Virus record (IMG/VR): IMGVR_UViG_3300009496_000005
Span: 1-64,000 of that record
DNA length: 64,000 nucleotides
DNA from: a virus
Reading direction: 5' to 3' (one strand)
Shown: piece by piece, positions 1 to 64,000 of the stretch
Layout: every line of letters begins with the position of its first letter
Position numbering within the stretch: position 1 is the first letter of the stretch
Program-made: the position numbers and the translations under genes
Notes under the pieces: model-generated
The model's input: the letters and a program-made list of their open reading frames with translations, nothing else
What the model was told of the DNA's origin: nothing
Database searches by the model: none

Positions 1-417
1 ACACGACAGACGCCTTAAATATACTCCCGGGGAAGGCGGTCCCAACTTATTTTCACCAATTTTTCAATAATTCCCATAATTCAGAATATTCTTTATTATC
101 GCATATAGTGTGTATATATGTGTGCGTATGCTACAGCGGGGCCTTCTCGTCCTCCCAACACAGTTCTAACTATGCTACTATATAGTGTTATACTGAGGGA
201 TATCACATTTGGAAATAACCAGCAATTAAGGGCATTTAAAAGTATCCGCCCAGAACTATTGTGTATAGTGTGTTATAGTTAAGAATCATGTGAAAAGTGT
301 TGCTTATAGTTTACATTGTATATTATAAGCAACATTTACTACTATATAGATTATCACTTGACAGCATACACATTATACTATATAATAAACTTATTGAAAC
401 TACACAGGAGAACACAC

Positions 418-612
418 ATGGAATCAATTAAAAACATAGCACAGGATATATTTACGGGAGCCAAGTCAATTGCAATACCCTTAGCGATCATGTTAAGCAC
501 GTTATTTGCTATAGACTACACACTTGGAGAAACAGTTGCAGAAACTGTATTTGTCACAGGCATAATCACTTACTGTTTATACATGATGGGCAACATTAAA
601 CGTCCACTATAA
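418..612 (+). CDS. small membrane protein (64 aa)
   Basis: CAGGAG SD at 405-410 before ATG 418; two hydrophobic segments. Confidence 0.6.
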   Translation: MESIKNIAQDIFTGAKSIAIPLAIMLSTLFAIDYTLGETVAETVFVTGIITYCLYMMGNIKRPL

Positions 613-819
613 CACAGTAAAGAAACTGTTTAATAATAAAGGTCAACAGCACTTGGACCGTATTCTAAATAGTGCAATCAGAGTAGACTAACTGTTAATA
701 GAACTTGGCACCCAAGCGGAGCGTCGGGTTCTACTAACAAAATTTTTACCGCGTCGGCAGTTACTTAGTGGTGCCCAGGTCTGGGGTCTTGTTGTTAATA
801 TCAGTGATAATTAATCGTT

Positions 820-1029
820 ATGCAGTTAGATTTACACGGCGTTCGACATCATGAAGTGGAATTATTGGTAGAGAATTGGGTATTAATGAATCAGGATTCA
901 GTGCCTTTAACTGTTATATGCGGTAACAGTCAGAGAATGATTGACTTGGTTATGGCTGTATTAAGGGAAATAGACTGTGAAACAGTTGCTATGGATCAGT
1001 ATGGAAGAATAGTGATTAGAAGAATATAA
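820..1029 (+). CDS. stand-alone Smr-like domain protein
   Basis: N-terminal LDLHG motif and VICG (cf. IITGKG) typical of Smr/MutS2 C-terminal domains. Confidence 0.65.
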   Translation: MQLDLHGVRHHEVELLVENWVLMNQDSVPLTVICGNSQRMIDLVMAVLREIDCETVAMDQYGRIVIRRI

Positions 1030-1125
1030 TCAATACAGTCAATATTCCCAAGCAGATAATTGAGTATTTAACGGTGTATAACACTATTGAGATTAGGCTG
1101 GTGATCAGTTGAATTATGGAATTTA

Positions 1126-2685
1126 TCAATGTATTTGAGTATTTCCTGATAAAGGTTGGTCTGTTGCTATAAGGTCAAAGTATATTTCCCAATTACTGTC
1201 TGTAAACATACGTCTAACTCTGTAAGGCACACGGTGTTGTTTAAGCCAATTGTTTGCCCATTCTGTGTCTAATTCCAGTGGATCTGTGCCCATTGCTGTA
1301 AGCATTTCGCTGTTGGCATCGTTTTGATGTTCCCAATCTTGATAATAAAACTCTAATGCTTTCTCACGACCTAGGTGCTTTTTGATCATCACAGCAAAGT
1401 CTTTTAGTGTGGGATACTTGTCTGCACTATATTCCTCACCCAATGCACGGCGTTTTGCATTTACTTCTACTTGAAAACGCAGTGAATTCTTTTGATATTT
1501 AGGTGGTATTGAAGTGTCTATGTCTAATTTCAGTATTTTAAATGCTGATTTTAAGCCTTTGCTCTGTAACCAACTGTTAAGTGTGTCTATGTCTTCATCT
1601 CTGTATGTTCTAGGATTGGGTAATCCTTTTTGTCCAGGTAATATCAGGTCTGCATCACGCAATCCATGACGAACTTTGAAGTTTGAGAAGTATAAATCCC
1701 ACACAACGTCTAGGAATTCTTTGGCAATTTCTTTGTCGTCTGTGTGATCCCATATTAATCCTGCTAATTTATTACTGCTTAGACTGTTCTCTATTTGTGC
1801 TTCTGCTATGTAATCCTCTACTATGTCCTCTGGTTTTACATAGTTTTCTGGAATTAATTTAATTAATTGTGTATCGCTTAATGCTTTTTGAACTTCCTCT
1901 TTATCATAACTGTCTCTGTCCATGGGATCTTGTGAGAAACCAGGATGATCTGTGTATAAATCATCAACGTTGTCTAATTCGAAATCTTTTCGTTGCTGTT
2001 GATCATAGCCTACAGCACGGAATTTACCTCGGGTTTTATCAATTATGGATTTGGTAAACTGTTTACCTGCTGGTGATGTCTGCCTACCAAAGTAAAAAGG
2101 TTTGCCTAAATAACCAATTAATGCAATTAATAACTTACTGGCTATGCCTTTATCTCTGTGATTGGGATCAGTTGCTACTGTATTTCCAATATATCCATCT
2201 CTGTAAGGCCTAACACTCATGAAACCCAGTGGCTTTCTGGAGTTTGCCATAAAGGCTTTATTGCCAATATTCTTTAATTTATCTGTGAATGTTTGTGGAT
2301 CTTCATAAGGATCTATGCTGTGATATATTTGAATATTACCATTCTCATCTTGGAACAGTTCATGCTCTAGGTTAAGTCCAGGTATTTTTCCTAATTTTAT
2401 TGAGGGACCTTGACCTGAATACTTGTTTCCTGTTTGATCTCCTTTATACACACTTTGCACATAACCCATATCATCTGTTTTATAGTCAGGAATATTTATA
2501 GGTGCTTCACTGATACCTGGTTTTTTAAGTGTTAAAATCCATTTACTTGCTATCTGTCTTGCTTCTTGATCACCGAGTGTTTGGAATCTTTTCTTCAGCA
2601 TGTCTGCACTTTGCACTTTAATGAAGGGCATATCACCAGGATCAATGCTGTCTAAATACTGAAAATATTCGCTATAGTCGTTCAT
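1126..2685 (-). CDS. late multidomain protein with internal GNAT-like domain
   Basis: VATDPNHRDKGIASKLL resembles GNAT motif A; start re-assigned to ATG 2685, 5 nt after TAAATA. Confidence 0.55.
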   Translation of the reverse strand: MNDYSEYFQYLDSIDPGDMPFIKVQSADMLKKRFQTLGDQEARQIASKWILTLKKPGISEAPINIPDYKTDDMGYVQSVYKGDQTGNKYSGQGPSIKLGKIPGLNLEHELFQDENGNIQIYHSIDPYEDPQTFTDKLKNIGNKAFMANSRKPLGFMSVRPYRDGYIGNTVATDPNHRDKGIASKLLIALIGYLGKPFYFGRQTSPAGKQFTKSIIDKTRGKFRAVGYDQQQRKDFELDNVDDLYTDHPGFSQDPMDRDSYDKEEVQKALSDTQLIKLIPENYVKPEDIVEDYIAEAQIENSLSSNKLAGLIWDHTDDKEIAKEFLDVVWDLYFSNFKVRHGLRDADLILPGQKGLPNPRTYRDEDIDTLNSWLQSKGLKSAFKILKLDIDTSIPPKYQKNSLRFQVEVNAKRRALGEEYSADKYPTLKDFAVMIKKHLGREKALEFYYQDWEHQNDANSEMLTAMGTDPLELDTEWANNWLKQHRVPYRVRRMFTDSNWEIYFDLIATDQPLSGNTQIH

Positions 2686-2714
2686 ACTAGTATTTATCGT
2701 AAGTTCCATTTCGA

Positions 2715-2742
2715 TTGACAAACCCTGGAAAGATGCTATACT
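2715..2742 (+). promoter_or_regulatory. sigma70-type early promoter
   Basis: TTGACA-N16-TATACT with TG extension. Confidence 0.8.
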
Positions 2743-2772
2743 ATATACATAGTTAGGAAAAAAGGAGTATAA

Positions 2773-2943
2773 ATGGAAATAATTAAATGGATAATTGCAA
2801 TACTGAGCACTTTTTATAAGTGGACAGCAGTAGCCATATTTTTATTAGTTGCTAGTTACAGCACAATAATTATTGTATTTGGTGCATTTATTTGGGGAAT
2901 TTTAGCATTAGTTACTTCACCAAAGAATAAGGAGTTCATTTAA
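2773..2943 (+). CDS. small hydrophobic protein (56 aa, not in ORF track)
   Basis: AAAGGAG SD, MEIIKWIIAILS...KNKEFI; stop overlaps next ATG. Confidence 0.65.
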   Translation: MEIIKWIIAILSTFYKWTAVAIFLLVASYSTIIIVFGAFIWGILALVTSPKNKEFI

Positions 2944-3404
2944 TGAATAATATAGAATTAAACAAAACATTTACATTTGAAATTAATAATATTTCTTTTG
3001 GAGACTTACCCACAGAAGTATTAAATGAAATATTAACTGATGGTAGGTTAGTTTCACACTTTTTAGAACGCCAATTAGAAATATGGTTTCCTGAATTAAC
3101 ATTTGTGGATGGCAAAGGTCACGATCACATAGACACAGATGGAAATCTATATGACCAAAAGTGTTATACAGATGGTGGATTAGCATTTGCACCCTCAAAT
3201 ATGATAGGCAAAGGCAGATACATTGTAGAAGACGTTGCTACAGAACATTGTAAAAAGATTACCTATATTTGCTGTGATGTAATAGACTTCCCCACAGTAA
3301 ATGTTAGATTCGTTAAAGGCTCTGACTTATTAAAAGAGTTTCCAACATTTAAAATCAAAAATAGGAAAACAAAGGAGGACAGGAAGAACTTCTTTGAATT
3401 ATAA
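2943..3404 (+). CDS. putative PD-(D/E)XK-like nuclease
   Basis: HD...YDQK arrangement resembles D-x(n)-(D/E)xK. Confidence 0.4.
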   Translation: MNNIELNKTFTFEINNISFGDLPTEVLNEILTDGRLVSHFLERQLEIWFPELTFVDGKGHDHIDTDGNLYDQKCYTDGGLAFAPSNMIGKGRYIVEDVATEHCKKITYICCDVIDFPTVNVRFVKGSDLLKEFPTFKIKNRKTKEDRKNFFEL

Positions 3405-3421
3405 ATTTGATAAATAGTTGT

Positions 3422-4237
3422 ATGCAACTAACAGATTTTGATAACATTGTAATTAACGAGTCTAGAAGACCAGAAGTCTTAATGATTATAGAGAACGGAC
3501 AGGTTAACGAAGTGAATTTAAAAAAGATGTTGGCTACAGCAGGCCTAGTAGGCGCATTGTTTACAGCAGGTAATGTTAGTGCATACGACAACAAAGATTT
3601 AATGAAAATGGGATTCAATCCAAGCGAAGCAAATCAATTAGCACAAATGATTGATTCAGATCCTCAGCAAGCCGCAGACATAATAAACAATACAATTGAT
3701 AATATGCGTCAAATAGATGGCCAAGGTGCTAAAAGAGTTTATGGTGGAGATACTTTAACTTTTCCAAAGACTGATGCCGCAAGTGTAGGAACAACTAAGC
3801 CTACAAACTTAGGACCTATGATAGGAACTAGGCAAGACCCACAGAGTTCATCTTATGATGGCAAACCTAGTGGAAGTAAAGACCCATTTGGTTTAAGTCC
3901 TGAGATGAATAGAGGTTCGGGTGATCCTGAGAAACTTAAGAAGAATGCTTTAATACTTAGAGATGTTCTTAATGCAGATCGTTCAGTAGCCAAACATATT
4001 AATAGAGTTTATTATTCATCACAATTAAATAAAATTGTAATTATTCCTAATTATCAAGATTATGGAAGACAAGCAGGTGTAAAAATTAACAGTAAACTAG
4101 GACAAGGTGTATTAGATAATATAGGCCGTCGAATGGTTACTCCAATAATTACAAGAGCAATAGCAAAATTTGGTGTCCCTGGACTTGATATGGACAATGT
4201 TGTTATTGTCGATAGAATGTCGAGAGCACCGAGATAA
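3422..4237 (+). CDS. late hypothetical protein, possible internal virion protein
   Basis: TAAATA-N5-ATG start at 3422; long ORF. Confidence 0.6.
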   Translation: MQLTDFDNIVINESRRPEVLMIIENGQVNEVNLKKMLATAGLVGALFTAGNVSAYDNKDLMKMGFNPSEANQLAQMIDSDPQQAADIINNTIDNMRQIDGQGAKRVYGGDTLTFPKTDAASVGTTKPTNLGPMIGTRQDPQSSSYDGKPSGSKDPFGLSPEMNRGSGDPEKLKKNALILRDVLNADRSVAKHINRVYYSSQLNKIVIIPNYQDYGRQAGVKINSKLGQGVLDNIGRRMVTPIITRAIAKFGVPGLDMDNVVIVDRMSRAPR

Positions 4238-4728
4238 TGAAATTACTCGAAGTTGGCCAAGTTATTGATCTAAACGCCAGAAGAACCGCAAAAGAATTAA
4301 TTCAATTAGGCAACGACAGACTAGAAGGCATGTCTTGGCTTAATGAAAAATTCTATGAGATTAAGAAGTTAAACTGGAAAACTGTTCCTGCTAATCAAGT
4401 TTATAAAGGCTTGGTTAAACAAGCAGATCAATTTGCAGAGTTTTATGTGGTTTTTATGCAAAATTCAGAAAAGTTTTTTGATAAAGCAGATGAATATGTA
4501 AATAATATTTCAAACAGTGATTTACCTGATAATATATATGATGAATTACAGGCTGTTATAATGAGTAACGTTCAGAATAGATTAGAATTTACTCAAACAG
4601 AATTAGAGAATTTATTTGATGCAGTTTCAACACAGATGACACCTAATATGTCTAAAGCAATATCACAGAGAGCAAACAAACACTACAAATCCAGTATTAA
4701 AAATGAATCTTTTTACGATAACCTATGA
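4237..4728 (+). CDS. hypothetical protein
   Basis: TAATG-coupled ORF, MKLLEV N-terminus. Confidence 0.6.
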   Translation: MKLLEVGQVIDLNARRTAKELIQLGNDRLEGMSWLNEKFYEIKKLNWKTVPANQVYKGLVKQADQFAEFYVVFMQNSEKFFDKADEYVNNISNSDLPDNIYDELQAVIMSNVQNRLEFTQTELENLFDAVSTQMTPNMSKAISQRANKHYKSSIKNESFYDNL

Positions 4729-5512
4729 GGAAGACCTAGAACGTAGTCTTATTCAAGCAGAAAGTATACAAAAGTTCGTAACTAACCCAATTAACTACTA
4801 TATCTTTATAAACGAAGCACACGACGTCTGTGAGCGTCTAAGACACCATTTCAACCAGTTCAATTGCACCATTCTTACCAGAGCAGACTTACCTAATTAT
4901 AAGTATCCTGAATACGGTTGGGATAGCCAACAACTTATTAAACTTGCTATGGTTGATTACTTCAAAGAGGATTACTTGATATTAGATAGCAAACTATTCT
5001 TTACTAAATCCACAGATACAAATATGTTTAAAGGACTAGGTGGTAATAGATTAGTGCCAATTGATAGAGATGATATTAAAAAGAGTGTGCAAATATATTC
5101 TAATATTCTAAATAAACCTGAGCCAACGCACTATTTAAGTATGTGGCCTTTCTATATTGACGTAAAAGTATTCGAAAATATTGATATTAATTCACTACAA
5201 TTCGATTTGTTTGGTGCATTTACACCGTTTGAATATGCTTATTATTCTATTTTATGTGGCGAAGAGTATATTAATACCAATATTAATTCCAATGTAAAGG
5301 ACTGTTTAAGAGTCACAATGCAGAAACATTTCGATATAATTGATACATGGCCTGACTACCATTGCATGTTCTTCAAACCAGACCTATTAACCAGAGAACA
5401 AATGGAAATAGCATGTGACTATGTGAATAGTTTAGGAATAAAAGTCCAATTAAAACAAGCAGTTTGCAGAGAGATAGAAACTTTTATCCTAAAACCGGTT
5501 GACAATACATAA
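4703..5512 (+). CDS. DUF6492-like glycosyltransferase-related protein
   Basis: GWDSQQLIKL and YLILDSK motifs. Confidence 0.55.
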   Translation: MNLFTITYEEDLERSLIQAESIQKFVTNPINYYIFINEAHDVCERLRHHFNQFNCTILTRADLPNYKYPEYGWDSQQLIKLAMVDYFKEDYLILDSKLFFTKSTDTNMFKGLGGNRLVPIDRDDIKKSVQIYSNILNKPEPTHYLSMWPFYIDVKVFENIDINSLQFDLFGAFTPFEYAYYSILCGEEYINTNINSNVKDCLRVTMQKHFDIIDTWPDYHCMFFKPDLLTREQMEIACDYVNSLGIKVQLKQAVCREIETFILKPVDNT

Positions 5513-5526
5513 ATTGATGTTATTAT
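5499..5526 (+). promoter_or_regulatory. sigma70-type promoter
   Basis: AAAACCGG-TTGACA-N16-TATTAT. Confidence 0.65.
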
Positions 5527-5597
5527 TATAAAACTGTGAAGATTACCACTAGGTGATCTAAGCAGTATTTTGTTTAATGTTGAAAATAGGAGGTCAT

Positions 5598-5858
5598 ATG
5601 ACTACATCAACAACTACTAAGCAGGACAAAGTCCTAGCAGTTCTTTCAGAAGGAAGAACATTATCAAGTGCTCAAATGAGAGCATTCTTTGGTATTGGTA
5701 ACCCACAAGCAGTAATCCAAGCATTACGTTTTTCAGGTTATCCAATCTACCTAAATACTGTAACTGATACAAAAGGAAGAAGCAGAAACGTTTATCGTTT
5801 AGGCACTCCTTCAAAGGCTGTTATTGCCGCTGGTTACAGAGCATTGGCTACATCGTAA
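5598..5858 (+). CDS. winged helix-turn-helix protein
   Basis: AGGAGG SD; LSSAQMRAFFGIGNPQAVIQALRFSGYPI HTH pattern, YRLG wing. Confidence 0.65.
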   Translation: MTTSTTTKQDKVLAVLSEGRTLSSAQMRAFFGIGNPQAVIQALRFSGYPIYLNTVTDTKGRSRNVYRLGTPSKAVIAAGYRALATS

Positions 5859-5871
5859 GCATTGCTAAACC

Positions 5872-5899
5872 AAAAAAGGCCCTACGGGGCCTTTTTTTT
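5872..5899 (+). terminator. intrinsic terminator (bidirectional-type)
   Basis: A6-GGCCC-TACG-GGGCC-T8. Confidence 0.85.
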
Positions 5900-5937
5900 A
5901 TAATAAATATAAATGCAGGCTAACTACACACAGGAAC

Positions 5938-6891
5938 ATGGACATTAAAGACAGTATTTTAAGATTAAATGCAAGGGGCGGAGACCCTATTGTATTAGAC
6001 AATGACTTAGATGTATTGCTTACGGCCTTAATAGAAAAAGAGGTATATGCAGATAACATAGTTGAACTCAGAGACGGTCTAGTTTCTGATCTAGTAAAAT
6101 ATAAAGACACTTATAATATAGAGACAGTTGTCTTGGGTATGAGTGGCGGCATTGATAGTGCCTTAACTGCCTCATTGTTTAGAGATGCAGGTTATAGAGT
6201 GATAGGTGTTACACTCCCAATTGAACAACACCCAGACGAAACTATGCGAGGCGTTGAAGCCTGTGAGAAATTAGGCATAGAACATCTTCAAGTAGACCTA
6301 ACAAAAGAATTTAAATCGATGTGCGAAGGCATAAGCCATTTGGATTCTAACATCAATAGGTTCAACGATGATGAAGATGAAAAGGATGTTAAGATTAGGA
6401 GAGGCAATATCAAAGCAAGGTTGCGTATGATTACTCTTTATAACTTAGCAAGTTTACACAAAGGATTTGTTGCCAGCACTGATAACTTCAGTGAGTTGGC
6501 GGCAGGCTTCTGGACACTACACGGAGACGTGGGTGATGTTGCACCAATTCAAAGTTTAACTAAGAGTTGGGAAGTGCCAGCAATGGCAGAACTACAAGGT
6601 GTTCCAGAGTCTATAATATTAGCGAAACCAACAGATGGGTTGGGTGTTGCTAATGGTGATGAAGACCAGTTTGGTTGCAGTTACCTTGAGTTTGATATAG
6701 GATTGCTAAGTCGTTGTTACGGTTTAGACTATCAGTCAAACTCAAAACGTATGAAGGATGTTTTCGATATTGTTGATAGTAGAGTTGGGTCTACAGTTTA
6801 CAAACGATTTAATCCTTCGAATTTAAATCACCCAACACAGCCTGATAGGTATGACTTATTAGGAAACTATGACAAAATTTTAAGGAGATAA
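5938..6891 (+). CDS. nadE: NH3-dependent NAD+ synthetase
   Basis: LGMSGGIDSA PP-loop, GNIKARLRM, GFWTLHGD, KPTDGL, DEDQFG motifs; no glutaminase domain. Confidence 0.92.
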   Translation: MDIKDSILRLNARGGDPIVLDNDLDVLLTALIEKEVYADNIVELRDGLVSDLVKYKDTYNIETVVLGMSGGIDSALTASLFRDAGYRVIGVTLPIEQHPDETMRGVEACEKLGIEHLQVDLTKEFKSMCEGISHLDSNINRFNDDEDEKDVKIRRGNIKARLRMITLYNLASLHKGFVASTDNFSELAAGFWTLHGDVGDVAPIQSLTKSWEVPAMAELQGVPESIILAKPTDGLGVANGDEDQFGCSYLEFDIGLLSRCYGLDYQSNSKRMKDVFDIVDSRVGSTVYKRFNPSNLNHPTQPDRYDLLGNYDKILRR

Positions 6892-6894
6892 ACC

Positions 6895-7212
6895 ATGGAA
6901 AATATCATCGGAATTATTGTCTTAGTTGCTGTTGCAGGATTTGTAGCATACAAAGTATTTGGAAACAAAGACTCGGTTGCTCCAGCACCTGTTAAAGCAC
7001 CAACACCAGCACCTGCTCCAAAGGCGGCACCTGTTGTTGAGGCGAAGGCAGAGCCAAAAGCAAAGGCTCCTTCCAAAGCAGAACTAACTAAACTTACTAA
7101 AAAAGCACTTGATGAAAAGGCTTTAGAAGTAGGCATTAAGTTAGATGCTAGGAAAACTAAGGATGCAATGATCAAAGACTTCCAAAAGGAATTCAAAGCA
7201 CAACAGAAGTAG
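6895..7212 (+). CDS. membrane-anchored Ala/Pro/Lys-rich protein with C-terminal Rho-N/HeH-like module
   Basis: N-terminal TM helix, APAP linker, LTKLTKKALDEKALEVGIKLDARKTK. Confidence 0.6.
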   Translation: MENIIGIIVLVAVAGFVAYKVFGNKDSVAPAPVKAPTPAPAPKAAPVVEAKAEPKAKAPSKAELTKLTKKALDEKALEVGIKLDARKTKDAMIKDFQKEFKAQQK

Positions 7213-7227
7213 TCAACTGTTAAACCG

Positions 7228-7256
7228 AAAAAGCACTCCGAAGAGTGCTTTTTTTT
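7228..7256 (+). terminator. intrinsic terminator
   Basis: AAGCACTC-CGAA-GAGTGCTT followed by T-run. Confidence 0.85.
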
Positions 7257-7264
7257 GATAAATA
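7257..7264 (+). promoter_or_regulatory. T4-like late promoter
   Basis: GATAAATA (cf. T4 TATAAATA); recurring motif before genes in this window. Confidence 0.7.
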
Positions 7265-7286
7265 TTAATGTAACGCAAGTTACACT

Positions 7287-7344
7287 CGTTCATTCACTCT
7301 AAATGTAGCAGTGAACGGAAGTAGTCAAGAAGACGAAGGAACGC
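7287..7344 (+). ncRNA. glnA-class glutamine riboswitch aptamer 1
   Basis: CGTTCA-[TTCACT/AGTGAA]-CGGAAGTA-[GTC/GAC]-GAAGGAACGC; P1 CGTTC/GAACG and E-loop sequences match the glnA RNA motif as I recall it. Confidence 0.85.
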
Positions 7345-7349
7345 ATCTT

Positions 7350-7397
7350 CGTTCATCCTTAACAGGACGGAAGTAGGTGATAATACCGAAGGAACGC
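7350..7397 (+). ncRNA. glnA-class glutamine riboswitch aptamer 2 (tandem)
   Basis: CGTTCA-[TCCT/AGGA]-CGGAAGTA-[GGT/ACC]-GAAGGAACGC; same core as copy 1 with different, covarying stems. Confidence 0.85.
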
Positions 7398-7419
7398 ATC
7401 TCATTAAAGGAGATGTTAA

Positions 7420-7584
7420 ATGACTAAGTATCAGGAAACAGCACAACTCAAACGTGCTGTAAGAAGAACACTTAAGAATAAAAAAATTGTAGCAAGCCTA
7501 TATCAATTCCCTCACGTTGAAAAACAAAAGAGAAGTGATAGTGAATTGCCACTGTATATAACAGACAATCCGTTTTATCCTTAA
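7420..7584 (+). CDS. riboswitch-led basic peptide (54 aa, not in ORF track)
   Basis: AAGGAG SD; MTKYQETAQLKRAVRRTLKNKKIVASLYQFPHVEKQKRSDSELPLYITDNPFYP; followed by terminator. Confidence 0.75.
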   Translation: MTKYQETAQLKRAVRRTLKNKKIVASLYQFPHVEKQKRSDSELPLYITDNPFYP

Positions 7585-7590
7585 GGCAAT

Positions 7591-7614
7591 AAAGGGAGCA
7601 TTTGCTCCCTTTTT
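7591..7614. terminator. bidirectional terminator between convergent small ORFs
   Basis: AAAGGGAGCA-TT-TGCTCCCTTTTT. Confidence 0.75.
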
Positions 7615-7628
7615 ATTAGTATTTTTTA

Positions 7629-7760
7629 CTAGAATGCTTTATTGACAACGTTTTCAAAACGTCCTGCCGTCATTATTTCGTCTAGTTTGTTGAAGTAGTC
7701 AGATGCCATGTCGCGTAATGGACGAGTTAATCTGGCTACTATTCCTAATGGATTCGCCAT
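7629..7760 (-). CDS. small protein (43 aa, not in ORF track)
   Basis: CAGGAG SD; MANPLGIVARLTRPLRDMASDYFNKLDEIMTAGRFENVVNKAF; GATAAATA upstream at 7880-7873. Confidence 0.65.
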   Translation of the reverse strand: MANPLGIVARLTRPLRDMASDYFNKLDEIMTAGRFENVVNKAF

Positions 7761-7921
7761 AATATTCTCCTGTAATGTGGTAACCAATCGTATCTAACTG
7801 TTCTAATTACTTTATCACTAAAGTGAACTGCAATTATATTGCAACAATTATGTTACAATTGTGTTACAGTTTTATTTATCATTAACTACTGAGTTATTAA
7901 AAGAGTTGTGAATTCGGATGG

Positions 7922-7950
7922 TTGACTTCAAGATTGTTTGACCTTATAAT
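7922..7950 (+). promoter_or_regulatory. sigma70-type early promoter
   Basis: TTGACT-N17-TATAAT. Confidence 0.75.
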
Positions 7951-7982
7951 ATTTGTATAGGTTAATTTAAGGAGTAATTACT

Positions 7983-9122
7983 ATGACAACACGCGGTATA
8001 TACGCAGACAACTTTAATGCAAAATATAGTTACGATGAAAGTAACTACATATCAATCCCAGAACGATTCGCTGAATTTGTTGATGAAAACAAAATGATAG
8101 AAGTCAAGATGGCATGTAGAGAATTTAAACGAAGAAATCCACAGTTTACATGCTTTCAAGATGTTTTAGATGAACTTGTTATGGCTATTCCTTATGTAGC
8201 AGGACAACTTGTAGTTGATTCTACAATGCAAAGAAATCTTTTAATAGACAAATGTATTGATAGAGTAGATAATTTTATTGCTACTAAAGTTATGCCAATA
8301 CAAACTACACCACACCCAGAAGAAGCAGAAAAAGTTCAATGCGGATGGGATGGGCAACATACTGTAATAAAATTATATATTATATGTGTATATGTATTTG
8401 GAGAAACTTGGGAAGACAAACTGATTCCTATTAACATCTACAAAACAACAAATAAATCTCAAATCAGAGAAAACTTTATTGGACTAAATGGTGAGGATAA
8501 AACTCCACTTGATCCGATTGATATTTGGGAACAAATGATTATGGGTGTATGTGTTGATGGTAGCACAAATCCTATATGGGTTGAAGCATACAATAAGTTT
8601 GAAGTAATTAAAAAATGGAAACTTTTTGTAACACATGAAAAGTTTGGCAATGCACACGAAGTTGGTGCTATATCTAGATTGACTGAGATAGAAAAAGCAA
8701 CACCAGAAGATATCAATTACTTTGGTATATACTGGTCAGCCATTAGGCAGAACAGAAGTGTAGCACCCAAAGAGATCTATATGATGCTTACTTGGATTAT
8801 GTTATGTAGGATTGAAGGAATTGCATTAGACGAAGATTATATGCTAGACCTAGCAGATATGAACACCTCGTTCTTTAGAGCAGACTTTTCACCAAGTGGA
8901 CCATTCTGGGCAAAGGCTGAGTTGGCATATGAAGCCTGGCATGAAGAAAAGTATGGAGACTTTGATGATGCTGATAAGCCAGAACCTAGTATGCAAAAGT
9001 TACCATCACATGGTATTCCGTTCTTTAATGCACAAATTAAAAAGACCCTTAACAGGAAAGTGCCTGCCTCAGGTAATATGGCTAACAATGGATTTAAACC
9101 TAGTGAAGATTACTTATGGTAA
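7983..9122 (+). CDS. ParB/Srx-like N-terminal domain protein
   Basis: MQR...WDGQHT motif; AAGGAG SD. Confidence 0.55.
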   Translation: MTTRGIYADNFNAKYSYDESNYISIPERFAEFVDENKMIEVKMACREFKRRNPQFTCFQDVLDELVMAIPYVAGQLVVDSTMQRNLLIDKCIDRVDNFIATKVMPIQTTPHPEEAEKVQCGWDGQHTVIKLYIICVYVFGETWEDKLIPINIYKTTNKSQIRENFIGLNGEDKTPLDPIDIWEQMIMGVCVDGSTNPIWVEAYNKFEVIKKWKLFVTHEKFGNAHEVGAISRLTEIEKATPEDINYFGIYWSAIRQNRSVAPKEIYMMLTWIMLCRIEGIALDEDYMLDLADMNTSFFRADFSPSGPFWAKAELAYEAWHEEKYGDFDDADKPEPSMQKLPSHGIPFFNAQIKKTLNRKVPASGNMANNGFKPSEDYLW

Positions 9123-9556
9123 GAACGTTATTACAGGACCAACGCAAAAACAAAAGGGACGTCCAAAGAATTATAGAGAATAAAATTCTCTGTGATGTTC
9201 CTGGTTGCGACGAACTTATAAGTCTTTACCGTGGTCCTTATTCAGATACCAAATGTAGAGATCATCAACTGCAAGGTATAGAGTATGGTGGTAATGCTAG
9301 TGCTAATAGGACATATACATATCACAAACTAGATCATTGTGAAGATTGCGGCTGGACACCATACACAGATCCTTACTTCAAACTAGAAGAATTCGAATCA
9401 GAGCATGATATGAAACGTTGTCAAGATAAGATGTTGACAGTAGATCATATTAACGGTAATCATGATGATAATCGTGAGGAGAATTGTCAAACTTTATGCG
9501 ATAGATGTCACAAAAAGAAGTCACATATCAATAAAGACTGGTTGACAAGTTCTTAA
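9116..9556 (+). CDS. HNH endonuclease family protein
   Basis: CEDC...LTVDHINGNHDDN...NCQTLCDRCH. Confidence 0.85.
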   Translation: MVRTLLQDQRKNKRDVQRIIENKILCDVPGCDELISLYRGPYSDTKCRDHQLQGIEYGGNASANRTYTYHKLDHCEDCGWTPYTDPYFKLEEFESEHDMKRCQDKMLTVDHINGNHDDNREENCQTLCDRCHKKKSHINKDWLTSS

Positions 9557-9569
9557 AAGGTGCTATACT
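9542..9569 (+). promoter_or_regulatory. sigma70-type early promoter
   Basis: TTGACA-N16-TATACT then ATATGTAT. Confidence 0.8.
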
Positions 9570-9602
9570 ATATGTATATTAAATAAAAAGGTAGGAGTTT
9601 TT

Positions 9603-9923
9603 ATGTATATTTTAGAAAACAAACAAACAGGTGCAATCTTTGGTGCCAAGTCTTTTAACGTCAAATCTCAGTTTGAAACAGAAGCGGCGGCTAAAGCGGC
9701 GGCTACTCGATATGAGAAGAAGTTTACGCCTAATCCATATGGTAGAATGGTATTTAAAAAGTCTGACTACAAAGTTACAGCATATAATGATTATGTTGAG
9801 CCTAATGTAGAGATTACTTTTACTAATCTACATGATGGTAGTGGCCCTTATACAACTACTATTGGTCTTAATGACGTTGGTAGTTGTGTAGACCCTAGAA
9901 CAGAAACATACTGGTCCATGTAG
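9603..9923 (+). CDS. hypothetical early protein
   Basis: AGGAG SD; C-terminal CVDPRTETYWSM. Confidence 0.7.
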   Translation: MYILENKQTGAIFGAKSFNVKSQFETEAAAKAAATRYEKKFTPNPYGRMVFKKSDYKVTAYNDYVEPNVEITFTNLHDGSGPYTTTIGLNDVGSCVDPRTETYWSM

Positions 9924-9948
9924 GATCAGTATGTCGATAAATACTAGC

Positions 9949-10311
9949 ATGAAGTTCTTAGAAATCAAAGAAAGCCAAGAAGCATTACAGGCAAAGAAAG
10001 TCAAGTTGCAACAACTTGAACAGCAACGTGATGCTATGGAATCTGCTTTAACTTCTGCTCGTGAGGCAACTAAACTTATTAAATACGAAGACACAACCAC
10101 ACAGATATTTGTGAAGTTGTCTAGTATTGCTGATCAAGTTGGCATAGAAGAGAAAGAATTAGATTACTATGCCAATCAAGTTCGCGAAGCATCTAACAAT
10201 TTAGAGTCTAAAGTTTATGATATGGAAGAGGTGTTCTCAGAAAAACTGAGAGATCTTAATAATGCATATGATGATCTTGAATACGAAATAGATTACCCAG
10301 AAGACTACTAA
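9949..10311 (+). CDS. late coiled-coil protein
   Basis: TAAATA-N5-ATG at 9949; heptad-rich. Confidence 0.65.
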   Translation: MKFLEIKESQEALQAKKVKLQQLEQQRDAMESALTSAREATKLIKYEDTTTQIFVKLSSIADQVGIEEKELDYYANQVREASNNLESKVYDMEEVFSEKLRDLNNAYDDLEYEIDYPEDY

Positions 10312-10367
10312 ATCATTCAAAACCAGCATTTAAGACTATTTAAATGCACATTTTCACCCAAAACCGG

Positions 10368-10395
10368 TTGACATATCTTAAAAATTTGCTATACT
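10368..10395 (+). promoter_or_regulatory. sigma70-type early promoter
   Basis: AAAACCGG-TTGACA-N16-TATACT-ATATGTATAG. Confidence 0.8.
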
Positions 10396-10430
10396 ATATG
10401 TATAGGTTAAATTAATAAGGGAGTTAAACT

Positions 10431-11015
10431 ATGCAATACAACATTTATCAAATCCAAGTATCAGACGAGATTACAGATTTCGTTAATTCAAACGAAGGCG
10501 GTCATTACGAAGCCGCTAAAAAATATCCATTATATCATGCAAAAATGGAAACAATGCACGCCAGAGGCGATAGTGATAAAATAGATTTCAAACAAGAATA
10601 CTTTTCACACTACACTAAAGTATGTGAAGTAGACGGTAGATACTGTGGACTTACAAAAGGCGATAATATAGATTATACTGTTACCAGCAAAAACGAAGTA
10701 TTTTCAATACTAAATCAATGTTACTTAGATGAAGAAACAGGTGAAGACATAGTGTTTGATAAACATGTTTCTAACTATGTAATGAAAACAATCACTAGAA
10801 AAAATGGTGAGCAAGTAACTTACAGAGATATGCATTCATTATCAGTAGGTGATATTATTGCTGAGCAACCTCAAGTTGGTTATGAGGTAATGGATATAGA
10901 TGATATCATTCCAAACACAAGATATTTTATTGTTGAAAGTTATGGCTTTACAGATATCACAGACATCATTCAAGACATGGATGTTGCTATTAATAGAATC
11001 AAGGAGGCAGTATAA
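10431..11015 (+). CDS. YodL-like domain protein
   Basis: N-terminal YNIYQI and MHSLSVGDII motifs. Confidence 0.5.
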   Translation: MQYNIYQIQVSDEITDFVNSNEGGHYEAAKKYPLYHAKMETMHARGDSDKIDFKQEYFSHYTKVCEVDGRYCGLTKGDNIDYTVTSKNEVFSILNQCYLDEETGEDIVFDKHVSNYVMKTITRKNGEQVTYRDMHSLSVGDIIAEQPQVGYEVMDIDDIIPNTRYFIVESYGFTDITDIIQDMDVAINRIKEAV

Positions 11016-11329
11016 TGAATCCTTGGAATATCATACAACAATTAGAAGCGGACAATAGTTCACTAGCCAAGCAGGCTATTCTTAAACCAGCACTAGAGTA
11101 TGTTGCAGAGCAGACTGGCACAGTTGCTGATTTTACTGAGAATGATTTTATAATGGGTGTGCAACTTGCACTTGACCCTATGGTAACATTTGGTGTGAAG
11201 CAAGTTCCTGTAAGGAAAGGTGCTGATGGTGAAGGCTACCCAATGAAAGAGTTTGAAGAGTTAGCAAGTCAATTGGAACTTAGACATCTAACTGGACACG
11301 ATGCCAGAGATGCAATCTTTAAGCAATGA
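11015..11329 (+). CDS. lig: ATP-dependent DNA ligase, N-terminal part (split gene)
   Basis: LEADNSSLAKQAIL...LALDPMVTFGV...LTGHDARDAI typical of the T4-like ligase N-domain; frame breaks at about 11320. Confidence 0.75.
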   Translation: MNPWNIIQQLEADNSSLAKQAILKPALEYVAEQTGTVADFTENDFIMGVQLALDPMVTFGVKQVPVRKGADGEGYPMKEFEELASQLELRHLTGHDARDAIFKQ

Positions 11330-12333
11330 AACTGTCAACAAACGAGCAATGGAACGATTGGTATAGACGTATTTTAATCAAAGACCTACGTTGTGGCACT
11401 GGTGCTAAACTTATTAACAAAGTTGTAAAAGGAACTATTCCTTTGTTTGAATGTATGTTAGCACACGATGGTGCAAAACATCCTAAGAAGATTACAGGCG
11501 AGTGTATGGTTGAATACAAGTATGATGGTGTAAGAGTTATTGCTATTGTGCAAAATGGTAGTGCTACTTTACATTCACGTAATGGTAAAATACTATCCAA
11601 CTTCCCACACATTGAAGAGGCACTTAGCAAGTCTGAGTTTGAAGGCTTAGTATTTGATGGCGAAGTAATGAGCGAAGACTTCCAAAGTTTAATGAAGCAA
11701 GTTCACAGAAAAGAAGGTGCTCAAACTGAAGACGCCTACTTGGCTGTGTTTGATATGCTTACACTTGCAGAATTCAAAGCAGGTGGCACAACCAAAACTG
11801 CTGAAGTAAGACGTGGTAGACTTCTTGAATTAGACCACGCCAACTTACTTCCAGACAGCATCAGAATAGTTGATGCTTACTCTGTAAACTTTGATACTGA
11901 TGAAGGCAGAGCAGAATTTGATAAACTAAACAAAACTGCATTGGCAGAAGGTTATGAAGGCTTAATGATTAAGCCAATTGACCAAGGCTATAAATGTAAA
12001 CGTAGTCACGCCTGGCTCAAAGTAAAACCTTTTATTGAAGTAACACTTTCTGTAGTTGACGTTGAAGAGGGCACAGGTAAAAATGCAGGAATGTTAGGTG
12101 CTCTTGTTGTTGAAGGCGAAGACGATGGCAAGTTCTTTAAACTTAATGTTGGTAGTGGCTTAACTGATGACATGCGTAAAGACGTATGGGCAGTTAAGGA
12201 ATCAGTTATTGGACAGTTAGTTGAGATTAGAGCGGATGCGGCAACACAAAGCCAAGATGCTGATGACGTTTGGAGTCTTAGGTTTCCAAGATTTAAAACA
12301 TTTAGAGGATTTGCAGTAGGAGAAAAGTTGTAG
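11326..12333 (+). CDS. lig: ATP-dependent DNA ligase, catalytic and OB domains
   Basis: EYKYDGVR (motif I), FDGE, EGLMIK, WLKVK, SLRFPRF. Confidence 0.92.
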   Translation: MKLSTNEQWNDWYRRILIKDLRCGTGAKLINKVVKGTIPLFECMLAHDGAKHPKKITGECMVEYKYDGVRVIAIVQNGSATLHSRNGKILSNFPHIEEALSKSEFEGLVFDGEVMSEDFQSLMKQVHRKEGAQTEDAYLAVFDMLTLAEFKAGGTTKTAEVRRGRLLELDHANLLPDSIRIVDAYSVNFDTDEGRAEFDKLNKTALAEGYEGLMIKPIDQGYKCKRSHAWLKVKPFIEVTLSVVDVEEGTGKNAGMLGALVVEGEDDGKFFKLNVGSGLTDDMRKDVWAVKESVIGQLVEIRADAATQSQDADDVWSLRFPRFKTFRGFAVGEKL

Positions 12334-12497
12334 TGTTGAAAAGATTTAGCGATTGGCTTAACATCTGCAAAACACATTGGAAAGAGATATTTGCTCTTTC
12401 CTTTATGCTACACTTGGTAATGGATCTATTAGTTATAGGTCCATTATTTTTTCTATTAGGATACTTTTTTGGAGTGCATATTGAAACTGGACACTAA
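12333..12497 (+). CDS. small membrane protein (54 aa, not in ORF track)
   Basis: GTG start overlapping ligase stop, AGGAG upstream, hydrophobic C-half. Confidence 0.5.
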   Translation: MLKRFSDWLNICKTHWKEIFALSFMLHLVMDLLVIGPLFFLLGYFFGVHIETGH

Positions 12498-12747
12498 CAT
12501 CTACTTGGTCAAGAAGAATAAATTGGCAGAAGGCATCCAATATGAATATTCTTTTCCAAATGGCTATGGTGCAAGTGTTATCAAAACTACTTACAGTTAC
12601 GGAGGAGAAGCAGGCCTCTGGGAACTAGCAGTTCTCTATCAAGACGAACTATGTTATACATCAGGCATCACAGATGATGTGATTGGGCACTTAACTTCCA
12701 AAGATGTTAAATCACTTTTAGAGAGAATATATGCTATTGAAGTGTAA
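12469..12747 (+). CDS. conserved phage hypothetical protein (start uncertain)
   Basis: FPNGYGASVI...GLWELAVL motif. Confidence 0.7.
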   Translation: MECILKLDTNIYLVKKNKLAEGIQYEYSFPNGYGASVIKTTYSYGGEAGLWELAVLYQDELCYTSGITDDVIGHLTSKDVKSLLERIYAIEV

Positions 12748-12761
12748 ATAAAAGTGTTAAT

Positions 12762-12929
12762 ATGAAAAAGATATCAAGCAAACAAAATAATAGGATGAAA
12801 CTTCGTAACAAACGAAGAATGGTCCTAGAATCCAGAAGAAAGGTCAGACGTAAGAATTTGAGGCTTTTAGCAGAAAATATGCGAAAACAGCCTAGTTTTA
12901 TTCCTTACGAAGAATCTGTAGTCCTTTAA
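12762..12929 (+). CDS. Arg/Lys-rich small protein (55 aa, not in ORF track)
   Basis: MKKISSKQNNRMKLRNKRR...; TAAATA upstream. Confidence 0.45.
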   Translation: MKKISSKQNNRMKLRNKRRMVLESRRKVRRKNLRLLAENMRKQPSFIPYEESVVL

Positions 12930-13069
12930 GACACCTTAAAGATGGGTAATTCCATTATCAGAGTTGTTATATCTGGTTGTTAGTATCTTAAATAATATTG
13001 ATGGTAATTTATACAGACTGCACAGGACGTGTAACTTACCATTTTTTATATCTATAAGGAGGTAATTTT

Positions 13070-13300
13070 ATGGATAACGTAATGAAACAGGTTCACACAT
13101 TTGTAGGTGGACTAACATCAATTTTCGTCTCACTATTAGGATTAGGAGTTGTTGCAGGATTAGTATTCGGTAACACTTTCTTCGTAGGAGATGTAGTTGA
13201 AAACATCACAGCATTGGTGGCAGGATTAGGAGAAGCAGGATTAGTAGGTCTAATTGTTGCAATAATCTTAATCCATTTACTTGATCCTAAAGGCAAGTAA
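13070..13300 (+). CDS. small two-helix membrane protein
   Basis: AAGGAGG SD; Gly-rich hydrophobic helices. Confidence 0.8.
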   Translation: MDNVMKQVHTFVGGLTSIFVSLLGLGVVAGLVFGNTFFVGDVVENITALVAGLGEAGLVGLIVAIILIHLLDPKGK

Positions 13301-13377
13301 TACGCATCAAGGGTTGGGGTGGCCTATTTAACCGCCCCACTAACCTTATACAAAAATAATAACAAAGGAGAAATGTA

Positions 13378-13977
13378 ATGATTAAATCATTCACAACTGC
13401 TTTTGCAGTTTTATTACTGGCAGGAATGCCTACAATGGCTACCGCTGGTATATCAGCAGGTGCAGATAGTGATTATCTTTTCAGAGGTGTATCACAAACT
13501 GACGGCGGAGTATCTGCTTGGGCAGGCTATAGACACGACTTTGATAATGGCTTTTTGGCAGGTGCCTGGGTCGGTCAAGTTGACTTTGCAGACGGATCAG
13601 ATTTAGAAACTGATTTATATGCTGGTTGGTCTAACGGAGACTGGTTAGTAGGTTATATCGACTACAGTTATAATGGTGATGCAGACTTAGACGGCAGTGA
13701 GTTCTTTATCAGTAAAGAAGTTATGGGCGTATCAGTTGATTACTATTTAGGTCAAGATGACTACACAGACTATTTGGAATTAGGATACTCTTTAATGGGA
13801 TTCGACGTTTCTTATGGTATGTGGGATGAAGTTGGTGACAACCTTTCCATTAAGAAGTCATTTGATTTACCAATGGGATTAGAAGGTTCAGTAGGCCTTG
13901 TCAGTTTTATGGCTGATGATGCCTCAGAAATGGAAGACGAAGACAGTTTCGTTCTTTCTGTTTCTAAATCATTCTAA
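13378..13977 (+). CDS. TorF/TIGR02001-family outer-membrane beta-barrel
   Basis: signal peptide, SDYLFRGVSQT motif, ETDLYAGW, C-terminal Phe. Confidence 0.8.
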   Translation: MIKSFTTAFAVLLLAGMPTMATAGISAGADSDYLFRGVSQTDGGVSAWAGYRHDFDNGFLAGAWVGQVDFADGSDLETDLYAGWSNGDWLVGYIDYSYNGDADLDGSEFFISKEVMGVSVDYYLGQDDYTDYLELGYSLMGFDVSYGMWDEVGDNLSIKKSFDLPMGLEGSVGLVSFMADDASEMEDEDSFVLSVSKSF

Positions 13978-13990
13978 CATATACACAATT

Positions 13991-14023
13991 AAAAAAGCAC
14001 ATCTTCGGTTGTGCTTTTTTTTT
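13991..14023 (+). terminator. intrinsic terminator
   Basis: AAAAAAGCACA...TGTGCTTTTTTTTT. Confidence 0.8.
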
Positions 14024-14075
14024 GACTAAAATAACCATAAAACTTAACACATCTGTTAATAGTCGATAAATACAA

Positions 14076-14225
14076 ATGAAGATCCAGCAAGTCTCTTCAT
14101 CAACATCCACTTTGCTAGTGCTTCTCATTATGAAGGCTAACCAAAAAGTTAAGGAACTTTTTTGTGTATGAGCATTGTCCGTAAGGAGATGTGAACGAGT
14201 TGCTATAACATATAGAACTTGGAGA
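14076..14225 (+). ncRNA. candidate multi-hairpin structured 5' leader (family not recognised)
   Basis: five to six consecutive stems between GATAAATA (14065) and GGAG SD. Confidence 0.45.
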
Positions 14226-14233
14226 ACAGTCAC

Positions 14234-14374
14234 ATGACAACTTTAGTTAAGGTTGCAAGGAACATTCGTAAAAATTTTAGATCAAACGCATTAGAGAACG
14301 ACGATTTAGTTATGCTCTTTATTATTGCTGTGACATTTTATACTATGATACTTGCTATGGCACCGATCATATAG
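14234..14374 (+). CDS. small membrane peptide (46 aa, not in ORF track)
   Basis: GGAG SD; basic N-half, hydrophobic C-terminal helix. Confidence 0.6.
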   Translation: MTTLVKVARNIRKNFRSNALENDDLVMLFIIAVTFYTMILAMAPII

Positions 14375-14404
14375 ATAAAGACCATAAAATTACCTCAATA
14401 GACC

Positions 14405-14427
14405 AAGCACTCTTCGGAGTGCTTTTT
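14405..14427. terminator. bidirectional terminator
   Basis: AAGCACTC-TTCG-GAGTGCTT between convergent genes. Confidence 0.8.
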
Positions 14428-14428
14428 C

Positions 14429-16249
14429 TTATGTGATATTATATTTTCCGTATCCGAATCTACGTCTGAAGTATAGTTTTTCTAGATGATCATCTAGTGA
14501 ATGAGATTGGTCGTGTTCAAAGGATACATAAGTTCTACCTTGCCTTACTTGGCCTTCTCGTCCTTTTAGATATTCAAACCAATGTGCATTGTAGCATTTT
14601 TTAAACTGGTAGTCATTTATCTTCTCAGGACTATACATAAAGTCGCATTGTGCTTCTAACAGTTCACTTGGTAAGTCATTGAATGTATCTTTTATAAATG
14701 TTTGTGTTGCTTCCCAATTTTCATGCAACAGCCTATTCAAATACCAAAGCAGAGTATGTCCACTATAAGGACTAGGTTTGCCTTGTGTGTAGTCTCGAAT
14801 AATGCTTTCTACCTTACGCCAAATATCTCCCACTGGTCCTTGATCACTAGCCAAGCAATCAAACAAGCGATCATAAAACTGTCTGTATTGTTCTGTATTA
14901 GATTGATGCGAATACCTAGCAAGTAATTGTGTCCAGCCTCCACAATGAAAGTTAATTATCATTGTTGCATACATCCAACTGTCTATAAAATCTTTGTAAG
15001 GCATTGTCTTTGTGCCAACTACAACTTCTGTTCGTTCTAGTATGCCGTCGTCATCGTCGTCTAAGTCTCCACTAACATATCCTGCTAGTTCTACAGTTTC
15101 AAATTGATATTCTTCTTTATGCTCTGGTGCATTACTTTGTGCATTCTCTAATATTTGATGGAACCATATCTCTATACTGTTATGCTGTCCTATGTCTAAC
15201 ACTTCTGCTAAACCCTTACGCCAACTGTCAGGTGTTTCTAAAGGCAAAGGTAGTATTAGTTCTGTGTATGTTCCCAATCCTTCTGCTTCAATTAAATCAA
15301 ACATATCTTTTAAATGCGACATGTCCATATTCTTTCTTTCTATTGCCTTCAATACATCTGTATCCATGCTTTGAACACTTAGAGTCATTCCTCTATTCAT
15401 GCCATTGCTTGTTAGTTTTTTAACAATTGGTATTACATTTTGTTTAGAGTTCTTATGCCAGTTAGCATTAAATACTTTTGGATAGCCATACTTGTCTTGA
15501 ACCTCTAACATTACATCTACTATCTCTGAATCTCGTTCCGGAAACACACCAAAGTTAGCATCTGCTACAAAGATATATTCTATTTTGTTCTTGCCTAGCC
15601 ATTCTATTTCTTGATATACCTTTGGCACAGGAAACTTTTTAATCTTACTGTAAGTTAAACTACCCCAATCACAAAAACTACATTTAAAAGGACATCCTCT
15701 ATTTGTTTCTAGTGTGGTGCTCCATTTTATATCTGGGTTCTCTTTTATTATATTATCAAAGAATCCATTTATATACGGACTAGGTATATCTAAATCCATA
15801 AGCCTTGTTGCTTCGTATGTTTTTTGTATTGTTCCTGTTTCTTTTAGATCATTAATAAGTTTCTCAAAACTTAATTCTCCTTCACTGACAATCCAACTGT
15901 CTACCCAATTAAATTCTTTTTGCTGTTCTTCTAATCTAAACTCGCTTACTTGTGGTCCGCCAAATACAATAATAGCATCTGGATTGATCTCTTTGATACG
16001 TTTGGATAGTTCTAGGTTGTATTCCCAATTCCACATGTAGCAACTAAACAATACCATGTCGTCATTACGCATACTCTTAGACGCATTGTGAACAGCCTCA
16101 CGCCTAAATACTACTCTATTGACATCAAAGTATCCAGGATTTTTATCTTCAACGAATGTATACACACATGCAATGCTATGTGGTAACCAGTATCCTGAAA
16201 ATATTTTGCCACCCTGTCTAAAGTTTGGCTGGACTAATGATATTTGCAT
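14429..16249 (-). CDS. B12-binding-domain radical SAM protein
   Basis: FSCYMWN, VFGGP, ETNRGCPFKCSFCDWG; start at 16249, 5 nt after TAAATA. Confidence 0.85.
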   Translation of the reverse strand: MQISLVQPNFRQGGKIFSGYWLPHSIACVYTFVEDKNPGYFDVNRVVFRREAVHNASKSMRNDDMVLFSCYMWNWEYNLELSKRIKEINPDAIIVFGGPQVSEFRLEEQQKEFNWVDSWIVSEGELSFEKLINDLKETGTIQKTYEATRLMDLDIPSPYINGFFDNIIKENPDIKWSTTLETNRGCPFKCSFCDWGSLTYSKIKKFPVPKVYQEIEWLGKNKIEYIFVADANFGVFPERDSEIVDVMLEVQDKYGYPKVFNANWHKNSKQNVIPIVKKLTSNGMNRGMTLSVQSMDTDVLKAIERKNMDMSHLKDMFDLIEAEGLGTYTELILPLPLETPDSWRKGLAEVLDIGQHNSIEIWFHQILENAQSNAPEHKEEYQFETVELAGYVSGDLDDDDDGILERTEVVVGTKTMPYKDFIDSWMYATMIINFHCGGWTQLLARYSHQSNTEQYRQFYDRLFDCLASDQGPVGDIWRKVESIIRDYTQGKPSPYSGHTLLWYLNRLLHENWEATQTFIKDTFNDLPSELLEAQCDFMYSPEKINDYQFKKCYNAHWFEYLKGREGQVRQGRTYVSFEHDQSHSLDDHLEKLYFRRRFGYGKYNIT

Positions 16250-16301
16250 ACTACTATTTAACAAAAAGATAAATAGTTGTATAATTTATTAGGAGAGTAT
16301 A

Positions 16302-16667
16302 ATGGCAGATAACAGAGTTTATCCTTCAAATACAGACGAACAAGCAAATGTGGCGGCTACATTGGCAGGTGTTTCTAAGTCAGATCTAGTTAGAGGAACA
16401 CACTTAGGTGCTGAAAATCCAAATGGTGCTCAAGGTTCTAGCCCAACTTCATTTGACGGGTATACACCTATACATTTAATTAATGATCCAAGCGATGGTA
16501 TTAATGATGGCGCAAAGTATGTAACTTATTTCCAAAAAGATGACACAAGTCCAGCAGAATTCTACAAGGCAGTTAATGCAGATGTTTCAACACTAGCACA
16601 ATTAACGTCTGGTGCTGAGTTTGATTTAGTGAGTCCAAAGGAATTAAACCGCAACGGCATCGAATAA
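16302..16667 (+). CDS. late hypothetical protein
   Basis: GATAAATA at 16268 plus AGGAG SD. Confidence 0.7.
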   Translation: MADNRVYPSNTDEQANVAATLAGVSKSDLVRGTHLGAENPNGAQGSSPTSFDGYTPIHLINDPSDGINDGAKYVTYFQKDDTSPAEFYKAVNADVSTLAQLTSGAEFDLVSPKELNRNGIE

Positions 16668-16705
16668 TACTTGACAAATAGTAAATATCATAGTAATATA
16701 TAACT

Positions 16706-17095
16706 ATGGTCAATTCCTTACAACAATTCGTAGATACATTTGAAGCATTAGGCGATCCTAATGCTATCTATGAATACGTCTTAGACTTCGGTTCAGATAC
16801 CAACGAAACTATAGAAAGAATACAAGATAACTTTGTTTATGGTTGTCAGAGTGAAGTCTGGGTCGATGGTATAGAAGAAGCATTAGGTTGGAAGTTTGAA
16901 CTAGTAAGTGATGCTTACATTGTAAACGGTATAGGTAATATCATGTGTGACTGTATGAAGGGATTGAGCACTCCTGAGATAGAAGCATTACAATGGGAAG
17001 ATTTTGCACCACTAGGCAGATACTTTAGTCAACAAAGAAAACAAGGAATGCAAGCCATACTTAATAAATGTAAAAAAATAACACGAGGCGAATAA
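16706..17095 (+). CDS. sufE: SufE-family sulfur acceptor
   Basis: [12 protein letters not shown] with catalytic Cys; SDAYIVNG; SQQRKQG. Confidence 0.85.
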
Positions 17096-17682
17096 TGAAT
17101 TTTATACCATATGTAATAGAGAAGACAGCACAAGGTGAACGTAGTTACGACATCTATAGTAGACTGTTAAAAGAAAGAATAGTATTTCTCAACGGAGAAG
17201 TAAATGATCAAGTATCAAATAGTATTTGTGCTCAGTTACTTTTCTTAGAAGCAGACGATCCGGATGCCGATATTAATTTTTATATTAATAGTCCAGGTGG
17301 AACTGTAACAAGTGGTATGGCAATGTATGATACTATGCAATATATCAAACCAGATGTATCAACTATTGTAATGGGACAAGCGGCCAGCATGGGTTCATTT
17401 CTTGCTAACAGTGGTGCTCCTGGTAAACGTTTCATGTTACCTGGTGCTAGGCATATGATCCATCAACCATTAGGTGGTGCTAGTGGACAAGCAAGTGATA
17501 TTCAGATCCGTGCTAACGAGATTATCCGTATTAAAAAAGAACTCACAGAAGCATACGTCAAACACAATACCAAAGGTAAAACTTATGAAGAGTTTGAGGC
17601 GGCTATGGATAGAGATAACTTTATGAATGCTCAAGAAGCCTTAGACTTTGGACTTGTAGACGAGATTATCGAGAAGAGATAA
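17095..17682 (+). CDS. clpP: ATP-dependent Clp protease proteolytic subunit
   Basis: [39 protein letters not shown]. Confidence 0.97.
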
Positions 17683-17684
17683 TT

Positions 17685-18173
17685 GTGCAGAGATTTAATA
17701 AGTTAATCTCTGATGAGACTGTTCAATCTGTATTTAAACTTTACCACAATTCTGTAAACAGAGTAACATTAGATGATCAAGTAGTTGATAGGCACGCCCC
17801 TAGTGCCGTTGGACACTTTATGTTATCTAAGTTTACCAACGACGAATTTGATTTTGTTTGGCAAGAAGTTAAAGAGCAAATAAAAGACCACAGTTTAGTT
17901 TATGCTAGAGTATTAAAATATAACAGAGGATGCTTTATACAGCCTCACACTGACTCTTACAAGCAAGGGCAACAAGATAGTAACAAGAGTTTAATTATAC
18001 AACTAAATGCAACTACTGACTTTAAAGGTGGTGCCGCATTTGTTAATAAAGAACTTATAGAACTAGAGCAAAAAGATGGTGTGCTATATGAGTATAACGA
18101 ATTACATGAAGTAAAACCCGTCTTAAAAGGTCTTCGCTATGTTGTTAATCTGCGACTTAAATCAGATAAGTAA
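17685..18173 (+). CDS. 2OG-Fe(II) oxygenase
   Basis: KY...PHTD...FKGG...HEVKPV...RY. Confidence 0.8.
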   Translation: MQRFNKLISDETVQSVFKLYHNSVNRVTLDDQVVDRHAPSAVGHFMLSKFTNDEFDFVWQEVKEQIKDHSLVYARVLKYNRGCFIQPHTDSYKQGQQDSNKSLIIQLNATTDFKGGAAFVNKELIELEQKDGVLYEYNELHEVKPVLKGLRYVVNLRLKSDK

Positions 18174-18191
18174 TACATATAGGAGGCATTT

Positions 18192-18341
18192 ATGGATGAG
18201 TTAAAACAATTTAAACCTGAGGTTTATACCCCAACAAAAAAGAAATTAGATGAAAATAATTATGACGAAGATGGAGTTTTACATGAGAACTGTGGGACAC
18301 CTGAATGCTGTCAAAAATGTGATACAGACACAGAGGAATAA
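18192..18341 (+). CDS. Cys-rich microprotein (49 aa, not in ORF track)
   Basis: AGGAGG SD; HENCGTPECCQKC. Confidence 0.7.
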   Translation: MDELKQFKPEVYTPTKKKLDENNYDEDGVLHENCGTPECCQKCDTDTEE

Positions 18342-19210
18342 TGAAAGCAAATTTTAGTTTTTTAGAATACAGTTTCAATTCTAATCTAGGTTCACCTGCT
18401 AAACTATATCAGAGACTAGAATTGTTAGGCTGGACACTTAGAAGTAGACACAAAAATAGTGGAGCATCTATTTGGAATCAAAACAAAAGTATTATATTAT
18501 TAAAGGATAACATTAACATACCTACAAAGTTCAAAGCAACTGGAGTAGGTTTCATGATACCATCACTCACAGACATCACATTGCCTAATACAGAATTTGA
18601 TCCTACTACAGGATTTTATAAACACACAAACGATTTACACAACTTTAACATCTATCTAGTAAGCGAAAGCATTATGAATCAAAAAGTAGAAGATGAATAT
18701 ACAGTTGTTAACGACAGGCCTGCTAACAATACAGCAGGATTAGATACAACCACAGGTCTTATTATTAATAATAAAGACGGAAAGATAGAAGAATTATTTA
18801 AGCAACTAGGATTTACTAGTGAGGATAAGCAAGGTAAGTATACAAGATTAACATCAACTATAAGCAAGTTTACAATAATGATAGACAATAGTGATAACAC
18901 TGGCATTAGATCTTTTATTATTGATACGCCAGATGTATTTAGATCTACAGCATTATATTCTATTAAGAAAGTAAACCTACTTGATGTTAAACACGATCAA
19001 GACTTATCTGCTTTTGGCAAACTTGAACACAAGATTAAAGGTTACAATATTAAAGCATGGGGAAATGAAGAAAGCCACAGTTTAGAAAATGTTGTTCCTA
19101 AACAAGAATTCTTTCCAACTGATATTATTTTTAGACAACGTAGACAGTATTTAAAAATTAATCAATACACACTTGAATATTATGACAGCCTCAACAACTC
19201 TACGCAGTAA
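18341..19210 (+). CDS. degenerate HppD/VOC-fold-like protein
   Basis: collinear resemblance to 4-hydroxyphenylpyruvate dioxygenase (FSFLEY, LGWTLRSRH, GKYTRLTS, GIRSF, RQRR) but metal ligands absent. Confidence 0.5.
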   Translation: MKANFSFLEYSFNSNLGSPAKLYQRLELLGWTLRSRHKNSGASIWNQNKSIILLKDNINIPTKFKATGVGFMIPSLTDITLPNTEFDPTTGFYKHTNDLHNFNIYLVSESIMNQKVEDEYTVVNDRPANNTAGLDTTTGLIINNKDGKIEELFKQLGFTSEDKQGKYTRLTSTISKFTIMIDNSDNTGIRSFIIDTPDVFRSTALYSIKKVNLLDVKHDQDLSAFGKLEHKIKGYNIKAWGNEESHSLENVVPKQEFFPTDIIFRQRRQYLKINQYTLEYYDSLNNSTQ

Positions 19211-19514
19211 AACATATATGGATGTATTTCCAGATGATGAGATGCTAGACGCATTTGGACATTTACACCCTAATGTTACAGAAAGAAATGCATACTTTTT
19301 TGACAAGTGGATGGAGTGGAGAGTAAACAGAATTAAAATCAAAGGTGTTACAAATAAAGCACAATCAAGCAGAACAGAAAACGAAATAAAAAACATTTGC
19401 AAAACTATAGGACTTAGAGAGTTTTGGGACTTTCAAGTTAAGCCTGGCGAAGTAAGGTTTGCTCAGGCAGACTATATGGCAATGTTTAGAATTAAATGGG
19501 GCAACAATGGATAA
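19173..19514 (+). CDS. hypothetical protein (start uncertain)
   Basis: ORF in operon; C-terminal VRF...MFRIKW. Confidence 0.6.
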   Translation: MNIMTASTTLRSKTYMDVFPDDEMLDAFGHLHPNVTERNAYFFDKWMEWRVNRIKIKGVTNKAQSSRTENEIKNICKTIGLREFWDFQVKPGEVRFAQADYMAMFRIKWGNNG

Positions 19515-19827
19515 TTGGGAAAAGTATCAAAGTTTAAATGAAGATGCACTCTTAGATGAAATACAAAAGATTCATAAAAGATTATTTAAAGTAAAGCCTG
19601 GAACTGTTATGTATAATCAAATAAAAGGTATGTTAGACATGGCTGAAATGGCATACCGTGATAAGATAGCAATAGTAAATTTAAAAAGTGATACATCTCC
19701 TAGTATGATGGAGATAGGTAATATAGACGGTTCCTACGAGCAAGTAGATTATAGTCCTGAAGCACTTCTTAATCTAACAGTAGAATCATACACAAAAACA
19801 TTAAGAGGTAAAATAAAAAAATCATGA
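19507..19827 (+). CDS. hypothetical protein
   Basis: ORF in operon. Confidence 0.65.
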   Translation: MDNWEKYQSLNEDALLDEIQKIHKRLFKVKPGTVMYNQIKGMLDMAEMAYRDKIAIVNLKSDTSPSMMEIGNIDGSYEQVDYSPEALLNLTVESYTKTLRGKIKKS

Positions 19828-20543
19828 AAAGTCTAAGATTACATAAGATGGTATCTATAAAATTGCTGTTTGTAAATCCAGAAGCAAGAATGTTAGAGCA
19901 AAAGGATTACGAAATTGAGTTTTCAATACATACAGAAGGTGTAGAAGGTGCTACCCAAGGAGCAATAAGTCAAAACAAAGGCTTTCAAAAGATTGTATAT
20001 TTGCTTACTGACATTATAAATGAGAGCATTGTTTATGCTCCGGAGCAAATACCTTTAATGGAAAAATACTTTGCAGAATACGACAATAACTTTTTTGTTC
20101 TACCTATCATATCAGAAACTATGTTGATAGAAACTCTACATTCTAAATTTAACTCTGTAGTAGATGATAATACATTTGTAGATTTTATATCACTTAAAGA
20201 TAAATCAGCACAACTAGGATACACTTACTTAAATGATGAACCAGGTGACTACGATTTACCTGTAGACAATACTTGGATAGGTGCTTTTCCTTTTTGGGAT
20301 AGACCATGGTGGGAAAGATATGACTCTACTACATTTGATAACTCAGGCAAGGATAAAGAAGAGCAACAAACTGTAATAGAAAGTAGAGCAGAACAAGGTG
20401 TAGACAGATTAACTACAATGGTATTTGATGAGATAGATAAGAATATAGAAGATATGTTAGGCGAACCTAAGTCAGGAGAAGTAATAGATATTCAAGATAT
20501 CATAAAACGCAGAGAAGCAAAATGGAAACCAACTTTAGTTTAA
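19824..20543 (+). CDS. hypothetical protein
   Basis: ATGA-coupled ORF; PWWERYDSTTFD. Confidence 0.65.
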   Translation: MKSLRLHKMVSIKLLFVNPEARMLEQKDYEIEFSIHTEGVEGATQGAISQNKGFQKIVYLLTDIINESIVYAPEQIPLMEKYFAEYDNNFFVLPIISETMLIETLHSKFNSVVDDNTFVDFISLKDKSAQLGYTYLNDEPGDYDLPVDNTWIGAFPFWDRPWWERYDSTTFDNSGKDKEEQQTVIESRAEQGVDRLTTMVFDEIDKNIEDMLGEPKSGEVIDIQDIIKRREAKWKPTLV

Positions 20544-21238
20544 ATCACGCAGAATATATAGAACGCAATAAATTATTAGCAGAAGAGAATGCGTTCAGTG
20601 GTAAAGCATTATTAGAATGGCATAAGGCTGTAATATGGCATTGCATGATTAGACATTACTCGCCTACACAATGGATGGATTATGGTTGTGGTCCTGCATT
20701 CTCCTATCAGGAAGGAGAGCAAATGCATAGTATTATTGCTGAAACTAACAGCAAAGAGCCAATATTATATGATCCTTGCCATGAACCTTACAATACATTT
20801 CCAACTGTTGAAAGTGTCCCAGGCGTAGTTTGTGTAGATGTTTTAGAACATATACCTGCAACAGACACATCAGCAACATTAGATTACCTTTTTAATGTTT
20901 GCAGTGAATGGATGTTCCTGTTTATATCAACCAAACGAGGAGCAAGAGGATTCATTAATCATCATGAGTCTACACATTGCACACTCAAAACTAGACAAGA
21001 ATGGGTAAACATTGTAGATAGTTATGCAGTAAGCAAAGGCATACCTGTAGTATTAGCAACAGACTATGTAGGAGATTCTTTTGATCACGATGGTAAAGGT
21101 ATGACATATGATCATTGGAATATGCCTGTTAGTTTAGTAGATAAAATAAAATCAAGTAGAGCAAGTTTTTATGAATATAGTCCAGATAGAACAGAAATGT
21201 ATCCATGGGACTTGACAAATAGTAACTTTGACATATAA
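20522..21238 (+). CDS. class I SAM-dependent methyltransferase-like protein
   Basis: MDYGCG, YDP, CVDVLEHIP. Confidence 0.7.
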   Translation: METNFSLNHAEYIERNKLLAEENAFSGKALLEWHKAVIWHCMIRHYSPTQWMDYGCGPAFSYQEGEQMHSIIAETNSKEPILYDPCHEPYNTFPTVESVPGVVCVDVLEHIPATDTSATLDYLFNVCSEWMFLFISTKRGARGFINHHESTHCTLKTRQEWVNIVDSYAVSKGIPVVLATDYVGDSFDHDGKGMTYDHWNMPVSLVDKIKSSRASFYEYSPDRTEMYPWDLTNSNFDI

Positions 21239-21246
21239 TATATAGT

Positions 21247-21720
21247 ATGGATAAAAGTCTAGCGACAGAACAGCAAGGTATTGAATTACTGTATAGAGGT
21301 GAGAACATTGAAGATGTTCCTTTTATAGATGCAGAGCAATACAACGAGTTTGCAAAAGAATTAGACCTGCCCTCGATTACTGATACAGCAGATTGGAGTC
21401 TAGACTTTAACATACCGCAACACTACAAAGACTTAGACGTAGAGGAATATGTTAGAAGGTTAGTTCCTAACGTAAAGGACCAGACTGATAAACTGGCTTA
21501 CCTTAATAGAGTAGAAGAGGAACTAGCACTTTACAAAGCCAGGAACTTATATCCTATGTTACAATTAATGATATATATAATTGATACCTTTAAAAAGAAT
21601 AATCTTGTTAGAGGCGTTGGCCGAGGTAGTAGTGTTGCAAGTTATGTGCTCTATTTAATCGGTGTGCATAAGGTTAATAGTTATAAATATAAGTTAAACA
21701 TTAGAGAGTTTTTAAAATAA
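21247..21720 (+). CDS. DNA polymerase III alpha (DnaE)-like fragment
   Basis: RVEEEL...GVGRGSSVASYVLYLIGVHKVN matches DnaE GxGRGS..GS motif; only 157 aa. Confidence 0.8.
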   Translation: MDKSLATEQQGIELLYRGENIEDVPFIDAEQYNEFAKELDLPSITDTADWSLDFNIPQHYKDLDVEEYVRRLVPNVKDQTDKLAYLNRVEEELALYKARNLYPMLQLMIYIIDTFKKNNLVRGVGRGSSVASYVLYLIGVHKVNSYKYKLNIREFLK

Positions 21721-22211
21721 TGGTGCAAAAGAAAACAAGTAGAGGCGCAATAATAGATTTTGACGCAATGGTCCGAGCAGGTGAAAATGAACGTGCTATC
21801 GGTAATATGCCTGTGAATGCAAAAGGTGATGTTGTAAAAGGTAGTGGCGTAGTTAAAAGCAATGAAGAAAGAGTTAGAGAATACTACGAAACTACTAAAA
21901 CAGTAACACAAGAAAAAACAAGCCTCAAAGGTGATGCTCCAGTAGTATCAGGTGAGGTAAGCAAAGTCGCACAACCTAAAACTGCAGATACACAAAAAGA
22001 AAACATTAGAACACAAGAGGCACAGGAACAGGCTAAGAAAAATTTAACACCTGATCCAGTGCCAGAACCAGAACCAGAGGCACCACTAGGTGAGAGTTTT
22101 GACGAACGGGAGCCACTAGGCTTCAAAGAAGTAGAACTTCCTAACGGTGACATAGAAATGGTTCCTTATTACACAGAGGAAGATGCACCAAATGAGACTA
22201 AGAGCACTTAG
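21720..22211 (+). CDS. hypothetical protein
   Basis: AIGNMPVNAKGD motif; low-complexity tail. Confidence 0.7.
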   Translation: MVQKKTSRGAIIDFDAMVRAGENERAIGNMPVNAKGDVVKGSGVVKSNEERVREYYETTKTVTQEKTSLKGDAPVVSGEVSKVAQPKTADTQKENIRTQEAQEQAKKNLTPDPVPEPEPEAPLGESFDEREPLGFKEVELPNGDIEMVPYYTEEDAPNETKST

Positions 22212-22554
22212 CGATAATATACTTTGTATCGAAGGAGACTTCGGTGACCAACAAACAGAATCCGGTATAATTGTAAAATCCACTATAGGCAAAGCAGAAG
22301 GAGTTGTTCCAAGATGGTTCAAAGTCTTTGAAGTTGGGCCTAAGATCAATTGGCTAAAGCCAGGTCAGTATGTTTATGTGCAACATGGCCGTTGGACTGA
22401 AGGATTTAAAGCCACAGATGATAGGTTAGACCCAGATCAAAAAGTTTGGAAAGTAGAACCCAAAGCATGTATGCTTGTTAGTGATGATAAGCCTGATATG
22501 TCAATTAACCTTACTGACTCAACCGTGTCAGCATTTAAAAAAACAAGAGACTAA
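22192..22554 (+). CDS. groES: co-chaperonin GroES-like protein
   Basis: LRALSDNIL, TESGIIV mobile loop, VFEVGP...LKPGQYV. Confidence 0.75.
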   Translation: MRLRALSDNILCIEGDFGDQQTESGIIVKSTIGKAEGVVPRWFKVFEVGPKINWLKPGQYVYVQHGRWTEGFKATDDRLDPDQKVWKVEPKACMLVSDDKPDMSINLTDSTVSAFKKTRD

Positions 22555-22712
22555 TGAAAATACCAGAGAACAGAATAGGACTATCAACATCAGGATTAAC
22601 AGGTAATGTAATACTAGCAGGAGTTATATTTGCAGGACTAAATCCATGGTGGTTAGTATTATCAGGCTTTTTTATAATCAGTGCAATAGGAATTGAAACC
22701 GGTAGCAAGTAA
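22554..22712 (+). CDS. small membrane protein (52 aa, not in ORF track)
   Basis: TAATG coupling; hydrophobic. Confidence 0.55.
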   Translation: MKIPENRIGLSTSGLTGNVILAGVIFAGLNPWWLVLSGFFIISAIGIETGSK

Positions 22713-22713
22713 T

Positions 22714-22950
22714 ATGCCCTACATAGAAAAAACAGGTAATAAAGCAATAGCAGAACAACTATGGCAATGGGAAGGTGTGATGCACGACCCATATATAGAT
22801 GGCTTTAATGGTTGGGGTTGTAAACAAAAGATTTACGAAGTTTACTGGCAAGCCAAAGAAGCACTAGATAATGCACCAACTTATGCTGGTGAAGATGAAT
22901 GGCTTGAAGAAAAGAAATTCGATAAAGCATTTAACAGATTAAAAAAATGA
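22714..22950 (+). CDS. hypothetical protein
   Basis: ORF in operon. Confidence 0.65.
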   Translation: MPYIEKTGNKAIAEQLWQWEGVMHDPYIDGFNGWGCKQKIYEVYWQAKEALDNAPTYAGEDEWLEEKKFDKAFNRLKK

Positions 22951-23750
22951 AAATAGGAATTATAGGCAAAGGCTTTGTAGGTTCAGCAGTTGCTAATGGC
23001 TTCGACAGAGATGTCAAACAGTTTGTGGTGGATCCCAGAATCAACGACAACACAATAAACGACCTTGTTCGTGACTTTGATCCGCCACTCCTTTTTGTAT
23101 GCTTACCTACACCACAACAGCATACGCACTTAGATGTTGACGTAAGTCAGGTTAGACAGGCACTAAGCGACTTATATGACTTAAAATACAAAGGTATAGT
23201 AGTAATTAAAAGCACTATTACTCCAGACCATTTAACTAAAATGAAGAAAGATTTTAAGTTAAAGTTAGTTTATAATCCAGAGTTCCTCACAGAAGCAAAC
23301 AGTTTGCGAGACTTTATCAATCCTAATATGCAAATACTAGGAGGCAAGTGGAGAGATTGTGAAGCAGTGGAGAAGGCATATATAAGGCACAGTTCAGTTA
23401 AAACTGTTCCTACATTTAAAACAGATATGATTACAGCAAGCCTAATCAAGTATACAATCAATAGTTGGTTAGCATTAAAAGTTACATTCTTTAATGAACT
23501 ACATGGTTTGTTTGAAAATTCAGGTGCGGCACCTCAGTGGAGTCAATTTACAGATATGCTAACAAGAGATCCACGCATTGGAGATAGCCATATGAGTGTT
23601 CCAGGTCTGGATGGCAAGTTTGGTTATGGTGGACATTGTTTCCCAAAAGACACTAAGGCATTCTTATACTATTCTAAACTCAAAAAGAAAGAACTGACGT
23701 TGCTTAAAGCCGCTATCCAACTTAACGAAAAGCAACGTGAAGAAAGTTAA
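22947..23750 (+). CDS. ugd: UDP-glucose/GDP-mannose dehydrogenase family (short form)
   Basis: GIIGKGFVG, IKSTI, YNPEFL, GYGGHCFPKD. Confidence 0.88.
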   Translation: MKIGIIGKGFVGSAVANGFDRDVKQFVVDPRINDNTINDLVRDFDPPLLFVCLPTPQQHTHLDVDVSQVRQALSDLYDLKYKGIVVIKSTITPDHLTKMKKDFKLKLVYNPEFLTEANSLRDFINPNMQILGGKWRDCEAVEKAYIRHSSVKTVPTFKTDMITASLIKYTINSWLALKVTFFNELHGLFENSGAAPQWSQFTDMLTRDPRIGDSHMSVPGLDGKFGYGGHCFPKDTKAFLYYSKLKKKELTLLKAAIQLNEKQREES

Positions 23751-24915
23751 GTTTATTTTTGAAATAAAATCTACTACAAGTCCTTTAAGATCAACAAAGA
23801 CTGTTTCGTTCTTTAACTTTATGGAAAGGGATAGAACAGGCGACGGGTTTAAATTTCCTTTTACTTATGAATTACATTATACTAATGCTTTTGAAAGCAA
23901 TGATGTAGATCCTGATGCAACTAATGTATTTGTTGTTCCTATGAACATAGATTATATTAGACAATTAAACTTTGATGTGCTGTATGATTTACAAGACAAA
24001 CACTCAAACGTAATATTACTTGCAGACTACAGTAACGAAAGTAACTTCCCAGCAAACTTTGGAACTAGAAACAATATAGAAAATAACTTTGAAACAGAAA
24101 GATTTATTTGCACAATGTTAAGTTTACATAATGGAGAGGAAATACCAGAGCCCAAGTTTAAAAAAATATTTCCTATTTGGATGTTTGCTACAGGAGTATT
24201 AAATGAGATACTTGATAGACGTAACGAAAAACATCTACATAACATTCCTCCTTTTACTTGGCCTGGCAAAGAAACATTCAAACAGTTCTTCTTCCCCAAT
24301 AGGCTAGGAAGAGTGTGTAGGTTAGACTTAATTGTTAAAGCACACAAAGAAGGTTTGCTAGACAAGTGCGAGTGGACACTGATGATTCCTAGCACTGAAG
24401 GTTATCTAGAGGAATACAATCCGCACCATGAGTATTTTAAACTGTTTGGCACAGAACATAAAGGCATAGATCATACAGAGTTTGAATACAAATGGAGTCA
24501 TCCAGCCTCAGAGTTTAATCAAGGTGGGCCACACGAAGCCTTTCCAATGGCAGTATTAGAACGAACACTAGCAGTTATAATATCAGATACATACAATGAT
24601 AACAACTTAATCAGTGATGGCTCAGAAAAGATATTAAAGCCTTTGATGTATGGCATGCCTGTTTTTTATAATGGCAGGACAGGAGTCATTAACAAACTAA
24701 AGGAGTTTGGTTTTTGGTTTCCAGGCAGTGACTACAACAATATCTTAGATGCAGAAGAACGCAGTAAGCAAATGATAGAGGACTGCTTAAACTTTGAGAC
24801 TGTGATATCTAAAGAAACAGCCGAACATGTTAAAGAAAACAAGCAACTTATGTTTGATCGTAACACACATTATAAATTAAGCAAAGATTTATTTGATTAT
24901 ATACTTGACTTTTAA
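23737..24915 (+). CDS. hypothetical protein, possibly glycosyltransferase-related
   Basis: SEKILKPLMYGMP...LKEFGF motif; follows ugd. Confidence 0.5.
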   Translation: MKKVKFIFEIKSTTSPLRSTKTVSFFNFMERDRTGDGFKFPFTYELHYTNAFESNDVDPDATNVFVVPMNIDYIRQLNFDVLYDLQDKHSNVILLADYSNESNFPANFGTRNNIENNFETERFICTMLSLHNGEEIPEPKFKKIFPIWMFATGVLNEILDRRNEKHLHNIPPFTWPGKETFKQFFFPNRLGRVCRLDLIVKAHKEGLLDKCEWTLMIPSTEGYLEEYNPHHEYFKLFGTEHKGIDHTEFEYKWSHPASEFNQGGPHEAFPMAVLERTLAVIISDTYNDNNLISDGSEKILKPLMYGMPVFYNGRTGVINKLKEFGFWFPGSDYNNILDAEERSKQMIEDCLNFETVISKETAEHVKENKQLMFDRNTHYKLSKDLFDYILDF

Positions 24916-24939
24916 TATAAAGTATCGTATAATGTAATT

Positions 24940-25110
24940 ATGTATTGTAGTGAATGTAATAAGTTATTAATTGCGAGTGAAATAAAATATTTTACTCCTG
25001 ACCACAATAATGTTTTCTGTGATGCATATTGTAGTAATGCCTGGTATAGCAAAACTTTTGAAAAACTAGATGCTAAAACAGACCAAACGGAGAATAACAA
25101 TGATGAGTAA
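24940..25110 (+). CDS. small zinc-finger protein (56 aa, not in ORF track)
   Basis: MYCSEC...FCDAYC; ATG 6 nt after TATAAT (24928-24933). Confidence 0.6.
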   Translation: MYCSECNKLLIASEIKYFTPDHNNVFCDAYCSNAWYSKTFEKLDAKTDQTENNNDE

Positions 25111-25363
25111 TAAACAAATAGAAGAATTTATTGCTCACCTGAATGATAAACTTTTTGATGCAGAAGAAGAATATAATGTATCTAGAACGGAAATATTGTC
25201 TATTGTATTAGCAGTAGCACTAGGCGGTATAAGAGCAGAAGCAAAAATATCAGGTGACATAAAAGGTATTGAAAAAGACTTAGCATCATTGGGCATAATA
25301 TTTGATCGCATAGAATTTATCGAAGATGAATTTGATATACCAACAGATGAAACAATACACTAG
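25100..25363 (+). CDS. hypothetical protein
   Basis: GGAG SD; acidic tail. Confidence 0.6.
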   Translation: MMSNKQIEEFIAHLNDKLFDAEEEYNVSRTEILSIVLAVALGGIRAEAKISGDIKGIEKDLASLGIIFDRIEFIEDEFDIPTDETIH

Positions 25364-25371
25364 GATAAAAT

Positions 25372-26298
25372 ATGAAAGAACTTTGGACAGAAAAATATAG
25401 ACCTTCAAGCATTGAAACTTATGTTTTCAGAGATGATAAACAAAAGCGACAGGTAAGTGGTTGGCTTGGAGATGGGGCACTACCACACTTGCTATTCAGT
25501 GGTGCTCCAGGAACAGGTAAAACAACATTAGCAAAAGTTTTACTGAAAGAATTAGATATTGATCCAATGGATGTGTTAGAGATTAATGCATCGAATGAAA
25601 ACAATGTAGATACTATTCGTAATAAGATAACAAACTTTAGTAGCACAATGCCTTTTGGTGATATGAAATATGTATTACTTGATGAGGCTGATTACATTAC
25701 ACCTAATGGACAAGCGGCACTTCGTGGTGTTATGGAAATGTATCATACTAGTTGCAGGTTTTTACTGACATGTAATTATTCACAAAGAATTATTCCTGCA
25801 TTGCATAGTAGATGTCAAGGGTTTCATATTGAAAAACTAGACATACAAGAGTTCACAGCAAGACTGGCAACTATTTGTATTGAAGAAGATGTTCAACTAG
25901 ACGGTGAAACATTAGATACTTATGTCCAAGCAACATATCCAGACTTGCGTAAGAGCATTAACTTAGTGCAACAGAACGTAGTCGATGGTGTATTACAAAA
26001 GCCACAAGATGGCGATGGTGCAAGTTCAAGTGATTGGATGCTAAGTGCTATTGAAATGTTTAAAGGCGGAGACTATAAAGGTGCTAGAACAATGATTTGT
26101 AGTCAAGCAAGACCTGAGGAGTATGATGATGTATATAAATTTATGTATCGTAACTTAGAACTTTGGGGAACTACAGACTTACAACAAGACCAGGCAGTTG
26201 TTATTATTAGAAACGGCATGGCAAAGAGCAGTTTATGTGCTGACCCTGAGATTAACCTTAGTGCAACACTTATCGAATTACAATTAAATTCAGCATAG
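25372..26298 (+). CDS. clamp loader subunit (RFC/gp44-like AAA+)
   Basis: WTEKYRP, GAPGTGKT, INAS, LDEAD, SRC. Confidence 0.93.
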   Translation: MKELWTEKYRPSSIETYVFRDDKQKRQVSGWLGDGALPHLLFSGAPGTGKTTLAKVLLKELDIDPMDVLEINASNENNVDTIRNKITNFSSTMPFGDMKYVLLDEADYITPNGQAALRGVMEMYHTSCRFLLTCNYSQRIIPALHSRCQGFHIEKLDIQEFTARLATICIEEDVQLDGETLDTYVQATYPDLRKSINLVQQNVVDGVLQKPQDGDGASSSDWMLSAIEMFKGGDYKGARTMICSQARPEEYDDVYKFMYRNLELWGTTDLQQDQAVVIIRNGMAKSSLCADPEINLSATLIELQLNSA

Positions 26299-26315
26299 AT
26301 TAGTTAAATAGTAAT

Positions 26316-27764
26316 ATGAAATTTGTTTTGCTAACAGACTTAGGCAAGAAACCTACACGATCAGGCTTACTGTTTAATAATAGTAGAAGTTCTGGCAGTC
26401 TGCATATAGTAAGCGAAGCAAGAAACTTTGGTGCAGAAGCAACCGGCATAGACTATTGGCGTAGTTGGCCTTATGAATTACTTAAAGAATCCATACTATC
26501 ATATTTTAATGATGACTCTGAGCCTTGGTTAGCCTTAAGTGGAAGTATAGACGGCAGTAGCACAGATGACTTTAAAATACTTGTAGATGATATAAAGAAA
26601 GAATTACCTCAACTTAAAGTTATGCTAGGTGGATACAGAGTTCCAGTTGGTGAAAAAGATTGGGTAGATATTGCATTCATTGGTAGAAGCACAAACTTGT
26701 TTAGGAGATGGTTAAACAAAGAGCCACTTGATCAATACATTATGTCTACAGAACCTTTAACATTAAAAAATCCATGGGGTGAAATACTAGAAGAGCCAGT
26801 AAGTCCTATTGTTGTTCCAGAAGATTTTATATCAGACAGAGAAGTTTTAGTAGTAGAAACAGCATTAGGTTGTAAGTTTGATTGTAGTTTTTGTGGCTAT
26901 GACTTTAGAAACAACAAAAAGCCTCATTTAATAGATGAGGAAGTATTATATAACAGTTTAAAAACAGCACATGATATGTTTGGGGTTGACCATTTCTTCT
27001 TTGCTGATGATACAATTAACGAAGTAGATGTTAAATTAGAACTTATAGGCAGAGTAGTAGAGCAATTAGACTTTAATCCTTCATTCATGGCATTTGCTAG
27101 ATTAGATGTGGTAGGTGCTAAAACACATCAAATTGATCTAATGCAAAAAGCAAACATAGATACATTATTTTTTGGCATAGAAAGTTTTAATCCTAATGTT
27201 ACAAAGATGATTCGTAAAGGAGGCAAGCCAGATAAGTTATTAGACACATTGAGATTATTTAAAAAAGAAATGCCAGATGCATTTACATACGCAAACTTTA
27301 TTATAGGTCTTACTGGCGACACAGAAGAAAGCATTTGGGAACACGGACATAAACTTATAGAAGAACAACTTGTAACCAGTGCAGGCTGTAATGCTCTAAG
27401 AATTTATCAAAACTTAGATAATCCAGATGTAGAAAGTAATATAGATAAAGACCCAGAGAAATTTGGTTACGAACTTACAGGACAAGATAGAGAATGGCCG
27501 GAACTTGGATATACATCTAAAACTTGGAAGAACGATTGGATAGATGTTAAACAAGCAGAAGAACTTGCAAAAAAATATGATAAGGTAATGGCAGACGGAT
27601 TAGAATCTGTGTTTACAGCACACGAGATATTAGGTATAGCAGGACTATTTAAAGATAGATTACCTTGGAAAAATTATAATAATCTTTTACCTATAGCGAA
27701 CAAAGGGCAAACTAAAATGCTCAATAAATATATAAAGAATAAAAGCATGTTTTTAAAAAGGTAA
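26316..27764 (+). CDS. radical SAM protein
   Basis: ETALGCKFDCSFC, FADDTIN, FFGIES. Confidence 0.85.
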   Translation: MKFVLLTDLGKKPTRSGLLFNNSRSSGSLHIVSEARNFGAEATGIDYWRSWPYELLKESILSYFNDDSEPWLALSGSIDGSSTDDFKILVDDIKKELPQLKVMLGGYRVPVGEKDWVDIAFIGRSTNLFRRWLNKEPLDQYIMSTEPLTLKNPWGEILEEPVSPIVVPEDFISDREVLVVETALGCKFDCSFCGYDFRNNKKPHLIDEEVLYNSLKTAHDMFGVDHFFFADDTINEVDVKLELIGRVVEQLDFNPSFMAFARLDVVGAKTHQIDLMQKANIDTLFFGIESFNPNVTKMIRKGGKPDKLLDTLRLFKKEMPDAFTYANFIIGLTGDTEESIWEHGHKLIEEQLVTSAGCNALRIYQNLDNPDVESNIDKDPEKFGYELTGQDREWPELGYTSKTWKNDWIDVKQAEELAKKYDKVMADGLESVFTAHEILGIAGLFKDRLPWKNYNNLLPIANKGQTKMLNKYIKNKSMFLKR

Positions 27765-27772
27765 ATAAGAGT

Positions 27773-28027
27773 ATGTGGACTAAAATAAAAAACTTTTTCT
27801 ATACAGCATGGTATGAAGAATACGAACTTACTGTTTGGTTTGACAATGGAGTAACTGCAGATCCAGAAGGAACTGAGACTCCTAACCCTAAAAGCAAAAA
27901 GGTCTTTAGACTAAAAGCAATTAGTAAAAGGCAACCTACTCACATCAAAGGTAAGGAACTTGACGGCAAAGATTTTGAAATTAAAACTGTTAAGCCGTTT
28001 GATTTTATGCTAAGAAAGATATATTAG
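27773..28027 (+). CDS. late hypothetical protein
   Basis: TAAATA-N5-ATG. Confidence 0.7.
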   Translation: MWTKIKNFFYTAWYEEYELTVWFDNGVTADPEGTETPNPKSKKVFRLKAISKRQPTHIKGKELDGKDFEIKTVKPFDFMLRKIY

Positions 28028-28776
28028 GCTTCGCCGTATAATCTTAATACTTCAGCAACAGCAGGATGTCTTTCGATATCTGTGCTTCCAAACTCTATAC
28101 ATTTAATTGACTCAGAGCCTTTGGCTACTAGTCTGTCTATAAACATTTTTAATCCGTTGCTTTCATATCCTCTGTCATGCTGATTTAAGTCGCCTGTTAC
28201 TACAATTTTACTGCCCGTTCCTATACGAGTCAGTAACATTTTCATTTGACTATCAGTAGCATTTTGCATTTCGTCTGCAATTATAAACGCATTCTTAAAC
28301 GTTCGTCCTCTCATGTATGCCAATGGTGCTACTTCTACTTTGTTGTCGTTGATCATATACTCTATTTGTTCTGGCGAATAGTATTCCTCAAACACATCGA
28401 ATATAGGTCTCGTCCATGGTGCCATCTTTTCCATTAACGTGCCTGGTAAAAATCCATGTTGCTCGTCAACAGATACTGCTGGTCTCGTTACCACAAACTT
28501 ATCAATATTTGATTTTTTTAGTTGTTTGATTCCTGCTAATGTTGAGATTAGTGTTTTGCCTGTTCCTGCTGGTCCAACTGCAAACACTATGTTGATGTTG
28601 TTATCCTCTAAGTAACCAAGTAGGTTGTCTTGGTTGAAGTTACGAGGTATAATATTAACTTCTTTTTGTCGTGTTCTGGCTAGTGCGCCACCTTCTATTA
28701 CTCTCAAATAGTTATCTCCTTTGTTTTTTTGTTTTTTATACTTGTTACAATTCTGTTTCCTTTGCTTTCTGGACAT
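28024..28776 (-). CDS. phoH: PhoH-family ATPase
   Basis: GPAGTGKT, TRPAV, GFLPG, YMRGRTF, DEMQN, TGDLNQHD, RHP. Confidence 0.95.
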   Translation of the reverse strand: MSRKQRKQNCNKYKKQKNKGDNYLRVIEGGALARTRQKEVNIIPRNFNQDNLLGYLEDNNINIVFAVGPAGTGKTLISTLAGIKQLKKSNIDKFVVTRPAVSVDEQHGFLPGTLMEKMAPWTRPIFDVFEEYYSPEQIEYMINDNKVEVAPLAYMRGRTFKNAFIIADEMQNATDSQMKMLLTRIGTGSKIVVTGDLNQHDRGYESNGLKMFIDRLVAKGSESIKCIEFGSTDIERHPAVAEVLRLYGEA

Positions 28777-28796
28777 GTTTGCCTCCTTTGAGCCAT

Positions 28797-28828
28797 AAAA
28801 AAACCGTGTATGGGTTCCCCATCACGGT
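28797..28828 (-). terminator. terminator-like hairpin inside phoH 5' leader
   Basis: minus strand ACCGTG-ATGGG-GAA-CCCAT-A-CACGGT plus U-tract, about 10 nt upstream of the AGGAGG SD. Confidence 0.55.
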
Positions 28829-28986
28829 CGATTGTTTTATCTGTGTTCCAACTTTTTGTATGGTTGATTATCATATTACATAAAATATTTACTAAAAGTA
28901 AGAGGACCAAAAACAACGCAGTTTATAAGTCAATGTTGATTTAATATGGTAAATGGTTTTGATAAATAGTTGTAACGGAGATTTAT

Positions 28987-29547
28987 ATGACTATATCTAC
29001 AAAGATGTTAAACGATAGTATAAAGAAGATTAGTGACACTAATAGTCTTTTAGATATGCTATGCGAATTTGAAAAAGTAATAGACGATGCAGATGTATAT
29101 GCTTATAAGAATTGGGAAAAGGGAGAAATACTCGAAGGTCCTAACTTAGGTAGACACTTTGTTGACGTTAAACTATTATACAAAGGCAAAGAAATGCCAG
29201 ATCCAGAAGGAGCAAAAAGGTTACTTGCCCTAGAATGCCAAGTAAAATTTGATAAAGATACTTTGTTATCCCCTAGAAAAGTAATGACATTTGACGATGT
29301 GGATATAGATGTAAGACCAGATGGCAGTCAAAGATATAAAGCAAAAACAACTTCAGAACCATGTTGGGTAGTAAGTATTAGAATGCCAAGAAGGTATGTA
29401 GATGAATTTAATGCAGACGTTATTACTGTAGATGAAGACAACTATGTTGATACAGAAAAAGCACAAGATCAAGGCACAGCAAATGATATAGCAACTGGCA
29501 ATGCAGGAATACCAATGGCTCCCCCAATGGGCGGATTAGGAATATAA
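28987..29547 (+). CDS. conserved late hypothetical protein
   Basis: GATAAATA 28961 plus GGAG SD. Confidence 0.75.
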   Translation: MTISTKMLNDSIKKISDTNSLLDMLCEFEKVIDDADVYAYKNWEKGEILEGPNLGRHFVDVKLLYKGKEMPDPEGAKRLLALECQVKFDKDTLLSPRKVMTFDDVDIDVRPDGSQRYKAKTTSEPCWVVSIRMPRRYVDEFNADVITVDEDNYVDTEKAQDQGTANDIATGNAGIPMAPPMGGLGI

Positions 29548-29548
29548 A

Positions 29549-30340
29549 ATGGGTTTAAAGAGAAACGATTTAAAAGATACAGTTCTTAAAAGAATTAGTT
29601 TAGATGAGTTTCATCCTAAGACTGGAGACGAGAAAGACGTAGCAGTTATAGGATTTAGAGTAAGCCAGTCGGCTCCAGGTCAAGATTTATACAAGTTTCT
29701 AAATAGATCAGTAATAGAAACCAGAGATATAGAGGTTTCTCCTAATGCTAATGAAGATGGACACTACATGGTGTTTATAGAAATGGATAGAAACGAAAAA
29801 CTATTAGATAACATTAAAGCATTAGTCAAAGATGTTGAGCATGTATCAAGTAAGTTACCATGGAAGGTAACACTTCCTTACATAGAAGAAGATATAGGCT
29901 TACTAGATGAAGAATTATCAAACCATGTTCAAATAGATCCAGAGGCGTATCTTTCCGCATCAGAGTATAAAGACAAAATTGCTTCAGACCTAGAAGCATC
30001 ACAACTAGAACTAGAGCAGGCAGAAGCAATGAACAAATCAAATAAAATCTTAGAATTTTTAAAGAATACAAACATATTAGAAGCAGGAATAAATGATAGT
30101 AAACTACACATAAGAGGTAGTAATGATATTTACTCTGCTGAAATTATAAACTTTGGTAATGGTAAACAAGTTATGGAAGAGATTGGTATTTCAGAATCAG
30201 CAATCAGATATGACTATGAACCAGTTATGTTATCAAAGTTAAATAACATGCTAGGAGGTCTTAGAGCACTTCCAATTAACGAATACATAGTAATTTTCGA
30301 TAACGATAGTAAAGATATACTAGTAACAAAACCAGTATAG
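29549..30340 (+). CDS. hypothetical protein
   Basis: ORF in operon. Confidence 0.7.
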   Translation: MGLKRNDLKDTVLKRISLDEFHPKTGDEKDVAVIGFRVSQSAPGQDLYKFLNRSVIETRDIEVSPNANEDGHYMVFIEMDRNEKLLDNIKALVKDVEHVSSKLPWKVTLPYIEEDIGLLDEELSNHVQIDPEAYLSASEYKDKIASDLEASQLELEQAEAMNKSNKILEFLKNTNILEAGINDSKLHIRGSNDIYSAEIINFGNGKQVMEEIGISESAIRYDYEPVMLSKLNNMLGGLRALPINEYIVIFDNDSKDILVTKPV

Positions 30341-30351
30341 AGGACACAGAT

Positions 30352-30582
30352 ATGAATGAAACAGTATTGTCAGTATTAAAATCACACTTTGGATCAGACA
30401 AAGTGTTTGAACTTTCAACTAATATTATTGATGACCTTGGCGGTGACGAGTTTGATGTTGTCGATTTAATCGTTCAAATAGAAGAGAAGTTAGAGATATC
30501 AATACCTGAAGAGGAAACATTTGATATTATGACTGTGTCTGCTTTGAATGAGGTAGTTGAAAAACATGTTCAGTCAACTTAA
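30352..30582 (+). CDS. acyl carrier protein-like, lacking the conserved Ser
   Basis: DDLGGDEFDVVDLIVQIEEKLEISIPEEE aligns with DLGADSLDxVEL...EE...IPDE. Confidence 0.75.
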   Translation: MNETVLSVLKSHFGSDKVFELSTNIIDDLGGDEFDVVDLIVQIEEKLEISIPEEETFDIMTVSALNEVVEKHVQST

Positions 30583-31051
30583 ATTAATACTATTTTTTAT
30601 GTTGCTTTCCACAGCCGCTGGAGGCCTATGGTATGTGCAACATCTCAAATCAGAAAACGAAATCCTTACACTTAATAATGCAAAACTAAATGATGCTGTT
30701 GAGCAACAACAAGCAGTTATCGAGCAACAATTAAGAGACATAGAGTCTAAGACAGAAATAAATAAAATTTTAAACGAAAACAATGCTAAACTCACAGCAG
30801 ATTTAAACTTAGCAAATGAAAAGTTTAACAAGGTAAATGCTTCAGGTGAACGTAGAGATATAGGTAACTTGGCTCTGAGCAAGCCAAAGAGCATAGAAAG
30901 AATAGAACGTAAAAGAGAACAACAAAGAGCAAGGTGTTTTGAAATAGCACAAGGTTCGCCACTAACAGAGGAGGAGTTAAATGCAACTAAGAAATCGCAG
31001 ATTAATGCAGAATGCACTAATATTGCCAATCCTAACTATATTCCTTATTAG
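30566..31051 (+). CDS. putative inner-membrane spanin (Rz-like)
   Basis: N-terminal TM plus periplasmic coiled coil; overlaps lipoprotein gene. Confidence 0.6.
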   Translation: MFSQLKLILFFMLLSTAAGGLWYVQHLKSENEILTLNNAKLNDAVEQQQAVIEQQLRDIESKTEINKILNENNAKLTADLNLANEKFNKVNASGERRDIGNLALSKPKSIERIERKREQQRARCFEIAQGSPLTEEELNATKKSQINAECTNIANPNYIPY

Positions 31052-31424
31052 TGGTTGTGCAACAACTAGTCCATTAGAAGTCTTTACTAAAGAAGTGAAA
31101 CGCATACCTTTAAATTTAGAACTTCCTCCAGTTGAAACACTAGAGCAAGTAAATCTTATTATTGTTACAAGTGAAAACCAAGAAGAAGTATTTGCTAAAA
31201 TGAAAGAAGCAAATATTGATCCTGTAATATTTGGTTACAGTGATCAGGATTGGGAACTTGTAACTAAAAACAATGTAAGAATGCGTAATCAAATTATAAA
31301 ACTTAGAGCAATTATAGAAGCATACAAAGAATATTACGAGCCTGAAGAGCAAGAAGGCAAGAGTAATATGTTTAATTTATCTAATGAAGAGTTTACGCCA
31401 AAAAAACTTACAAAAGACGATTAA
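30981..31424 (+). CDS. putative outer-membrane spanin lipoprotein (Rz1-like)
   Basis: GAGGAGG SD; lipobox ISGC after hydrophobic stretch. Confidence 0.6.
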   Translation: MQLRNRRLMQNALILPILTIFLISGCATTSPLEVFTKEVKRIPLNLELPPVETLEQVNLIIVTSENQEEVFAKMKEANIDPVIFGYSDQDWELVTKNNVRMRNQIIKLRAIIEAYKEYYEPEEQEGKSNMFNLSNEEFTPKKLTKDD

Positions 31425-31462
31425 CACTTGACATTTAGCATTTAACCCTGTATAATACATTT

Positions 31463-32275
31463 ATGGATTACTATGAAACACTTGGGGTTAATCACACCAC
31501 AACCCCAAAGGAAATAAAAAAAGCATACCGCAAACTTGCTAGTAAACATCATCCTGATAAAGGTGGTGATGCTGAACAATTCAAAAAGATCCAAGAAGCA
31601 TACGACACTCTAAGTGACCCACAAAAGAAACAACAATACGATAATCCAGATCCGTTTGCAAACTTTCGAGGCGGTAATCCATTTGGCACAGGCAACTTTC
31701 AAGATATATTTACAGATATATTTGGCCAACGCAGGCAACCTCAACGCAATCCGGATGGCATATTTGATATGGAAATAACTTTACAAGATGCTTTTCTAGG
31801 TAAAGAAATGACATTAAGCACACCAGAAGGTAGTGTTAATATAACTATACCCGCAGGTGTTAGACCAGGCACCAAGTTTAGGCTAGCCGGCAAGGCTGGT
31901 AGTAGGATTCCTCACTTGCCACCTGGCGACTTAATTGTTAGACTACATATTCAAAGTCCACGTGAATGGGGTAGAGAAGGAGATGACTTATTCATTAGAG
32001 CAGAAGTAAATGCTATAGAGGCCATGCGAGGTAGTTCTATACGAATTATACATTTAGATGGCAAACAATATGATGTTACTATACCAGCAGGAACACAACC
32101 TGATGCTAAGATCAGAATGGCAGGATTAGGTATGACTAATCCAGGCAATGGTATAGCAGGCAATCTAATTATAATAGTTGCTATCCATGTGCCCACAATC
32201 ACAGATAATAATGACATAGAACTTTTAAATAAAATTAATAACAGAGAAAAGGACAACCGTAGGAGTTACAAATAA
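31463..32275 (+). CDS. dnaJ: DnaJ/CbpA-like chaperone (no zinc finger)
   Basis: J domain HHPDKGG; C-terminal GDL substrate-binding domains. Confidence 0.92.
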
Positions 32276-32278
32276 TAA

Positions 32279-34465
32279 ATGGACAGTAGTAATATCGATA
32301 AGATTATAGAAAGTAGTGTTGAACGTGCAAAGGTAATGAATCATGAGTATTGCACATTAGAGCATGTTACCCTTAGTTTATTAGAACATAAAAAGATTGT
32401 GGATTTATTAGATAGTTTACAAATTGAAACTAACAAAATTAAAGAGGACTTAGATACATATTTAAATGATGTAGATTTTAATGGTCTAGCCACAACTAAT
32501 GGATACAAAGGTGCTCCTAAAAAAACTACAGCAATTGAAAGAGTATTCCAACGTGGACTGGCCCAAGTTATATTTGGAGGCCGTGAGAAGATAGATCCTG
32601 TAGATTTATTAGTTAGTATTTTATCTGAGGATGAATGTATATCAAAATACTATATGGAACTAAATGGATTAACTAAATTTGTTATAGTTAATTATATTGA
32701 TTCTAAATTTAAGAATGCCAAGAATGCAGAACTTATAGAAGAATACACAAAGAACTTAAACGAAGAAGCCATTAAGAAAAACATTGATCCTCTAATAGGT
32801 AGAAACGAAGAAGTAAATGATTTAGTTCATATACTTGCTAGACGTAAAAAGAATAATGTGTGTATTGTAGGAGAGCCAGGAACAGGTAAAACTGCTATTG
32901 CAGAAGGACTTGCGAAACGTATTGTTGATGATCAAGTTCCTTCTATGTTAAGAAACAAAGTTGTTTACAGTTTAGCAGTAGGAGACTTACTAGCAGGCAC
33001 ACGATACAGAGGAGACTTTGAAGAACGACTTAAGGCTGTATTAGATAACTTATCAGACAACCCAAATGCTATTTTGTTTATAGATGAAATACATATGATC
33101 ATGGGAGCAGGTAGTGCCGGTGGTAGTAGTGTAGACATTGCTAATATGATTAAGCCTGTATTAGGTAGAGGTAAACTATTAACAATAGGTGCAACGACAC
33201 CAGATGAATTTGCTAATACGTTTGAAAAAGATAGAGCATTGCTAAGACGTTTTGCTAGATTAGATATAGAACAAACTTCAGTTGAAGATACAAAAGAGAT
33301 ACTTAACGGACTGCAAACCTACTACGAAAAATTCCATGTAATTAAATATCCAAATGGCATAGTGGATAAAATTGTAGACTTAACAGACAGATATATTAAA
33401 AACAAATACTTCCCTGACAAAGCATTAGATGTTATGGATGCCGCAGGTGCTAAAGTAAAACTAGCAGGTAGACAAGAAGTAGAACTCAGTGACATTGTAA
33501 GTGTAGTTAGTAAAATATCTAAAGTAACAGCAGACTTAGTTGATGTAGAAAAGAAAGACGGCTATGTTAATTTAGATAGTAGAATAAAAGAAATTGTTTA
33601 CGGACAAGACAACGCAGTAGATACAATAGTAGAAGCAATACTAGTTGCTAAAGCAGGACTAAGAGAAAAGAATAAACCAATTGGGTCATTCTTGTTTGTT
33701 GGACCAACAGGAACAGGTAAAACTGAAACTGCTAGAGCATTAGCAAAACAAATGGAAAGCAAACTTGTTAAGTTTGATATGTCAGAGTATCAAGAACGTC
33801 ATAGTGTGAGTAAACTGATTGGTGCTCCTCCAGGATATGTAGGACATGCTGAAGGTAAAATGGGTCAAGGACAATTACTTGCAGAAGTAGAAGAGAGTCC
33901 TAATTGTGTTGTGCTACTGGACGAAGTAGAGAAAGCCGCACCAGAAGTATTACAAGTATTGCTACAAGTAATGGACGATGGTAAACTTACAGGTGCTACT
34001 GGTAAAGTTGTAGACTTTAGTAATGTTATATTATTAATGACAAGTAACTTAGGTGCCACAGATGCAGAAACATTAAAGATTGGGTTTGGTGATCAAACTA
34101 AAACTAAAGCAGTTGAAAAAGCAATAGAAAAATTCTTTACTCCAGAGTTTAGAAACAGACTGGATGCAGTTGTTAAATTTAATAAACTAGATCCTGCACT
34201 GATGCTTAAAATTGTAGACAGGCTTGTTGCTGAAACAAATGTATTACTTAATGAGAACGAATCAAATGTTGTTATTAAACTAAGTGATGTTGCTAGACAA
34301 CAATTAGCAGATGATGGTTATGAACCTACTATGGGTGCAAGACCGTTGAAGAGAGTATTTGAAGACAAAATTAAAAAGCCACTCAGTAAAAAGATTCTAT
34401 TTGAAGATTTAACTAATACTGATTTAATAATAGATTATATAGAAGAAGAGTATAGGATTGTATAA
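32279..34465 (+). CDS. clpA: ClpA-type AAA+ chaperone
   Basis: two Walker A motifs (GEPGTGKT, GPTGTGKT), LIGAPPGYVG, KIGF loop, no ClpB middle domain. Confidence 0.88.
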   Translation: MDSSNIDKIIESSVERAKVMNHEYCTLEHVTLSLLEHKKIVDLLDSLQIETNKIKEDLDTYLNDVDFNGLATTNGYKGAPKKTTAIERVFQRGLAQVIFGGREKIDPVDLLVSILSEDECISKYYMELNGLTKFVIVNYIDSKFKNAKNAELIEEYTKNLNEEAIKKNIDPLIGRNEEVNDLVHILARRKKNNVCIVGEPGTGKTAIAEGLAKRIVDDQVPSMLRNKVVYSLAVGDLLAGTRYRGDFEERLKAVLDNLSDNPNAILFIDEIHMIMGAGSAGGSSVDIANMIKPVLGRGKLLTIGATTPDEFANTFEKDRALLRRFARLDIEQTSVEDTKEILNGLQTYYEKFHVIKYPNGIVDKIVDLTDRYIKNKYFPDKALDVMDAAGAKVKLAGRQEVELSDIVSVVSKISKVTADLVDVEKKDGYVNLDSRIKEIVYGQDNAVDTIVEAILVAKAGLREKNKPIGSFLFVGPTGTGKTETARALAKQMESKLVKFDMSEYQERHSVSKLIGAPPGYVGHAEGKMGQGQLLAEVEESPNCVVLLDEVEKAAPEVLQVLLQVMDDGKLTGATGKVVDFSNVILLMTSNLGATDAETLKIGFGDQTKTKAVEKAIEKFFTPEFRNRLDAVVKFNKLDPALMLKIVDRLVAETNVLLNENESNVVIKLSDVARQQLADDGYEPTMGARPLKRVFEDKIKKPLSKKILFEDLTNTDLIIDYIEEEYRIV

Positions 34466-34466
34466 A

Positions 34467-35162
34467 ATGGGATGGTTAGTAGATAAGTTTAAGAATTCAA
34501 AAATATTAGAACAAGGCGACTTCCCAGGAATGACTTTGCTACCTAGTCTAACAATCTTTTACGATGAGTATCCATACAGAGTTGCAATCAAAGGTAATAG
34601 GATTGCATACGATATTAAACTAATGGCTGACTTAGAAATTTTTCTTAGAACAAATACTGTAGGCAGATATAGATTTCAATCTACATCAAGAAACAATTAT
34701 TTGTATTTAGAATACATAAGTGATTTAAAAATATTAAATACTTCTAGTTTTATTGCTGATAATGGAATCAAAGATTTGTTTGTAAGTTTTACAGGTCCTT
34801 TATCAGAAGCACATAGAGATGCTATAATTGGTGCAGACACAAAAACAGAAGTTAGGCCAGCATTATATTTTGGAAAGTTTGATAGAAAACTATCATTTAG
34901 AAGTTACTCTCCTTCTTGGCTATCAGGCACAAATAAACAACAAGACCACCAAGAAGTTATAAAAGAGATGAGCAACTTTCTAAAAGATAATTTAACAGAA
35001 GGTGAAGAATACATGTGGTATAAAAAATATCATACATATTCTAGTAATTTTCTGTATCTTAAAGATAAAGTTTGGCAAGAGATAGGAGGATACTTTTTAT
35101 TACAGTTTAGTGACGTTGTAGATACAAATGTAAAAGTAGTTCCTCCAAGCGATGTTATATAA
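34467..35162 (+). CDS. hypothetical protein
   Basis: ORF downstream of clpA. Confidence 0.6.
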   Translation: MGWLVDKFKNSKILEQGDFPGMTLLPSLTIFYDEYPYRVAIKGNRIAYDIKLMADLEIFLRTNTVGRYRFQSTSRNNYLYLEYISDLKILNTSSFIADNGIKDLFVSFTGPLSEAHRDAIIGADTKTEVRPALYFGKFDRKLSFRSYSPSWLSGTNKQQDHQEVIKEMSNFLKDNLTEGEEYMWYKKYHTYSSNFLYLKDKVWQEIGGYFLLQFSDVVDTNVKVVPPSDVI

Positions 35163-35196
35163 ATAACAATAGTTAAAAGATTATACAGGAGAAATA

Positions 35197-35664
35197 ATGT
35201 TTTTTAAAGATACAAAACTGGACAGAGAAGCAGTTTTTGAGCAACTTAAAATAGACGAAGGAGTAGTAAATGAAATCTACCTCGACCACCTTGGGTATCC
35301 AACATTTGGTGTCGGGCATCTCGTCCTTGAGACAGACCCGGAACACGGACAAGCAGTTGGAACGCCGGTTGATGAAGACAGAGTCAAAGAGTGCTTTGAA
35401 AAAGACCTTGACACAGCAATCAGTGAGTGTGAGTTACTATACGAAGAAGGGGTATTTGGAGACTTACCAGACGAAGTCCAGCAGATCTTGGTTAATATGA
35501 TGTTCAATATGGGCAGAACAAGACTAAGCAAGTTTAAAAAGATGCATGCCGCAATCATTAAAGAAGATTGGAAAACTGCCGCAGTAGAAGGTAGAGATTC
35601 AAGATGGCACAAACAAGTTACTAACCGTGCTGAACGTTTAATGGAAAGGCTAGAGCAAGTCTAA
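35197..35664 (+). CDS. T4-type lysozyme (GH24)
   Basis: DEG...YLDHLGYPTFGVGH; NMMFNMG; SRWHKQVTNRA; TATAAATA at 35158. Confidence 0.92.
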   Translation: MFFKDTKLDREAVFEQLKIDEGVVNEIYLDHLGYPTFGVGHLVLETDPEHGQAVGTPVDEDRVKECFEKDLDTAISECELLYEEGVFGDLPDEVQQILVNMMFNMGRTRLSKFKKMHAAIIKEDWKTAAVEGRDSRWHKQVTNRAERLMERLEQV

Positions 35665-35699
35665 AGATTGATAAATAGTTATATAACTAGGGAATCAAT

Positions 35700-36128
35700 A
35701 TGCCAGTAAATAGAAAATCAGTTCAATTAATGAGTGCATCAGGCACTTCTATGAACAAAACAAGTGAAAAAGTCAGAGGTGATAACTATTACGGATATAC
35801 TGATGGCTTCCATACTTTGCAGGTTACATACGCAAATTATGTTGGACGATTTAGAATACAAGGCACTCTAGTGCTAGAACCTGCAGAAACAGACTGGATA
35901 GACATAGTTGTTTCACCCTCAGAAGGTTTATACGCCGGTTCAACTCCTTGGAATGGCGACGGATATGTGCAGTTTAACGCAGACAAACCAGGCGTAAAAT
36001 CAGAAGCATACAGTTTCTATGGAAACTTTGCATGGATTAGGTGCAAAGTAGACAGAGCTCACATAGGTGACGGCGAAACCTATGATACTTCATACGGTCA
36101 AGTAACTAGAATACTTCTTTCAGCATAA
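35700..36128 (+). CDS. putative virion structural protein
   Basis: late promoter 35670; beta-rich; upstream of fibre genes. Confidence 0.55.
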   Translation: MPVNRKSVQLMSASGTSMNKTSEKVRGDNYYGYTDGFHTLQVTYANYVGRFRIQGTLVLEPAETDWIDIVVSPSEGLYAGSTPWNGDGYVQFNADKPGVKSEAYSFYGNFAWIRCKVDRAHIGDGETYDTSYGQVTRILLSA

Positions 36129-36177
36129 TTTGATAAATAGTGTAGTAACTACACGATAATTATGACTGGAAAACCAT

Positions 36178-39100
36178 ATGGCAAATACAATAATTGAATT
36201 AAACGATACCCCTAGCAGTTATTCGCTTTCTGCAAATAAATTTCTACGAGTAAACAGCGACGGTAACGCAGTTCAATTCTGGGATATTAAATTAGATTAT
36301 TTAGAAGATGTAGAGGCATCTAATGCCTATGCTCCTAGTGTTGGGCAATCATTAGTTTACACAGCAGATGGTAAATGGCGTCCAAGCACACTAGATATTT
36401 ACTCAGCAGGTAATGGTCTTAACAAATCAGCATTAACATTAAACGTAACAGCAGGAGCAGGCGGTGGCTTAGTTGCAAACACCAGTGGTGTTTTTATATC
36501 AGACATTGCAAACGTTTCAGGCACATACGGTAATGCTACACATGTTCCAGCAATAACAGTTAATTCTAAAGGACAAGTAACATCAGTTACTCCAACTTTA
36601 ATCACAGCCTCACAGGCTACTACAATAACAAATAGTTTTGTAGGCAATGTAGTTGGAACATCAGGACAAATTAGTGTAACTGGTGGCACAGGTAACAACA
36701 GTAATGCAACTCTTAATTTAGTTGCTACAGGCGTAACAGCCGCAACATACGGTAATGCTACAACTGTTCCTCAAATAACAGTTGATACATACGGACGAAT
36801 TCAAAACGTTGACTTAATAACAGTAAGCGGCGGTGGTGGCGGAGCAGGAAATGTAAATACAGCATTCAAACATATTGCTGTATCAGGTCAAACTAACATT
36901 AGTGCAGACGCGGCAGAAGATACTTTAACATTGGTAGGCGCAGGAGGCATTAGTCTAACAACTGATGCTGGAACTGATACACTTACTATTACTGGTAATT
37001 CATCAGCAATAGTAGGTGCTTCAGGCATTAATGCTTTAAGTGATATAGATACTACCGGCGTTACTAATGGACAAGTATTAGTTTATAACTCTTCAACAAG
37101 CAAGTTTGAAGCAGGCACACCTGTAACAACATTGGCTAACAGTGGTGTAACAGCAGGAACATACGGTAGTAGCACTAATAGTGCTAGAATTGTAGTTAAT
37201 GAAAAAGGTATCATCACAGGCATAAGTGAACAGGCTATACCACAAGGTGATATTACAGAAGTAATTGCTGGTGCAGGTCTTAATGGTGGCGGAACTACTG
37301 GTAGTGTTACTCTTAATATAGAGAACACAGGAATAACTGCTGGAACATATGGTAACGCAAGTGTTTATCCTGCTATTACAGTTAATTCAAGAGGGCAGAT
37401 AACAAGTGTAAGTAACATAGCAGTCTCAGGAGGAGGCGGTGGAGGTTCTGATCAGAACCTATCATGGAACGCAGGTTCAAGCCAATTAACAATTAGTGGT
37501 GGTAATACTGTAGACCTATCAACATTAAACAACGTAGTTAACGATACTACTCCGCAGTTAGGTGGTTCATTAGATGTTAATGGACAAAGCATTGTAAGTG
37601 TTTCTAATGGTAACATATCTATTACACCAAATGGAACAGGTAAGATTATATTAGATGGTTTAAGTTGGCCAACAGCAGATGGCACAGCAAACTATGTTTT
37701 ACAAACAGATGGTGCAGGACAGTTAAGTTGGGTAGCACAATCAGGGTCATATGATAATACATCAGTTGATACACACTTAAACGTAAGTGGTGCAAGTGCT
37801 AGTCAAGTATTAAGTTGGAATGGAAGTGATTATGCTTGGGTGGCTCAAACAGACACTGATGCACAAGACTTATCAATAAGTGGAAACGTAATAAGTCTAA
37901 CAGGACAATCTGGTAACGTAGATTTAACATCAGCATTAGCATCAGTAACAAGTAGTTACGGTGACAGTAATGTTGCAAGTTATTTGTCAGCACAAGGTTA
38001 TGCAACGCAGGCTACTATTGTAGCGGCAATTACAGATAGTGCTCCAGCAACATTAGATACCTTAAACGAATTAGCGGCGGCACTAGGTGACGATCCAAAC
38101 TTTGCAACCACAATAACAAATTCAATAGCCACTAAGGCTAATACAAGTTCACTGGCCACAGTAGCAACCAGTGGAGTTTATACAGATTTAACAAGCAGAC
38201 CTACTATATCATTAAGTGGTAGTGACCTAACATATGATGGCACTACATTAGATTTAACTGGAGTAGGTGCTGTAGGACCACAGGGTAATGTAGGTGCAGA
38301 CGGAGTTAGTGTAACTAACGCAAGTTTAAGCACAAACGATCTTATAATTACTCTAAGTAATGCTTCAACAATAAACGCAGGTAATGTAAGAGGACCAGTA
38401 GGACCACAAGGAGCCGCAGGAACAAACGGAACAAACGGAACAAACGGAACAAACGGAACAGATGGTGTTAGCATTACTAATACGGCAATAGTAGGAAGTA
38501 ACTTAGTTATAACACTTTCAAATACTTCTACTATTGATGCAGGTAATATTAGAGGACCAGTAGGACCAACTGGACCTGCAGGAGCCGATGGAGCCGTAGA
38601 CCAAACATTAAGCATATCAGGTAATGTAATTACAATTAGTGGTAATAACGACACAGTAGATTTAACTACTATGTTAGCACCATATAGCAAAACAGATACT
38701 GATGCACAAGATTTAAGTTTAAGTGGCAACGTAATTAGTTTAACAGGACAAAGTGGTAATGTTGATTTAACCTCGTTACTAGTTGCAAACATCTATACAA
38801 ACTCAGATGTTGATACACACTTAAATACTAGTGGTGCAAGTTCAGGACAAGTATTAACTTGGAACGGAAGTGATTATTCTTGGACAGAAAAAACAACTGA
38901 TACAGATACTGATGCACAAAATTTAAGTTTAAGTGGCAACGTAATTAGTTTAACAGGACAATCAGGTAATGTTGACTTAACATCACTACTTGCTACATAC
39001 AATACTGATGCTCAAGATTTAACCATAAGTGGTAATGTTATTAGTTTAACAGGGCAAAGTGGTAATGTTGATTTAACAAGTTTACTATCAGGTAGTGGCG

Positions 39101-39621
39101 GCGGTGCAACTACACTAGATGGCTTAACAGATGTTTCAGCATCAAGTCCAAGCAGTGGCCAAGTCCTTAAATGGAATGGTAGTGCATGGGCACCAGCGGC
39201 AGACTTAAACTCCGGAGGCGGAGGTGGTGGTGCCACAATACAAAGATTTAAATTAAATTATAACTCCAACGGACAATTAGACTCAACATCAAACTTAACT
39301 AGTTTAGTTAATAGTGTAAGCATTGATAGTGCTAGTGGTGGTGATGTTACTGTAAACTTTGATAGTTCAATCACTATGCCACCAGCATCAGTAATGATGT
39401 ATGGTTATGATTATACAAATAATAAATATTCTATGGTGCCAGCAGAAACCACAATGGCCCTTAGAGAAATAGCAGGCGGCGGTTCAAGTGGTTCACCTAC
39501 ACTTTTTGATGGTGGGTCAACTATTGCACTTAAATTAAGGTTACGAGAAACTGAAACTGGAGCAAGTAGATCATTCGGTTCAGTTACTCATGCATGGATA
39601 CAGTTTGTTATTTACGATTAA
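36178..39621 (+). CDS. tail fibre-like protein with collagen-like and internal repeats
   Basis: Gly/Ser/Thr-rich; GTYG..ITV..GQIT repeats, APATLDTLNELAAALGDD, GPxG triplets. Confidence 0.8.
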   Translation: MANTIIELNDTPSSYSLSANKFLRVNSDGNAVQFWDIKLDYLEDVEASNAYAPSVGQSLVYTADGKWRPSTLDIYSAGNGLNKSALTLNVTAGAGGGLVANTSGVFISDIANVSGTYGNATHVPAITVNSKGQVTSVTPTLITASQATTITNSFVGNVVGTSGQISVTGGTGNNSNATLNLVATGVTAATYGNATTVPQITVDTYGRIQNVDLITVSGGGGGAGNVNTAFKHIAVSGQTNISADAAEDTLTLVGAGGISLTTDAGTDTLTITGNSSAIVGASGINALSDIDTTGVTNGQVLVYNSSTSKFEAGTPVTTLANSGVTAGTYGSSTNSARIVVNEKGIITGISEQAIPQGDITEVIAGAGLNGGGTTGSVTLNIENTGITAGTYGNASVYPAITVNSRGQITSVSNIAVSGGGGGGSDQNLSWNAGSSQLTISGGNTVDLSTLNNVVNDTTPQLGGSLDVNGQSIVSVSNGNISITPNGTGKIILDGLSWPTADGTANYVLQTDGAGQLSWVAQSGSYDNTSVDTHLNVSGASASQVLSWNGSDYAWVAQTDTDAQDLSISGNVISLTGQSGNVDLTSALASVTSSYGDSNVASYLSAQGYATQATIVAAITDSAPATLDTLNELAAALGDDPNFATTITNSIATKANTSSLATVATSGVYTDLTSRPTISLSGSDLTYDGTTLDLTGVGAVGPQGNVGADGVSVTNASLSTNDLIITLSNASTINAGNVRGPVGPQGAAGTNGTNGTNGTNGTDGVSITNTAIVGSNLVITLSNTSTIDAGNIRGPVGPTGPAGADGAVDQTLSISGNVITISGNNDTVDLTTMLAPYSKTDTDAQDLSLSGNVISLTGQSGNVDLTSLLVANIYTNSDVDTHLNTSGASSGQVLTWNGSDYSWTEKTTDTDTDAQNLSLSGNVISLTGQSGNVDLTSLLATYNTDAQDLTISGNVISLTGQSGNVDLTSLLSGSGGGATTLDGLTDVSASSPSSGQVLKWNGSAWAPAADLNSGGGGGGATIQRFKLNYNSNGQLDSTSNLTSLVNSVSIDSASGGDVTVNFDSSITMPPASVMMYGYDYTNNKYSMVPAETTMALREIAGGGSSGSPTLFDGGSTIALKLRLRETETGASRSFGSVTHAWIQFVIYD
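38419..38460 (+). repeat. 9-bp tandem repeat GGAACAAAC x4.7 (Gly-Thr-Asn)
   Basis: perfect in-frame tandem copies. Confidence 0.9.
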
Positions 39622-39633
39622 TAGGATCAATAA

Positions 39634-41646
39634 ATGGCTTTAAGCAATTACAAGTCTACTCAAGTTGAATTAAATGTTCCAAATAAAGTATTAGGAACTT
39701 CAATTTCATCAGTTAGCGGATACGCATATTGGGAACATGCAAATGGTTCAGACGATCCGTGGTATTCAGGCTCGGGCACAAAGAAATATTATCAATGGAC
39801 AGTTACATTTAGTGTTACTGCTCAGTCACATGGTTCACATTTAACCAGAGATGATTTTACATACAACGGCTTAGATGTAGTAGTTGGTGATTGGTTAGCA
39901 GGTGCAACAAGTGGTTCATGTTGGAAAGTAGTATCAGTTACTTCTAAAACAACTACAAGTGTTACATGTGTTGTTGAGGACTGGTTAAGATATAATACAT
40001 TCAAAGCATCAACAGGTAATGGTGCACCAACAACTGGTTCAGGAGTTATATTTTCATTAAATGAAAAAGGTATCCCAATGTTGGATCCTTTGCCTACAAC
40101 AGTTAGTTCAAGTTTTTATCCCACAATAGCAAGTAGATTTGAATACTTAAACCCACAACAAAACTATGTCTTAGAAGCAACAGCACACGGTCTAAGCAAA
40201 GGAGATATAGTTGCAGTATCAAGTGCAGGGTTTACTAAAGCAAATACAGCCACTATGGGAAAAATGTTAGGTGTTGTAACTGAAGCAGGTCCAGGGCCTA
40301 ATCAGTTTATGATTATGCCTAACAACCAAATTATAGATTTCGAACCTAGCATACCAGGTAGTCAAGGTGACTATGTGTATGTAAGTAGCACAGGAGAGTT
40401 TACTACAACTGATACAGGTAAAATTGCATTCTTAAAAATACAAGATGCTATACCTACAGTTTTAACAGGCACAGTAGATGGCCCAACTGTGCCAGATAGC
40501 CATACTATTAAACTAAATGGAGAGTCAATTCAATTAACAAATAGCGGTTCTAATGTAACTGCAAGTTTAATGGTTTCTCAAATTAATGCAAAGACAAGTA
40601 ATACAAGTGTTGTAGCATCAACAACTCCTACGCCAACTGTAATAGTATCAGATGGTGCTAATACAATATATGGATTAGTAGGTGGATATGTAAACTTTAG
40701 TGCGGCATTTGATACAGGCTCAGGTAACACAACAGTTTCATTTACTACATCAGGTTCACAGTATTCAGGTGTATCTACACCAGAGGATATGGCTACAGAT
40801 ATTACTGCGGCCGGTATTGCTAACTTAACTGTAAGTGCGACACCAACAGTTTTAACATTAACAGAAGTAAACGGTAATGCAGTTACTATAGTTAATGTAA
40901 CTAATGATAACAACAATAATCCTTTTGTAGGTGCAGGTAATATATCAGGTTTGCCAGCATCAACAAGTGCAACAGGAACAACACGTCTTAAACTTACAAG
41001 GTCAGACGGCGGACCTATAGATATATTTGAATCAACAGAATACTTTAGAAATAATGTAGGTATTGCTAGTGGGCATACAGGAATGTATCCACTTGCAATG
41101 AACATTGAGCAAGGTATTAGAACAGGTGGAACAACACTCGTTGCTGACATAAGTGGAAGAGATTCACTGTCTGCTCAAGCAGGTGACCAAGCATACGTTA
41201 CCAATGCAGGAAATGGTGAGTGGGGATTATATTTGTATGATGGAAGCAGTTGGATTGAAATTAGTAACCAAGATAGTGCTACAGTAGATGCTAAAACTTT
41301 AACAACTACATTCACAATGCCTGCAGGAGGATTTGGAAACAGCACAACTAACAACTTAGGAAATATATCACAAGGTAGAAAAATACAAAGTGTTAGTGTT
41401 GATGTTCATACTGCATTTTCAGGTTATTCTGGCAACATAACACCAAATATAGAAGTTGGAACAATAGCAGACCCAGACCATTTTTGTGATAGTCCAAGCA
41501 ATGATTTAACAGAAGAAGGTGACTTCTTGTGTAACCCGGAGTATGTATATCCTGCTAATTCACCTCAAGAACTTATAATCCGTGCTAGATGCAATCATTA
41601 CCAGTCATCTGCGGGTAATGTAACCGTCAAAGTTACCTATATTTAA
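39634..41646 (+). CDS. putative virion/tail-associated protein
   Basis: Thr/Ser/Gly-rich, in structural cluster. Confidence 0.7.
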   Translation: MALSNYKSTQVELNVPNKVLGTSISSVSGYAYWEHANGSDDPWYSGSGTKKYYQWTVTFSVTAQSHGSHLTRDDFTYNGLDVVVGDWLAGATSGSCWKVVSVTSKTTTSVTCVVEDWLRYNTFKASTGNGAPTTGSGVIFSLNEKGIPMLDPLPTTVSSSFYPTIASRFEYLNPQQNYVLEATAHGLSKGDIVAVSSAGFTKANTATMGKMLGVVTEAGPGPNQFMIMPNNQIIDFEPSIPGSQGDYVYVSSTGEFTTTDTGKIAFLKIQDAIPTVLTGTVDGPTVPDSHTIKLNGESIQLTNSGSNVTASLMVSQINAKTSNTSVVASTTPTPTVIVSDGANTIYGLVGGYVNFSAAFDTGSGNTTVSFTTSGSQYSGVSTPEDMATDITAAGIANLTVSATPTVLTLTEVNGNAVTIVNVTNDNNNNPFVGAGNISGLPASTSATGTTRLKLTRSDGGPIDIFESTEYFRNNVGIASGHTGMYPLAMNIEQGIRTGGTTLVADISGRDSLSAQAGDQAYVTNAGNGEWGLYLYDGSSWIEISNQDSATVDAKTLTTTFTMPAGGFGNSTTNNLGNISQGRKIQSVSVDVHTAFSGYSGNITPNIEVGTIADPDHFCDSPSNDLTEEGDFLCNPEYVYPANSPQELIIRARCNHYQSSAGNVTVKVTYI

Positions 41647-41759
41647 AAGCATCCTACACCTCCACATATCATCTTTTTAGATAAATACTATTAACGTCAG
41701 AGTATATAACTCAGATGTTATCGATAACGCAAATAATATACATGTATTAGGAGAAACAA

Positions 41760-44700
41760 ATGGCTGACATTAAAAACTTTGGTATCAAAGGTATTGCGTC
41801 AGATGTTCAAATGGGGAAAAGCGGTGGTCGTTTAAAATACGATAGCGGTAATTCACGATTTGATTTGACACAGTCCAATGGTTCAACGTTAGAAAACATT
41901 CGTTTTGGCACAGTAGAGAGCGGTGCATGGCAGGGATCTGTAATTGGAAGCACATATGGTGGACTAGGAGGAGATTTTTCTAGTTCAACAGGTATTCTTA
42001 CAATTAGCAGTGGGTCTGTTACTGCAGGCTCCGTAGCACTTGGTTCGCAGGTATCTGGAGAACTTCCAGTAGCCAACGGCGGAACAGGTAGTTCAACGGC
42101 GGCCGGTGCTAGAACTAATTTAGGACTAGGCAATATTTCAACTCAGGCAAGCAACAACGTTGCTTTAACGGGTGGAACGTTAGACGGAGTAACGATAGGA
42201 GGAACCACTAGAGGAGCAGGTAGTTTTACTACAGTAAATGCTAACGGTGGAATCACAGGTGACTTAACAGGAACAGCAAGTTTGGCAACAAACTTTACAA
42301 GTGCTGTAACTGTAGCACTATCAGGTGATGCAACAGGTTCAGCAACCTTTACAGGTGCTGGTGATACGGCAACTATTGCTGTAACTTTACCAACAACAAT
42401 GGACAGTAGTAATACCGCATTGACTCCAGGGTCATTCGGTAGTTCAACTGCAATTCCAGTTGTTACTGTTGACAACCATGGTAGAATAACACAAGTAGAT
42501 ACAGCAAGTATTTCAACTTCATTTACATTAGCAGGTGGTAGTGGATCAACATCAATAGATGGTGGTGACACAATGACTATTGCTGGTGCAAGTAATGAAA
42601 TTGATACTTCAGTATCAGGTGATACTATTACTATTGGTTTAGTAGATAGTCCAACTATTAGCGGCGATCTTACAGTTTCAGGAAACTTAACAATTTCTGG
42701 TTCACAAACGATTGTAAATTCGAACGTAACACAAACAGTTGACAATATATTTAGAGTCAACAGTGACGGCGACGCCCAAGACGCCGGTCTAGAAGCAAAC
42801 GTAAATGGTTCTATTAAGCAATTCATTTATGATGTTTCAGAAACTGAATGGACAGTAGGCGGAGAAGATCTTAGCACATCAGGTTCCTTTAGAGGTAACT
42901 TGGTTGGTAACGTAACAGGTAACGTAACAGGTAATGCTGATACGGCCACTGATGCGGACGGTCTTTCAAGTGCTGTAACTGTAGCAATTTCAGGTGACGC
43001 AACAGGTTCTGCAACTTTCCAAGATGCAGGCGATACAGCAACTATTAGCACAACATTAGCAACAGTAATGGGAAGTGGAAACGCGGCAACTACACCAGGT
43101 AGTTTTGGTAGTTCTACATTAGTCCCAGTTGTTAAAGTCAACGCAAAAGGTTTAGTAACACAGATAGATACTGCAAGTATCTCAACCAGTCTTACTATTC
43201 AAAGTGATGACGCGGCTGATAACGTAGTTGCTTTGGCGACAGACAAACTTAAACTATTAGGTGGAACAAACATTACATCAACCAACACAGCGGATGATGT
43301 TACGTTTAATTTGAATTCTACACTTACTGGTTTAACAAGTGTGACGTCTACAACATTAACAGATGGAACAGCAACACTAAACAGTGGTGCTTTAAGTGGA
43401 GCAACTACAGTTACAGCCAGTGGCGCAGTAACAGGTGGAAGTTTAACTGACGGAACAGCAACAATGACAGGTGGAGCCTTAACTGGTTTAACTGGTGCAT
43501 TGACTACTGCTGGTGCAGTAACTGGTGGAAGTATTACAGATGGAACTGCTACTTTAAGTAGTGGTGCTTTAAGTGGTGCAACTACTGTAACTGCAAGTGG
43601 TAACGTAACAGCAGGCACATTCAAAGACGGAACTATGGAAATTAGTTCAGGATCTATGACTGGTGCTAACAATATTACTGCTTCAGGAACTATCCAATAT
43701 GGTTCATTAAGTGATGGCTCAATAACTATTACTGCATTCGTCGACGAAGACGACATGAACAGTAATAGTGCTTCACTAGTTCCAACACAACAATCTGTTA
43801 AGGCATACGTTGACAACGCAGTCGGCGGTGCTGATTTGGACTTCCAAGGTGATACAGGTGGTGCTCTATCTATTGATTTAGATAGTGAGGTGCTTGACAT
43901 TGCTGGTGGAACGAACATTAATACTTCCGGTTCTGGTAATCAAATTGATATAAACCTAGACACAACCTTAACTGGTTTAACTAGTGTTACTTCAACAACA
44001 TTAACAGATGGAACAGCAACATTATCAAGTGGTGCTTTAAGCGGTGTTACTTCAATTAATACATCAGGAGATGTAACAGTTGGTGGTAACTTAACTGTAA
44101 GTGGAACACAAACAAGTGTTAATTCCACAAACACTACTATTACAGATACATTGATTGTTTTACAATCAGGACTATCTGGTGCTAACCCTAACGACATTGG
44201 TCACATATACGAAAGAGGCTCTGATGGAGACAACGGATTCTTTGGTTGGGATCAAAATGTTGATAGGTTTGTAGCGGCTACAACAACTGCTGATGGATCA
44301 ACTGCTGGAGACTTAACTCTTACAGCGGCTGACTTTGAAGCGGCAGGTATCACTGGTTCCAGTGCTACTATTAGTGGTGTAGTTAGTTTTGGCACGTTGA
44401 CTGATTCAGGTGAAAGTATTGCTATTACTAAGTTTGTCGATGAAGCAGACGGCATTAGCAGTAACGATAACGATACTACTATTCCAACTTCAGCGGCAGT
44501 TATTGACTATGTAGAAAATAACGGTGGTGATGGTCTCTTATTAAGAAACTCATTTACTGCTAACTCTAGTGATAGTTCGTTTGATATTGGAACAGTTCCA
44601 AATGTATCAGGTAGAACCTATTATGCTAATAAAGTTGTTCTTAAAGTAGGCACTGGATTTAGTGGTGGTTCATTTAACCATATTCTAATTAAAGAAAATG

Positions 44701-44900
44701 GAGGAGCAGGAAATACTATTGTAGCATCAGCAGACGCAGATGCGGCAACAGCCGGTTCATACATTATCGAATTAGATGGTGATGATTCATTAACTAAGAA
44801 TGCGGCAGTAACCGTTCAATTTAAACAATCGAATGGTTCTACAGCAAGTATTCCAACTTCTGGAGTAATTACAGCATCAGTTCACTATAATTGGGTATAA
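41760..44900 (+). CDS. tail fibre-like structural protein
   Basis: late promoter 41680, AGGAG SD; LPVANGGTG...ARTNLGL; TDGTATL repeats. Confidence 0.8.
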   Translation: MADIKNFGIKGIASDVQMGKSGGRLKYDSGNSRFDLTQSNGSTLENIRFGTVESGAWQGSVIGSTYGGLGGDFSSSTGILTISSGSVTAGSVALGSQVSGELPVANGGTGSSTAAGARTNLGLGNISTQASNNVALTGGTLDGVTIGGTTRGAGSFTTVNANGGITGDLTGTASLATNFTSAVTVALSGDATGSATFTGAGDTATIAVTLPTTMDSSNTALTPGSFGSSTAIPVVTVDNHGRITQVDTASISTSFTLAGGSGSTSIDGGDTMTIAGASNEIDTSVSGDTITIGLVDSPTISGDLTVSGNLTISGSQTIVNSNVTQTVDNIFRVNSDGDAQDAGLEANVNGSIKQFIYDVSETEWTVGGEDLSTSGSFRGNLVGNVTGNVTGNADTATDADGLSSAVTVAISGDATGSATFQDAGDTATISTTLATVMGSGNAATTPGSFGSSTLVPVVKVNAKGLVTQIDTASISTSLTIQSDDAADNVVALATDKLKLLGGTNITSTNTADDVTFNLNSTLTGLTSVTSTTLTDGTATLNSGALSGATTVTASGAVTGGSLTDGTATMTGGALTGLTGALTTAGAVTGGSITDGTATLSSGALSGATTVTASGNVTAGTFKDGTMEISSGSMTGANNITASGTIQYGSLSDGSITITAFVDEDDMNSNSASLVPTQQSVKAYVDNAVGGADLDFQGDTGGALSIDLDSEVLDIAGGTNINTSGSGNQIDINLDTTLTGLTSVTSTTLTDGTATLSSGALSGVTSINTSGDVTVGGNLTVSGTQTSVNSTNTTITDTLIVLQSGLSGANPNDIGHIYERGSDGDNGFFGWDQNVDRFVAATTTADGSTAGDLTLTAADFEAAGITGSSATISGVVSFGTLTDSGESIAITKFVDEADGISSNDNDTTIPTSAAVIDYVENNGGDGLLLRNSFTANSSDSSFDIGTVPNVSGRTYYANKVVLKVGTGFSGGSFNHILIKENGGAGNTIVASADADAATAGSYIIELDGDDSLTKNAAVTVQFKQSNGSTASIPTSGVITASVHYNWV

Positions 44901-44931
44901 TACTTAATTAGATACCGAACTTAACCAAACT

Positions 44932-44960
44932 AAAAAGCACTCTTCGGAGTGCTTTTTTTT
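44932..44960. terminator. bidirectional terminator
   Basis: AAAAAGCACTC-TTCG-GAGTGCTTTTTTTT between convergent genes. Confidence 0.88.
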
Positions 44961-44966
44961 GATCAT

Positions 44967-45290
44967 TTAATCTATTTGCACTACCTTGATTGCTTCAGCA
45001 GTAGTATAAGGGGATTTGTGTGCCATTGGCTCTTTGGTTTCATCTATGTTAGGCCATATTTCACATGCTTTAGCATTGATATCTATAAATGGCATCTCTT
45101 CATTCGGAACTTCGTCTTCGTGTAGTATTGCTTCTACAGGACATTCAGGCTCACATAGACCACAATCAATACATTCATCCGGATGTATTGCTAACATCTC
45201 AGGTCCTTCATAAAAACAGTCTACTGGGCAAACTGCAACGCATTTAGTATCCTTGCACCCTACACAGGCACTCATTACTACATAGGTCAT
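44967..45290 (-). CDS. fdxA: 7Fe ferredoxin (FdxA family)
   Basis: [18 protein letters not shown]...[12 protein letters not shown]. Confidence 0.92.
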
Positions 45291-45291
45291 A

Positions 45292-45864
45292 TTAATCTTT
45301 TGGTATAGCCATACAATTCATATGTAAGCATATTGTTTCTACAGCACTATTGTTCGGGGTCATACCCCATGGGATGTGAGAAGGAAAACAACAATACTTC
45401 CAAATCTTTGGTTTAATATAGTTAGTTCCTGCTTGTATTTTTATGGGCGAAGAGTGGAGTCGTAGTCCAAAGTTTTCTTGATATACCATAGAACCCTTAT
45501 TGGTTGTTTGCAACCACATGATGCATGTATACCATTTTGTTCTATCTACATGAACAGGATATGTATGTCCAGGATTAATACTAAATAGACTTGGCTCAGT
45601 TAGTTGTATCTGTGCCTTATTTGTATTAGGTATTGCTTTGCGTATCTCATCAACAAAGAGATTGCCTATAAGCATTTGTAGATTCTTTACTACATCTACC
45701 TGTGGCATGTCTTTATTAGTCATCCAACCAAAGTTAGTGTCTAGACAATTACCAGAGTCTTTTGCTTCTAGAATACCTTTTCTAATCTTTGTTCCTACAG
45801 ATCGCTCTATAGGTATCTCTCCCTCAATGCATACATCAGGGAATAGGTTATATGCTTTTGCCAT
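45292..45864 (-). CDS. 2OG-Fe(II) oxygenase-like (TIGR02466-like, possibly degenerate)
   Basis: [19 protein letters not shown], final N/C strand; TAAATA-N5-ATG. Confidence 0.55.
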
Positions 45865-45939
45865 ACAAGTATTTATTCTTTTAGGTTGACATTGTGTCTA
45901 TAAGAAGGTATAATAAATTATAGGCTAAAAGGTATTAAC

Positions 45940-46542
45940 ATGACAGATAAATCAAAGATAATTTTAACAGACATAGATGGTGTAGTTCTTAATTGGGAAT
46001 ATGCTTTTGGTGAATATATGGAGTTCCAAGGACACCAACCAGTTGAAGGACATAACAAGTTTTATTCAGTTAGGCAAAAATATGATTTGCCAACTGATGC
46101 ATCAGGTGATATTGTAATTAAAACATTTAACGAAAGTGCGGCAATAGGATTCCTTCCTCCACTTCGTGATGCACAATACTTCATTAAGAAGTTGCATGAG
46201 CAACACCAGTATCAATTTATAGCAATTACAAGTCTAAGTCTTAATCCTTATTCTCAAAAATTAAGAGAAAAGAACCTTAAAAAGTTGTTTGGAGATAACT
46301 GTTTCTTAGAAGTAATCTGCTTAGACACAGGTGCAGACAAGGATGAGATACTAGATGTATATGCTAGAGATTATCCTGGAGCATACTGGATTGAGGATAA
46401 ACCACAGAATGTTGATGTTGGCATTGAATTTGGTCTTAATGGTATTTTAATGGAGCATGGGCACAATATGTCCTATACAGGCCAAGCAAATGTTGTGGTA
46501 AATTGGGAAGAAATTTACAATTTATTAGTTAAAACCGGTTGA
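45940..46542 (+). CDS. HAD-family nucleotidase-like (T4 gp30.2-like)
   Basis: ILTDIDGV motif I; WIED. Confidence 0.8.
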   Translation: MTDKSKIILTDIDGVVLNWEYAFGEYMEFQGHQPVEGHNKFYSVRQKYDLPTDASGDIVIKTFNESAAIGFLPPLRDAQYFIKKLHEQHQYQFIAITSLSLNPYSQKLREKNLKKLFGDNCFLEVICLDTGADKDEILDVYARDYPGAYWIEDKPQNVDVGIEFGLNGILMEHGHNMSYTGQANVVVNWEEIYNLLVKTG

Positions 46543-46566
46543 CAATACCTAAAAAGACGTTATACT
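46539..46566 (+). promoter_or_regulatory. sigma70-type early promoter
   Basis: AAAACCGG-TTGACA-N16-TATACT-ATATGTATAG. Confidence 0.8.
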
Positions 46567-46606
46567 ATATGTATAGTTTAAAAATAAAGTGCTGGGAGGC
46601 AATTAC

Positions 46607-47638
46607 ATGAAAAACTTTGTTAAAATTAAAAAGGGTTCTTATCGCAACGCCCCAATCGAAAACGCGATATTTCCAGTAGTAAAGCCACTCACCTTTGGTA
46701 AGAAAGGTCCTTTTATTACTGTCGATGGTAGTTCGCTTATGGGTGAAGACGCAAGTAAAATTAGGGTGCTAGTTAAGTCTCCTTTAGATGTTGTTCCTTC
46801 AACTAAAGAAGACTACGAAACATTTATGCCAGTTGAGAAAGAAGAAGTAGTAGCAGAAACTACTCTAGAGGCTATGGACAGAATCAAAGGTCGTTTTGAT
46901 ATCTTAGATCAAATGACTGATGCAGTTGCTAACGGTGTAGTCCGTGGTTTGATTGTGTCAGGCCCTCCGGGTGTTGGTAAAAGTTTTGGTGTTGAAACTA
47001 TACTTGATGAGTATGATGCAATGGCAAAACTATCAGGCAAGCCACCCAGAACTGAAATAGTTAAAGGTAGCATGACTCCAATTGGTTTGTATCAAACATT
47101 GTTTAACAATTCTAACAAAGGTGATATCCTAGTTTTTGATGACTGTGATAGTATCTTGTTTGATGAAGTATGTTTGAATATGCTAAAAGCAGTTTTAGAC
47201 TCTGGTAAGAAAAGATACATTTCTTGGAAAGCAGAGTCCAATGCACTTCGTAGAGAAGGTATACCTGATAGGTTTGAGTTCAAAGGTGGTGTTATCTTTA
47301 TTACTAACGTGAACTTTGAAAACGTTCGTTCTAAGAAGATACAAGATCACTTAGCGGCACTTATGTCTAGATGTCATTACATTGACTTAGGTTTAGATAC
47401 TACTGCTGATAAGTTCTTAAGAATTAATCAAATAGTTAGAGATGGTATGCTTACTTCATACAAGTTCTCAGATGAACTAAACAAGGATATCATAGACTTT
47501 ATGATATTAAAGAGTGCAAGGCTTAGAGAAATAAGTCTTAGAATGGTGCTTAAGATTGCTGACTTGGCTCAAATGAGTCCCAAGACTTGGAAAGAGTTGG
47601 CTGAAAGCACTTGTATGACGAGGGTCACTTTTAAGTGA
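46607..47638 (+). CDS. AAA-family ATPase
   Basis: SGPPGVGKS Walker A, VFDDCD Walker B, SRC; GGGAGG SD. Confidence 0.85.
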   Translation: MKNFVKIKKGSYRNAPIENAIFPVVKPLTFGKKGPFITVDGSSLMGEDASKIRVLVKSPLDVVPSTKEDYETFMPVEKEEVVAETTLEAMDRIKGRFDILDQMTDAVANGVVRGLIVSGPPGVGKSFGVETILDEYDAMAKLSGKPPRTEIVKGSMTPIGLYQTLFNNSNKGDILVFDDCDSILFDEVCLNMLKAVLDSGKKRYISWKAESNALRREGIPDRFEFKGGVIFITNVNFENVRSKKIQDHLAALMSRCHYIDLGLDTTADKFLRINQIVRDGMLTSYKFSDELNKDIIDFMILKSARLREISLRMVLKIADLAQMSPKTWKELAESTCMTRVTFK

Positions 47639-47668
47639 TCCACGTTTGGACTCATACTAAATATTAGT

Positions 47669-47748
47669 ATGGGTTCCCCCCTAGTGTTCAATATCCTCCC
47701 ACATTGAACACTTTAGAGACCCCCTAGTTCTTAGGGGGTTTCGCTTTT
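47669..47748 (+). ncRNA. candidate late small RNA with anti-SD loop
   Basis: TAAATA 47658-63; 10-bp stem with ATCCTCCCAC loop; terminator hairpin 47716-47742. Confidence 0.4.
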
Positions 47749-47755
47749 AAAGTGG

Positions 47756-47783
47756 TTGACAATATATAAAAAGATAGTATACT
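47756..47783 (+). promoter_or_regulatory. sigma70-type early promoter
   Basis: TTGACA-N16-TATACT. Confidence 0.8.
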
Positions 47784-47822
47784 TATTGTATAAGTTAAAT
47801 AATTAGGTAGGTAAATAATTTA

Positions 47823-48173
47823 ATGATAAAGGAAAGAAACACAACTGTATTAGCCTCAGACTATCAAAGCACTGAGCAACTTCAAAAATTTATTAAACAT
47901 TGCACTGGTGCAAAAATGACTCCTGTTAAAGGTAAGCATGATGCATTTTGGGTTAGTGGTGATAAACGTGGTGACTACTACGAGCAGAAATATTATAAAA
48001 TTGTATTTGGTCCAGTTACCCAAGTTTCATATAGTAACGGTAGAACTGAAAAATCAGGTTATGGTTTTGATATTCAAACTGTAGGCGACCTTAATGGTTG
48101 GCAGTTAATGGGCGAGTATCGTAAAATGATTAAAGAAGCAATGGCTGAATTTAAACAGAAGGAGACTGCATAA
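47823..48173 (+). CDS. hypothetical early protein
   Basis: ORF after promoter. Confidence 0.65.
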   Translation: MIKERNTTVLASDYQSTEQLQKFIKHCTGAKMTPVKGKHDAFWVSGDKRGDYYEQKYYKIVFGPVTQVSYSNGRTEKSGYGFDIQTVGDLNGWQLMGEYRKMIKEAMAEFKQKETA

Positions 48174-48850
48174 TGGAATTTCCAGTAAGATTAGTTTTAG
48201 CGGCTAGTAGTGCCGCACACAGAATTAACGATGGCTTTGTTAAGAAGTATGATGACAGCAAGAAAGAATCTAATAGTGCATTATTATACAAGCATTTCTT
48301 TCAAGGGCATGATCTTAAAGTAGAAGATCAAGACTATGAGATGGCTGATGAAATCATTGACTATCTAAAAGGTTTAGGTATCAAAGCAATGGAAAGGGAT
48401 CTAACTGATTTCGAAAGGAACGTTCTTAAGTTTGTTACTTCTGCTTCAGCAGGCAAAGACAAGATTGGTATTGCGGCTAGTTTACCTAAAGTATTTTTAA
48501 ACAAGGTAGAATCGGACAGTTGGGAAGATAGGGAAAGAGAGTTAGGTAGAACATCAGAATTTGTAGGTATACTTAACCAGCGAAATACATTTGATAACGC
48601 AACTATAGAGTATGTTAGATACATTCCTAAAACTATGAGTAACCTAGTTACTGCTAGTGTTGATGGTAAGCATATTATTAAGTTCTTCTTAAATGATGCA
48701 AAGGACATCAAAGTTCAATCAGGTAAGAAGGTAAAACTTGTAGGTTTTGTAAAAGCCCAAACTGTTAGCAAATGGACTGGCTTTAAAGAAACAATGATTA
48801 ATAGAATCAAATTCGAATCTGTTGGTAGCACCACTGAAAACAGTAAGTGA
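48173..48850 (+). CDS. hypothetical protein with possible C-terminal OB fold
   Basis: GFVKAQ...ETMINRIK beta pattern. Confidence 0.55.
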   Translation: MEFPVRLVLAASSAAHRINDGFVKKYDDSKKESNSALLYKHFFQGHDLKVEDQDYEMADEIIDYLKGLGIKAMERDLTDFERNVLKFVTSASAGKDKIGIAASLPKVFLNKVESDSWEDRERELGRTSEFVGILNQRNTFDNATIEYVRYIPKTMSNLVTASVDGKHIIKFFLNDAKDIKVQSGKKVKLVGFVKAQTVSKWTGFKETMINRIKFESVGSTTENSK

Positions 48851-48979
48851 GCGATAATGCTACTTCAAGAGTAGAGAAGCATAGCATGAGTGCCTGAACA
48901 CGCGGTTATGTCTACACAAATACCCCTCCCTAGTGAGGGGTTTTTTGTGATAAATATATGTATAACGGAGGGAGTTATA

Positions 48980-49282
48980 ATGGCAGACATAGAGAAAAAG
49001 ACAATACAGATAGAATTAGAAGTCGACACAAAAACAGTAGACAGCAGTAAGAACCCATGGCAAAAATGGATATACTTAGCACAGGCAGTAGATGCCTGGA
49101 GAATATTCCCAAGAGCATTCTTGAGTGTATATATCTTCTTGCTATACTATTCCACAATATGGTTCATGTCACTCGAGAGTCCTAGTTTAGAACAATCAGG
49201 GTTGATAAGTATTATTGTTGGAGCAGGTGCGGCATGGTTTGGTTTGTATGCAGGAACAAGTAAAAATAAAAATAACGATTAA
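48980..49282 (+). CDS. small two-TM late membrane protein (holin candidate)
   Basis: GATAAATA 48948, GGAGGGAG SD; DAWRIFPR plus two TM helices. Confidence 0.6.
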   Translation: MADIEKKTIQIELEVDTKTVDSSKNPWQKWIYLAQAVDAWRIFPRAFLSVYIFLLYYSTIWFMSLESPSLEQSGLISIIVGAGAAWFGLYAGTSKNKNND

Positions 49283-49284
49283 TA

Positions 49285-49593
49285 ATGTTTATAAAACACT
49301 TTGTAAGATTTAATACGAGAGAACAGTTAGAAGATTCAGATGTAATTGAATACTTCGATATTGTGCAGAGTATTATACCTACCAAATTAATTACTGGTAT
49401 AAGTAGCGACGGCGACAAGGTCAGTGTCGATGTAATGATATACAATGATGCAGACGATGAAGGCGAACTATTCATACACGAAATATTTTTAGAAAATGAT
49501 ATAGATGAAGAAGAAGGTGATGATATTTCGAATGAACTTTCAGATATGTTTCCTGAACTACAGTTTACATTCGAAGCATCTATAGAAGTATGA
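49285..49593 (+). CDS. acidic hypothetical protein
   Basis: ORF in operon. Confidence 0.6.
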   Translation: MFIKHFVRFNTREQLEDSDVIEYFDIVQSIIPTKLITGISSDGDKVSVDVMIYNDADDEGELFIHEIFLENDIDEEEGDDISNELSDMFPELQFTFEASIEV

Positions 49594-49799
49594 TCGTAAC
49601 TGTTCACTATACAGGCGACCAGTTTGTAGCATACGATGAGCAAGGTAACAAAGTTAAAAATAGAGATATACTAGAACAACTATCTTTTATGCAATTCCCT
49701 GGTTTCAAATCCACATTTCAAATAGAGGTTGACAATGCCGATATTTCTGCTAAAATACAACCATTGGATATAAATATTAACTTTAACACAGAGACATAA
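49590..49799 (+). CDS. hypothetical protein
   Basis: ATGA-coupled ORF. Confidence 0.55.
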   Translation: MIVTVHYTGDQFVAYDEQGNKVKNRDILEQLSFMQFPGFKSTFQIEVDNADISAKIQPLDININFNTET

Positions 49800-49801
49800 A
49801 C

Positions 49802-50065
49802 ATGGCATTTAATAGAACATTTAATCAAGAAGAAATCAACCGTTTAAAAAAACTAATTCAAGAAGGCGATCAAGTCCTTTATGAAGTAGAAGCATTGCAA
49901 ACTGGTTTGAGAGAAACAGTCAAAGCAATAGCAGAAGAAATGGAATTAAAACCAGCAATCTTAACTAAAGCAATCAAAGTTGCCCATAAGGCCAAGTTCC
50001 AAGAAGAATATGATAAGTTCGATGAACTAGAAACAATTTTGGAATCTGTAGGCAAAACATTATAA
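49802..50065 (+). CDS. dsDNA-binding protein (T4 DsbA/GapR-like)
   Basis: helical LRETVKAIAEEMELKPAILTKAIK pattern, upstream of polymerase. Confidence 0.55.
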   Translation: MAFNRTFNQEEINRLKKLIQEGDQVLYEVEALQTGLRETVKAIAEEMELKPAILTKAIKVAHKAKFQEEYDKFDELETILESVGKTL

Positions 50066-50071
50066 ACAGTA

Positions 50072-50752
50072 ATGGAACCTATCGCTACTCATTTTGATAG
50101 TCGCGGTCACAAAACTACTGTTTACGATAATGTTATGCCACAAGAAGCAATTGATTTATGGACAAGTCAACGTAAACAAATAAAGTTTTATAAGACAATA
50201 CAAGACAGAATTCCAATGTCATTTAGAGTCCATGCTGTAGATAGAGAAGAAAGGGATTCTTTTTTTGCATTGCAAGATTGGATAGGTCCTTATTTAAAGG
50301 ATTGGCATGAAGATATGACAACAGATCATTTTAATAGATCGTTTATAAATTGTTATCAAAAAGATGACCATATATTGCTACATGCTGATTTAGATGCAAA
50401 GCAATGGTCAGATGAACATAGGACTTGTGTAGCACTACTGTTTTTAACACCAGATAGTTACATTAATGACCCTGATGACTGTGGCTTTATAATTTCAGAT
50501 GGGCCAGACACAAATAATAATTTTGTTGTCTCTAACAAGTTTAATAGACTTATTTTAATGGATGCCAGAAGTTATCACGAACCGATAGTTCCTAATGATA
50601 ACGTTCAAAGGCTTACATTATATGCAGGTTATACACTATCTCCTTTAATGGTAGTTAGAGATGTTAGGAGAGAAAAATTTCAGATAATGACTGGTGTTGT
50701 TCCTGGAACTAATTATACATTCGATGTAAACGATTATGTATATATGGATTGA
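50072..50752 (+). CDS. 2OG-Fe(II) oxygenase
   Basis: LHAD...FNRLILMD...YH...R. Confidence 0.75.
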   Translation: MEPIATHFDSRGHKTTVYDNVMPQEAIDLWTSQRKQIKFYKTIQDRIPMSFRVHAVDREERDSFFALQDWIGPYLKDWHEDMTTDHFNRSFINCYQKDDHILLHADLDAKQWSDEHRTCVALLFLTPDSYINDPDDCGFIISDGPDTNNNFVVSNKFNRLILMDARSYHEPIVPNDNVQRLTLYAGYTLSPLMVVRDVRREKFQIMTGVVPGTNYTFDVNDYVYMD

Positions 50753-50824
50753 CAGATCCTAAAAGATTTGTTATAATATAATTTTGGTATTGCGACAGCC
50801 GAAAGTGTTGCTTGGAGAATATAG

Positions 50825-53521
50825 ATGAGTTATGTGGATGCATTCCATGATCAAAATAAAGATAAGATCTTTGTAGTAGAACGTATTGATGGAAAGCGAA
50901 CGATACAAGAACTACAACCTGAATATAATTTCTTTTATTCAGATCCCAAAGGTAAACATAGAAACATTTACAGCGAGCCTGTAACTGAAATTAGGTGCAG
51001 AAGTTTAAAAGACTTTAGAAAAAATGTTGCTATGAACAAAGGCAAAGGTCTTTGTGAAAGTGATATTAGGCCTATAAACAAAACAATAGCAAAGCACTAC
51101 AATGGTGCTGAACCTCCAAAACTACATACATGCTTTTTTGATATTGAGGTAGACTTTGATCCTGAGAGAGGATACAGTTCACCAGACGATCCTTTCACAC
51201 CAATTACTGCAATAGGTGTCTACTTAGATTGGCTAGAAGCAATGGTATGTTTAGCAGTTCCTCCTAAACGTATAACGTGGGAACAAGCAGAAGAAATGAC
51301 TAAGCACATGCCAGAGGTAAAACTTTGCCGCACAGAAGGAGAGATGCTTGAACTGTTCTTAGGACTAATTGATGATGCTGATATACTAAGCGGTTGGAAC
51401 TCAGAGGGATATGATATTCCTTACACACATAATAGGATTACTAGAGTATTAGGCAAGAAAGAAACTGCTAAACTATGCTTAATGGACAAGTATCCAAAGA
51501 AGAGAGTGTATGAAAGAATGGGATCAGAGAGAACTAGTTATGATCTCATAGGCAGAGTTCACTTAGACTATTTGGAGTTATACAGAAAATACAACTATGA
51601 AGAACGCCATAGTTATAGATTAGACTACATTGGTGAGATGGAGTTAGGTGAGAAGAAAGTTGCTTATGAAGGAAGTTTAGATAGGCTTTACAATTATGAC
51701 TTTGAAAAGTTTTGTGAATACAACATACAAGATGTTATGCTGTTAGCAAAGATGGATGTTAAGTTACAGTTTATTGATCTTGCTAATACTATTGCACATG
51801 ATAATACAGTATTACTTCCAGTAACAATGGGTGCTGTGGCAACAACAGAACAAGCAATCATTAATGAAGCACACAGACGTGACATGGTTGTGCCTGATAG
51901 GACTAAAACAAGAGATTCAGATTCGCTATGGGGACATACAGCGGCAGGTGCCTATGTGGCATTTCCTAAGAAAGGTATGCACGAGTGGGTAGGCTCAATG
52001 GACTTGAACAGTCTATATCCTAGTATATTCCGTGCTTTGAATATGGGAGCAGAAACAGTAGTAGGACAACTAAGACAAGATTACACTGATGAAGAAATTA
52101 GTAATAAGATTAAACTAGAAAAGAAATCATTTGCTGATGCTTGGTTAGGTAAGTTTGGTAGCAATGAATACGAAATGGTAATGGCTAAAGATGTTAACCA
52201 TACTATGAAATTAGATATGGCTGATGGAACTGTAGTAGATGTTACTGGTGCCGATGTTTATAACTTAATATTTAATAGTGGGCAACCTTGGAACATAAGT
52301 GCTAATGGCACGATATTTAAAACAGACTTTCAAGGCATAGTGCCTGGACTATTAGAACGTTGGTATTCAGAGCGTCAAGTAATGCAAAGCAACAAGAAGA
52401 AAGCAACTACAGATGCAGAACAAACATATTGGGATAAGAGGCAGTTAGTTAAGAAGATTAACTTAAACAGTTTGTATGGTGCGATACTTAATCCAGGATG
52501 TAGATTCTTTGATCATAGGATAGGACAATCAACTACATTAACAGGTAGAGCAATTACTAAACACATGGGTGCTGAAACAAATAAACTATTTACAGGCAAG
52601 TATGACCATACAGGTGATACTATTGTATATGGTGATACTGACTCTGTATACTTTACAGTAGTTCCGGCCTTAGAAGAAGGACAAGAACTTGATATGCAAG
52701 GTGCAATTAAATTATATGATCATGTTTCAGAGCAAGTCAGTAACACATTCCCACAGTTCTTAAAAGATAACTTTAATATTCCTAAGAGTTCCGGTGAGGT
52801 TATGAAAGCAGGACGAGAAGTAGTTGGTAGAGCAGGTGTGTTTATTACTAAGAAACGTTATGCGATTATGTGTTTAGATATAGAAGGTTATCAACCTGAA
52901 GGTGGTAAACTAAAAGCAATGGGCCTTGATCTTAAGAGATCAGATACTCCAGAGTTTATACAAGACTTCTTAGAAGAAATACTTATTGATTGCTTGAATG
53001 GTGTGCCAGAAGATACTGTTATAGAAAGAATTAGAGAATACAAGAAAGAATTTAGAATGCTTGAACCTTGGAAAAAAGGTATGCCTAAAAGAGCAAACAA
53101 TATGACAATGTATAGTGCTAGAGTCTTACAGCAGGCTAATGTGCCTGATAGTTACAGACTGCATAAATTAGATGCCTTAAAGAAAGAAACACAAAGCACA
53201 ATGGTTCCTGGGCATGTAAGAGCAAGTATTAATTGGAATAATTTAAAACAAGCGAACAGCGACAACTATAGCATGCCTGTAACGGATGGTGCAAAAGTAG
53301 TTGTATGCAGAATGAAAAGTAACCCAATGGGTTATACAAGTGTTGCATACCCAACAGACGAGCTCAACTTACCCAAGTGGTTCAAAGAGTTACCGTTCGA
53401 TGATGAAGCAATGGAAGAAGCAGTATTGGATAAGAAGGTAACCAATGTCATTGGAGCAATGGGATTTGACTTATCGAGAATACATGATAGTGAAACATTA
53501 CAACAGTTTTTTGAATTTTAA
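50825..53521 (+). CDS. family B DNA polymerase
   Basis: FFDIE (ExoI), GWNSEGYD, DLNSLYPS, KINLNSLYG, YGDTDS, KKRY. Confidence 0.97.
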   Translation: MSYVDAFHDQNKDKIFVVERIDGKRTIQELQPEYNFFYSDPKGKHRNIYSEPVTEIRCRSLKDFRKNVAMNKGKGLCESDIRPINKTIAKHYNGAEPPKLHTCFFDIEVDFDPERGYSSPDDPFTPITAIGVYLDWLEAMVCLAVPPKRITWEQAEEMTKHMPEVKLCRTEGEMLELFLGLIDDADILSGWNSEGYDIPYTHNRITRVLGKKETAKLCLMDKYPKKRVYERMGSERTSYDLIGRVHLDYLELYRKYNYEERHSYRLDYIGEMELGEKKVAYEGSLDRLYNYDFEKFCEYNIQDVMLLAKMDVKLQFIDLANTIAHDNTVLLPVTMGAVATTEQAIINEAHRRDMVVPDRTKTRDSDSLWGHTAAGAYVAFPKKGMHEWVGSMDLNSLYPSIFRALNMGAETVVGQLRQDYTDEEISNKIKLEKKSFADAWLGKFGSNEYEMVMAKDVNHTMKLDMADGTVVDVTGADVYNLIFNSGQPWNISANGTIFKTDFQGIVPGLLERWYSERQVMQSNKKKATTDAEQTYWDKRQLVKKINLNSLYGAILNPGCRFFDHRIGQSTTLTGRAITKHMGAETNKLFTGKYDHTGDTIVYGDTDSVYFTVVPALEEGQELDMQGAIKLYDHVSEQVSNTFPQFLKDNFNIPKSSGEVMKAGREVVGRAGVFITKKRYAIMCLDIEGYQPEGGKLKAMGLDLKRSDTPEFIQDFLEEILIDCLNGVPEDTVIERIREYKKEFRMLEPWKKGMPKRANNMTMYSARVLQQANVPDSYRLHKLDALKKETQSTMVPGHVRASINWNNLKQANSDNYSMPVTDGAKVVVCRMKSNPMGYTSVAYPTDELNLPKWFKELPFDDEAMEEAVLDKKVTNVIGAMGFDLSRIHDSETLQQFFEF

Positions 53522-53598
53522 TCGAAAAAAAATGGAAATAAGGACTTGACAAATCTAAATAGTAATGTATAATTTAAGTTTAATATTGGAGAATATAT

Positions 53599-54354
53599 AT
53601 GGCCGAAAATGCAATTAAAGATATCTTAAAAGATGTATTGAAACATACACATGGTTTAGGTATCTTCGAAATGGTAAAGATTACAGGAGACTTAGAAAAA
53701 ACAGTAATAGAAACTGTTGATGCTGATAAGACTGTTATCTTTAAAGGTGAAACACTAAACCCAGTTCCTGACTTTGTAGACTCTACAGTTGGGTTAAGCA
53801 GAATGGGTGTGCTACAAGGATATTTAAGTTATCCTAGTTTTGATAGTGACGATGCAACTGTGCAAGTAAAGTTTCAAGAAAGAAACGGATCTAACGTTCC
53901 AGTTGAAGTAGAATTTAACAGTGATGAAGGAACTGATGCTAATTATAGATTTATGTTAGCAGATGTTATTAACCAGCAACTTAAAAGCATTAAGTTCAAA
54001 GGTGCTGAGTTTGATATTAACATTGTTCCTACAGCAAAGAACTTAAAGGACTTAGGTTACTTTAACACAATTCTTAGTTCATATGAAGCAATGTTCTCAC
54101 CCTCTACTGATGGCACAGAACTATATTTTAATATAGGTGATGGTATTAGTGACAGGGCAAAAGTTCTTGTATCAGGTAGCATTGAAGGAGTTATTTCTAA
54201 AGATTGGAAATGGCCACTTGATGTTGTTCTTAGAATTCTAAGACTTGGAAACAGTGGTAATTGTGTTCTAAGTATTAACGATCAAGGATTATTACAAATT
54301 AAAGTAGATAGTGGACTAGGAGTCTACACTTACTTACTACCAGCAAAGAGTTAA
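53599..54354 (+). CDS. putative sliding clamp
   Basis: 251 aa, immediately after PolB, clamp-like C-terminal strand YTYLLPA; clamp loader present. Confidence 0.55.
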   Translation: MAENAIKDILKDVLKHTHGLGIFEMVKITGDLEKTVIETVDADKTVIFKGETLNPVPDFVDSTVGLSRMGVLQGYLSYPSFDSDDATVQVKFQERNGSNVPVEVEFNSDEGTDANYRFMLADVINQQLKSIKFKGAEFDINIVPTAKNLKDLGYFNTILSSYEAMFSPSTDGTELYFNIGDGISDRAKVLVSGSIEGVISKDWKWPLDVVLRILRLGNSGNCVLSINDQGLLQIKVDSGLGVYTYLLPAKS

Positions 54355-54357
54355 TTT

Positions 54358-55950
54358 ATGCATAATTTAGGCAAGACACAAAGTGATTACGCAGTATACT
54401 TACCTGCTATATCAAGTTTTTATACTAAGCAATTACAAAAATGCTTAGACAATCCGGACGAGTGGAGAACTATAGAAGGATTTGAAAAGGGTCTTGCTGG
54501 TTTAGATTTTCTTAAAGATGATAGTTACTTCCATTATCCATATGGTTTGTATTCGGCAGGTCATGCTCACTTAGATTTAGAGAAGAGTGAGAGAGACGAA
54601 GCAATGATACAAAATAGAGATCGTGGCAAAACAATGATACTTGGTGACTCAGGTGGATTCCAAATTGCTACTGGTGTTCTTAAAATGGATTGGGCAAACG
54701 CAAAAGATCCTAATGACCCTGCAAGGTTAGAACTTTGTCGTAAAATATTACAATGGGAAGAGCATACAGCCGATTGGGCAATGACTCTTGACATTCCAGG
54801 TTTTGCGGCGGCGCCACCTTACAGTGATAAAACAGGACTAGAGTCGTTTCAAGATACTGTTGATATTTCAGTATTAAATTTAGATTACTTCTTAAGGAAT
54901 AGAAATCCAGAGAAGTGTAAGTTCCTTAATGTGCTATCTGGTTCAGATGAATACAGTTCAGATGTATGGTATGAAGCAGTTAAGCACTTTAGTGATCCTG
55001 CTTTTGTTAAAGAAGCATACGGAGATGAGAATAGAGCATTAGAAGGTTACGCATTTGCAGGTATCAATATGCGTAATATGAGATGTGTATTAAAAAGAAT
55101 TCTTAAACTTCGTGAAGACGGCCTGCTTAAAAACAAAGGTTGGATACACTTTTTAGGAACTGGTAGATTACAATGGGCATGTCATTTAACATCAATACAA
55201 CGAATGTTAAGAAAGCACGATTCTCCTAATATCACACTTTCATTTGATGCGGCATCGCCCTTTGTAAATACTGCATACGGTCAAACTTATGCATACAACA
55301 TCTTTGAAAACAAAGGCAAAAGATTTGGTTACTTTATGGATAGAGCATTTGATAACCAGATGTTTAAAGGTAGTGATTTGCCTGCTCCGTTTGGACATAG
55401 TCCTATAATGAGTAGACTTACTATTGGTGACTTATGCTGTATGGCAGAAGGCGACCTTAATAGAAACGGTAAAGCAAAAGAGGCAGACTCTACAAGTTGG
55501 GATACATTAAGTTATATTTTATACATGGGTCATAGTGTATACAATCATATAAGTGCTGTTCAAGAAGCAAATAGGCTAACTGATATTGAGAAGCATAGAA
55601 TTAATTGGTCGCATAAAGACTTTATACATGATAAGAAAAGTAAAGCAACAAACGATATATCTCCGTATGTGCCTGCAGATGTAATAGCATTTGATAGTTT
55701 TGTCCAAGAGGTATTAGACCCAGCATGTCCTGACCCATACAAACTAATTGATGATTACGATAAACTTATACAACAAATAAACTTTGGTATATACAAAGTC
55801 GATAACGAAGATCCAGAGAATGCTCTTAATGCCTTCTTTGAAGAAACAACTAACCCAGTTGAAACAGGCGAGTTGCACGAAGATGAAGTTAGAGACTATG
55901 CCGACACTATGATGGACCCAGCAATGACAGGAGACTTTTTCGAAGAATGA
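54358..55950 (+). CDS. TGT-like (DpdA-like) guanine transglycosylase
   Basis: LGDSGGFQ, MTLDIP, HFLG, SFDAAS motifs; clustered with folE and QueD-like genes. Confidence 0.75.
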   Translation: MHNLGKTQSDYAVYLPAISSFYTKQLQKCLDNPDEWRTIEGFEKGLAGLDFLKDDSYFHYPYGLYSAGHAHLDLEKSERDEAMIQNRDRGKTMILGDSGGFQIATGVLKMDWANAKDPNDPARLELCRKILQWEEHTADWAMTLDIPGFAAAPPYSDKTGLESFQDTVDISVLNLDYFLRNRNPEKCKFLNVLSGSDEYSSDVWYEAVKHFSDPAFVKEAYGDENRALEGYAFAGINMRNMRCVLKRILKLREDGLLKNKGWIHFLGTGRLQWACHLTSIQRMLRKHDSPNITLSFDAASPFVNTAYGQTYAYNIFENKGKRFGYFMDRAFDNQMFKGSDLPAPFGHSPIMSRLTIGDLCCMAEGDLNRNGKAKEADSTSWDTLSYILYMGHSVYNHISAVQEANRLTDIEKHRINWSHKDFIHDKKSKATNDISPYVPADVIAFDSFVQEVLDPACPDPYKLIDDYDKLIQQINFGIYKVDNEDPENALNAFFEETTNPVETGELHEDEVRDYADTMMDPAMTGDFFEE

Positions 55951-56849
55951 ATACTGTCAAAATAGCATTATGTTACAGCGGATTAGTAAATACTTGGGGA
56001 TATTTAGATACCCATTATAAATTTACTAAGTTGTTTCCTAGTGCTGATAATTTTGATATAAATGTGTTTGTGCATAGTTGGGATATTGAGCAAAATAAAA
56101 TTAACATTAATAAGTTTAAAAGTGATTTAGAGAAACATGATGTGGTTAATTCTGTTAATGTAACTATTACTCCTTACAAAGAGTTTGATGATTACATTGA
56201 TTGGAAAGGCATAGAAAATGTATTTTTAACTTCAAAGATAAGAGACCAATTAGGAATTAAAGAACAAATAGTGCATTTAAGTTTATCAGATAATAAGAAA
56301 GAAATACTACGATATAAGTTTGCACAATTTTGGAGCCAATGGCAATGCTTCGACATGTTGACTGAAGACTATGACTTAGTTGTTAGGATAAGACCTGATG
56401 TAAAAATAAACAGAGTTATGGAACATGTTGTAACAGAAAAACGTTTTCCTAAACAAACAACTTTTGAAGATTACATAAGTCTTATAAATAGCCCAACAGG
56501 TATTGATACAATAATAGGTATACGTTCATTAGATAATTTGTATGTTCCTAACCATCCTGTGGTGTTTGTAGATCTAAATCAAGGCGATATGGGTGTAACT
56601 AAGTATGGAACTAACATGGCTGATTGGTGTTGGTATATGGCAGGCAAAGACTTTAAAAAATTACAAAATAAATTTAATGATACAGAAGACTTTCTGAATG
56701 AGTTAGTAACTGTATATTTACAAATGGAAGATGATATGGAAGACCATGGAATGCATAGAGCATTGTGTAAAGTATTAATTGATCACGGTGCTATAGTTTA
56801 TCCTTGGCCAGTTCTTGAAACATCTTTGGAGTGGGTATATAATGGATAA
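55947..56849 (+). CDS. glycosyltransferase-like protein
   Basis: KIALCYSG, FVHSWD, YDLVVRIRPD. Confidence 0.5.
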   Translation: MNTVKIALCYSGLVNTWGYLDTHYKFTKLFPSADNFDINVFVHSWDIEQNKININKFKSDLEKHDVVNSVNVTITPYKEFDDYIDWKGIENVFLTSKIRDQLGIKEQIVHLSLSDNKKEILRYKFAQFWSQWQCFDMLTEDYDLVVRIRPDVKINRVMEHVVTEKRFPKQTTFEDYISLINSPTGIDTIIGIRSLDNLYVPNHPVVFVDLNQGDMGVTKYGTNMADWCWYMAGKDFKKLQNKFNDTEDFLNELVTVYLQMEDDMEDHGMHRALCKVLIDHGAIVYPWPVLETSLEWVYNG

Positions 56850-57354
56850 TAGAGACGGGCACACAGAAGACACAAGATACTTTATAGGCACAGAAGTAGA
56901 GCATACTCCAGCATACGGACAGAAAACATTGTTTGTAATAGGAGTGCAAAACTTAAAAGAAATACTTGCTAGAGCATTAAACAACAACTGCCCTCATATT
57001 TACTTAGGTGCTAATCAATCATTCCATCCTGAAACAGAAGCAGAGTGGACTGAATGGAACTTTGTTATAGGTGGCTTAGTAAGTGAAGGCATTTGGGTAA
57101 CACTGGATTATGATATTAAGTATCATGAAGAAGTATTAGAAGAAGGCTGGAATGAACAAAACAATTTTATATCTATGATTAGTGTGAAGATACCTTACAT
57201 AGAGGCTCTGAACTACAATGCTTGTATAAAGTTTGACGATAAGGGATTTGATGCAACCAACCCAGGTGTTTGGGTGCGATCAATACATGAACTACAGTCA
57301 CGTAAAGGATTTACCGACTGGACCAAATACACCAAGGATGAAATAATTGATTAA
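56842..57354 (+). CDS. hypothetical protein in deazaguanine cluster
   Basis: FIGTEVEHTP, HIYLGANQSF, ATNPGVW. Confidence 0.7.
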   Translation: MDNRDGHTEDTRYFIGTEVEHTPAYGQKTLFVIGVQNLKEILARALNNNCPHIYLGANQSFHPETEAEWTEWNFVIGGLVSEGIWVTLDYDIKYHEEVLEEGWNEQNNFISMISVKIPYIEALNYNACIKFDDKGFDATNPGVWVRSIHELQSRKGFTDWTKYTKDEIID

Positions 57355-57527
57355 TGATTATTGAAATAAAAGCAACAGATGATGATGGGATTGTGACTAG
57401 TATTACTATAGACGAAGATGTCTATAATGATGAAGGATTAGAAAACATATTTAAAAAGTTTACTATCTTTATGATAAAGAATGGTGCTGACCTCCCAGAA
57501 GAGATAACGGATTTTTTAGATGCATAA
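57354..57527 (+). CDS. small acidic protein (57 aa, not in ORF track)
   Basis: TAATG-coupled ORF. Confidence 0.5.
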   Translation: MIIEIKATDDDGIVTSITIDEDVYNDEGLENIFKKFTIFMIKNGADLPEEITDFLDA

Positions 57528-57675
57528 AATGTGGCATCACAACTGTATAGAGATGGGCCCAACAGCAACATTACATGGTGAGCCATGCAGTTGGTGTGAT
57601 GTTACACAAGAACATATAGAACAAGATGTATTGAATAAACCAATACAGTTAGAAGGAGAAGATTATAATGAGTAG
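57520..57675 (+). CDS. small His/Cys protein (51 aa, not in ORF track)
   Basis: WHHNC...EPCSWC; fills gap between coupled genes. Confidence 0.45.
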   Translation: MHKMWHHNCIEMGPTATLHGEPCSWCDVTQEHIEQDVLNKPIQLEGEDYNE

Positions 57676-58330
57676 AATTAAAAAGGCAGTATTGTTTATT
57701 ATTGTATTAGTTGTATTCTTATTAATTGCTACTCCGGCCCATGCAACAGGTAGTGCTAAGTTTGGCTTAACACAAATTAACAGTGACTCAACAACACTTA
57801 AAGCAAGTATAGATAACAGTTGGGATTTAGATTTAGTTGGAATAGTATTAGAAACTGATTATGTTTACAAAGAGCAAGACGAAATTGTTAAAATGGATAA
57901 GTTCAGTGCTATAGGTAAAGTAAACAAAGAATTGTCAGAGAAGTATTATGCATTTAGTGTAGTAAGTTATGATGCAGATAAATTAAGAACATCAGGTGAT
58001 AGGATAGTTGGAGGTGCTGGTATTGGTTGGAAGATACTTAGAACTGATAATTGGAAGATCAGTCATGAAAGTTCAGTAGCATATCTTACAAACGATGCAG
58101 TAAGCGAAGCAATATTTAGAAACAGTTTATGGATATTTTATAAACTAAATGACAGTTTAAGTATTACTAATAAACTGCTTAATGAAACTGGCACCGATAC
58201 ATATTTGCGTAATGAAACATCAATCAATTACAGTTTAACAGAAACAGTTAGTATTGGGTTTAGTAATACATACACTGAAGACCCGGTTGACAATAATGTA
58301 TTAAGTGTTACAATAGGAGTTAAGTGGTAA
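57668..58330 (+). CDS. DUF481/YdiY-like outer-membrane beta-barrel
   Basis: signal peptide (AHA), amphipathic strands, GAGIGWK, C-terminal Trp. Confidence 0.7.
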   Translation: MSRIKKAVLFIIVLVVFLLIATPAHATGSAKFGLTQINSDSTTLKASIDNSWDLDLVGIVLETDYVYKEQDEIVKMDKFSAIGKVNKELSEKYYAFSVVSYDADKLRTSGDRIVGGAGIGWKILRTDNWKISHESSVAYLTNDAVSEAIFRNSLWIFYKLNDSLSITNKLLNETGTDTYLRNETSINYSLTETVSIGFSNTYTEDPVDNNVLSVTIGVKW

Positions 58331-58332
58331 TA

Positions 58333-58749
58333 ATGACTGAAAAAACATATATTTTAAAACCTAAAAACAAAAAAAGTTTAGTGGAAAGAGTTATCTACGA
58401 AAAAGACGGAACTGTATTTTCTTACACTGAAGGCTATACCGGTGGCGAGTGGTTTTTTGTTGGTAATGAAGAACAAATGAAAATGTTACTTCCACCATTA
58501 GATGATGACTCTGTAGATATGAATATGTATCCTGATTGGGAATTTGTAGAGTCTGGGCAAGGACACACAAACGATTGGGAATTTGTAGGGCCTGCTGATG
58601 CTGAACTTGTGGAAGAAGCAGAGAACATCATGGAAGAAGATGGTCATTGGGCATTAGAAGAAGCAGGTTGGTGTTATGAAGATACTGAATGGTTAGTTTA
58701 TAATGGATTAGAATTGACCGTTGAGGAGAAAAATAATGAACAATTTTGA
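58333..58749 (+). CDS. acidic hypothetical protein
   Basis: KKSLVE; promoter TTGACA-N16-TACAAT at 58287-58314. Confidence 0.65.
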   Translation: MTEKTYILKPKNKKSLVERVIYEKDGTVFSYTEGYTGGEWFFVGNEEQMKMLLPPLDDDSVDMNMYPDWEFVESGQGHTNDWEFVGPADAELVEEAENIMEEDGHWALEEAGWCYEDTEWLVYNGLELTVEEKNNEQF

Positions 58750-58906
58750 TAAAAACTTTCACATAAACTTTAGTCCACTATATTTTGCATTTGCATTTAT
58801 GATGTTCATGCTATGGGCAAGTGAGGCGAAGGCCAGTGAGATAGAAAATGAAAGAACATTGTCCATATGGACATGTAGTTTTGAAGGAAATACCTTTAGA
58901 ATTTAA
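58736..58906 (+). CDS. short signal-peptide-bearing ORF (possible remnant)
   Basis: GAGGAG SD; hydrophobic core, AKA cleavage site, short tail. Confidence 0.45.
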
Positions 58907-58944
58907 TAACGAAGGTAAGACTTCACAACAGAGAGAAAGATAGA

Positions 58945-59142
58945 ATGGCAACAGGAAAAGTAAAATGGTTTGATACAACTAAAGGTTTTGGATTTATTAC
59001 ACCAGATGACGGCAGTAAAGATGTGTTTGCACATCATACCGGTATTGCTGGTGATGGATACAAGTCACTTAACGAAGATCAAGAAGTAACTTTTGATGTT
59101 ACTGAAGGTGCGAAAGGACCTCAAGCAAGTAACATAGTATAA
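58945..59142 (+). CDS. cspA: cold-shock protein
   Basis: GKVKWF, KGFGFI (RNP1), DVFAH (RNP2), KGPQA. Confidence 0.95.
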
Positions 59143-59152
59143 GGAGTATTGT

Positions 59153-59587
59153 ATGAGAAGTATTTGGGTAACATTTAGTAAAGAAGGTATACATAAGTAT
59201 CCTGCGGCATTAGAAGATCCTAATCTAGCAACTGGCGACGAGTATGACGTCAGTTTTCTAGGATACCCTCATAGACATATTTTTCACTTTAAGGTATGGA
59301 TTGAGGTGTTTCATGATGATAGAGACATTGAATTCATACAATTTAAAAGATGGTTGGAGAATCAGTATAGAGATGCTATTCTCCAACTTGATTATAAGTC
59401 ATGCGAGATGATCGCAGATGACTTAGCAGAAACGATCACGGATAGGTATCCAGGTCGTTACATAAAGATTTCAGTAGCCGAAGATAATGAAAACGGTTGC
59501 GAAATGGAGTATCCAGTAGAAGAATTGGATGGTCCAAGTTTTGAGGATACAGACGCAATAGCAGATGTATTCGATAGTTTAAAATAA
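59153..59587 (+). CDS. QueD-like T-fold protein (6-carboxytetrahydropterin synthase-like)
   Basis: HRH metal motif, IEF, SCEMIA, VAEDNENG. Confidence 0.7.
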   Translation: MRSIWVTFSKEGIHKYPAALEDPNLATGDEYDVSFLGYPHRHIFHFKVWIEVFHDDRDIEFIQFKRWLENQYRDAILQLDYKSCEMIADDLAETITDRYPGRYIKISVAEDNENGCEMEYPVEELDGPSFEDTDAIADVFDSLK

Positions 59588-59602
59588 CCAAGGAGAAATA
59601 TA

Positions 59603-59779
59603 ATGGAAACACATTTAAAACTTAAAGCACTCTTCGAAGAGTATATTGCAGAACAGGATAACTTTGAAATCAAATGCGTTAAAGCATCAGCCACAAGAGC
59701 AAGAAAGGCTCTTATGGAGATTTCGAAACTTACTAAAGTTCGTAGACAAGAAATCCAAGACAGAAAGAACTCAATGTAA
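59603..59779 (+). CDS. histone H1-like (Hc1-family) small protein (58 aa, not in ORF track)
   Basis: AAGGAG SD; KASATRARKALMEISKL...R motif. Confidence 0.65.
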   Translation: METHLKLKALFEEYIAEQDNFEIKCVKASATRARKALMEISKLTKVRRQEIQDRKNSM

Positions 59780-59931
59780 TGGAAGAGAAATCAAACACAT
59801 CAAGTGAACCTAAAAAGATTAGCAAAGACGAAGCAGAAAAAATGTCAGACTTTGCACAGAATCTAGATGACCCAATTACTCATGTAGTTGACTATGGTGA
59901 TATAGGACTTGACAAAAACAGTAAAAAGTAG
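59779..59931 (+). CDS. small hypothetical protein (50 aa)
   Basis: TAATG-coupled ORF. Confidence 0.4.
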   Translation: MEEKSNTSSEPKKISKDEAEKMSDFAQNLDDPITHVVDYGDIGLDKNSKK

Positions 59932-59943
59932 TATAATTTTAAT

Positions 59944-60990
59944 ATGAAAGTCTATATCGTAGAGATAGAGCCTGTAGAAACTAGATACACGGCTGAGTGG
60001 AAACAACATTTGCCTAGGCAAATGGAATCTGCTGGGTTAGATGTAACTGTTATACATGGTCCTGATGATGCTCCGGATGATACTACTCCAGGAGCATTCC
60101 TCAATTTCAGTGGCACTAACTACTGGAAGAGCGGACAAATGATGCAAATTGCTAGTTTGTTTGCTGAGGGCAAGATCAACGATGGTGACTACTTTTTATA
60201 TACTGATGCATGGAATCCTACTGTTATACAATTAAAGTATATGGCTGAATTACTAGGCGTCAATATAAAAATAGGTGGAATGTGGCATGCAGGATCATAT
60301 GACCCTGCAGACTTCTTAGGCAGACTTATAGGTGATAAACCTTGGGTTAGAAATGCTGAAAGAAGTATGTATGATTGTTTTGATCATAACTTTTTTGCAA
60401 CACAATTTCATATCGATATGTTTATGGATAACTTTCCAGAAGCAGACACTAATAAACTTTATAGGGTAGGTTGGCCAATGGAATACATGGAAAACTTACT
60501 TTATGATTATGGAAGTGAAGCAAACAAATATGATATGATATTGTTCCCACATAGACTTGCACCTGAAAAGCAAGTCGACATATTTAAAGATTTATCAGAC
60601 AGTATGCCTGATGTAGAGTTTGTTGTTTGTCAAGAACAGACACTAACAAAGGATGAGTATCATATGCTACTAAGCAGAAGTAAAATTGTGTTTAGTGCAA
60701 ATACTCAAGAGACATTAGGTATAAGTTGCTACGAAGGAGCATTAGTAAATGCTTCTCCGTTAGTGCCTGATAGATTAAGTTACACAGAAATGTATGACGA
60801 AGAATATAAGTATCCAAGTGAATGGACGGAGAACTTCGAAACCTACTTGGAACACAAAGATAAACTTATGGCAAAAATAAGGCAAATACTTGGCAAGAGC
60901 AATGAATTACAAAATGAAAAATTGGCATCGCATTTAAGTGAGCACTTTTTTAATGGTAATGCATTGTATAATATAATAGGAAATCAATAA
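59944..60990 (+). CDS. GT-B fold glycosyltransferase
   Basis: FPHRLAPEK, QETLGISCYEG, PLVP. Confidence 0.8.
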   Translation: MKVYIVEIEPVETRYTAEWKQHLPRQMESAGLDVTVIHGPDDAPDDTTPGAFLNFSGTNYWKSGQMMQIASLFAEGKINDGDYFLYTDAWNPTVIQLKYMAELLGVNIKIGGMWHAGSYDPADFLGRLIGDKPWVRNAERSMYDCFDHNFFATQFHIDMFMDNFPEADTNKLYRVGWPMEYMENLLYDYGSEANKYDMILFPHRLAPEKQVDIFKDLSDSMPDVEFVVCQEQTLTKDEYHMLLSRSKIVFSANTQETLGISCYEGALVNASPLVPDRLSYTEMYDEEYKYPSEWTENFETYLEHKDKLMAKIRQILGKSNELQNEKLASHLSEHFFNGNALYNIIGNQ

Positions 60991-61952
60991 TGAGCAACGA
61001 GCAGAAAACAATTTTAGTTACAGGAGGCAGTGGATTTATTGGAAGTGTGACATGTAAGTTTCTAGTAGACTCCGGCTACAATGTAATTAATATCGATAGA
61101 ACAAAAAGACAACAAGAAGGTGTGCATCAATATCCATTTGATATAGACAATCATCAACTAGAAGGTGTTATTGCACTTACAAAACCAGATGCAGTTATAC
61201 ATTTGGCCGCTGACCATAGTGTGCCACTAAGTATAGAAGCACCTGCAGACACATACTATAACAACGTTGCAAACTCAATTGCATTGTTAAAGCATTGTGT
61301 TAGGAATAATGTAAAACATTTCGTCTTTAGTAGTTCAAGTTCTGTGTATGGCAATAGTGATTTCGTTTTAAATACAGAAACAGACCCAACCAACCCTTTA
61401 ACACCATACGGTAAAAGTAAACAAATGATAGAGGAAGTCCTTAAAGACTTTTCTAATGCTTATGAACTATCATTTGCAAGTTTGAGATACTTTAATGCCG
61501 CAGGTAGTTATGAAGGTTTAGGTTACACATTAGATCCAAAGAGTCATTTACTTCCAATAGTTGTAGACAAAGCACTGAAAGGTGAGCCGTTTACTATTAA
61601 TGGTGAGGACTATGATACTAAAGATGGCACATGTGAAAGAGACTACACTCATGTAGCCGATATTGCATCTGCTCATGTATCTGCACTTAACTATCTATTC
61701 GATGGTGGTGGTGGTGGAGTGTTTAACATAGGTGGTGGTAGTAGTAGAAGTATTAAAGACGTAATTGCAGAAGTTGAAAAGCAATTAGATTTAACAATAG
61801 ATACTAAAGTTGGACCAAGAAGAGAAGGAGACCCAGACAAAACATCAGCCAATATTCAAAAGGCATGGGAAGAGTTTGGTTGGGAATCAACTCTTGATTT
61901 AGAAGATATAGTTAGAGATGAAATTGCTTATCAAAAAAGCCTACAAAAATAA
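60990..61952 (+). CDS. galE: UDP-glucose 4-epimerase
   Basis: TGGSGFIG, YGKSK, LRYFNAAG, DGTCERDYTHV. Confidence 0.9.
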   Translation: MSNEQKTILVTGGSGFIGSVTCKFLVDSGYNVINIDRTKRQQEGVHQYPFDIDNHQLEGVIALTKPDAVIHLAADHSVPLSIEAPADTYYNNVANSIALLKHCVRNNVKHFVFSSSSSVYGNSDFVLNTETDPTNPLTPYGKSKQMIEEVLKDFSNAYELSFASLRYFNAAGSYEGLGYTLDPKSHLLPIVVDKALKGEPFTINGEDYDTKDGTCERDYTHVADIASAHVSALNYLFDGGGGGVFNIGGGSSRSIKDVIAEVEKQLDLTIDTKVGPRREGDPDKTSANIQKAWEEFGWESTLDLEDIVRDEIAYQKSLQK

Positions 61953-61988
61953 CTTGACAAATAGGTCTAAAGGAGATATACTATAAGC

Positions 61989-62468
61989 ATGGATAAATTA
62001 TTTTACTCATACAATAACATGGTATCTGACTGTAGACATATAGTGCGAGAAATGGCGCATGAAAGTTACAAGCCTGAAGTTATAATTGGGCCTGGCAGAG
62101 GCGCATATCCTTTTGGTGTTATGCTTAGTCATTACTTTGAAGTTCCGTTTGAAGCATTCCGTTGGCAAACAAGAGACGGTGCAATCGAAGATTCCGAGAC
62201 CTTAAGACACATTTTGTCTAAATACAATGGTAAAACAGTATTAGTTGTAGATGATATTAACGATACTGGCACAACACTAATAGGTATAGATGAAGTTATT
62301 AAAGGATCACAAAGAGTCGATATGGTTACAGCACATCAGGATATAACTTACTCTACACTATTTGATAAAGAGTCTAGTAAGTTTTCTAATGTTAGATTTA
62401 CAGCAAATAATGTTTTACCAGATGAAGAAAAATGGATAGTATTCCCTTACGAGGAGTGGTGGAAATGA
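61989..62468 (+). CDS. purine (xanthine/guanine-type) phosphoribosyltransferase
   Basis: GRG, VLVVDDINDTGTT PRPP motif, WIVFPYE. Confidence 0.85.
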   Translation: MDKLFYSYNNMVSDCRHIVREMAHESYKPEVIIGPGRGAYPFGVMLSHYFEVPFEAFRWQTRDGAIEDSETLRHILSKYNGKTVLVVDDINDTGTTLIGIDEVIKGSQRVDMVTAHQDITYSTLFDKESSKFSNVRFTANNVLPDEEKWIVFPYEEWWK

Positions 62469-62674
62469 AAGAAGCACATATTAGGTCAGTAAGTAGAAGT
62501 AACCCTTCTAAAGGACAGTTTGCATCAATGTTTGTTGTTGACTTGTTTAAGAATAAAGATAAGATAGGTTTTATTGAACTTCCTGGCAAGAGTAAATACT
62601 ATGCTGAAGACGTTGTTGAGAATTGGGAAACAGGTATAATTAAGGAAAACAATGAGCACATTATCAAGTCTTAG
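62465..62674 (+). CDS. hypothetical protein
   Basis: GAGGAG SD; YAEDVVENWETG. Confidence 0.6.
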   Translation: MKEAHIRSVSRSNPSKGQFASMFVVDLFKNKDKIGFIELPGKSKYYAEDVVENWETGIIKENNEHIIKS

Positions 62675-62852
62675 TAATCATCTTAAAGTCTTAGAAGCAA
62701 GACACAAAGAGTTAGATGATAAAATTATTGACGACTACGAACATCACATGGACGATACAGCATTAGCAAACGAAAAGATTGAGAAACTTAATCTTAAAAG
62801 AGAAATAGAAGAACTGAAGGAACGAATTAAGGAGTTAGAAGATGGCAGTTAG
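62652..62852 (+). CDS. DUF465/YdcH-like coiled-coil protein
   Basis: LEARHKELDDKI...KIEKLNLKREI. Confidence 0.65.
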   Translation: MSTLSSLSNHLKVLEARHKELDDKIIDDYEHHMDDTALANEKIEKLNLKREIEELKERIKELEDGS

Positions 62853-63531
62853 TGATACAATTAAGAAAAGGCTACAAGAAGCCGGTGATAGGTTTTGGGC
62901 AGGAGATAATATTTCTGCACACATTCAAGAAGGTGAGAAGCAACAACTGATTGATGAACTTACTCCTAAGTTTGAAGCCGTGTTAGATGGTCTAGTTATC
63001 GATATTGAGAACGATCCTAACAGTAATAACACAGGCAGACGTCTTGCTAAGATGTATGTCAATGAACTAATGAGTGGCAGGTATGACCCTATGCCAGTAG
63101 CAACTGCTTTCCCTAATGACAGTAAAGATAGATACGAAGGCATGTTAGTTGTGCGTAGTGAACTTACAAGTATGTGTTCACATCATCACCAGATTGTTAG
63201 AGGTGTAGCATACATTGGTATTATTGCCGCTGACAAACTAATTGGTTTAAGTAAATATACTCGTATAGCACAATGGTGTGCAATGCGTGGAACATTACAA
63301 GAAGAACTTGCTAACGACATTGTTAGAGAGATTCAGAAGGCCACAGGTGCAGAGCACTTAGGTGTTTATGTGCAGGCAACACACGGTTGCGTAGAGAACA
63401 GAGGTGTTAAAGCACATAGCAGTCTTACACAAACAACTGTTCTTAAAGGTGCATTTAAAGATGACCCTGCTACTAAAAAAGAGTTTATGGATAATATTAA
63501 ATTGCAACAATCATATGCGTGTGATAGATAA
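62842..63531 (+). CDS. folE: GTP cyclohydrolase I
   Basis: SMCSHH, IGLSK, LQE, HGCVENRGV. Confidence 0.95.
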   Translation: MAVSDTIKKRLQEAGDRFWAGDNISAHIQEGEKQQLIDELTPKFEAVLDGLVIDIENDPNSNNTGRRLAKMYVNELMSGRYDPMPVATAFPNDSKDRYEGMLVVRSELTSMCSHHHQIVRGVAYIGIIAADKLIGLSKYTRIAQWCAMRGTLQEELANDIVREIQKATGAEHLGVYVQATHGCVENRGVKAHSSLTQTTVLKGAFKDDPATKKEFMDNIKLQQSYACDR

Positions 63532-64000
63532 TGATAGAAACTAGAAATGCAACTAACACAATGGTCTTAAGTAGATCAGGTGTAAACATTTGGAATATTG
63601 CTGATATGCTTTTAGAAAAGAAATCATTCGAGTTCTTAATGAATAGATTTCCAGTTACTAGAGAAGAAATATTTGCAGTTATAGATGTAGTTGCAGATAG
63701 TAAATGTAATCATGTTGAAGGCGATATTGAATTTAGAGATATTGGCATTGATGGTCATGTATCTTTAGAAACTATAAGCATAAGCGAAGGTATGTATTTT
63801 AATATTATTTCCTTTGCAAGAATATGGTATCCTGAAGAAGATAACTTAACATTCCTTTATGAGAAAGGACTGAGTTATATTTTGATAGAAATATTTACAG
63901 ATATAAGTAACGGAGTAGATACCTATATAGATAATGATTTGCATGACATAGTATATCATGCAGTCAAATATGCAGTAGGTCCTATAACTGATCCTAACTT
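63531..64000 (+). CDS. hypothetical protein, truncated by window end (DUF433-like N-terminus)
   Basis: TAATG coupling; open to end; FPVTREEIFAVI. Confidence 0.5.
   Translation, partial: MIETRNATNTMVLSRSGVNIWNIADMLLEKKSFEFLMNRFPVTREEIFAVIDVVADSKCNHVEGDIEFRDIGIDGHVSLETISISEGMYFNIISFARIWYPEEDNLTFLYEKGLSYILIEIFTDISNGVDTYIDNDLHDIVYHAVKYAVGPITDPN

Follow-up and report, generated by a model that had tools for sequence, protein, structure and literature searches.

Genes and promoter boxes in the window

The DNA analysed here, a stretch of 64,000 nucleotides referred to as the window, belongs to a contig of 77,148 bp (21 % complete, 36 % G+C), a genome fragment from an uncultured giant marine phage (T4-core). 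In seven of its genes a late box with the hexamer TAAATA is followed by exactly five nucleotides (N5) and the ATG:

2683–2696, minus strand: late box (2691–2696), N5 and ATG 2685 of a 519-aa GNAT-domain protein (gene 1126–2685), at the head of a divergent unit
3411–3424, plus strand: late box TTTGA-TAAATA, N5 and ATG 3422 of a 271-aa protein (3422–4237), with no Shine-Dalgarno (SD) sequence
9938–9951, plus strand: late box, N5 and ATG 9949 of a 120-aa protein; ambiguous
16247–16275, both strands: divergent back-to-back late boxes; on the minus strand box 16255–16260, N5 and ATG 16249 of a 606-aa B12-binding radical SAM protein (leaderless type); on the plus strand box 16270–16275, 26 nt before an SD-led gene starting at 16302
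26305–26318, plus strand: late box, N5 and ATG 26316 of a 482-aa radical SAM protein (26316–27764), no SD, upstream gap of 17 nt
27762–27775, plus strand: late box, N5 and ATG 27773 of an 84-aa protein; ambiguous
45862–45875, minus strand: late box, N5 and ATG 45864 of a 190-aa 2OG-Fe(II) oxygenase-like protein (45292–45864), at the head of a divergent unit

Six further genes lie directly behind a promoter of the sigma70 type:

16671–16708, plus strand: TTGACA-17-TAATAT-6-ATG 16706; SufE, 129 aa
21212–21249, plus strand: TTGACA-16-TATAAT-7-ATG 21247; 157-aa protein that resembles a fragment of the Pol III alpha NTPase domain
24905–24942, plus strand: TTGACT-17-TATAAT-6-ATG 24940; 56-aa Cys-rich protein
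31428–31465, plus strand: TTGACA-17-TATAAT-6-ATG 31463; DnaJ, 270 aa
59909–59946, plus strand: TTGACA-17-TATAAT-6-ATG 59944; 348-aa protein
61954–61991, plus strand: TTGACA-17-TATACT-6-ATG 61989; phosphoribosyltransferase, 159 aa; ambiguous

Both sets had been picked out in a sequence-only reading and are indeed present, the early class with its spacing of 6–7 nt and the late class as seven of the ten TAAATA-N5-ATG matches in the window. Nearly all of the 21247 promoter is contained in the 3' part of the preceding ORF. At 27773, the preceding gene (8 nt away) has the TAA of the box as its stop codon, which makes translational coupling possible, and at 61989 a GGAGA ends 13 nt 5' of the ATG, so that longer transcripts could be read in an SD-led manner. 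The genes starting at 2685, 16249 and 45864 are on the minus strand, each first in its divergent unit, and thus have no same-strand upstream gene to which they could be coupled.

The late box also precedes SD-led genes at a greater distance:

28963–28989, plus strand: TTTGA-TAAATA-GTTGT-A with an 18-nt spacer containing an SD; virion structural gene 28987
35672: late box of gene 35700, a virion structural protein
36134: late box of gene 36178, tail-fibre-like
41682: late box of gene 41760
48951: late box of gene 48980

The late box follows the consensus (G/T)(A/T)TAAATA, extended to (T)TGA-TAAATA-nTnGT-purine, and the extended motif is found 17–72 nt 5' of SD-led structural genes with normal leaders. 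Across 18 late-box sites there is no conserved upstream position or -35 element. Boxes at 5904, 7259 and 48951 come directly after terminators, and about 7 of the 18 adjoin an ATG. The sequence-only reading had also noted an A as the sixth base after TAAATA at SD-led genes; this holds for the boxes at 16270, 28963, 35672, 41682 and 48951, whereas further SD-led boxes (36134, 69821, 75385) have a G. The sigma70 consensus is closely kept, since the six promoters next to an ATG and some 17 predicted SD-led ones have 0–2 mismatches in total. The fused layout thus occurs at 6 of about 23 strong early promoters.

Spacing, start-site signature and leaders

In the window, TAAATA-N5-ATG occurs 10 times against 2.58 expected, a count of at least 10 being reached in 0 of 100 shuffles. 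A histogram of TAAATA-to-ATG distances over the whole contig, the control proposed with the original reading, shows enrichment at N5 alone (11 against 2.85 ± 1.65; none of 300 dinucleotide shuffles comes to 11 or more). Spacings of 0–4 and 6–25 nt are at chance level throughout the contig, barring a small shoulder at 17–18 nt that is due to the SD-led late-box genes. Distances from promoter to start codon are bimodal: either 5–7 nt without an SD, or at least 17 nt and nearly always with one. For early promoters the first ORF starts after 6–7 nt (six genes) or after 18–50 nt, and none starts between 8 and 17 nt; most of the 18–50 nt leaders carry an SD, with duplex energies of -4.3 to -10.2 kcal/mol.

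All 13 starts are ATG, and at 11 of them the duplex with the anti-SD is no stronger than -1.3 kcal/mol, the exceptions being 27773 (-3.9 kcal/mol) and 61989 (-8.4 kcal/mol, but spaced 13 nt away). A good SD precedes 66 of the 121 predicted genes on the contig. About 35 other genes without a good SD are overlapped or tightly coupled, so that translation on this DNA does in fact begin without an SD at some genes. If only credible genes are considered that lie 12 nt or more behind the gene upstream and have an SD weaker than about -2.5 kcal/mol, leaderless-type promoter spacing is found in 10 of 12 (exceptions 5938 and 23821, start uncertain).

The bases around the ATG point the same way as its distance from the box. 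The T4 late box spans -13 to -6 and the sigma70 -10 hexamer -12 to -7. The geometry originally proposed, by which both kinds of box would put +1 on the A of the ATG, agrees with these positions. A pyrimidine at -1 is present at 13 of 13 sites as compared with 29 of 63 (46 %) SD-led starts (Fisher P = 1.7e-4), and A occupies +1 in all 13, a signature that looks start-site-like and probably marks the start of transcription.

How well the start codons themselves are placed differs from gene to gene. The DnaJ start at 31463 is confirmed by a domain alignment that places the beginning of the J domain at residue 2, and homologues of the radical SAM protein begin M-K-Q-I-L-L-V-Q-P-N-F, in register with ATG 16249. 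These two starts and that of SufE are verified, 9949 is ambiguous, and the rest are assigned by ORF structure alone. Four ORF starts had initially been corrected: 16249 stands on the N-termini of its homologues, the changes at 2685 and 3422 are plausible, and the one at 9949 is uncertain, given an in-frame alternative ATG at 9931 with AGGA 5 nt upstream. A TTG at 3407 falls within the box region of gene 3422.

Relatives and known systems

Contigs of two relatives, G1 and G2, show the same enrichments as the present one. At twelve DnaJ loci (L001–L012) a -10 box, a spacer of 5–8 nt and the ATG are kept (6 nt in seven of them), the letters of the spacer having diverged. The layouts of SufE 16706 and of 21247 are conserved in G1 and that of 61989 in G2, and orthologues of 27773 keep the late box at 6 nt (G2) or 7 nt (G1). 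Spacings of 5–8 nt in relatives imply that some transcripts would carry 1–2 extra nucleotides or have a shifted start. The 24940 orthologue in G2 is SD-led, and the 59944 orthologue in G1 has no such promoter. A Clp-like gene and a 142-aa gene are SD-led here and of the form TAAATA-gtagt-ATG in G1 and G2; a radical SAM gene and the 56-aa gene show the opposite switch. Leaderless-type and SD-led forms thus turn over between orthologues.

A closer view of the late class is given by G006, a 340-kb genome (91 % complete) with a PolB 72 % identical. It has 25 N5 matches against 7 in the control, 16 of the 20 examined open ORFs of at least 100 codons, and it encodes a gp55-like late sigma (E = 7.4e-24); no gp55 was found on the present 21%-complete fragment. 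HTVC008M (NC_020484), a cultured myophage of SAR11 Pelagibacter, contains 14 copies of TAAATA-N5-ATG where the control has 4, and its spacers share the GTAnT flavour. It differs in being distant (PolB 31–33 % identical, 147-kb genome), and the likeness rests on the late class. There is no N5 enrichment in T4, 121Q, Atu_ph07 or Phosso.

The lambda cI mRNA made from PRM is the classic leaderless message of a sigma70 promoter. The early class resembles it in the host sigma70 -35/-10 elements, the predicted +1 on the A of the AUG, the lack of an SD and the AUG start. However, cI is one regulatory gene of a temperate phage, whereas here the layout is found at 6 of about 23 early promoters of a lytic-type giant phage, with DnaJ, SufE and a phosphoribosyltransferase among the genes concerned. 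Deinococcus-Thermus and archaea are rich in leaderless messages, and there are Thermus phages whose transcripts are mostly leaderless. Mycobacterium is another such lineage (PMC4633059). What is shared with these lineages is a -10-type element fixed 5–7 nt before the start of many genes without an SD; in contrast to them, SD-led and leaderless-type genes are mixed here, a phage-specific late promoter is added, and the early promoters are canonical TTGACA/TATAAT ones in a marine host.

In T4, a late promoter consists of an 8-bp TATAAATA box roughly a helical turn 5' of +1, and gp55 reads it together with gp33 and the gp45 clamp (PMC2988020). An ATAAATA variant occurs together with gp55 in the Rak2-like jumbo phages CBB and GAP32 (PMC5259590). 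The late class here is T4-like in its TATAAATA-like -10-type box without a -35, its position upstream of virion structural genes and the gp55-like sigma of G006. It differs in the first two box positions, G/T and A/T instead of the T and A of T4, and in that T4 late mRNAs have SD-bearing leaders while roughly seven of the 18 boxes here adjoin the start codon. Translation of mRNA from the T4 genes e, soc and 49 varies with its promoter of origin, as a hairpin in the long transcript hides the SD and the AUG (PMC3014915). The functional likeness would be poor translation from read-through RNA and good translation from the gene's own late promoter, but the proposed discriminator here is a 5'-terminal AUG as opposed to an internal AUG without an SD. 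We found no published description of the promoter-fused start layout in the literature.

A candidate mechanism and its alternatives

Two promoter classes with fused start codons, giving leaderless mRNAs gated by their own promoters, are in our view the likely explanation of the layout as a whole. Messages of about a dozen genes very probably start on the AUG without a ribosome-binding leader. The sequence-only reading had put about 13 genes on leaderless mRNA, which geometry, SD absence and conservation support; ten of the sites are firm and three (9949, 27773 and 61989) ambiguous. The first class, TTGACA-N16/17-TATAAT, would be read by the host sigma70 holoenzyme and the second, a T4-type late box without -35, presumably by a gp55-like sigma such as that present in relatives. 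In roughly one early unit out of four and one late unit out of three, +1 would be the A of the start codon, and the resulting mRNA would have neither a 5' leader nor an SD. A ribosome carrying initiator tRNA could then bind the 5'-terminal AUG, as is known for leaderless mRNA (on recognition of such an AUG, Brock et al. 2008, as cited in PMC5312081). Inside a read-through transcript, the same AUG would be SD-less and should be poorly read, which would tie translation of the gene to the firing of its own promoter. From the sequence we infer the position of the transcription start, leaderless translation and the gating that would follow. Against the leaderless reading count the first 40 nt of the candidate genes, which show at least as much structure as in SD-led genes, and the inefficiency of leaderless translation in E. 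coli.

A rather improbable alternative is that read-through transcripts are translated independently of an SD, by S1 on A/U-rich RNA or by termination-reinitiation, and that the promoters adjoin the ATGs through compaction and mainly serve downstream genes. The 35 or so overlapped or tightly coupled genes without a good SD are in its favour, as are the short gaps at 21247 (8 nt), 27773 (8 nt) and 59944 (12 nt) and two RNA-library contigs that cross the 16706 promoter. Such contigs are sparse, say nothing about where transcripts begin and may stem from DNA carry-over, so that they indicate either read-through RNA or DNA there. However, compaction does not explain why the ATG lies exactly on the predicted +1, why -1 is always a pyrimidine, or why DnaJ orthologues hold the spacing at N5–N8 while the spacer letters change. 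In addition, 2685, 16249 and 45864 (all minus strand) have no same-strand gene upstream, and promoter-proximal genes with longer leaders nearly always carry an SD.

It is very unlikely that TAAATA 5 nt before an ATG is no promoter at all and acts as an A/U-rich ribosome-binding element in place of the SD. The motif is A/U-rich, is located where an SD would be and overlaps upstream stop codons at 27762 and 69553; yet the same extended motif stands 17–72 nt upstream of SD-led structural genes and, at three places, directly after a terminator, it matches the T4-type late box, gp55 occurs in a close relative, and the parallel sigma70-type class would be wholly unexplained. Chance meetings of an A/T-rich hexamer with ATG in a genome of 36 % G+C would account for two or three N5 matches (33343, 47812, 69553; expectation about 2.9), but as a general reading chance is effectively refuted by the 0 of 300 shuffles, the restriction to N5, the fall of the matches on starts of long ORFs and the repeated enrichment in G1, G2, G006 and HTVC008M.

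The stray matches are readily described. ATG 33354 (box 33343) lies within the Clp gene and is probably fortuitous, ATG 47823 (box 47812) belongs to a gene that follows a sigma70-type promoter and has an SD of its own, ATG 47669 opens only a 12-aa ORF and no gene, and the match at 69553 overlaps the stop codon of the upstream gene.

Leaderless messages fused to their promoters might be more than a local peculiarity. It is a tentative and as yet doubtful proposition that a large aquatic T4-core phage group, including the marine giant clade and HTVC008M, has in promoter-fused start codons a second mode of expression that is in regular use and interchangeable in the course of evolution, gated by the firing of a gene's own early or late promoter and exempt from SD control. 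If true, the AUG would be silent within read-through transcripts and translation thereby gated by the gene's own promoter, the messages would escape SD-directed control such as RegB-like cleavage or anti-SD changes, and phages of oligotrophic marine bacteria would possess a general, undescribed regulatory layer. The independence from SD-based shut-off that had been suggested at the outset is speculation. In the stretch of HTVC008M that was checked, 8 of 8 N5 matches coincide with annotated CDS starts, including those of head, baseplate and tape-measure genes.

Spacing between promoters and start codons

Two kinds of predicted promoter lie at a fixed and very short distance from an ATG, a promoter-fused arrangement that is well supported by sequence at 13 candidate leaderless starts, all of which the sequence-only reading had placed at the correct coordinates:

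Late class, TAAATA box, 5 nt, then ATG: 2685(-), 3422, 9949, 16249(-), 26316, 27773 and 45864(-)
Early class, sigma70-type -10 box, 6–7 nt, then ATG: 16706 (SufE), 21247, 24940, 31463 (DnaJ), 59944 and 61989

For the late class, TAAATA-N5-ATG (Nx standing for x nt between box and ATG) occurs 10 times in the window where 2.58 matches are expected. The spacing histogram that had been proposed as a check, run over the whole contig, bore out the enrichment, with 11 matches where 2.85 ± 1.65 are expected, a count that 300 dinucleotide shuffles never reached; spacings of 0–4 and 6–25 are at chance level. Seven of the 11 matches are the late-class gene starts, and those at 33354, 47823 and 69564 are in line with chance expectation. 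At 47669 a gene start is ruled out, the ORF having only 12 aa; here (window 47658–47748, + strand) a late box, five nucleotides and the ATG are flanked by a hairpin and the sigma70 promoter that comes next, an arrangement that looks more like the source of a short non-coding late RNA than the beginning of a gene.

The box is embedded in a longer motif, (T)TGA-TAAATA-nTnGT-purine, with no conservation in the -35 region. The same extended motif is found, together with a Shine-Dalgarno sequence (SD), 17–72 nt upstream of virion structural and tail-fibre-like genes, and also immediately after terminators. Given its extent and these two placements, it behaves as a T4-type late promoter. A similar ATAAATA motif accompanies gp55, the T4-type late sigma, in CBB-like jumbo phages (PMC5259590). 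No match to gp55 was found on the 21%-complete contig, in the related contigs G1 and G2, or in three smaller relatives.

For the early class, all six claimed sites have a near-consensus TTGACA-N16/17-TATAAT, which stands 7 nt from the ATG at 21247 and 6 nt from it at the other five. The distance from strong early promoters to the first ORF start is bimodal, either 6–7 nt without an SD or 18–50 nt mostly with one, and no distance falls between 8 and 17 nt. The SD-led early promoters share their -10 box and initial transcribed sequence:

TATACT-ATATGTATAG-(G/T)TTA promoters: -35 at window 2715, 9542, 10368, 46539 and 47756, and at contig 71924 and 76707

This sharing suggests a common 5'-UTR element; it also accounts for an artefactual ATG peak at N2 when spacings are plotted. 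The early-class gene at 21247–21720 encodes a free-standing 157-aa protein whose match covers no more than part of the NTPase domain of bacterial DNA polymerase III alpha (PF07733; phrog_11127).

Candidate leaderless mRNAs and the read-through alternative

As read from the sequence, the predicted arrangement is more than adjacency, since four independent features point the same way: the bimodal distance, the SD-poor genes, the bases at -1 and +1 relative to the predicted transcription start, and the divergent units. Twelve credible genes combine an upstream gap of 12 nt or more with virtually no SD, and in 10 of them a promoter stands at leaderless spacing; most of the other genes with a poor SD overlap their upstream neighbour or lie directly against it. 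RNA polymerase prefers a pyrimidine at -1 and an A at +1, and this combination is present at all 13 sites, as compared with a -1 pyrimidine in 46% of 63 SD-led starts (Fisher P = 1.7e-4). The sixth base after the box is a purine in SD-led late boxes too. The late-type genes 2685(-), 16249(-) and 45864(-) are the first genes of divergent units, so that upstream coupling is impossible and there is no room for a leader. The first 40 nt of the candidates and of SD-led genes do not differ in MFE (P = 0.44), the candidate 5' regions being not detectably less structured. Five RNA libraries contain small shares of the stretch, and the four examined yielded sparse, short, low-depth contigs that carry no start or strand information.

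The -10 hexamer of sigma70 promoters occupies -12 to -7 and the T4 late box -13 to -6, geometries under which the predicted +1 coincides with the A of each of these ATGs. For the T4 late box, a position roughly one helical turn ahead of the transcription start has been described (PMC2988020). The best explanation of the sequence data is that both early and late units yield mRNAs that would lack a leader, start on AUG and be translated through ribosomal recognition of this 5'-terminal AUG. Since the internal copy of such an AUG in a read-through transcript has no SD, translation would depend on the promoter of the gene itself. The proposed gating is functionally similar to that of T4 genes e, soc and 49, where promoter-dependent translation is achieved via a hairpin (PMC3014915).

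The main rival explanation, SD-independent initiation on read-through transcripts, accounts for some tightly spaced cases but fails on the exact spacing, the -1 pyrimidine, the divergent units and the spacing kept among relatives. Individual starts vary in clarity. Gene 27773 is possibly coupled to the gene before it, whose stop codon lies inside the late box; 9949 is ambiguous owing to a second in-frame ATG, at 9931, that is preceded by AGGA; and 61989 has a distant upstream GGAGA. The J domain of DnaJ begins at residue 2 with no in-frame start codon upstream, and the SufE alignment begins at residue 10. In the case of the 606-aa radical SAM protein, eight homologues start M-K-(Q/K)-I-L-L-V-Q-P-N-F, and their N-termini align with the M-Q-I-S-L-V-Q-P-N-F encoded from the ATG at 16249.

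Phage affiliation, relatives and significance

The DNA comes from a single IMG/VR virus record (77,148 bp, 36% G+C), the window being its first 64 kb. Its completeness of 21% (CheckV) implies a full genome of several hundred kilobases. Genes are tightly packed and the + strand predominates. The family-B DNA polymerase shares 41–46% identity with its counterparts in the T4-core jumbo phages Phosso, Atu_ph07 and the 121Q group, and 72% with that of G006, an uncultured relative (340 kb, 91% complete); the tail-fibre region has no megablast match among cultured phages. The stretch is present in DNA runs of several marine plankton and seawater studies, which support a marine origin.

DnaJ orthologues at all 12 IMG/VR loci (35–58% identity) retain TTGAC at -35 and a TATAAT-like box at -10. 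The latter lies 6 nt from the ATG in seven loci, 5 nt in two, 7 nt in two and 8 nt in one, and the spacer letters vary. One of these loci, L003, is on a 49-kb contig (G010) classed by IMG/VR as 'provirus', whose host flanks, if truly present, could reveal the host of the clade.

Both G1 (110 kb) and G2 (64 kb), contigs of two relatives, were examined over their whole length. TAAATA is in excess at N5 in both (8 and 6 matches), G1 having 8 more at N6; sigma70-type promoters lie exactly 6 nt upstream of seven ORFs of 73–263 aa in G1 and 6–7 nt upstream of four in G2. The leaderless layout is kept in at least one relative for SufE, the Pol III alpha-like gene, DnaJ and a phosphoribosyltransferase. 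Comparison of orthologues shows that the predicted leaderless and SD-led architectures interconvert: the Clp-like ATPase and a 142-aa structural-type gene are SD-led on the contig and TAAATA-gtagt-ATG in G1 and G2, and the radical SAM gene and a 56-aa gene are leaderless-type on the contig and SD-led in a relative. Viral contigs offered nothing usable for orthologues of 26316, 2685(-) and 3422.

In G006, which encodes a gp55-like late sigma (phrog_234, E = 7.4e-24), N5 gives 25 matches versus 7 with a reversed-pattern control, 16 of 20 examined opening ORFs of at least 100 codons; sigma70-type N6 matches number 4 versus 0. The cultured SAR11 (Pelagibacter) phage HTVC008M has 14 N5 matches versus 4 in the control, with the same GTAnT spacers, and all eight in an inspected 26-kb stretch are annotated CDS starts, including head-closure, baseplate and tape-measure genes. 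N5 is not enriched over controls in T4, 121Q, Atu_ph07 or Phosso. On the contig the leaderless-type genes encode enzymes, chaperones and small proteins, and an SD is retained by the structural genes that are plainly high-copy; in relatives and HTVC008M structural genes have the fused layout as well.

Taken singly, both leaderless mRNAs and T4-type late promoters are well known. Leaderless initiation is considered marginal except in actinobacteria, Deinococcus-Thermus and archaea. Neither the systematic combination of leaderless starts with T4-type late promoters (jumbo, T4-like, cyanophage and SAR11 literature) nor, in a T4-core giant phage, the parallel use of ATG-fused early promoters of host type was found in the searchable literature. 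dRNA-seq of phiKZ revealed no leaderless transcripts (PMC8244752), and 5' UTRs of AR9 measure 26–491 nt (PMC5312081). If 5' ends coincide with the promoter predictions, abundant marine phages would have a considerable fraction of their genes exempt from SD-dependent initiation. Annotation would be affected, as gene callers choose an upstream TTG or ATG or miss these starts; phage temporal programmes would have to be reread, translation being tied to promoter choice; and expectations of translation in the hosts, possibly SAR11-like bacteria, would change. The question is directly testable because the cultured pair of HTVC008M and Ca. P. ubique offers the same layout.

Further features of the late boxes

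The DnaJ/Clp-like ATPase pair is wired differently between phages (window 31463–34465, G1 67317–70300, G2 7987–10940). In the window the Clp-like gene is SD-led and begins 3 nt past the DnaJ stop, which would place it on the predicted early leaderless DnaJ transcript; in the relatives the gene stands behind a separate late box, which is fused to its ATG.

Three late boxes of the window (5904, 7259 and 14067, + strand) share TAAATA-yAA-ATG, the ATG at N3 being out of frame with any gene. Two of them lie immediately after terminators, and long leaders follow all three. At 16247–16275 two late boxes stand back to back on opposite strands, 9 nt apart, one ATG-fused and the other SD-led. The two large radical SAM proteins, 14429–16249 (-) and 26316–27764 (+), are both encoded behind late-type boxes, and one has a B12-binding domain.

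Follow-up and report, generated by a model that had tools for sequence, protein, structure and literature searches.

A self-contained cassette of ~350 nt in a giant ocean phage places the gene for a 54-aa basic protein behind two glutamine riboswitch aptamers arranged in series, and we consider it likely that this insulated, monocistronic unit works as a glutamine-ON switch of translation, its small product acting in trans. The cassette lies in a 64,000-nt stretch of viral DNA, hereafter the window, which has a GC content of ~35% and is part of a 77,148-bp IMG/VR virus record. CheckV estimated the completeness of this record at 21%, and the genome should therefore measure roughly 350 kb. The family-B DNA polymerase (polB) of the phage shares 41-46% identity with those of the jumbo myophages Phosso, Atu_ph07, and 121Q; judging by these sequences, the source virus is a giant, jumbo-type uncultured ocean phage.

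A preliminary description of this DNA had named a promoter, a 5' hairpin, two aptamers, a hairpin over the SD sequence, an ORF, and a terminator. All of these were found where it had placed them, and together they form the following arrangement (window coordinates):

7227-7256, plus strand: intrinsic terminator of the upstream 105-aa gene, 12-bp stem (-14.7 kcal/mol, z -5.5)
7257-7264, plus strand: T4-type late-promoter motif GATAAATA, with a predicted transcription start at ~7270
7269-7284, plus strand: 5'-terminal hairpin, 6 bp, GCAA loop (-5.5 kcal/mol, z -4.5)
7285-7347, plus strand: distal glutamine aptamer, RF01739, with an extended P2 arm (56.9 bits, model 1-53 of 53)
7332-7338 with 7347-7353, plus strand: inter-aptamer alternative helix GACGAAG/CUUCGUU, 7 bp, formed in minimum-energy (MFE) folds
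7348-7400, plus strand: proximal glutamine aptamer, RF01739 (62.1 bits, model 1-53 of 53)
7396-7416, plus strand: expression-platform hairpin, CATCTC (7397-7402) with GAGATG (7410-7415) (-8.1 kcal/mol, z -5.7)
7420-7584, plus strand: gene for the 54-aa basic protein, 54 codons, 11 Lys/Arg
7591-7616, plus strand: intrinsic terminator closing the monocistronic unit, hairpin 7591-7612 followed by a T-run (-14.3 kcal/mol, z -4.5)

The z values compare folding energy with that of shuffled controls, and the short structures of the cassette fold far better than shuffled sequence (z -4.5 to -5.7). The layout as a whole is far beyond chance, because the entire arrangement recurs in 33 independent viral contigs. 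The T-run of the upstream terminator abuts the promoter motif, insulating the cassette on its 5' side, and a terminator is likewise followed directly by the promoter motif in loci L003, L019-L021, L025, and L029. At the other end, the A-run and T-run of the terminator are symmetric, and the structure is common to the cassette and a convergent gene on the minus strand.

Both aptamers belong to the glutamine class

The two copies are genuine type-1 glutamine riboswitch aptamers. A tandem glnA-class riboswitch had been claimed for this region, and an Rfam scan of the whole 64 kb at gathering thresholds agreed, returning covariance-model matches of 56.9 and 62.1 bits for a cut-off of 35 (the gathering score of RF01739). 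This pair constituted the only Rfam matches in the window, and no further ones were detected in the whole 77-kb record. Both aptamers hold every consensus core nucleotide (CGUUCA, CGGAAGUA, and GAAGGAACGC). Their P2 and P3 stems, previously described as covarying, indeed do so: across 14 related aptamers, double-sided changes occur at 6 of the 12 predicted pairs, and P1 is nearly invariant. The structure of the glutamine aptamer was reportedly described by Ren et al. in 2015. Both predicted aptamers would be expected to respond to glutamine.

The SD sequence lies within a conserved hairpin

The 3' tail of the proximal aptamer, GCAUC, continues into the expression platform, in which the SD sequence AAGGAG (7407-7412) sits inside a hairpin. 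The proposal that this hairpin sequesters the SD sequence fared well, as the structure is present and stable in the window (-8.1 kcal/mol, z -5.7) and an equivalent, with a variable loop, was detected in all 38 phage and bacterial copies. An extra base pair is inserted on both strands in L010 (CAUUUUCC/GGAGAAUG) and in L031 (CAAUCU/AGAUUG); covariation in the SD hairpin amounts to these two loci, most bases being already fixed by the aptamer consensus and the SD sequence. Between the aptamer and the AUG, no structure other than this tail-SD hairpin is conserved. No T-run was found after it, that is, between the aptamer and the AUG, and it is therefore not a terminator.

Possible coupling between the tandem aptamers

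In the tandem glycine riboswitch, two aptamers for the same ligand precede one expression platform, a layout associated with a more digital response. The phage element is similar in that two aptamers stand in series before a single platform, but it has another fold, and its coupling would proceed through exchange of P1 strands rather than through tertiary contacts. Both aptamers have an identical P1 (CGUUC/GAACG), and pairing is therefore possible between the 3' strand of the distal helix and the 5' strand of the proximal one; folding of one aptamer would thus free the other. Strand-exchange coupling of this kind could plausibly steepen the response to glutamine. Copies with a single aptamer indicate that one sensor suffices for the basic function.

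The preliminary description had also proposed that the 7-bp helix GACGAAG/CUUCGUU would break both aptamers at once. This helix is indeed formed in the MFE fold and cannot coexist with P1 of either aptamer, but it is specific to one clade: it is confined to loci with a "catctt" linker, comprising 8 of the 29 tandem phage loci (the window included) and the 5 bacterial copies. Only a 5-bp GAACG/CGUUC strand-swap hairpin is possible in the remaining tandem loci. Being limited to one sub-clade, the 7-bp helix was ruled out as a general mechanism.

The MFE fold contains an additional pairing, between UAGUCA of the distal aptamer (7322-7327) and UGACUA in the start-codon region (7421-7426). Both strands are invariant, and hence there is no covariation. 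The second codon, for Thr, is ACT in 29 of 31 distinct genes, and the other invariant Thr favors ACA. The "GUC" of the distal P3 also occurs in cassettes with other genes, and L033 and L034 disrupt the pairing with no compensating change. We put forward this start-codon pairing as a hypothesis.

A conserved family of small basic proteins

The predicted Lys/Arg-rich ORF is a real and conserved gene for a small basic protein. Its relatives form 16 clusters with 72-98% identity in a set of 5.8 billion proteins; among the 50%-identity representatives, 8 relatives are credible, and a ninth match (P0019) looks spurious. Relatives were also detected in 33 IMG/VR contigs (43-93% identity), and a 76%-identical peptide is encoded on a 320-kb contig. 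Pairwise dN/dS of the gene is mostly 0.1-0.4. Alignments reveal an N-terminus reading M-T-K-Y-Q (or M-T-N-Q), a basic helix, a variable linker whose indels are in-frame multiples of three, and an invariant C-terminal tail, which is Y-I-T-D-N-P-F/Y-Y-P in the viral copies and YITDNPFYP in the window. Automatic gene calls that extend farther upstream are translations of the aptamer. AlphaFold2 predicts a helix at residues 3-27 (pLDDT ~93) and an unstructured, flexible tail, and the peptide has no membrane segment.

Database searches with the peptide returned no match in Pfam, PHROGs, PADLOC, or the ESM Atlas, and none in a PDB profile search (best E = 0.41). Similarly, neither tblastn of the peptide against 50,697 GenBank phage records nor blastn of the 1-kb region against GenBank phages found anything. 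For DUF4278 (PF14105), the window peptide had no match at E up to 1, and no match was obtained among 29 and 8 members of the family at E up to 10; as a positive control, L053, a distinct peptide encoded behind a riboswitch in the bacterial lineage described below, matches PF14105 at E = 1e-4. Some family members have Y-R-G-V/I at the position where the window peptide has Q-F-P-H-V. The invariant Pro-stop C-terminus suggested an arrest or leader peptide, a candidate that we rejected since the terminator follows the gene directly, with no downstream gene, in phage and bacterial copies alike.

The unit is conserved among phages

Wherever upstream DNA is available, in 32 related viral loci, RF01739 immediately precedes the peptide gene, in tandem in 28 and as a single copy in 4; the 33rd related locus, L030, is cut off upstream and stands outside this riboswitch count. 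Every related locus has a GC-rich, terminator-like hairpin after the peptide gene, usually with a T-tail. The flanking genes are poorly conserved, with a wHTH gene and a small convergent gene recurring in some loci. A conserved unit between variable flanks marks an autonomous cassette. The claim of a self-contained unit with its own late-type promoter and terminator was thus upheld across the viral loci, and in the homolog search every contig with upstream DNA keeps RF01739, the promoter motif, the SD hairpin, and the terminator.

Each of the 33 phage copies, the window included, has the motif [TG]ATAAATA (TATAAATA or GATAAATA) at a distance of 6-24 nt ahead of the first aptamer, and it was absent before the cassette in 5 of 5 bacterial copies. 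Within the AT-rich window, the enrichment of GATAAATA is modest, about twofold (12 occurrences vs 6.1 expected, a count reached by 1 of 100 shuffles). One occurrence, at 28961, precedes a virion structural gene (28987), and another, at 36132, precedes a tail-fibre gene (36178). T4-type late promoters have a TATAAATA-like -10 element, dispense with a -35 element, and stand upstream of late (virion) genes, and the motif fits this type. These observations support, short of proof, the prediction that a T4-type late promoter drives the phage cassette, which would then be transcribed late and depend on a late sigma factor.

A hairpin at the 5' end is present in 24 of the 33 phage copies, and its stems covary (GUAAC/GUUAC, GUAAU/AUUAC, GAGUAA/UUACUC, and GUAACA/UGUUAC), enclosing loops of GCAA, GAAA, CAU, UCU, or GAA. 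The spacing between promoter motif and aptamer is 21-24 nt in these 24 copies and 6-11 nt in copies lacking the hairpin. No bacterial copy has it. Located at the predicted transcript start, the hairpin probably serves as a stabilizer of the 5' end.

Assembled contigs from four metatranscriptome runs, compared with positions 5500-9500, included low-depth pieces of the phage region, which could be DNA carry-over. Depth peaked at 7242-7509, mainly owing to contigs whose match is confined to the aptamer core and which run on into other variants of the cassette.

Bacterial copies and common ancestry

A motif scan of one genome per species (185,579 species) yielded a single cellular match, in a Tara "uncultured Gammaproteobacteria" MAG (CAYFFW01), where it is located at a contig end beside the housekeeping genes pssA and ilvCHI. 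Relatives of this MAG have genomes of 0.9-1.8 Mb and a GC content of 29-40% in the loci examined. RF01739 scored above the cut-off in 24 of 61 related genomes; tandem pairs are frequent, and a single genome may have as many as five copies. The genes behind it comprise gltB, one for a porin-like protein, and several for small peptides, among them the DUF4278-like L053. The 54-aa peptide family itself was detected in 8 of 301 relatives. In the loci read, the bacterial cassette occupies one syntenic chromosomal site, flanked by oxidoreductase and 5'-nucleotidase genes, and has the tandem leader, the SD hairpin, and the terminator. The bacterial peptide has 46 aa, begins with M-T-K-Y, ends with Y-V-T-D-N-P-F-Y-P, and is 46% identical to that of the window.

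The 135-nt bacterial leader is ~90% identical to the window leader, loops included, which places it as near as other phage copies. An unrooted tree of the proximal aptamer and the gene, calculated from ~245 columns, groups the bacterial copies in one clade (SH-aLRT 99), which falls inside the phage diversity under midpoint rooting. One transfer would suffice to explain the bacterial clade, and the unrooted tree gives no direction. Going by their sequences, phage and bacterial cassettes have a common ancestry, with the phage late promoter swapped in for the cellular one.

We searched five carrier genomes for components of nitrogen assimilation. The carriers have a GS-family enzyme, which scores below the NCBI GlnA equivalog cut-off, as well as two PII genes and AmtB; GlnD was detected in four of the five genomes, and the adenylyltransferase GlnE was not found in any of the five. 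RF01739 has been reported in SAR86 MAGs (PMC12379486), and we refer to the carriers as SAR86-type small marine gammaproteobacteria, a lineage name with limited support. The cyanobacterial, gifB-centered framing of the preliminary description did not hold, given that the peptide has no DUF4278 match and that the cellular copies of the cassette reside in small marine gammaproteobacterial MAGs.

Relation to known systems

In Synechocystis, a single type-1 riboswitch in the gifB leader activates the synthesis of IF17 as glutamine rises (Klahn et al. 2018, PMC6212724). It was postulated that a conserved C in the aptamer tail, together with its neighbors, pairs with the RBS, and that the ligand recruits this C and melts the helix (PMC6212724). 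The phage cassette resembles the gifB leader in having RF01739 within the 5' UTR of a gene for a small basic protein and a tail that can pair with the RBS, and the conserved tail-RBS helix expected of a gifB-type translational ON switch was found in 38 of 38 copies. It differs in having two aptamers instead of one, in its occurrence in phage and gammaproteobacterial MAGs rather than in a cyanobacterium, and in its phage late-type promoter motif, whereas gifB is regulated by NtcA. The product, unlike that of gifB, has no match to DUF4278 and carries another invariant motif.

RF01739 has also been described in phages, namely the OM43 phage Melnitz, the Pelagibacter phage Mosig, and pelagimyophage MAVGs (PMC9004378), as well as T4-like cyanophages such as S-CREM1 (PMC9964418). 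The window shares with all of these the presence of RF01739 in marine T4-like phages of streamlined hosts, but its own phage is of the jumbo type. The Melnitz aptamer is associated with a two-piece tmRNA gene, unlike the peptide gene of the window (PMC9004378), and the cyanophage papers name no gene under the control of the phage aptamer (PMC9964418). Tandem glnA RNAs were published by Weinberg et al. 2010 (PMC2864571), where the tandem glycine riboswitch is cited in connection with them. The earlier statement that no such phage circuit had been characterized is consequently true for the 54-aa peptide only, because phage glutamine riboswitches are in the literature. We found no publication that describes the 54-aa peptide family, its association with the riboswitch in phages and gammaproteobacteria, or the promoter swap.

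The nearest cellular counterpart is the bacterial cassette, which has a tandem leader, an SD hairpin, a peptide of the same family (C-terminus T-D-N-P-F-Y-P), and a terminator, yet differs in its length of 46 aa, its Y-V-T-D-N-P-F-Y-P tail, and its lack of both [TG]ATAAATA and the 5' hairpin.

A putative glutamine-ON switch and its possible targets

We read the phage element as glutamine-ON because Klahn et al. postulated the same mechanism for gifB. In the absence of glutamine, the tail of the proximal aptamer (CAUCUC) would pair with GAGAUG and hide the SD sequence, and the P1 strands could be swapped (GACGAAG/CUUCGUU or GAACG/CGUUC), such that neither aptamer is folded. Glutamine would close P1 and engage the tail C in the long-range pair that the crystal structure revealed; the SD hairpin would then open and allow translation, with two strand-exchange-coupled aptamers sharpening the response. 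Acting in trans, the resulting peptide would probably use its helix as a handle and dock through its invariant tail on a highly conserved host target, most likely in nitrogen assimilation. We infer the ON polarity, the ligand response, the late timing, the cooperativity, the target of the peptide, and the host. Because of the GS, PII, and AmtB inventory of the carrier bacteria, a glutamine-induced small inhibitor of nitrogen assimilation is a reasonable guess only.

Alternatively, the peptide may target PII/GlnK, AmtB, GOGAT, or the translation apparatus, or may be a lysis-timing factor, which we regard as possible though somewhat improbable. The carriers do have two PII genes, AmtB, and GlnD, RF01739 also stands before gltB in their lineage, and an invariant tail of nine residues suggests docking in a very conserved pocket; for lysis, the Melnitz paper speculates on such control (PMC9004378). 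However, the cassette is not beside glnK-amtB in the five bacterial loci, and the peptide is devoid of a membrane segment.

A functional analogue of IF7/IF17 is unlikely in our estimate. Such a peptide, made at high glutamine, would bind the host GS-family enzyme and shut it off, letting the phage halt ammonium assimilation, with its cost in ATP, late in infection. The riboswitch class and the ON logic are those of gifB, the peptide is small, basic, and largely disordered, and the Y-R-G-V/I of some members recalls the YRG motif of DUF4278; in addition, the carriers have a GS-family enzyme, GlnE was not found in five genomes, and a true DUF4278-like peptide (L053) follows RF01739 in the same lineage. 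Yet none of the 29 and 8 members matches PF14105 even at E = 10, the window peptide itself has no YRG, and its tail is the invariant Y-I-T-D-N-P-F-Y-P, of which Klahn et al. make no mention for IF17 (PMC6212724). Moreover, the bacterial GS-family protein falls below the GlnA equivalog cut-off. A complex prediction for two copies of the bacterial GS-family enzyme with the cognate peptide gave a score of 0.01 (mark 0.32), a result that speaks neither for binding nor against it.

A more far-reaching proposal, which we consider quite doubtful, is that the family represents undescribed glutamine-gated regulators of nitrogen assimilation in SAR86-type ocean bacteria that are abundant and non-photosynthetic and in which GlnE was not found. 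These regulators would be non-homologous counterparts of the cyanobacterial GS-inactivating factors; giant phages would have captured them, rewired them to their late promoter, and use them to reset host nitrogen metabolism when glutamine accumulates. The tandem leader would then be a two-input gate, with the proximal aptamer freeing the SD sequence and the distal aptamer, through its UAGUCA, freeing the start-codon region (UGACUA).

Two further readings appear very improbable to us. That the cassette is a moron, a host-derived passenger of no benefit to the phage, would suit its autonomy, with its own promoter and terminators, and the poor conservation of its neighbors between contigs, but purifying selection has maintained the cassette in 33 viral contigs, at identities as low as 43%, and every phage copy has the late motif in place of the cellular promoter, most having gained the 5' hairpin. 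That glutamine turns expression off, or that the switch acts on transcription or RNA stability, draws on the fact that the ON polarity is read from sequence, and on the position of this aptamer class before glnA in marine metagenomes, where negative control would be logical (PMC6212724); nevertheless, the one structure conserved beyond the aptamer is the tail-SD hairpin, and this competes with the tail conformation of the ligand-bound state; in addition, the stretch from aptamer to AUG has no terminator-like T-run.

The translational glutamine-ON switch is thus the reading that we favor, and since the cassette is a self-contained unit of ~350 nt, it can be put to direct test both in vitro and with reporters. 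For glutamine riboswitches, a single function has been worked out, the dosing of the GS inhibitor IF17 in cyanobacteria. Here the same sensor stands before a strongly conserved mini-protein unrelated to IF17, both in giant marine phages and in gammaproteobacteria with small genomes, an arrangement that would extend nitrogen signaling by riboswitch and small protein beyond the cyanobacteria. The cassette provides a clue to the host of an uncultured jumbo phage, and it offers a concrete case in which a phage appears to have taken over a metabolite sensor of its host and placed it under its own late promoter.

Conserved segments in the distal aptamer and at both ends of the peptide gene

Within the distal aptamer of the window, two segments stand out, the second of them predicted to pair with the start of the peptide gene:

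7292-7314: extended P2 arm, UUCAC-UCUAAAUGUAGCA-GUGAA, in the distal aptamer
7322-7327: UAGUCA, within the distal aptamer
7421-7426: UGACUA, overlapping the start codon of the peptide gene

UAGUCA is the exact complement of UGACUA, and the two are paired in the minimum-free-energy fold, without covariation. In 29 of the 31 distinct genes Thr2 is encoded by ACT; for the second invariant Thr, ACA is the usual codon. This pairing may constitute a second lock, acting at the level of the start codon.

At the opposite end of the gene (7576-7586), the two closing sense codons and the stop codon, TAT CCT TAA, are fixed, synonymous sites included (31/31, 30/31 and 29/31 distinct genes, respectively), and the base after the stop is usually G. 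Such synonymous-site fixation points to a constraint, at the RNA level or from the termination context, acting on the Pro-stop end of the gene.

The extended P2 arm also occurs in the proximal aptamer of the viral locus L009 and in the bacterial loci L057-L063; either aptamer position can hold it. Across phage and bacterial copies its letters are kept as well as its pairing, and it contains an AUG-UAG start-stop.

Genes flanking the cassette

Two genes near the cassette recur in some of the related loci:

5577-5858 (+): winged-helix gene, PF14090 (HTH_39)
7629-7787 (-): convergent small gene, a 52-aa ORF whose terminator is common to the cassette
7873-7880 (-): promoter motif of the convergent small gene, GATAAATA

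The convergent gene, the product of which is probably 43 aa counted from its ATG, is kept 3' of the cassette in five other viral loci (L003, L005-L007 and L022; 49-70% identity); the product encoded at 7629-7787 had no family match. The winged-helix gene adjoins the cassette on its upstream side in L012, L013 and L016 (79-82% identity); in the window, the two are separated by genes for an NAD synthase (5938-6891) and for a membrane-anchored protein of 105 aa (6895-7212).

Related units in RNA libraries and bacterial genomes

Metatranscriptome contigs from three studies (runs X16, X17 and X19) match only the aptamer core, at 7366-7405 of the window, and run on into a different cassette variant with an SD followed by an ATGACTA start. 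Their depth reaches about 130-260. Related riboswitch-peptide units seem abundant in RNA libraries, seen as contigs, which do not prove expression.

RF01739 is in wide use in a small-genome gammaproteobacterial lineage (L037-L056, loci from relatives of the MAG behind the first cellular cassette, L036), where it precedes:

gltB (L047, L049, L050)
a porin-like gene (L044)
a 54-aa peptide with the C-terminus F-F-P-Y-Y-L (L051, L052)
a DUF4278-like peptide with a YRG repeat (L053)
a conserved GTTAAAC hairpin leader (L038-L043, L045)

The sole full-length glutamine-synthetase-family protein found in the bacterial genomes carrying the cassette (464-471 aa; L066 / L075, genome G016) scores 201 bits, far below the NCBI GlnA equivalog cut-off of 429. 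GlnE was not found in the five carrier genomes searched; GlnD, AmtB and two PII genes are present in carrier genomes.
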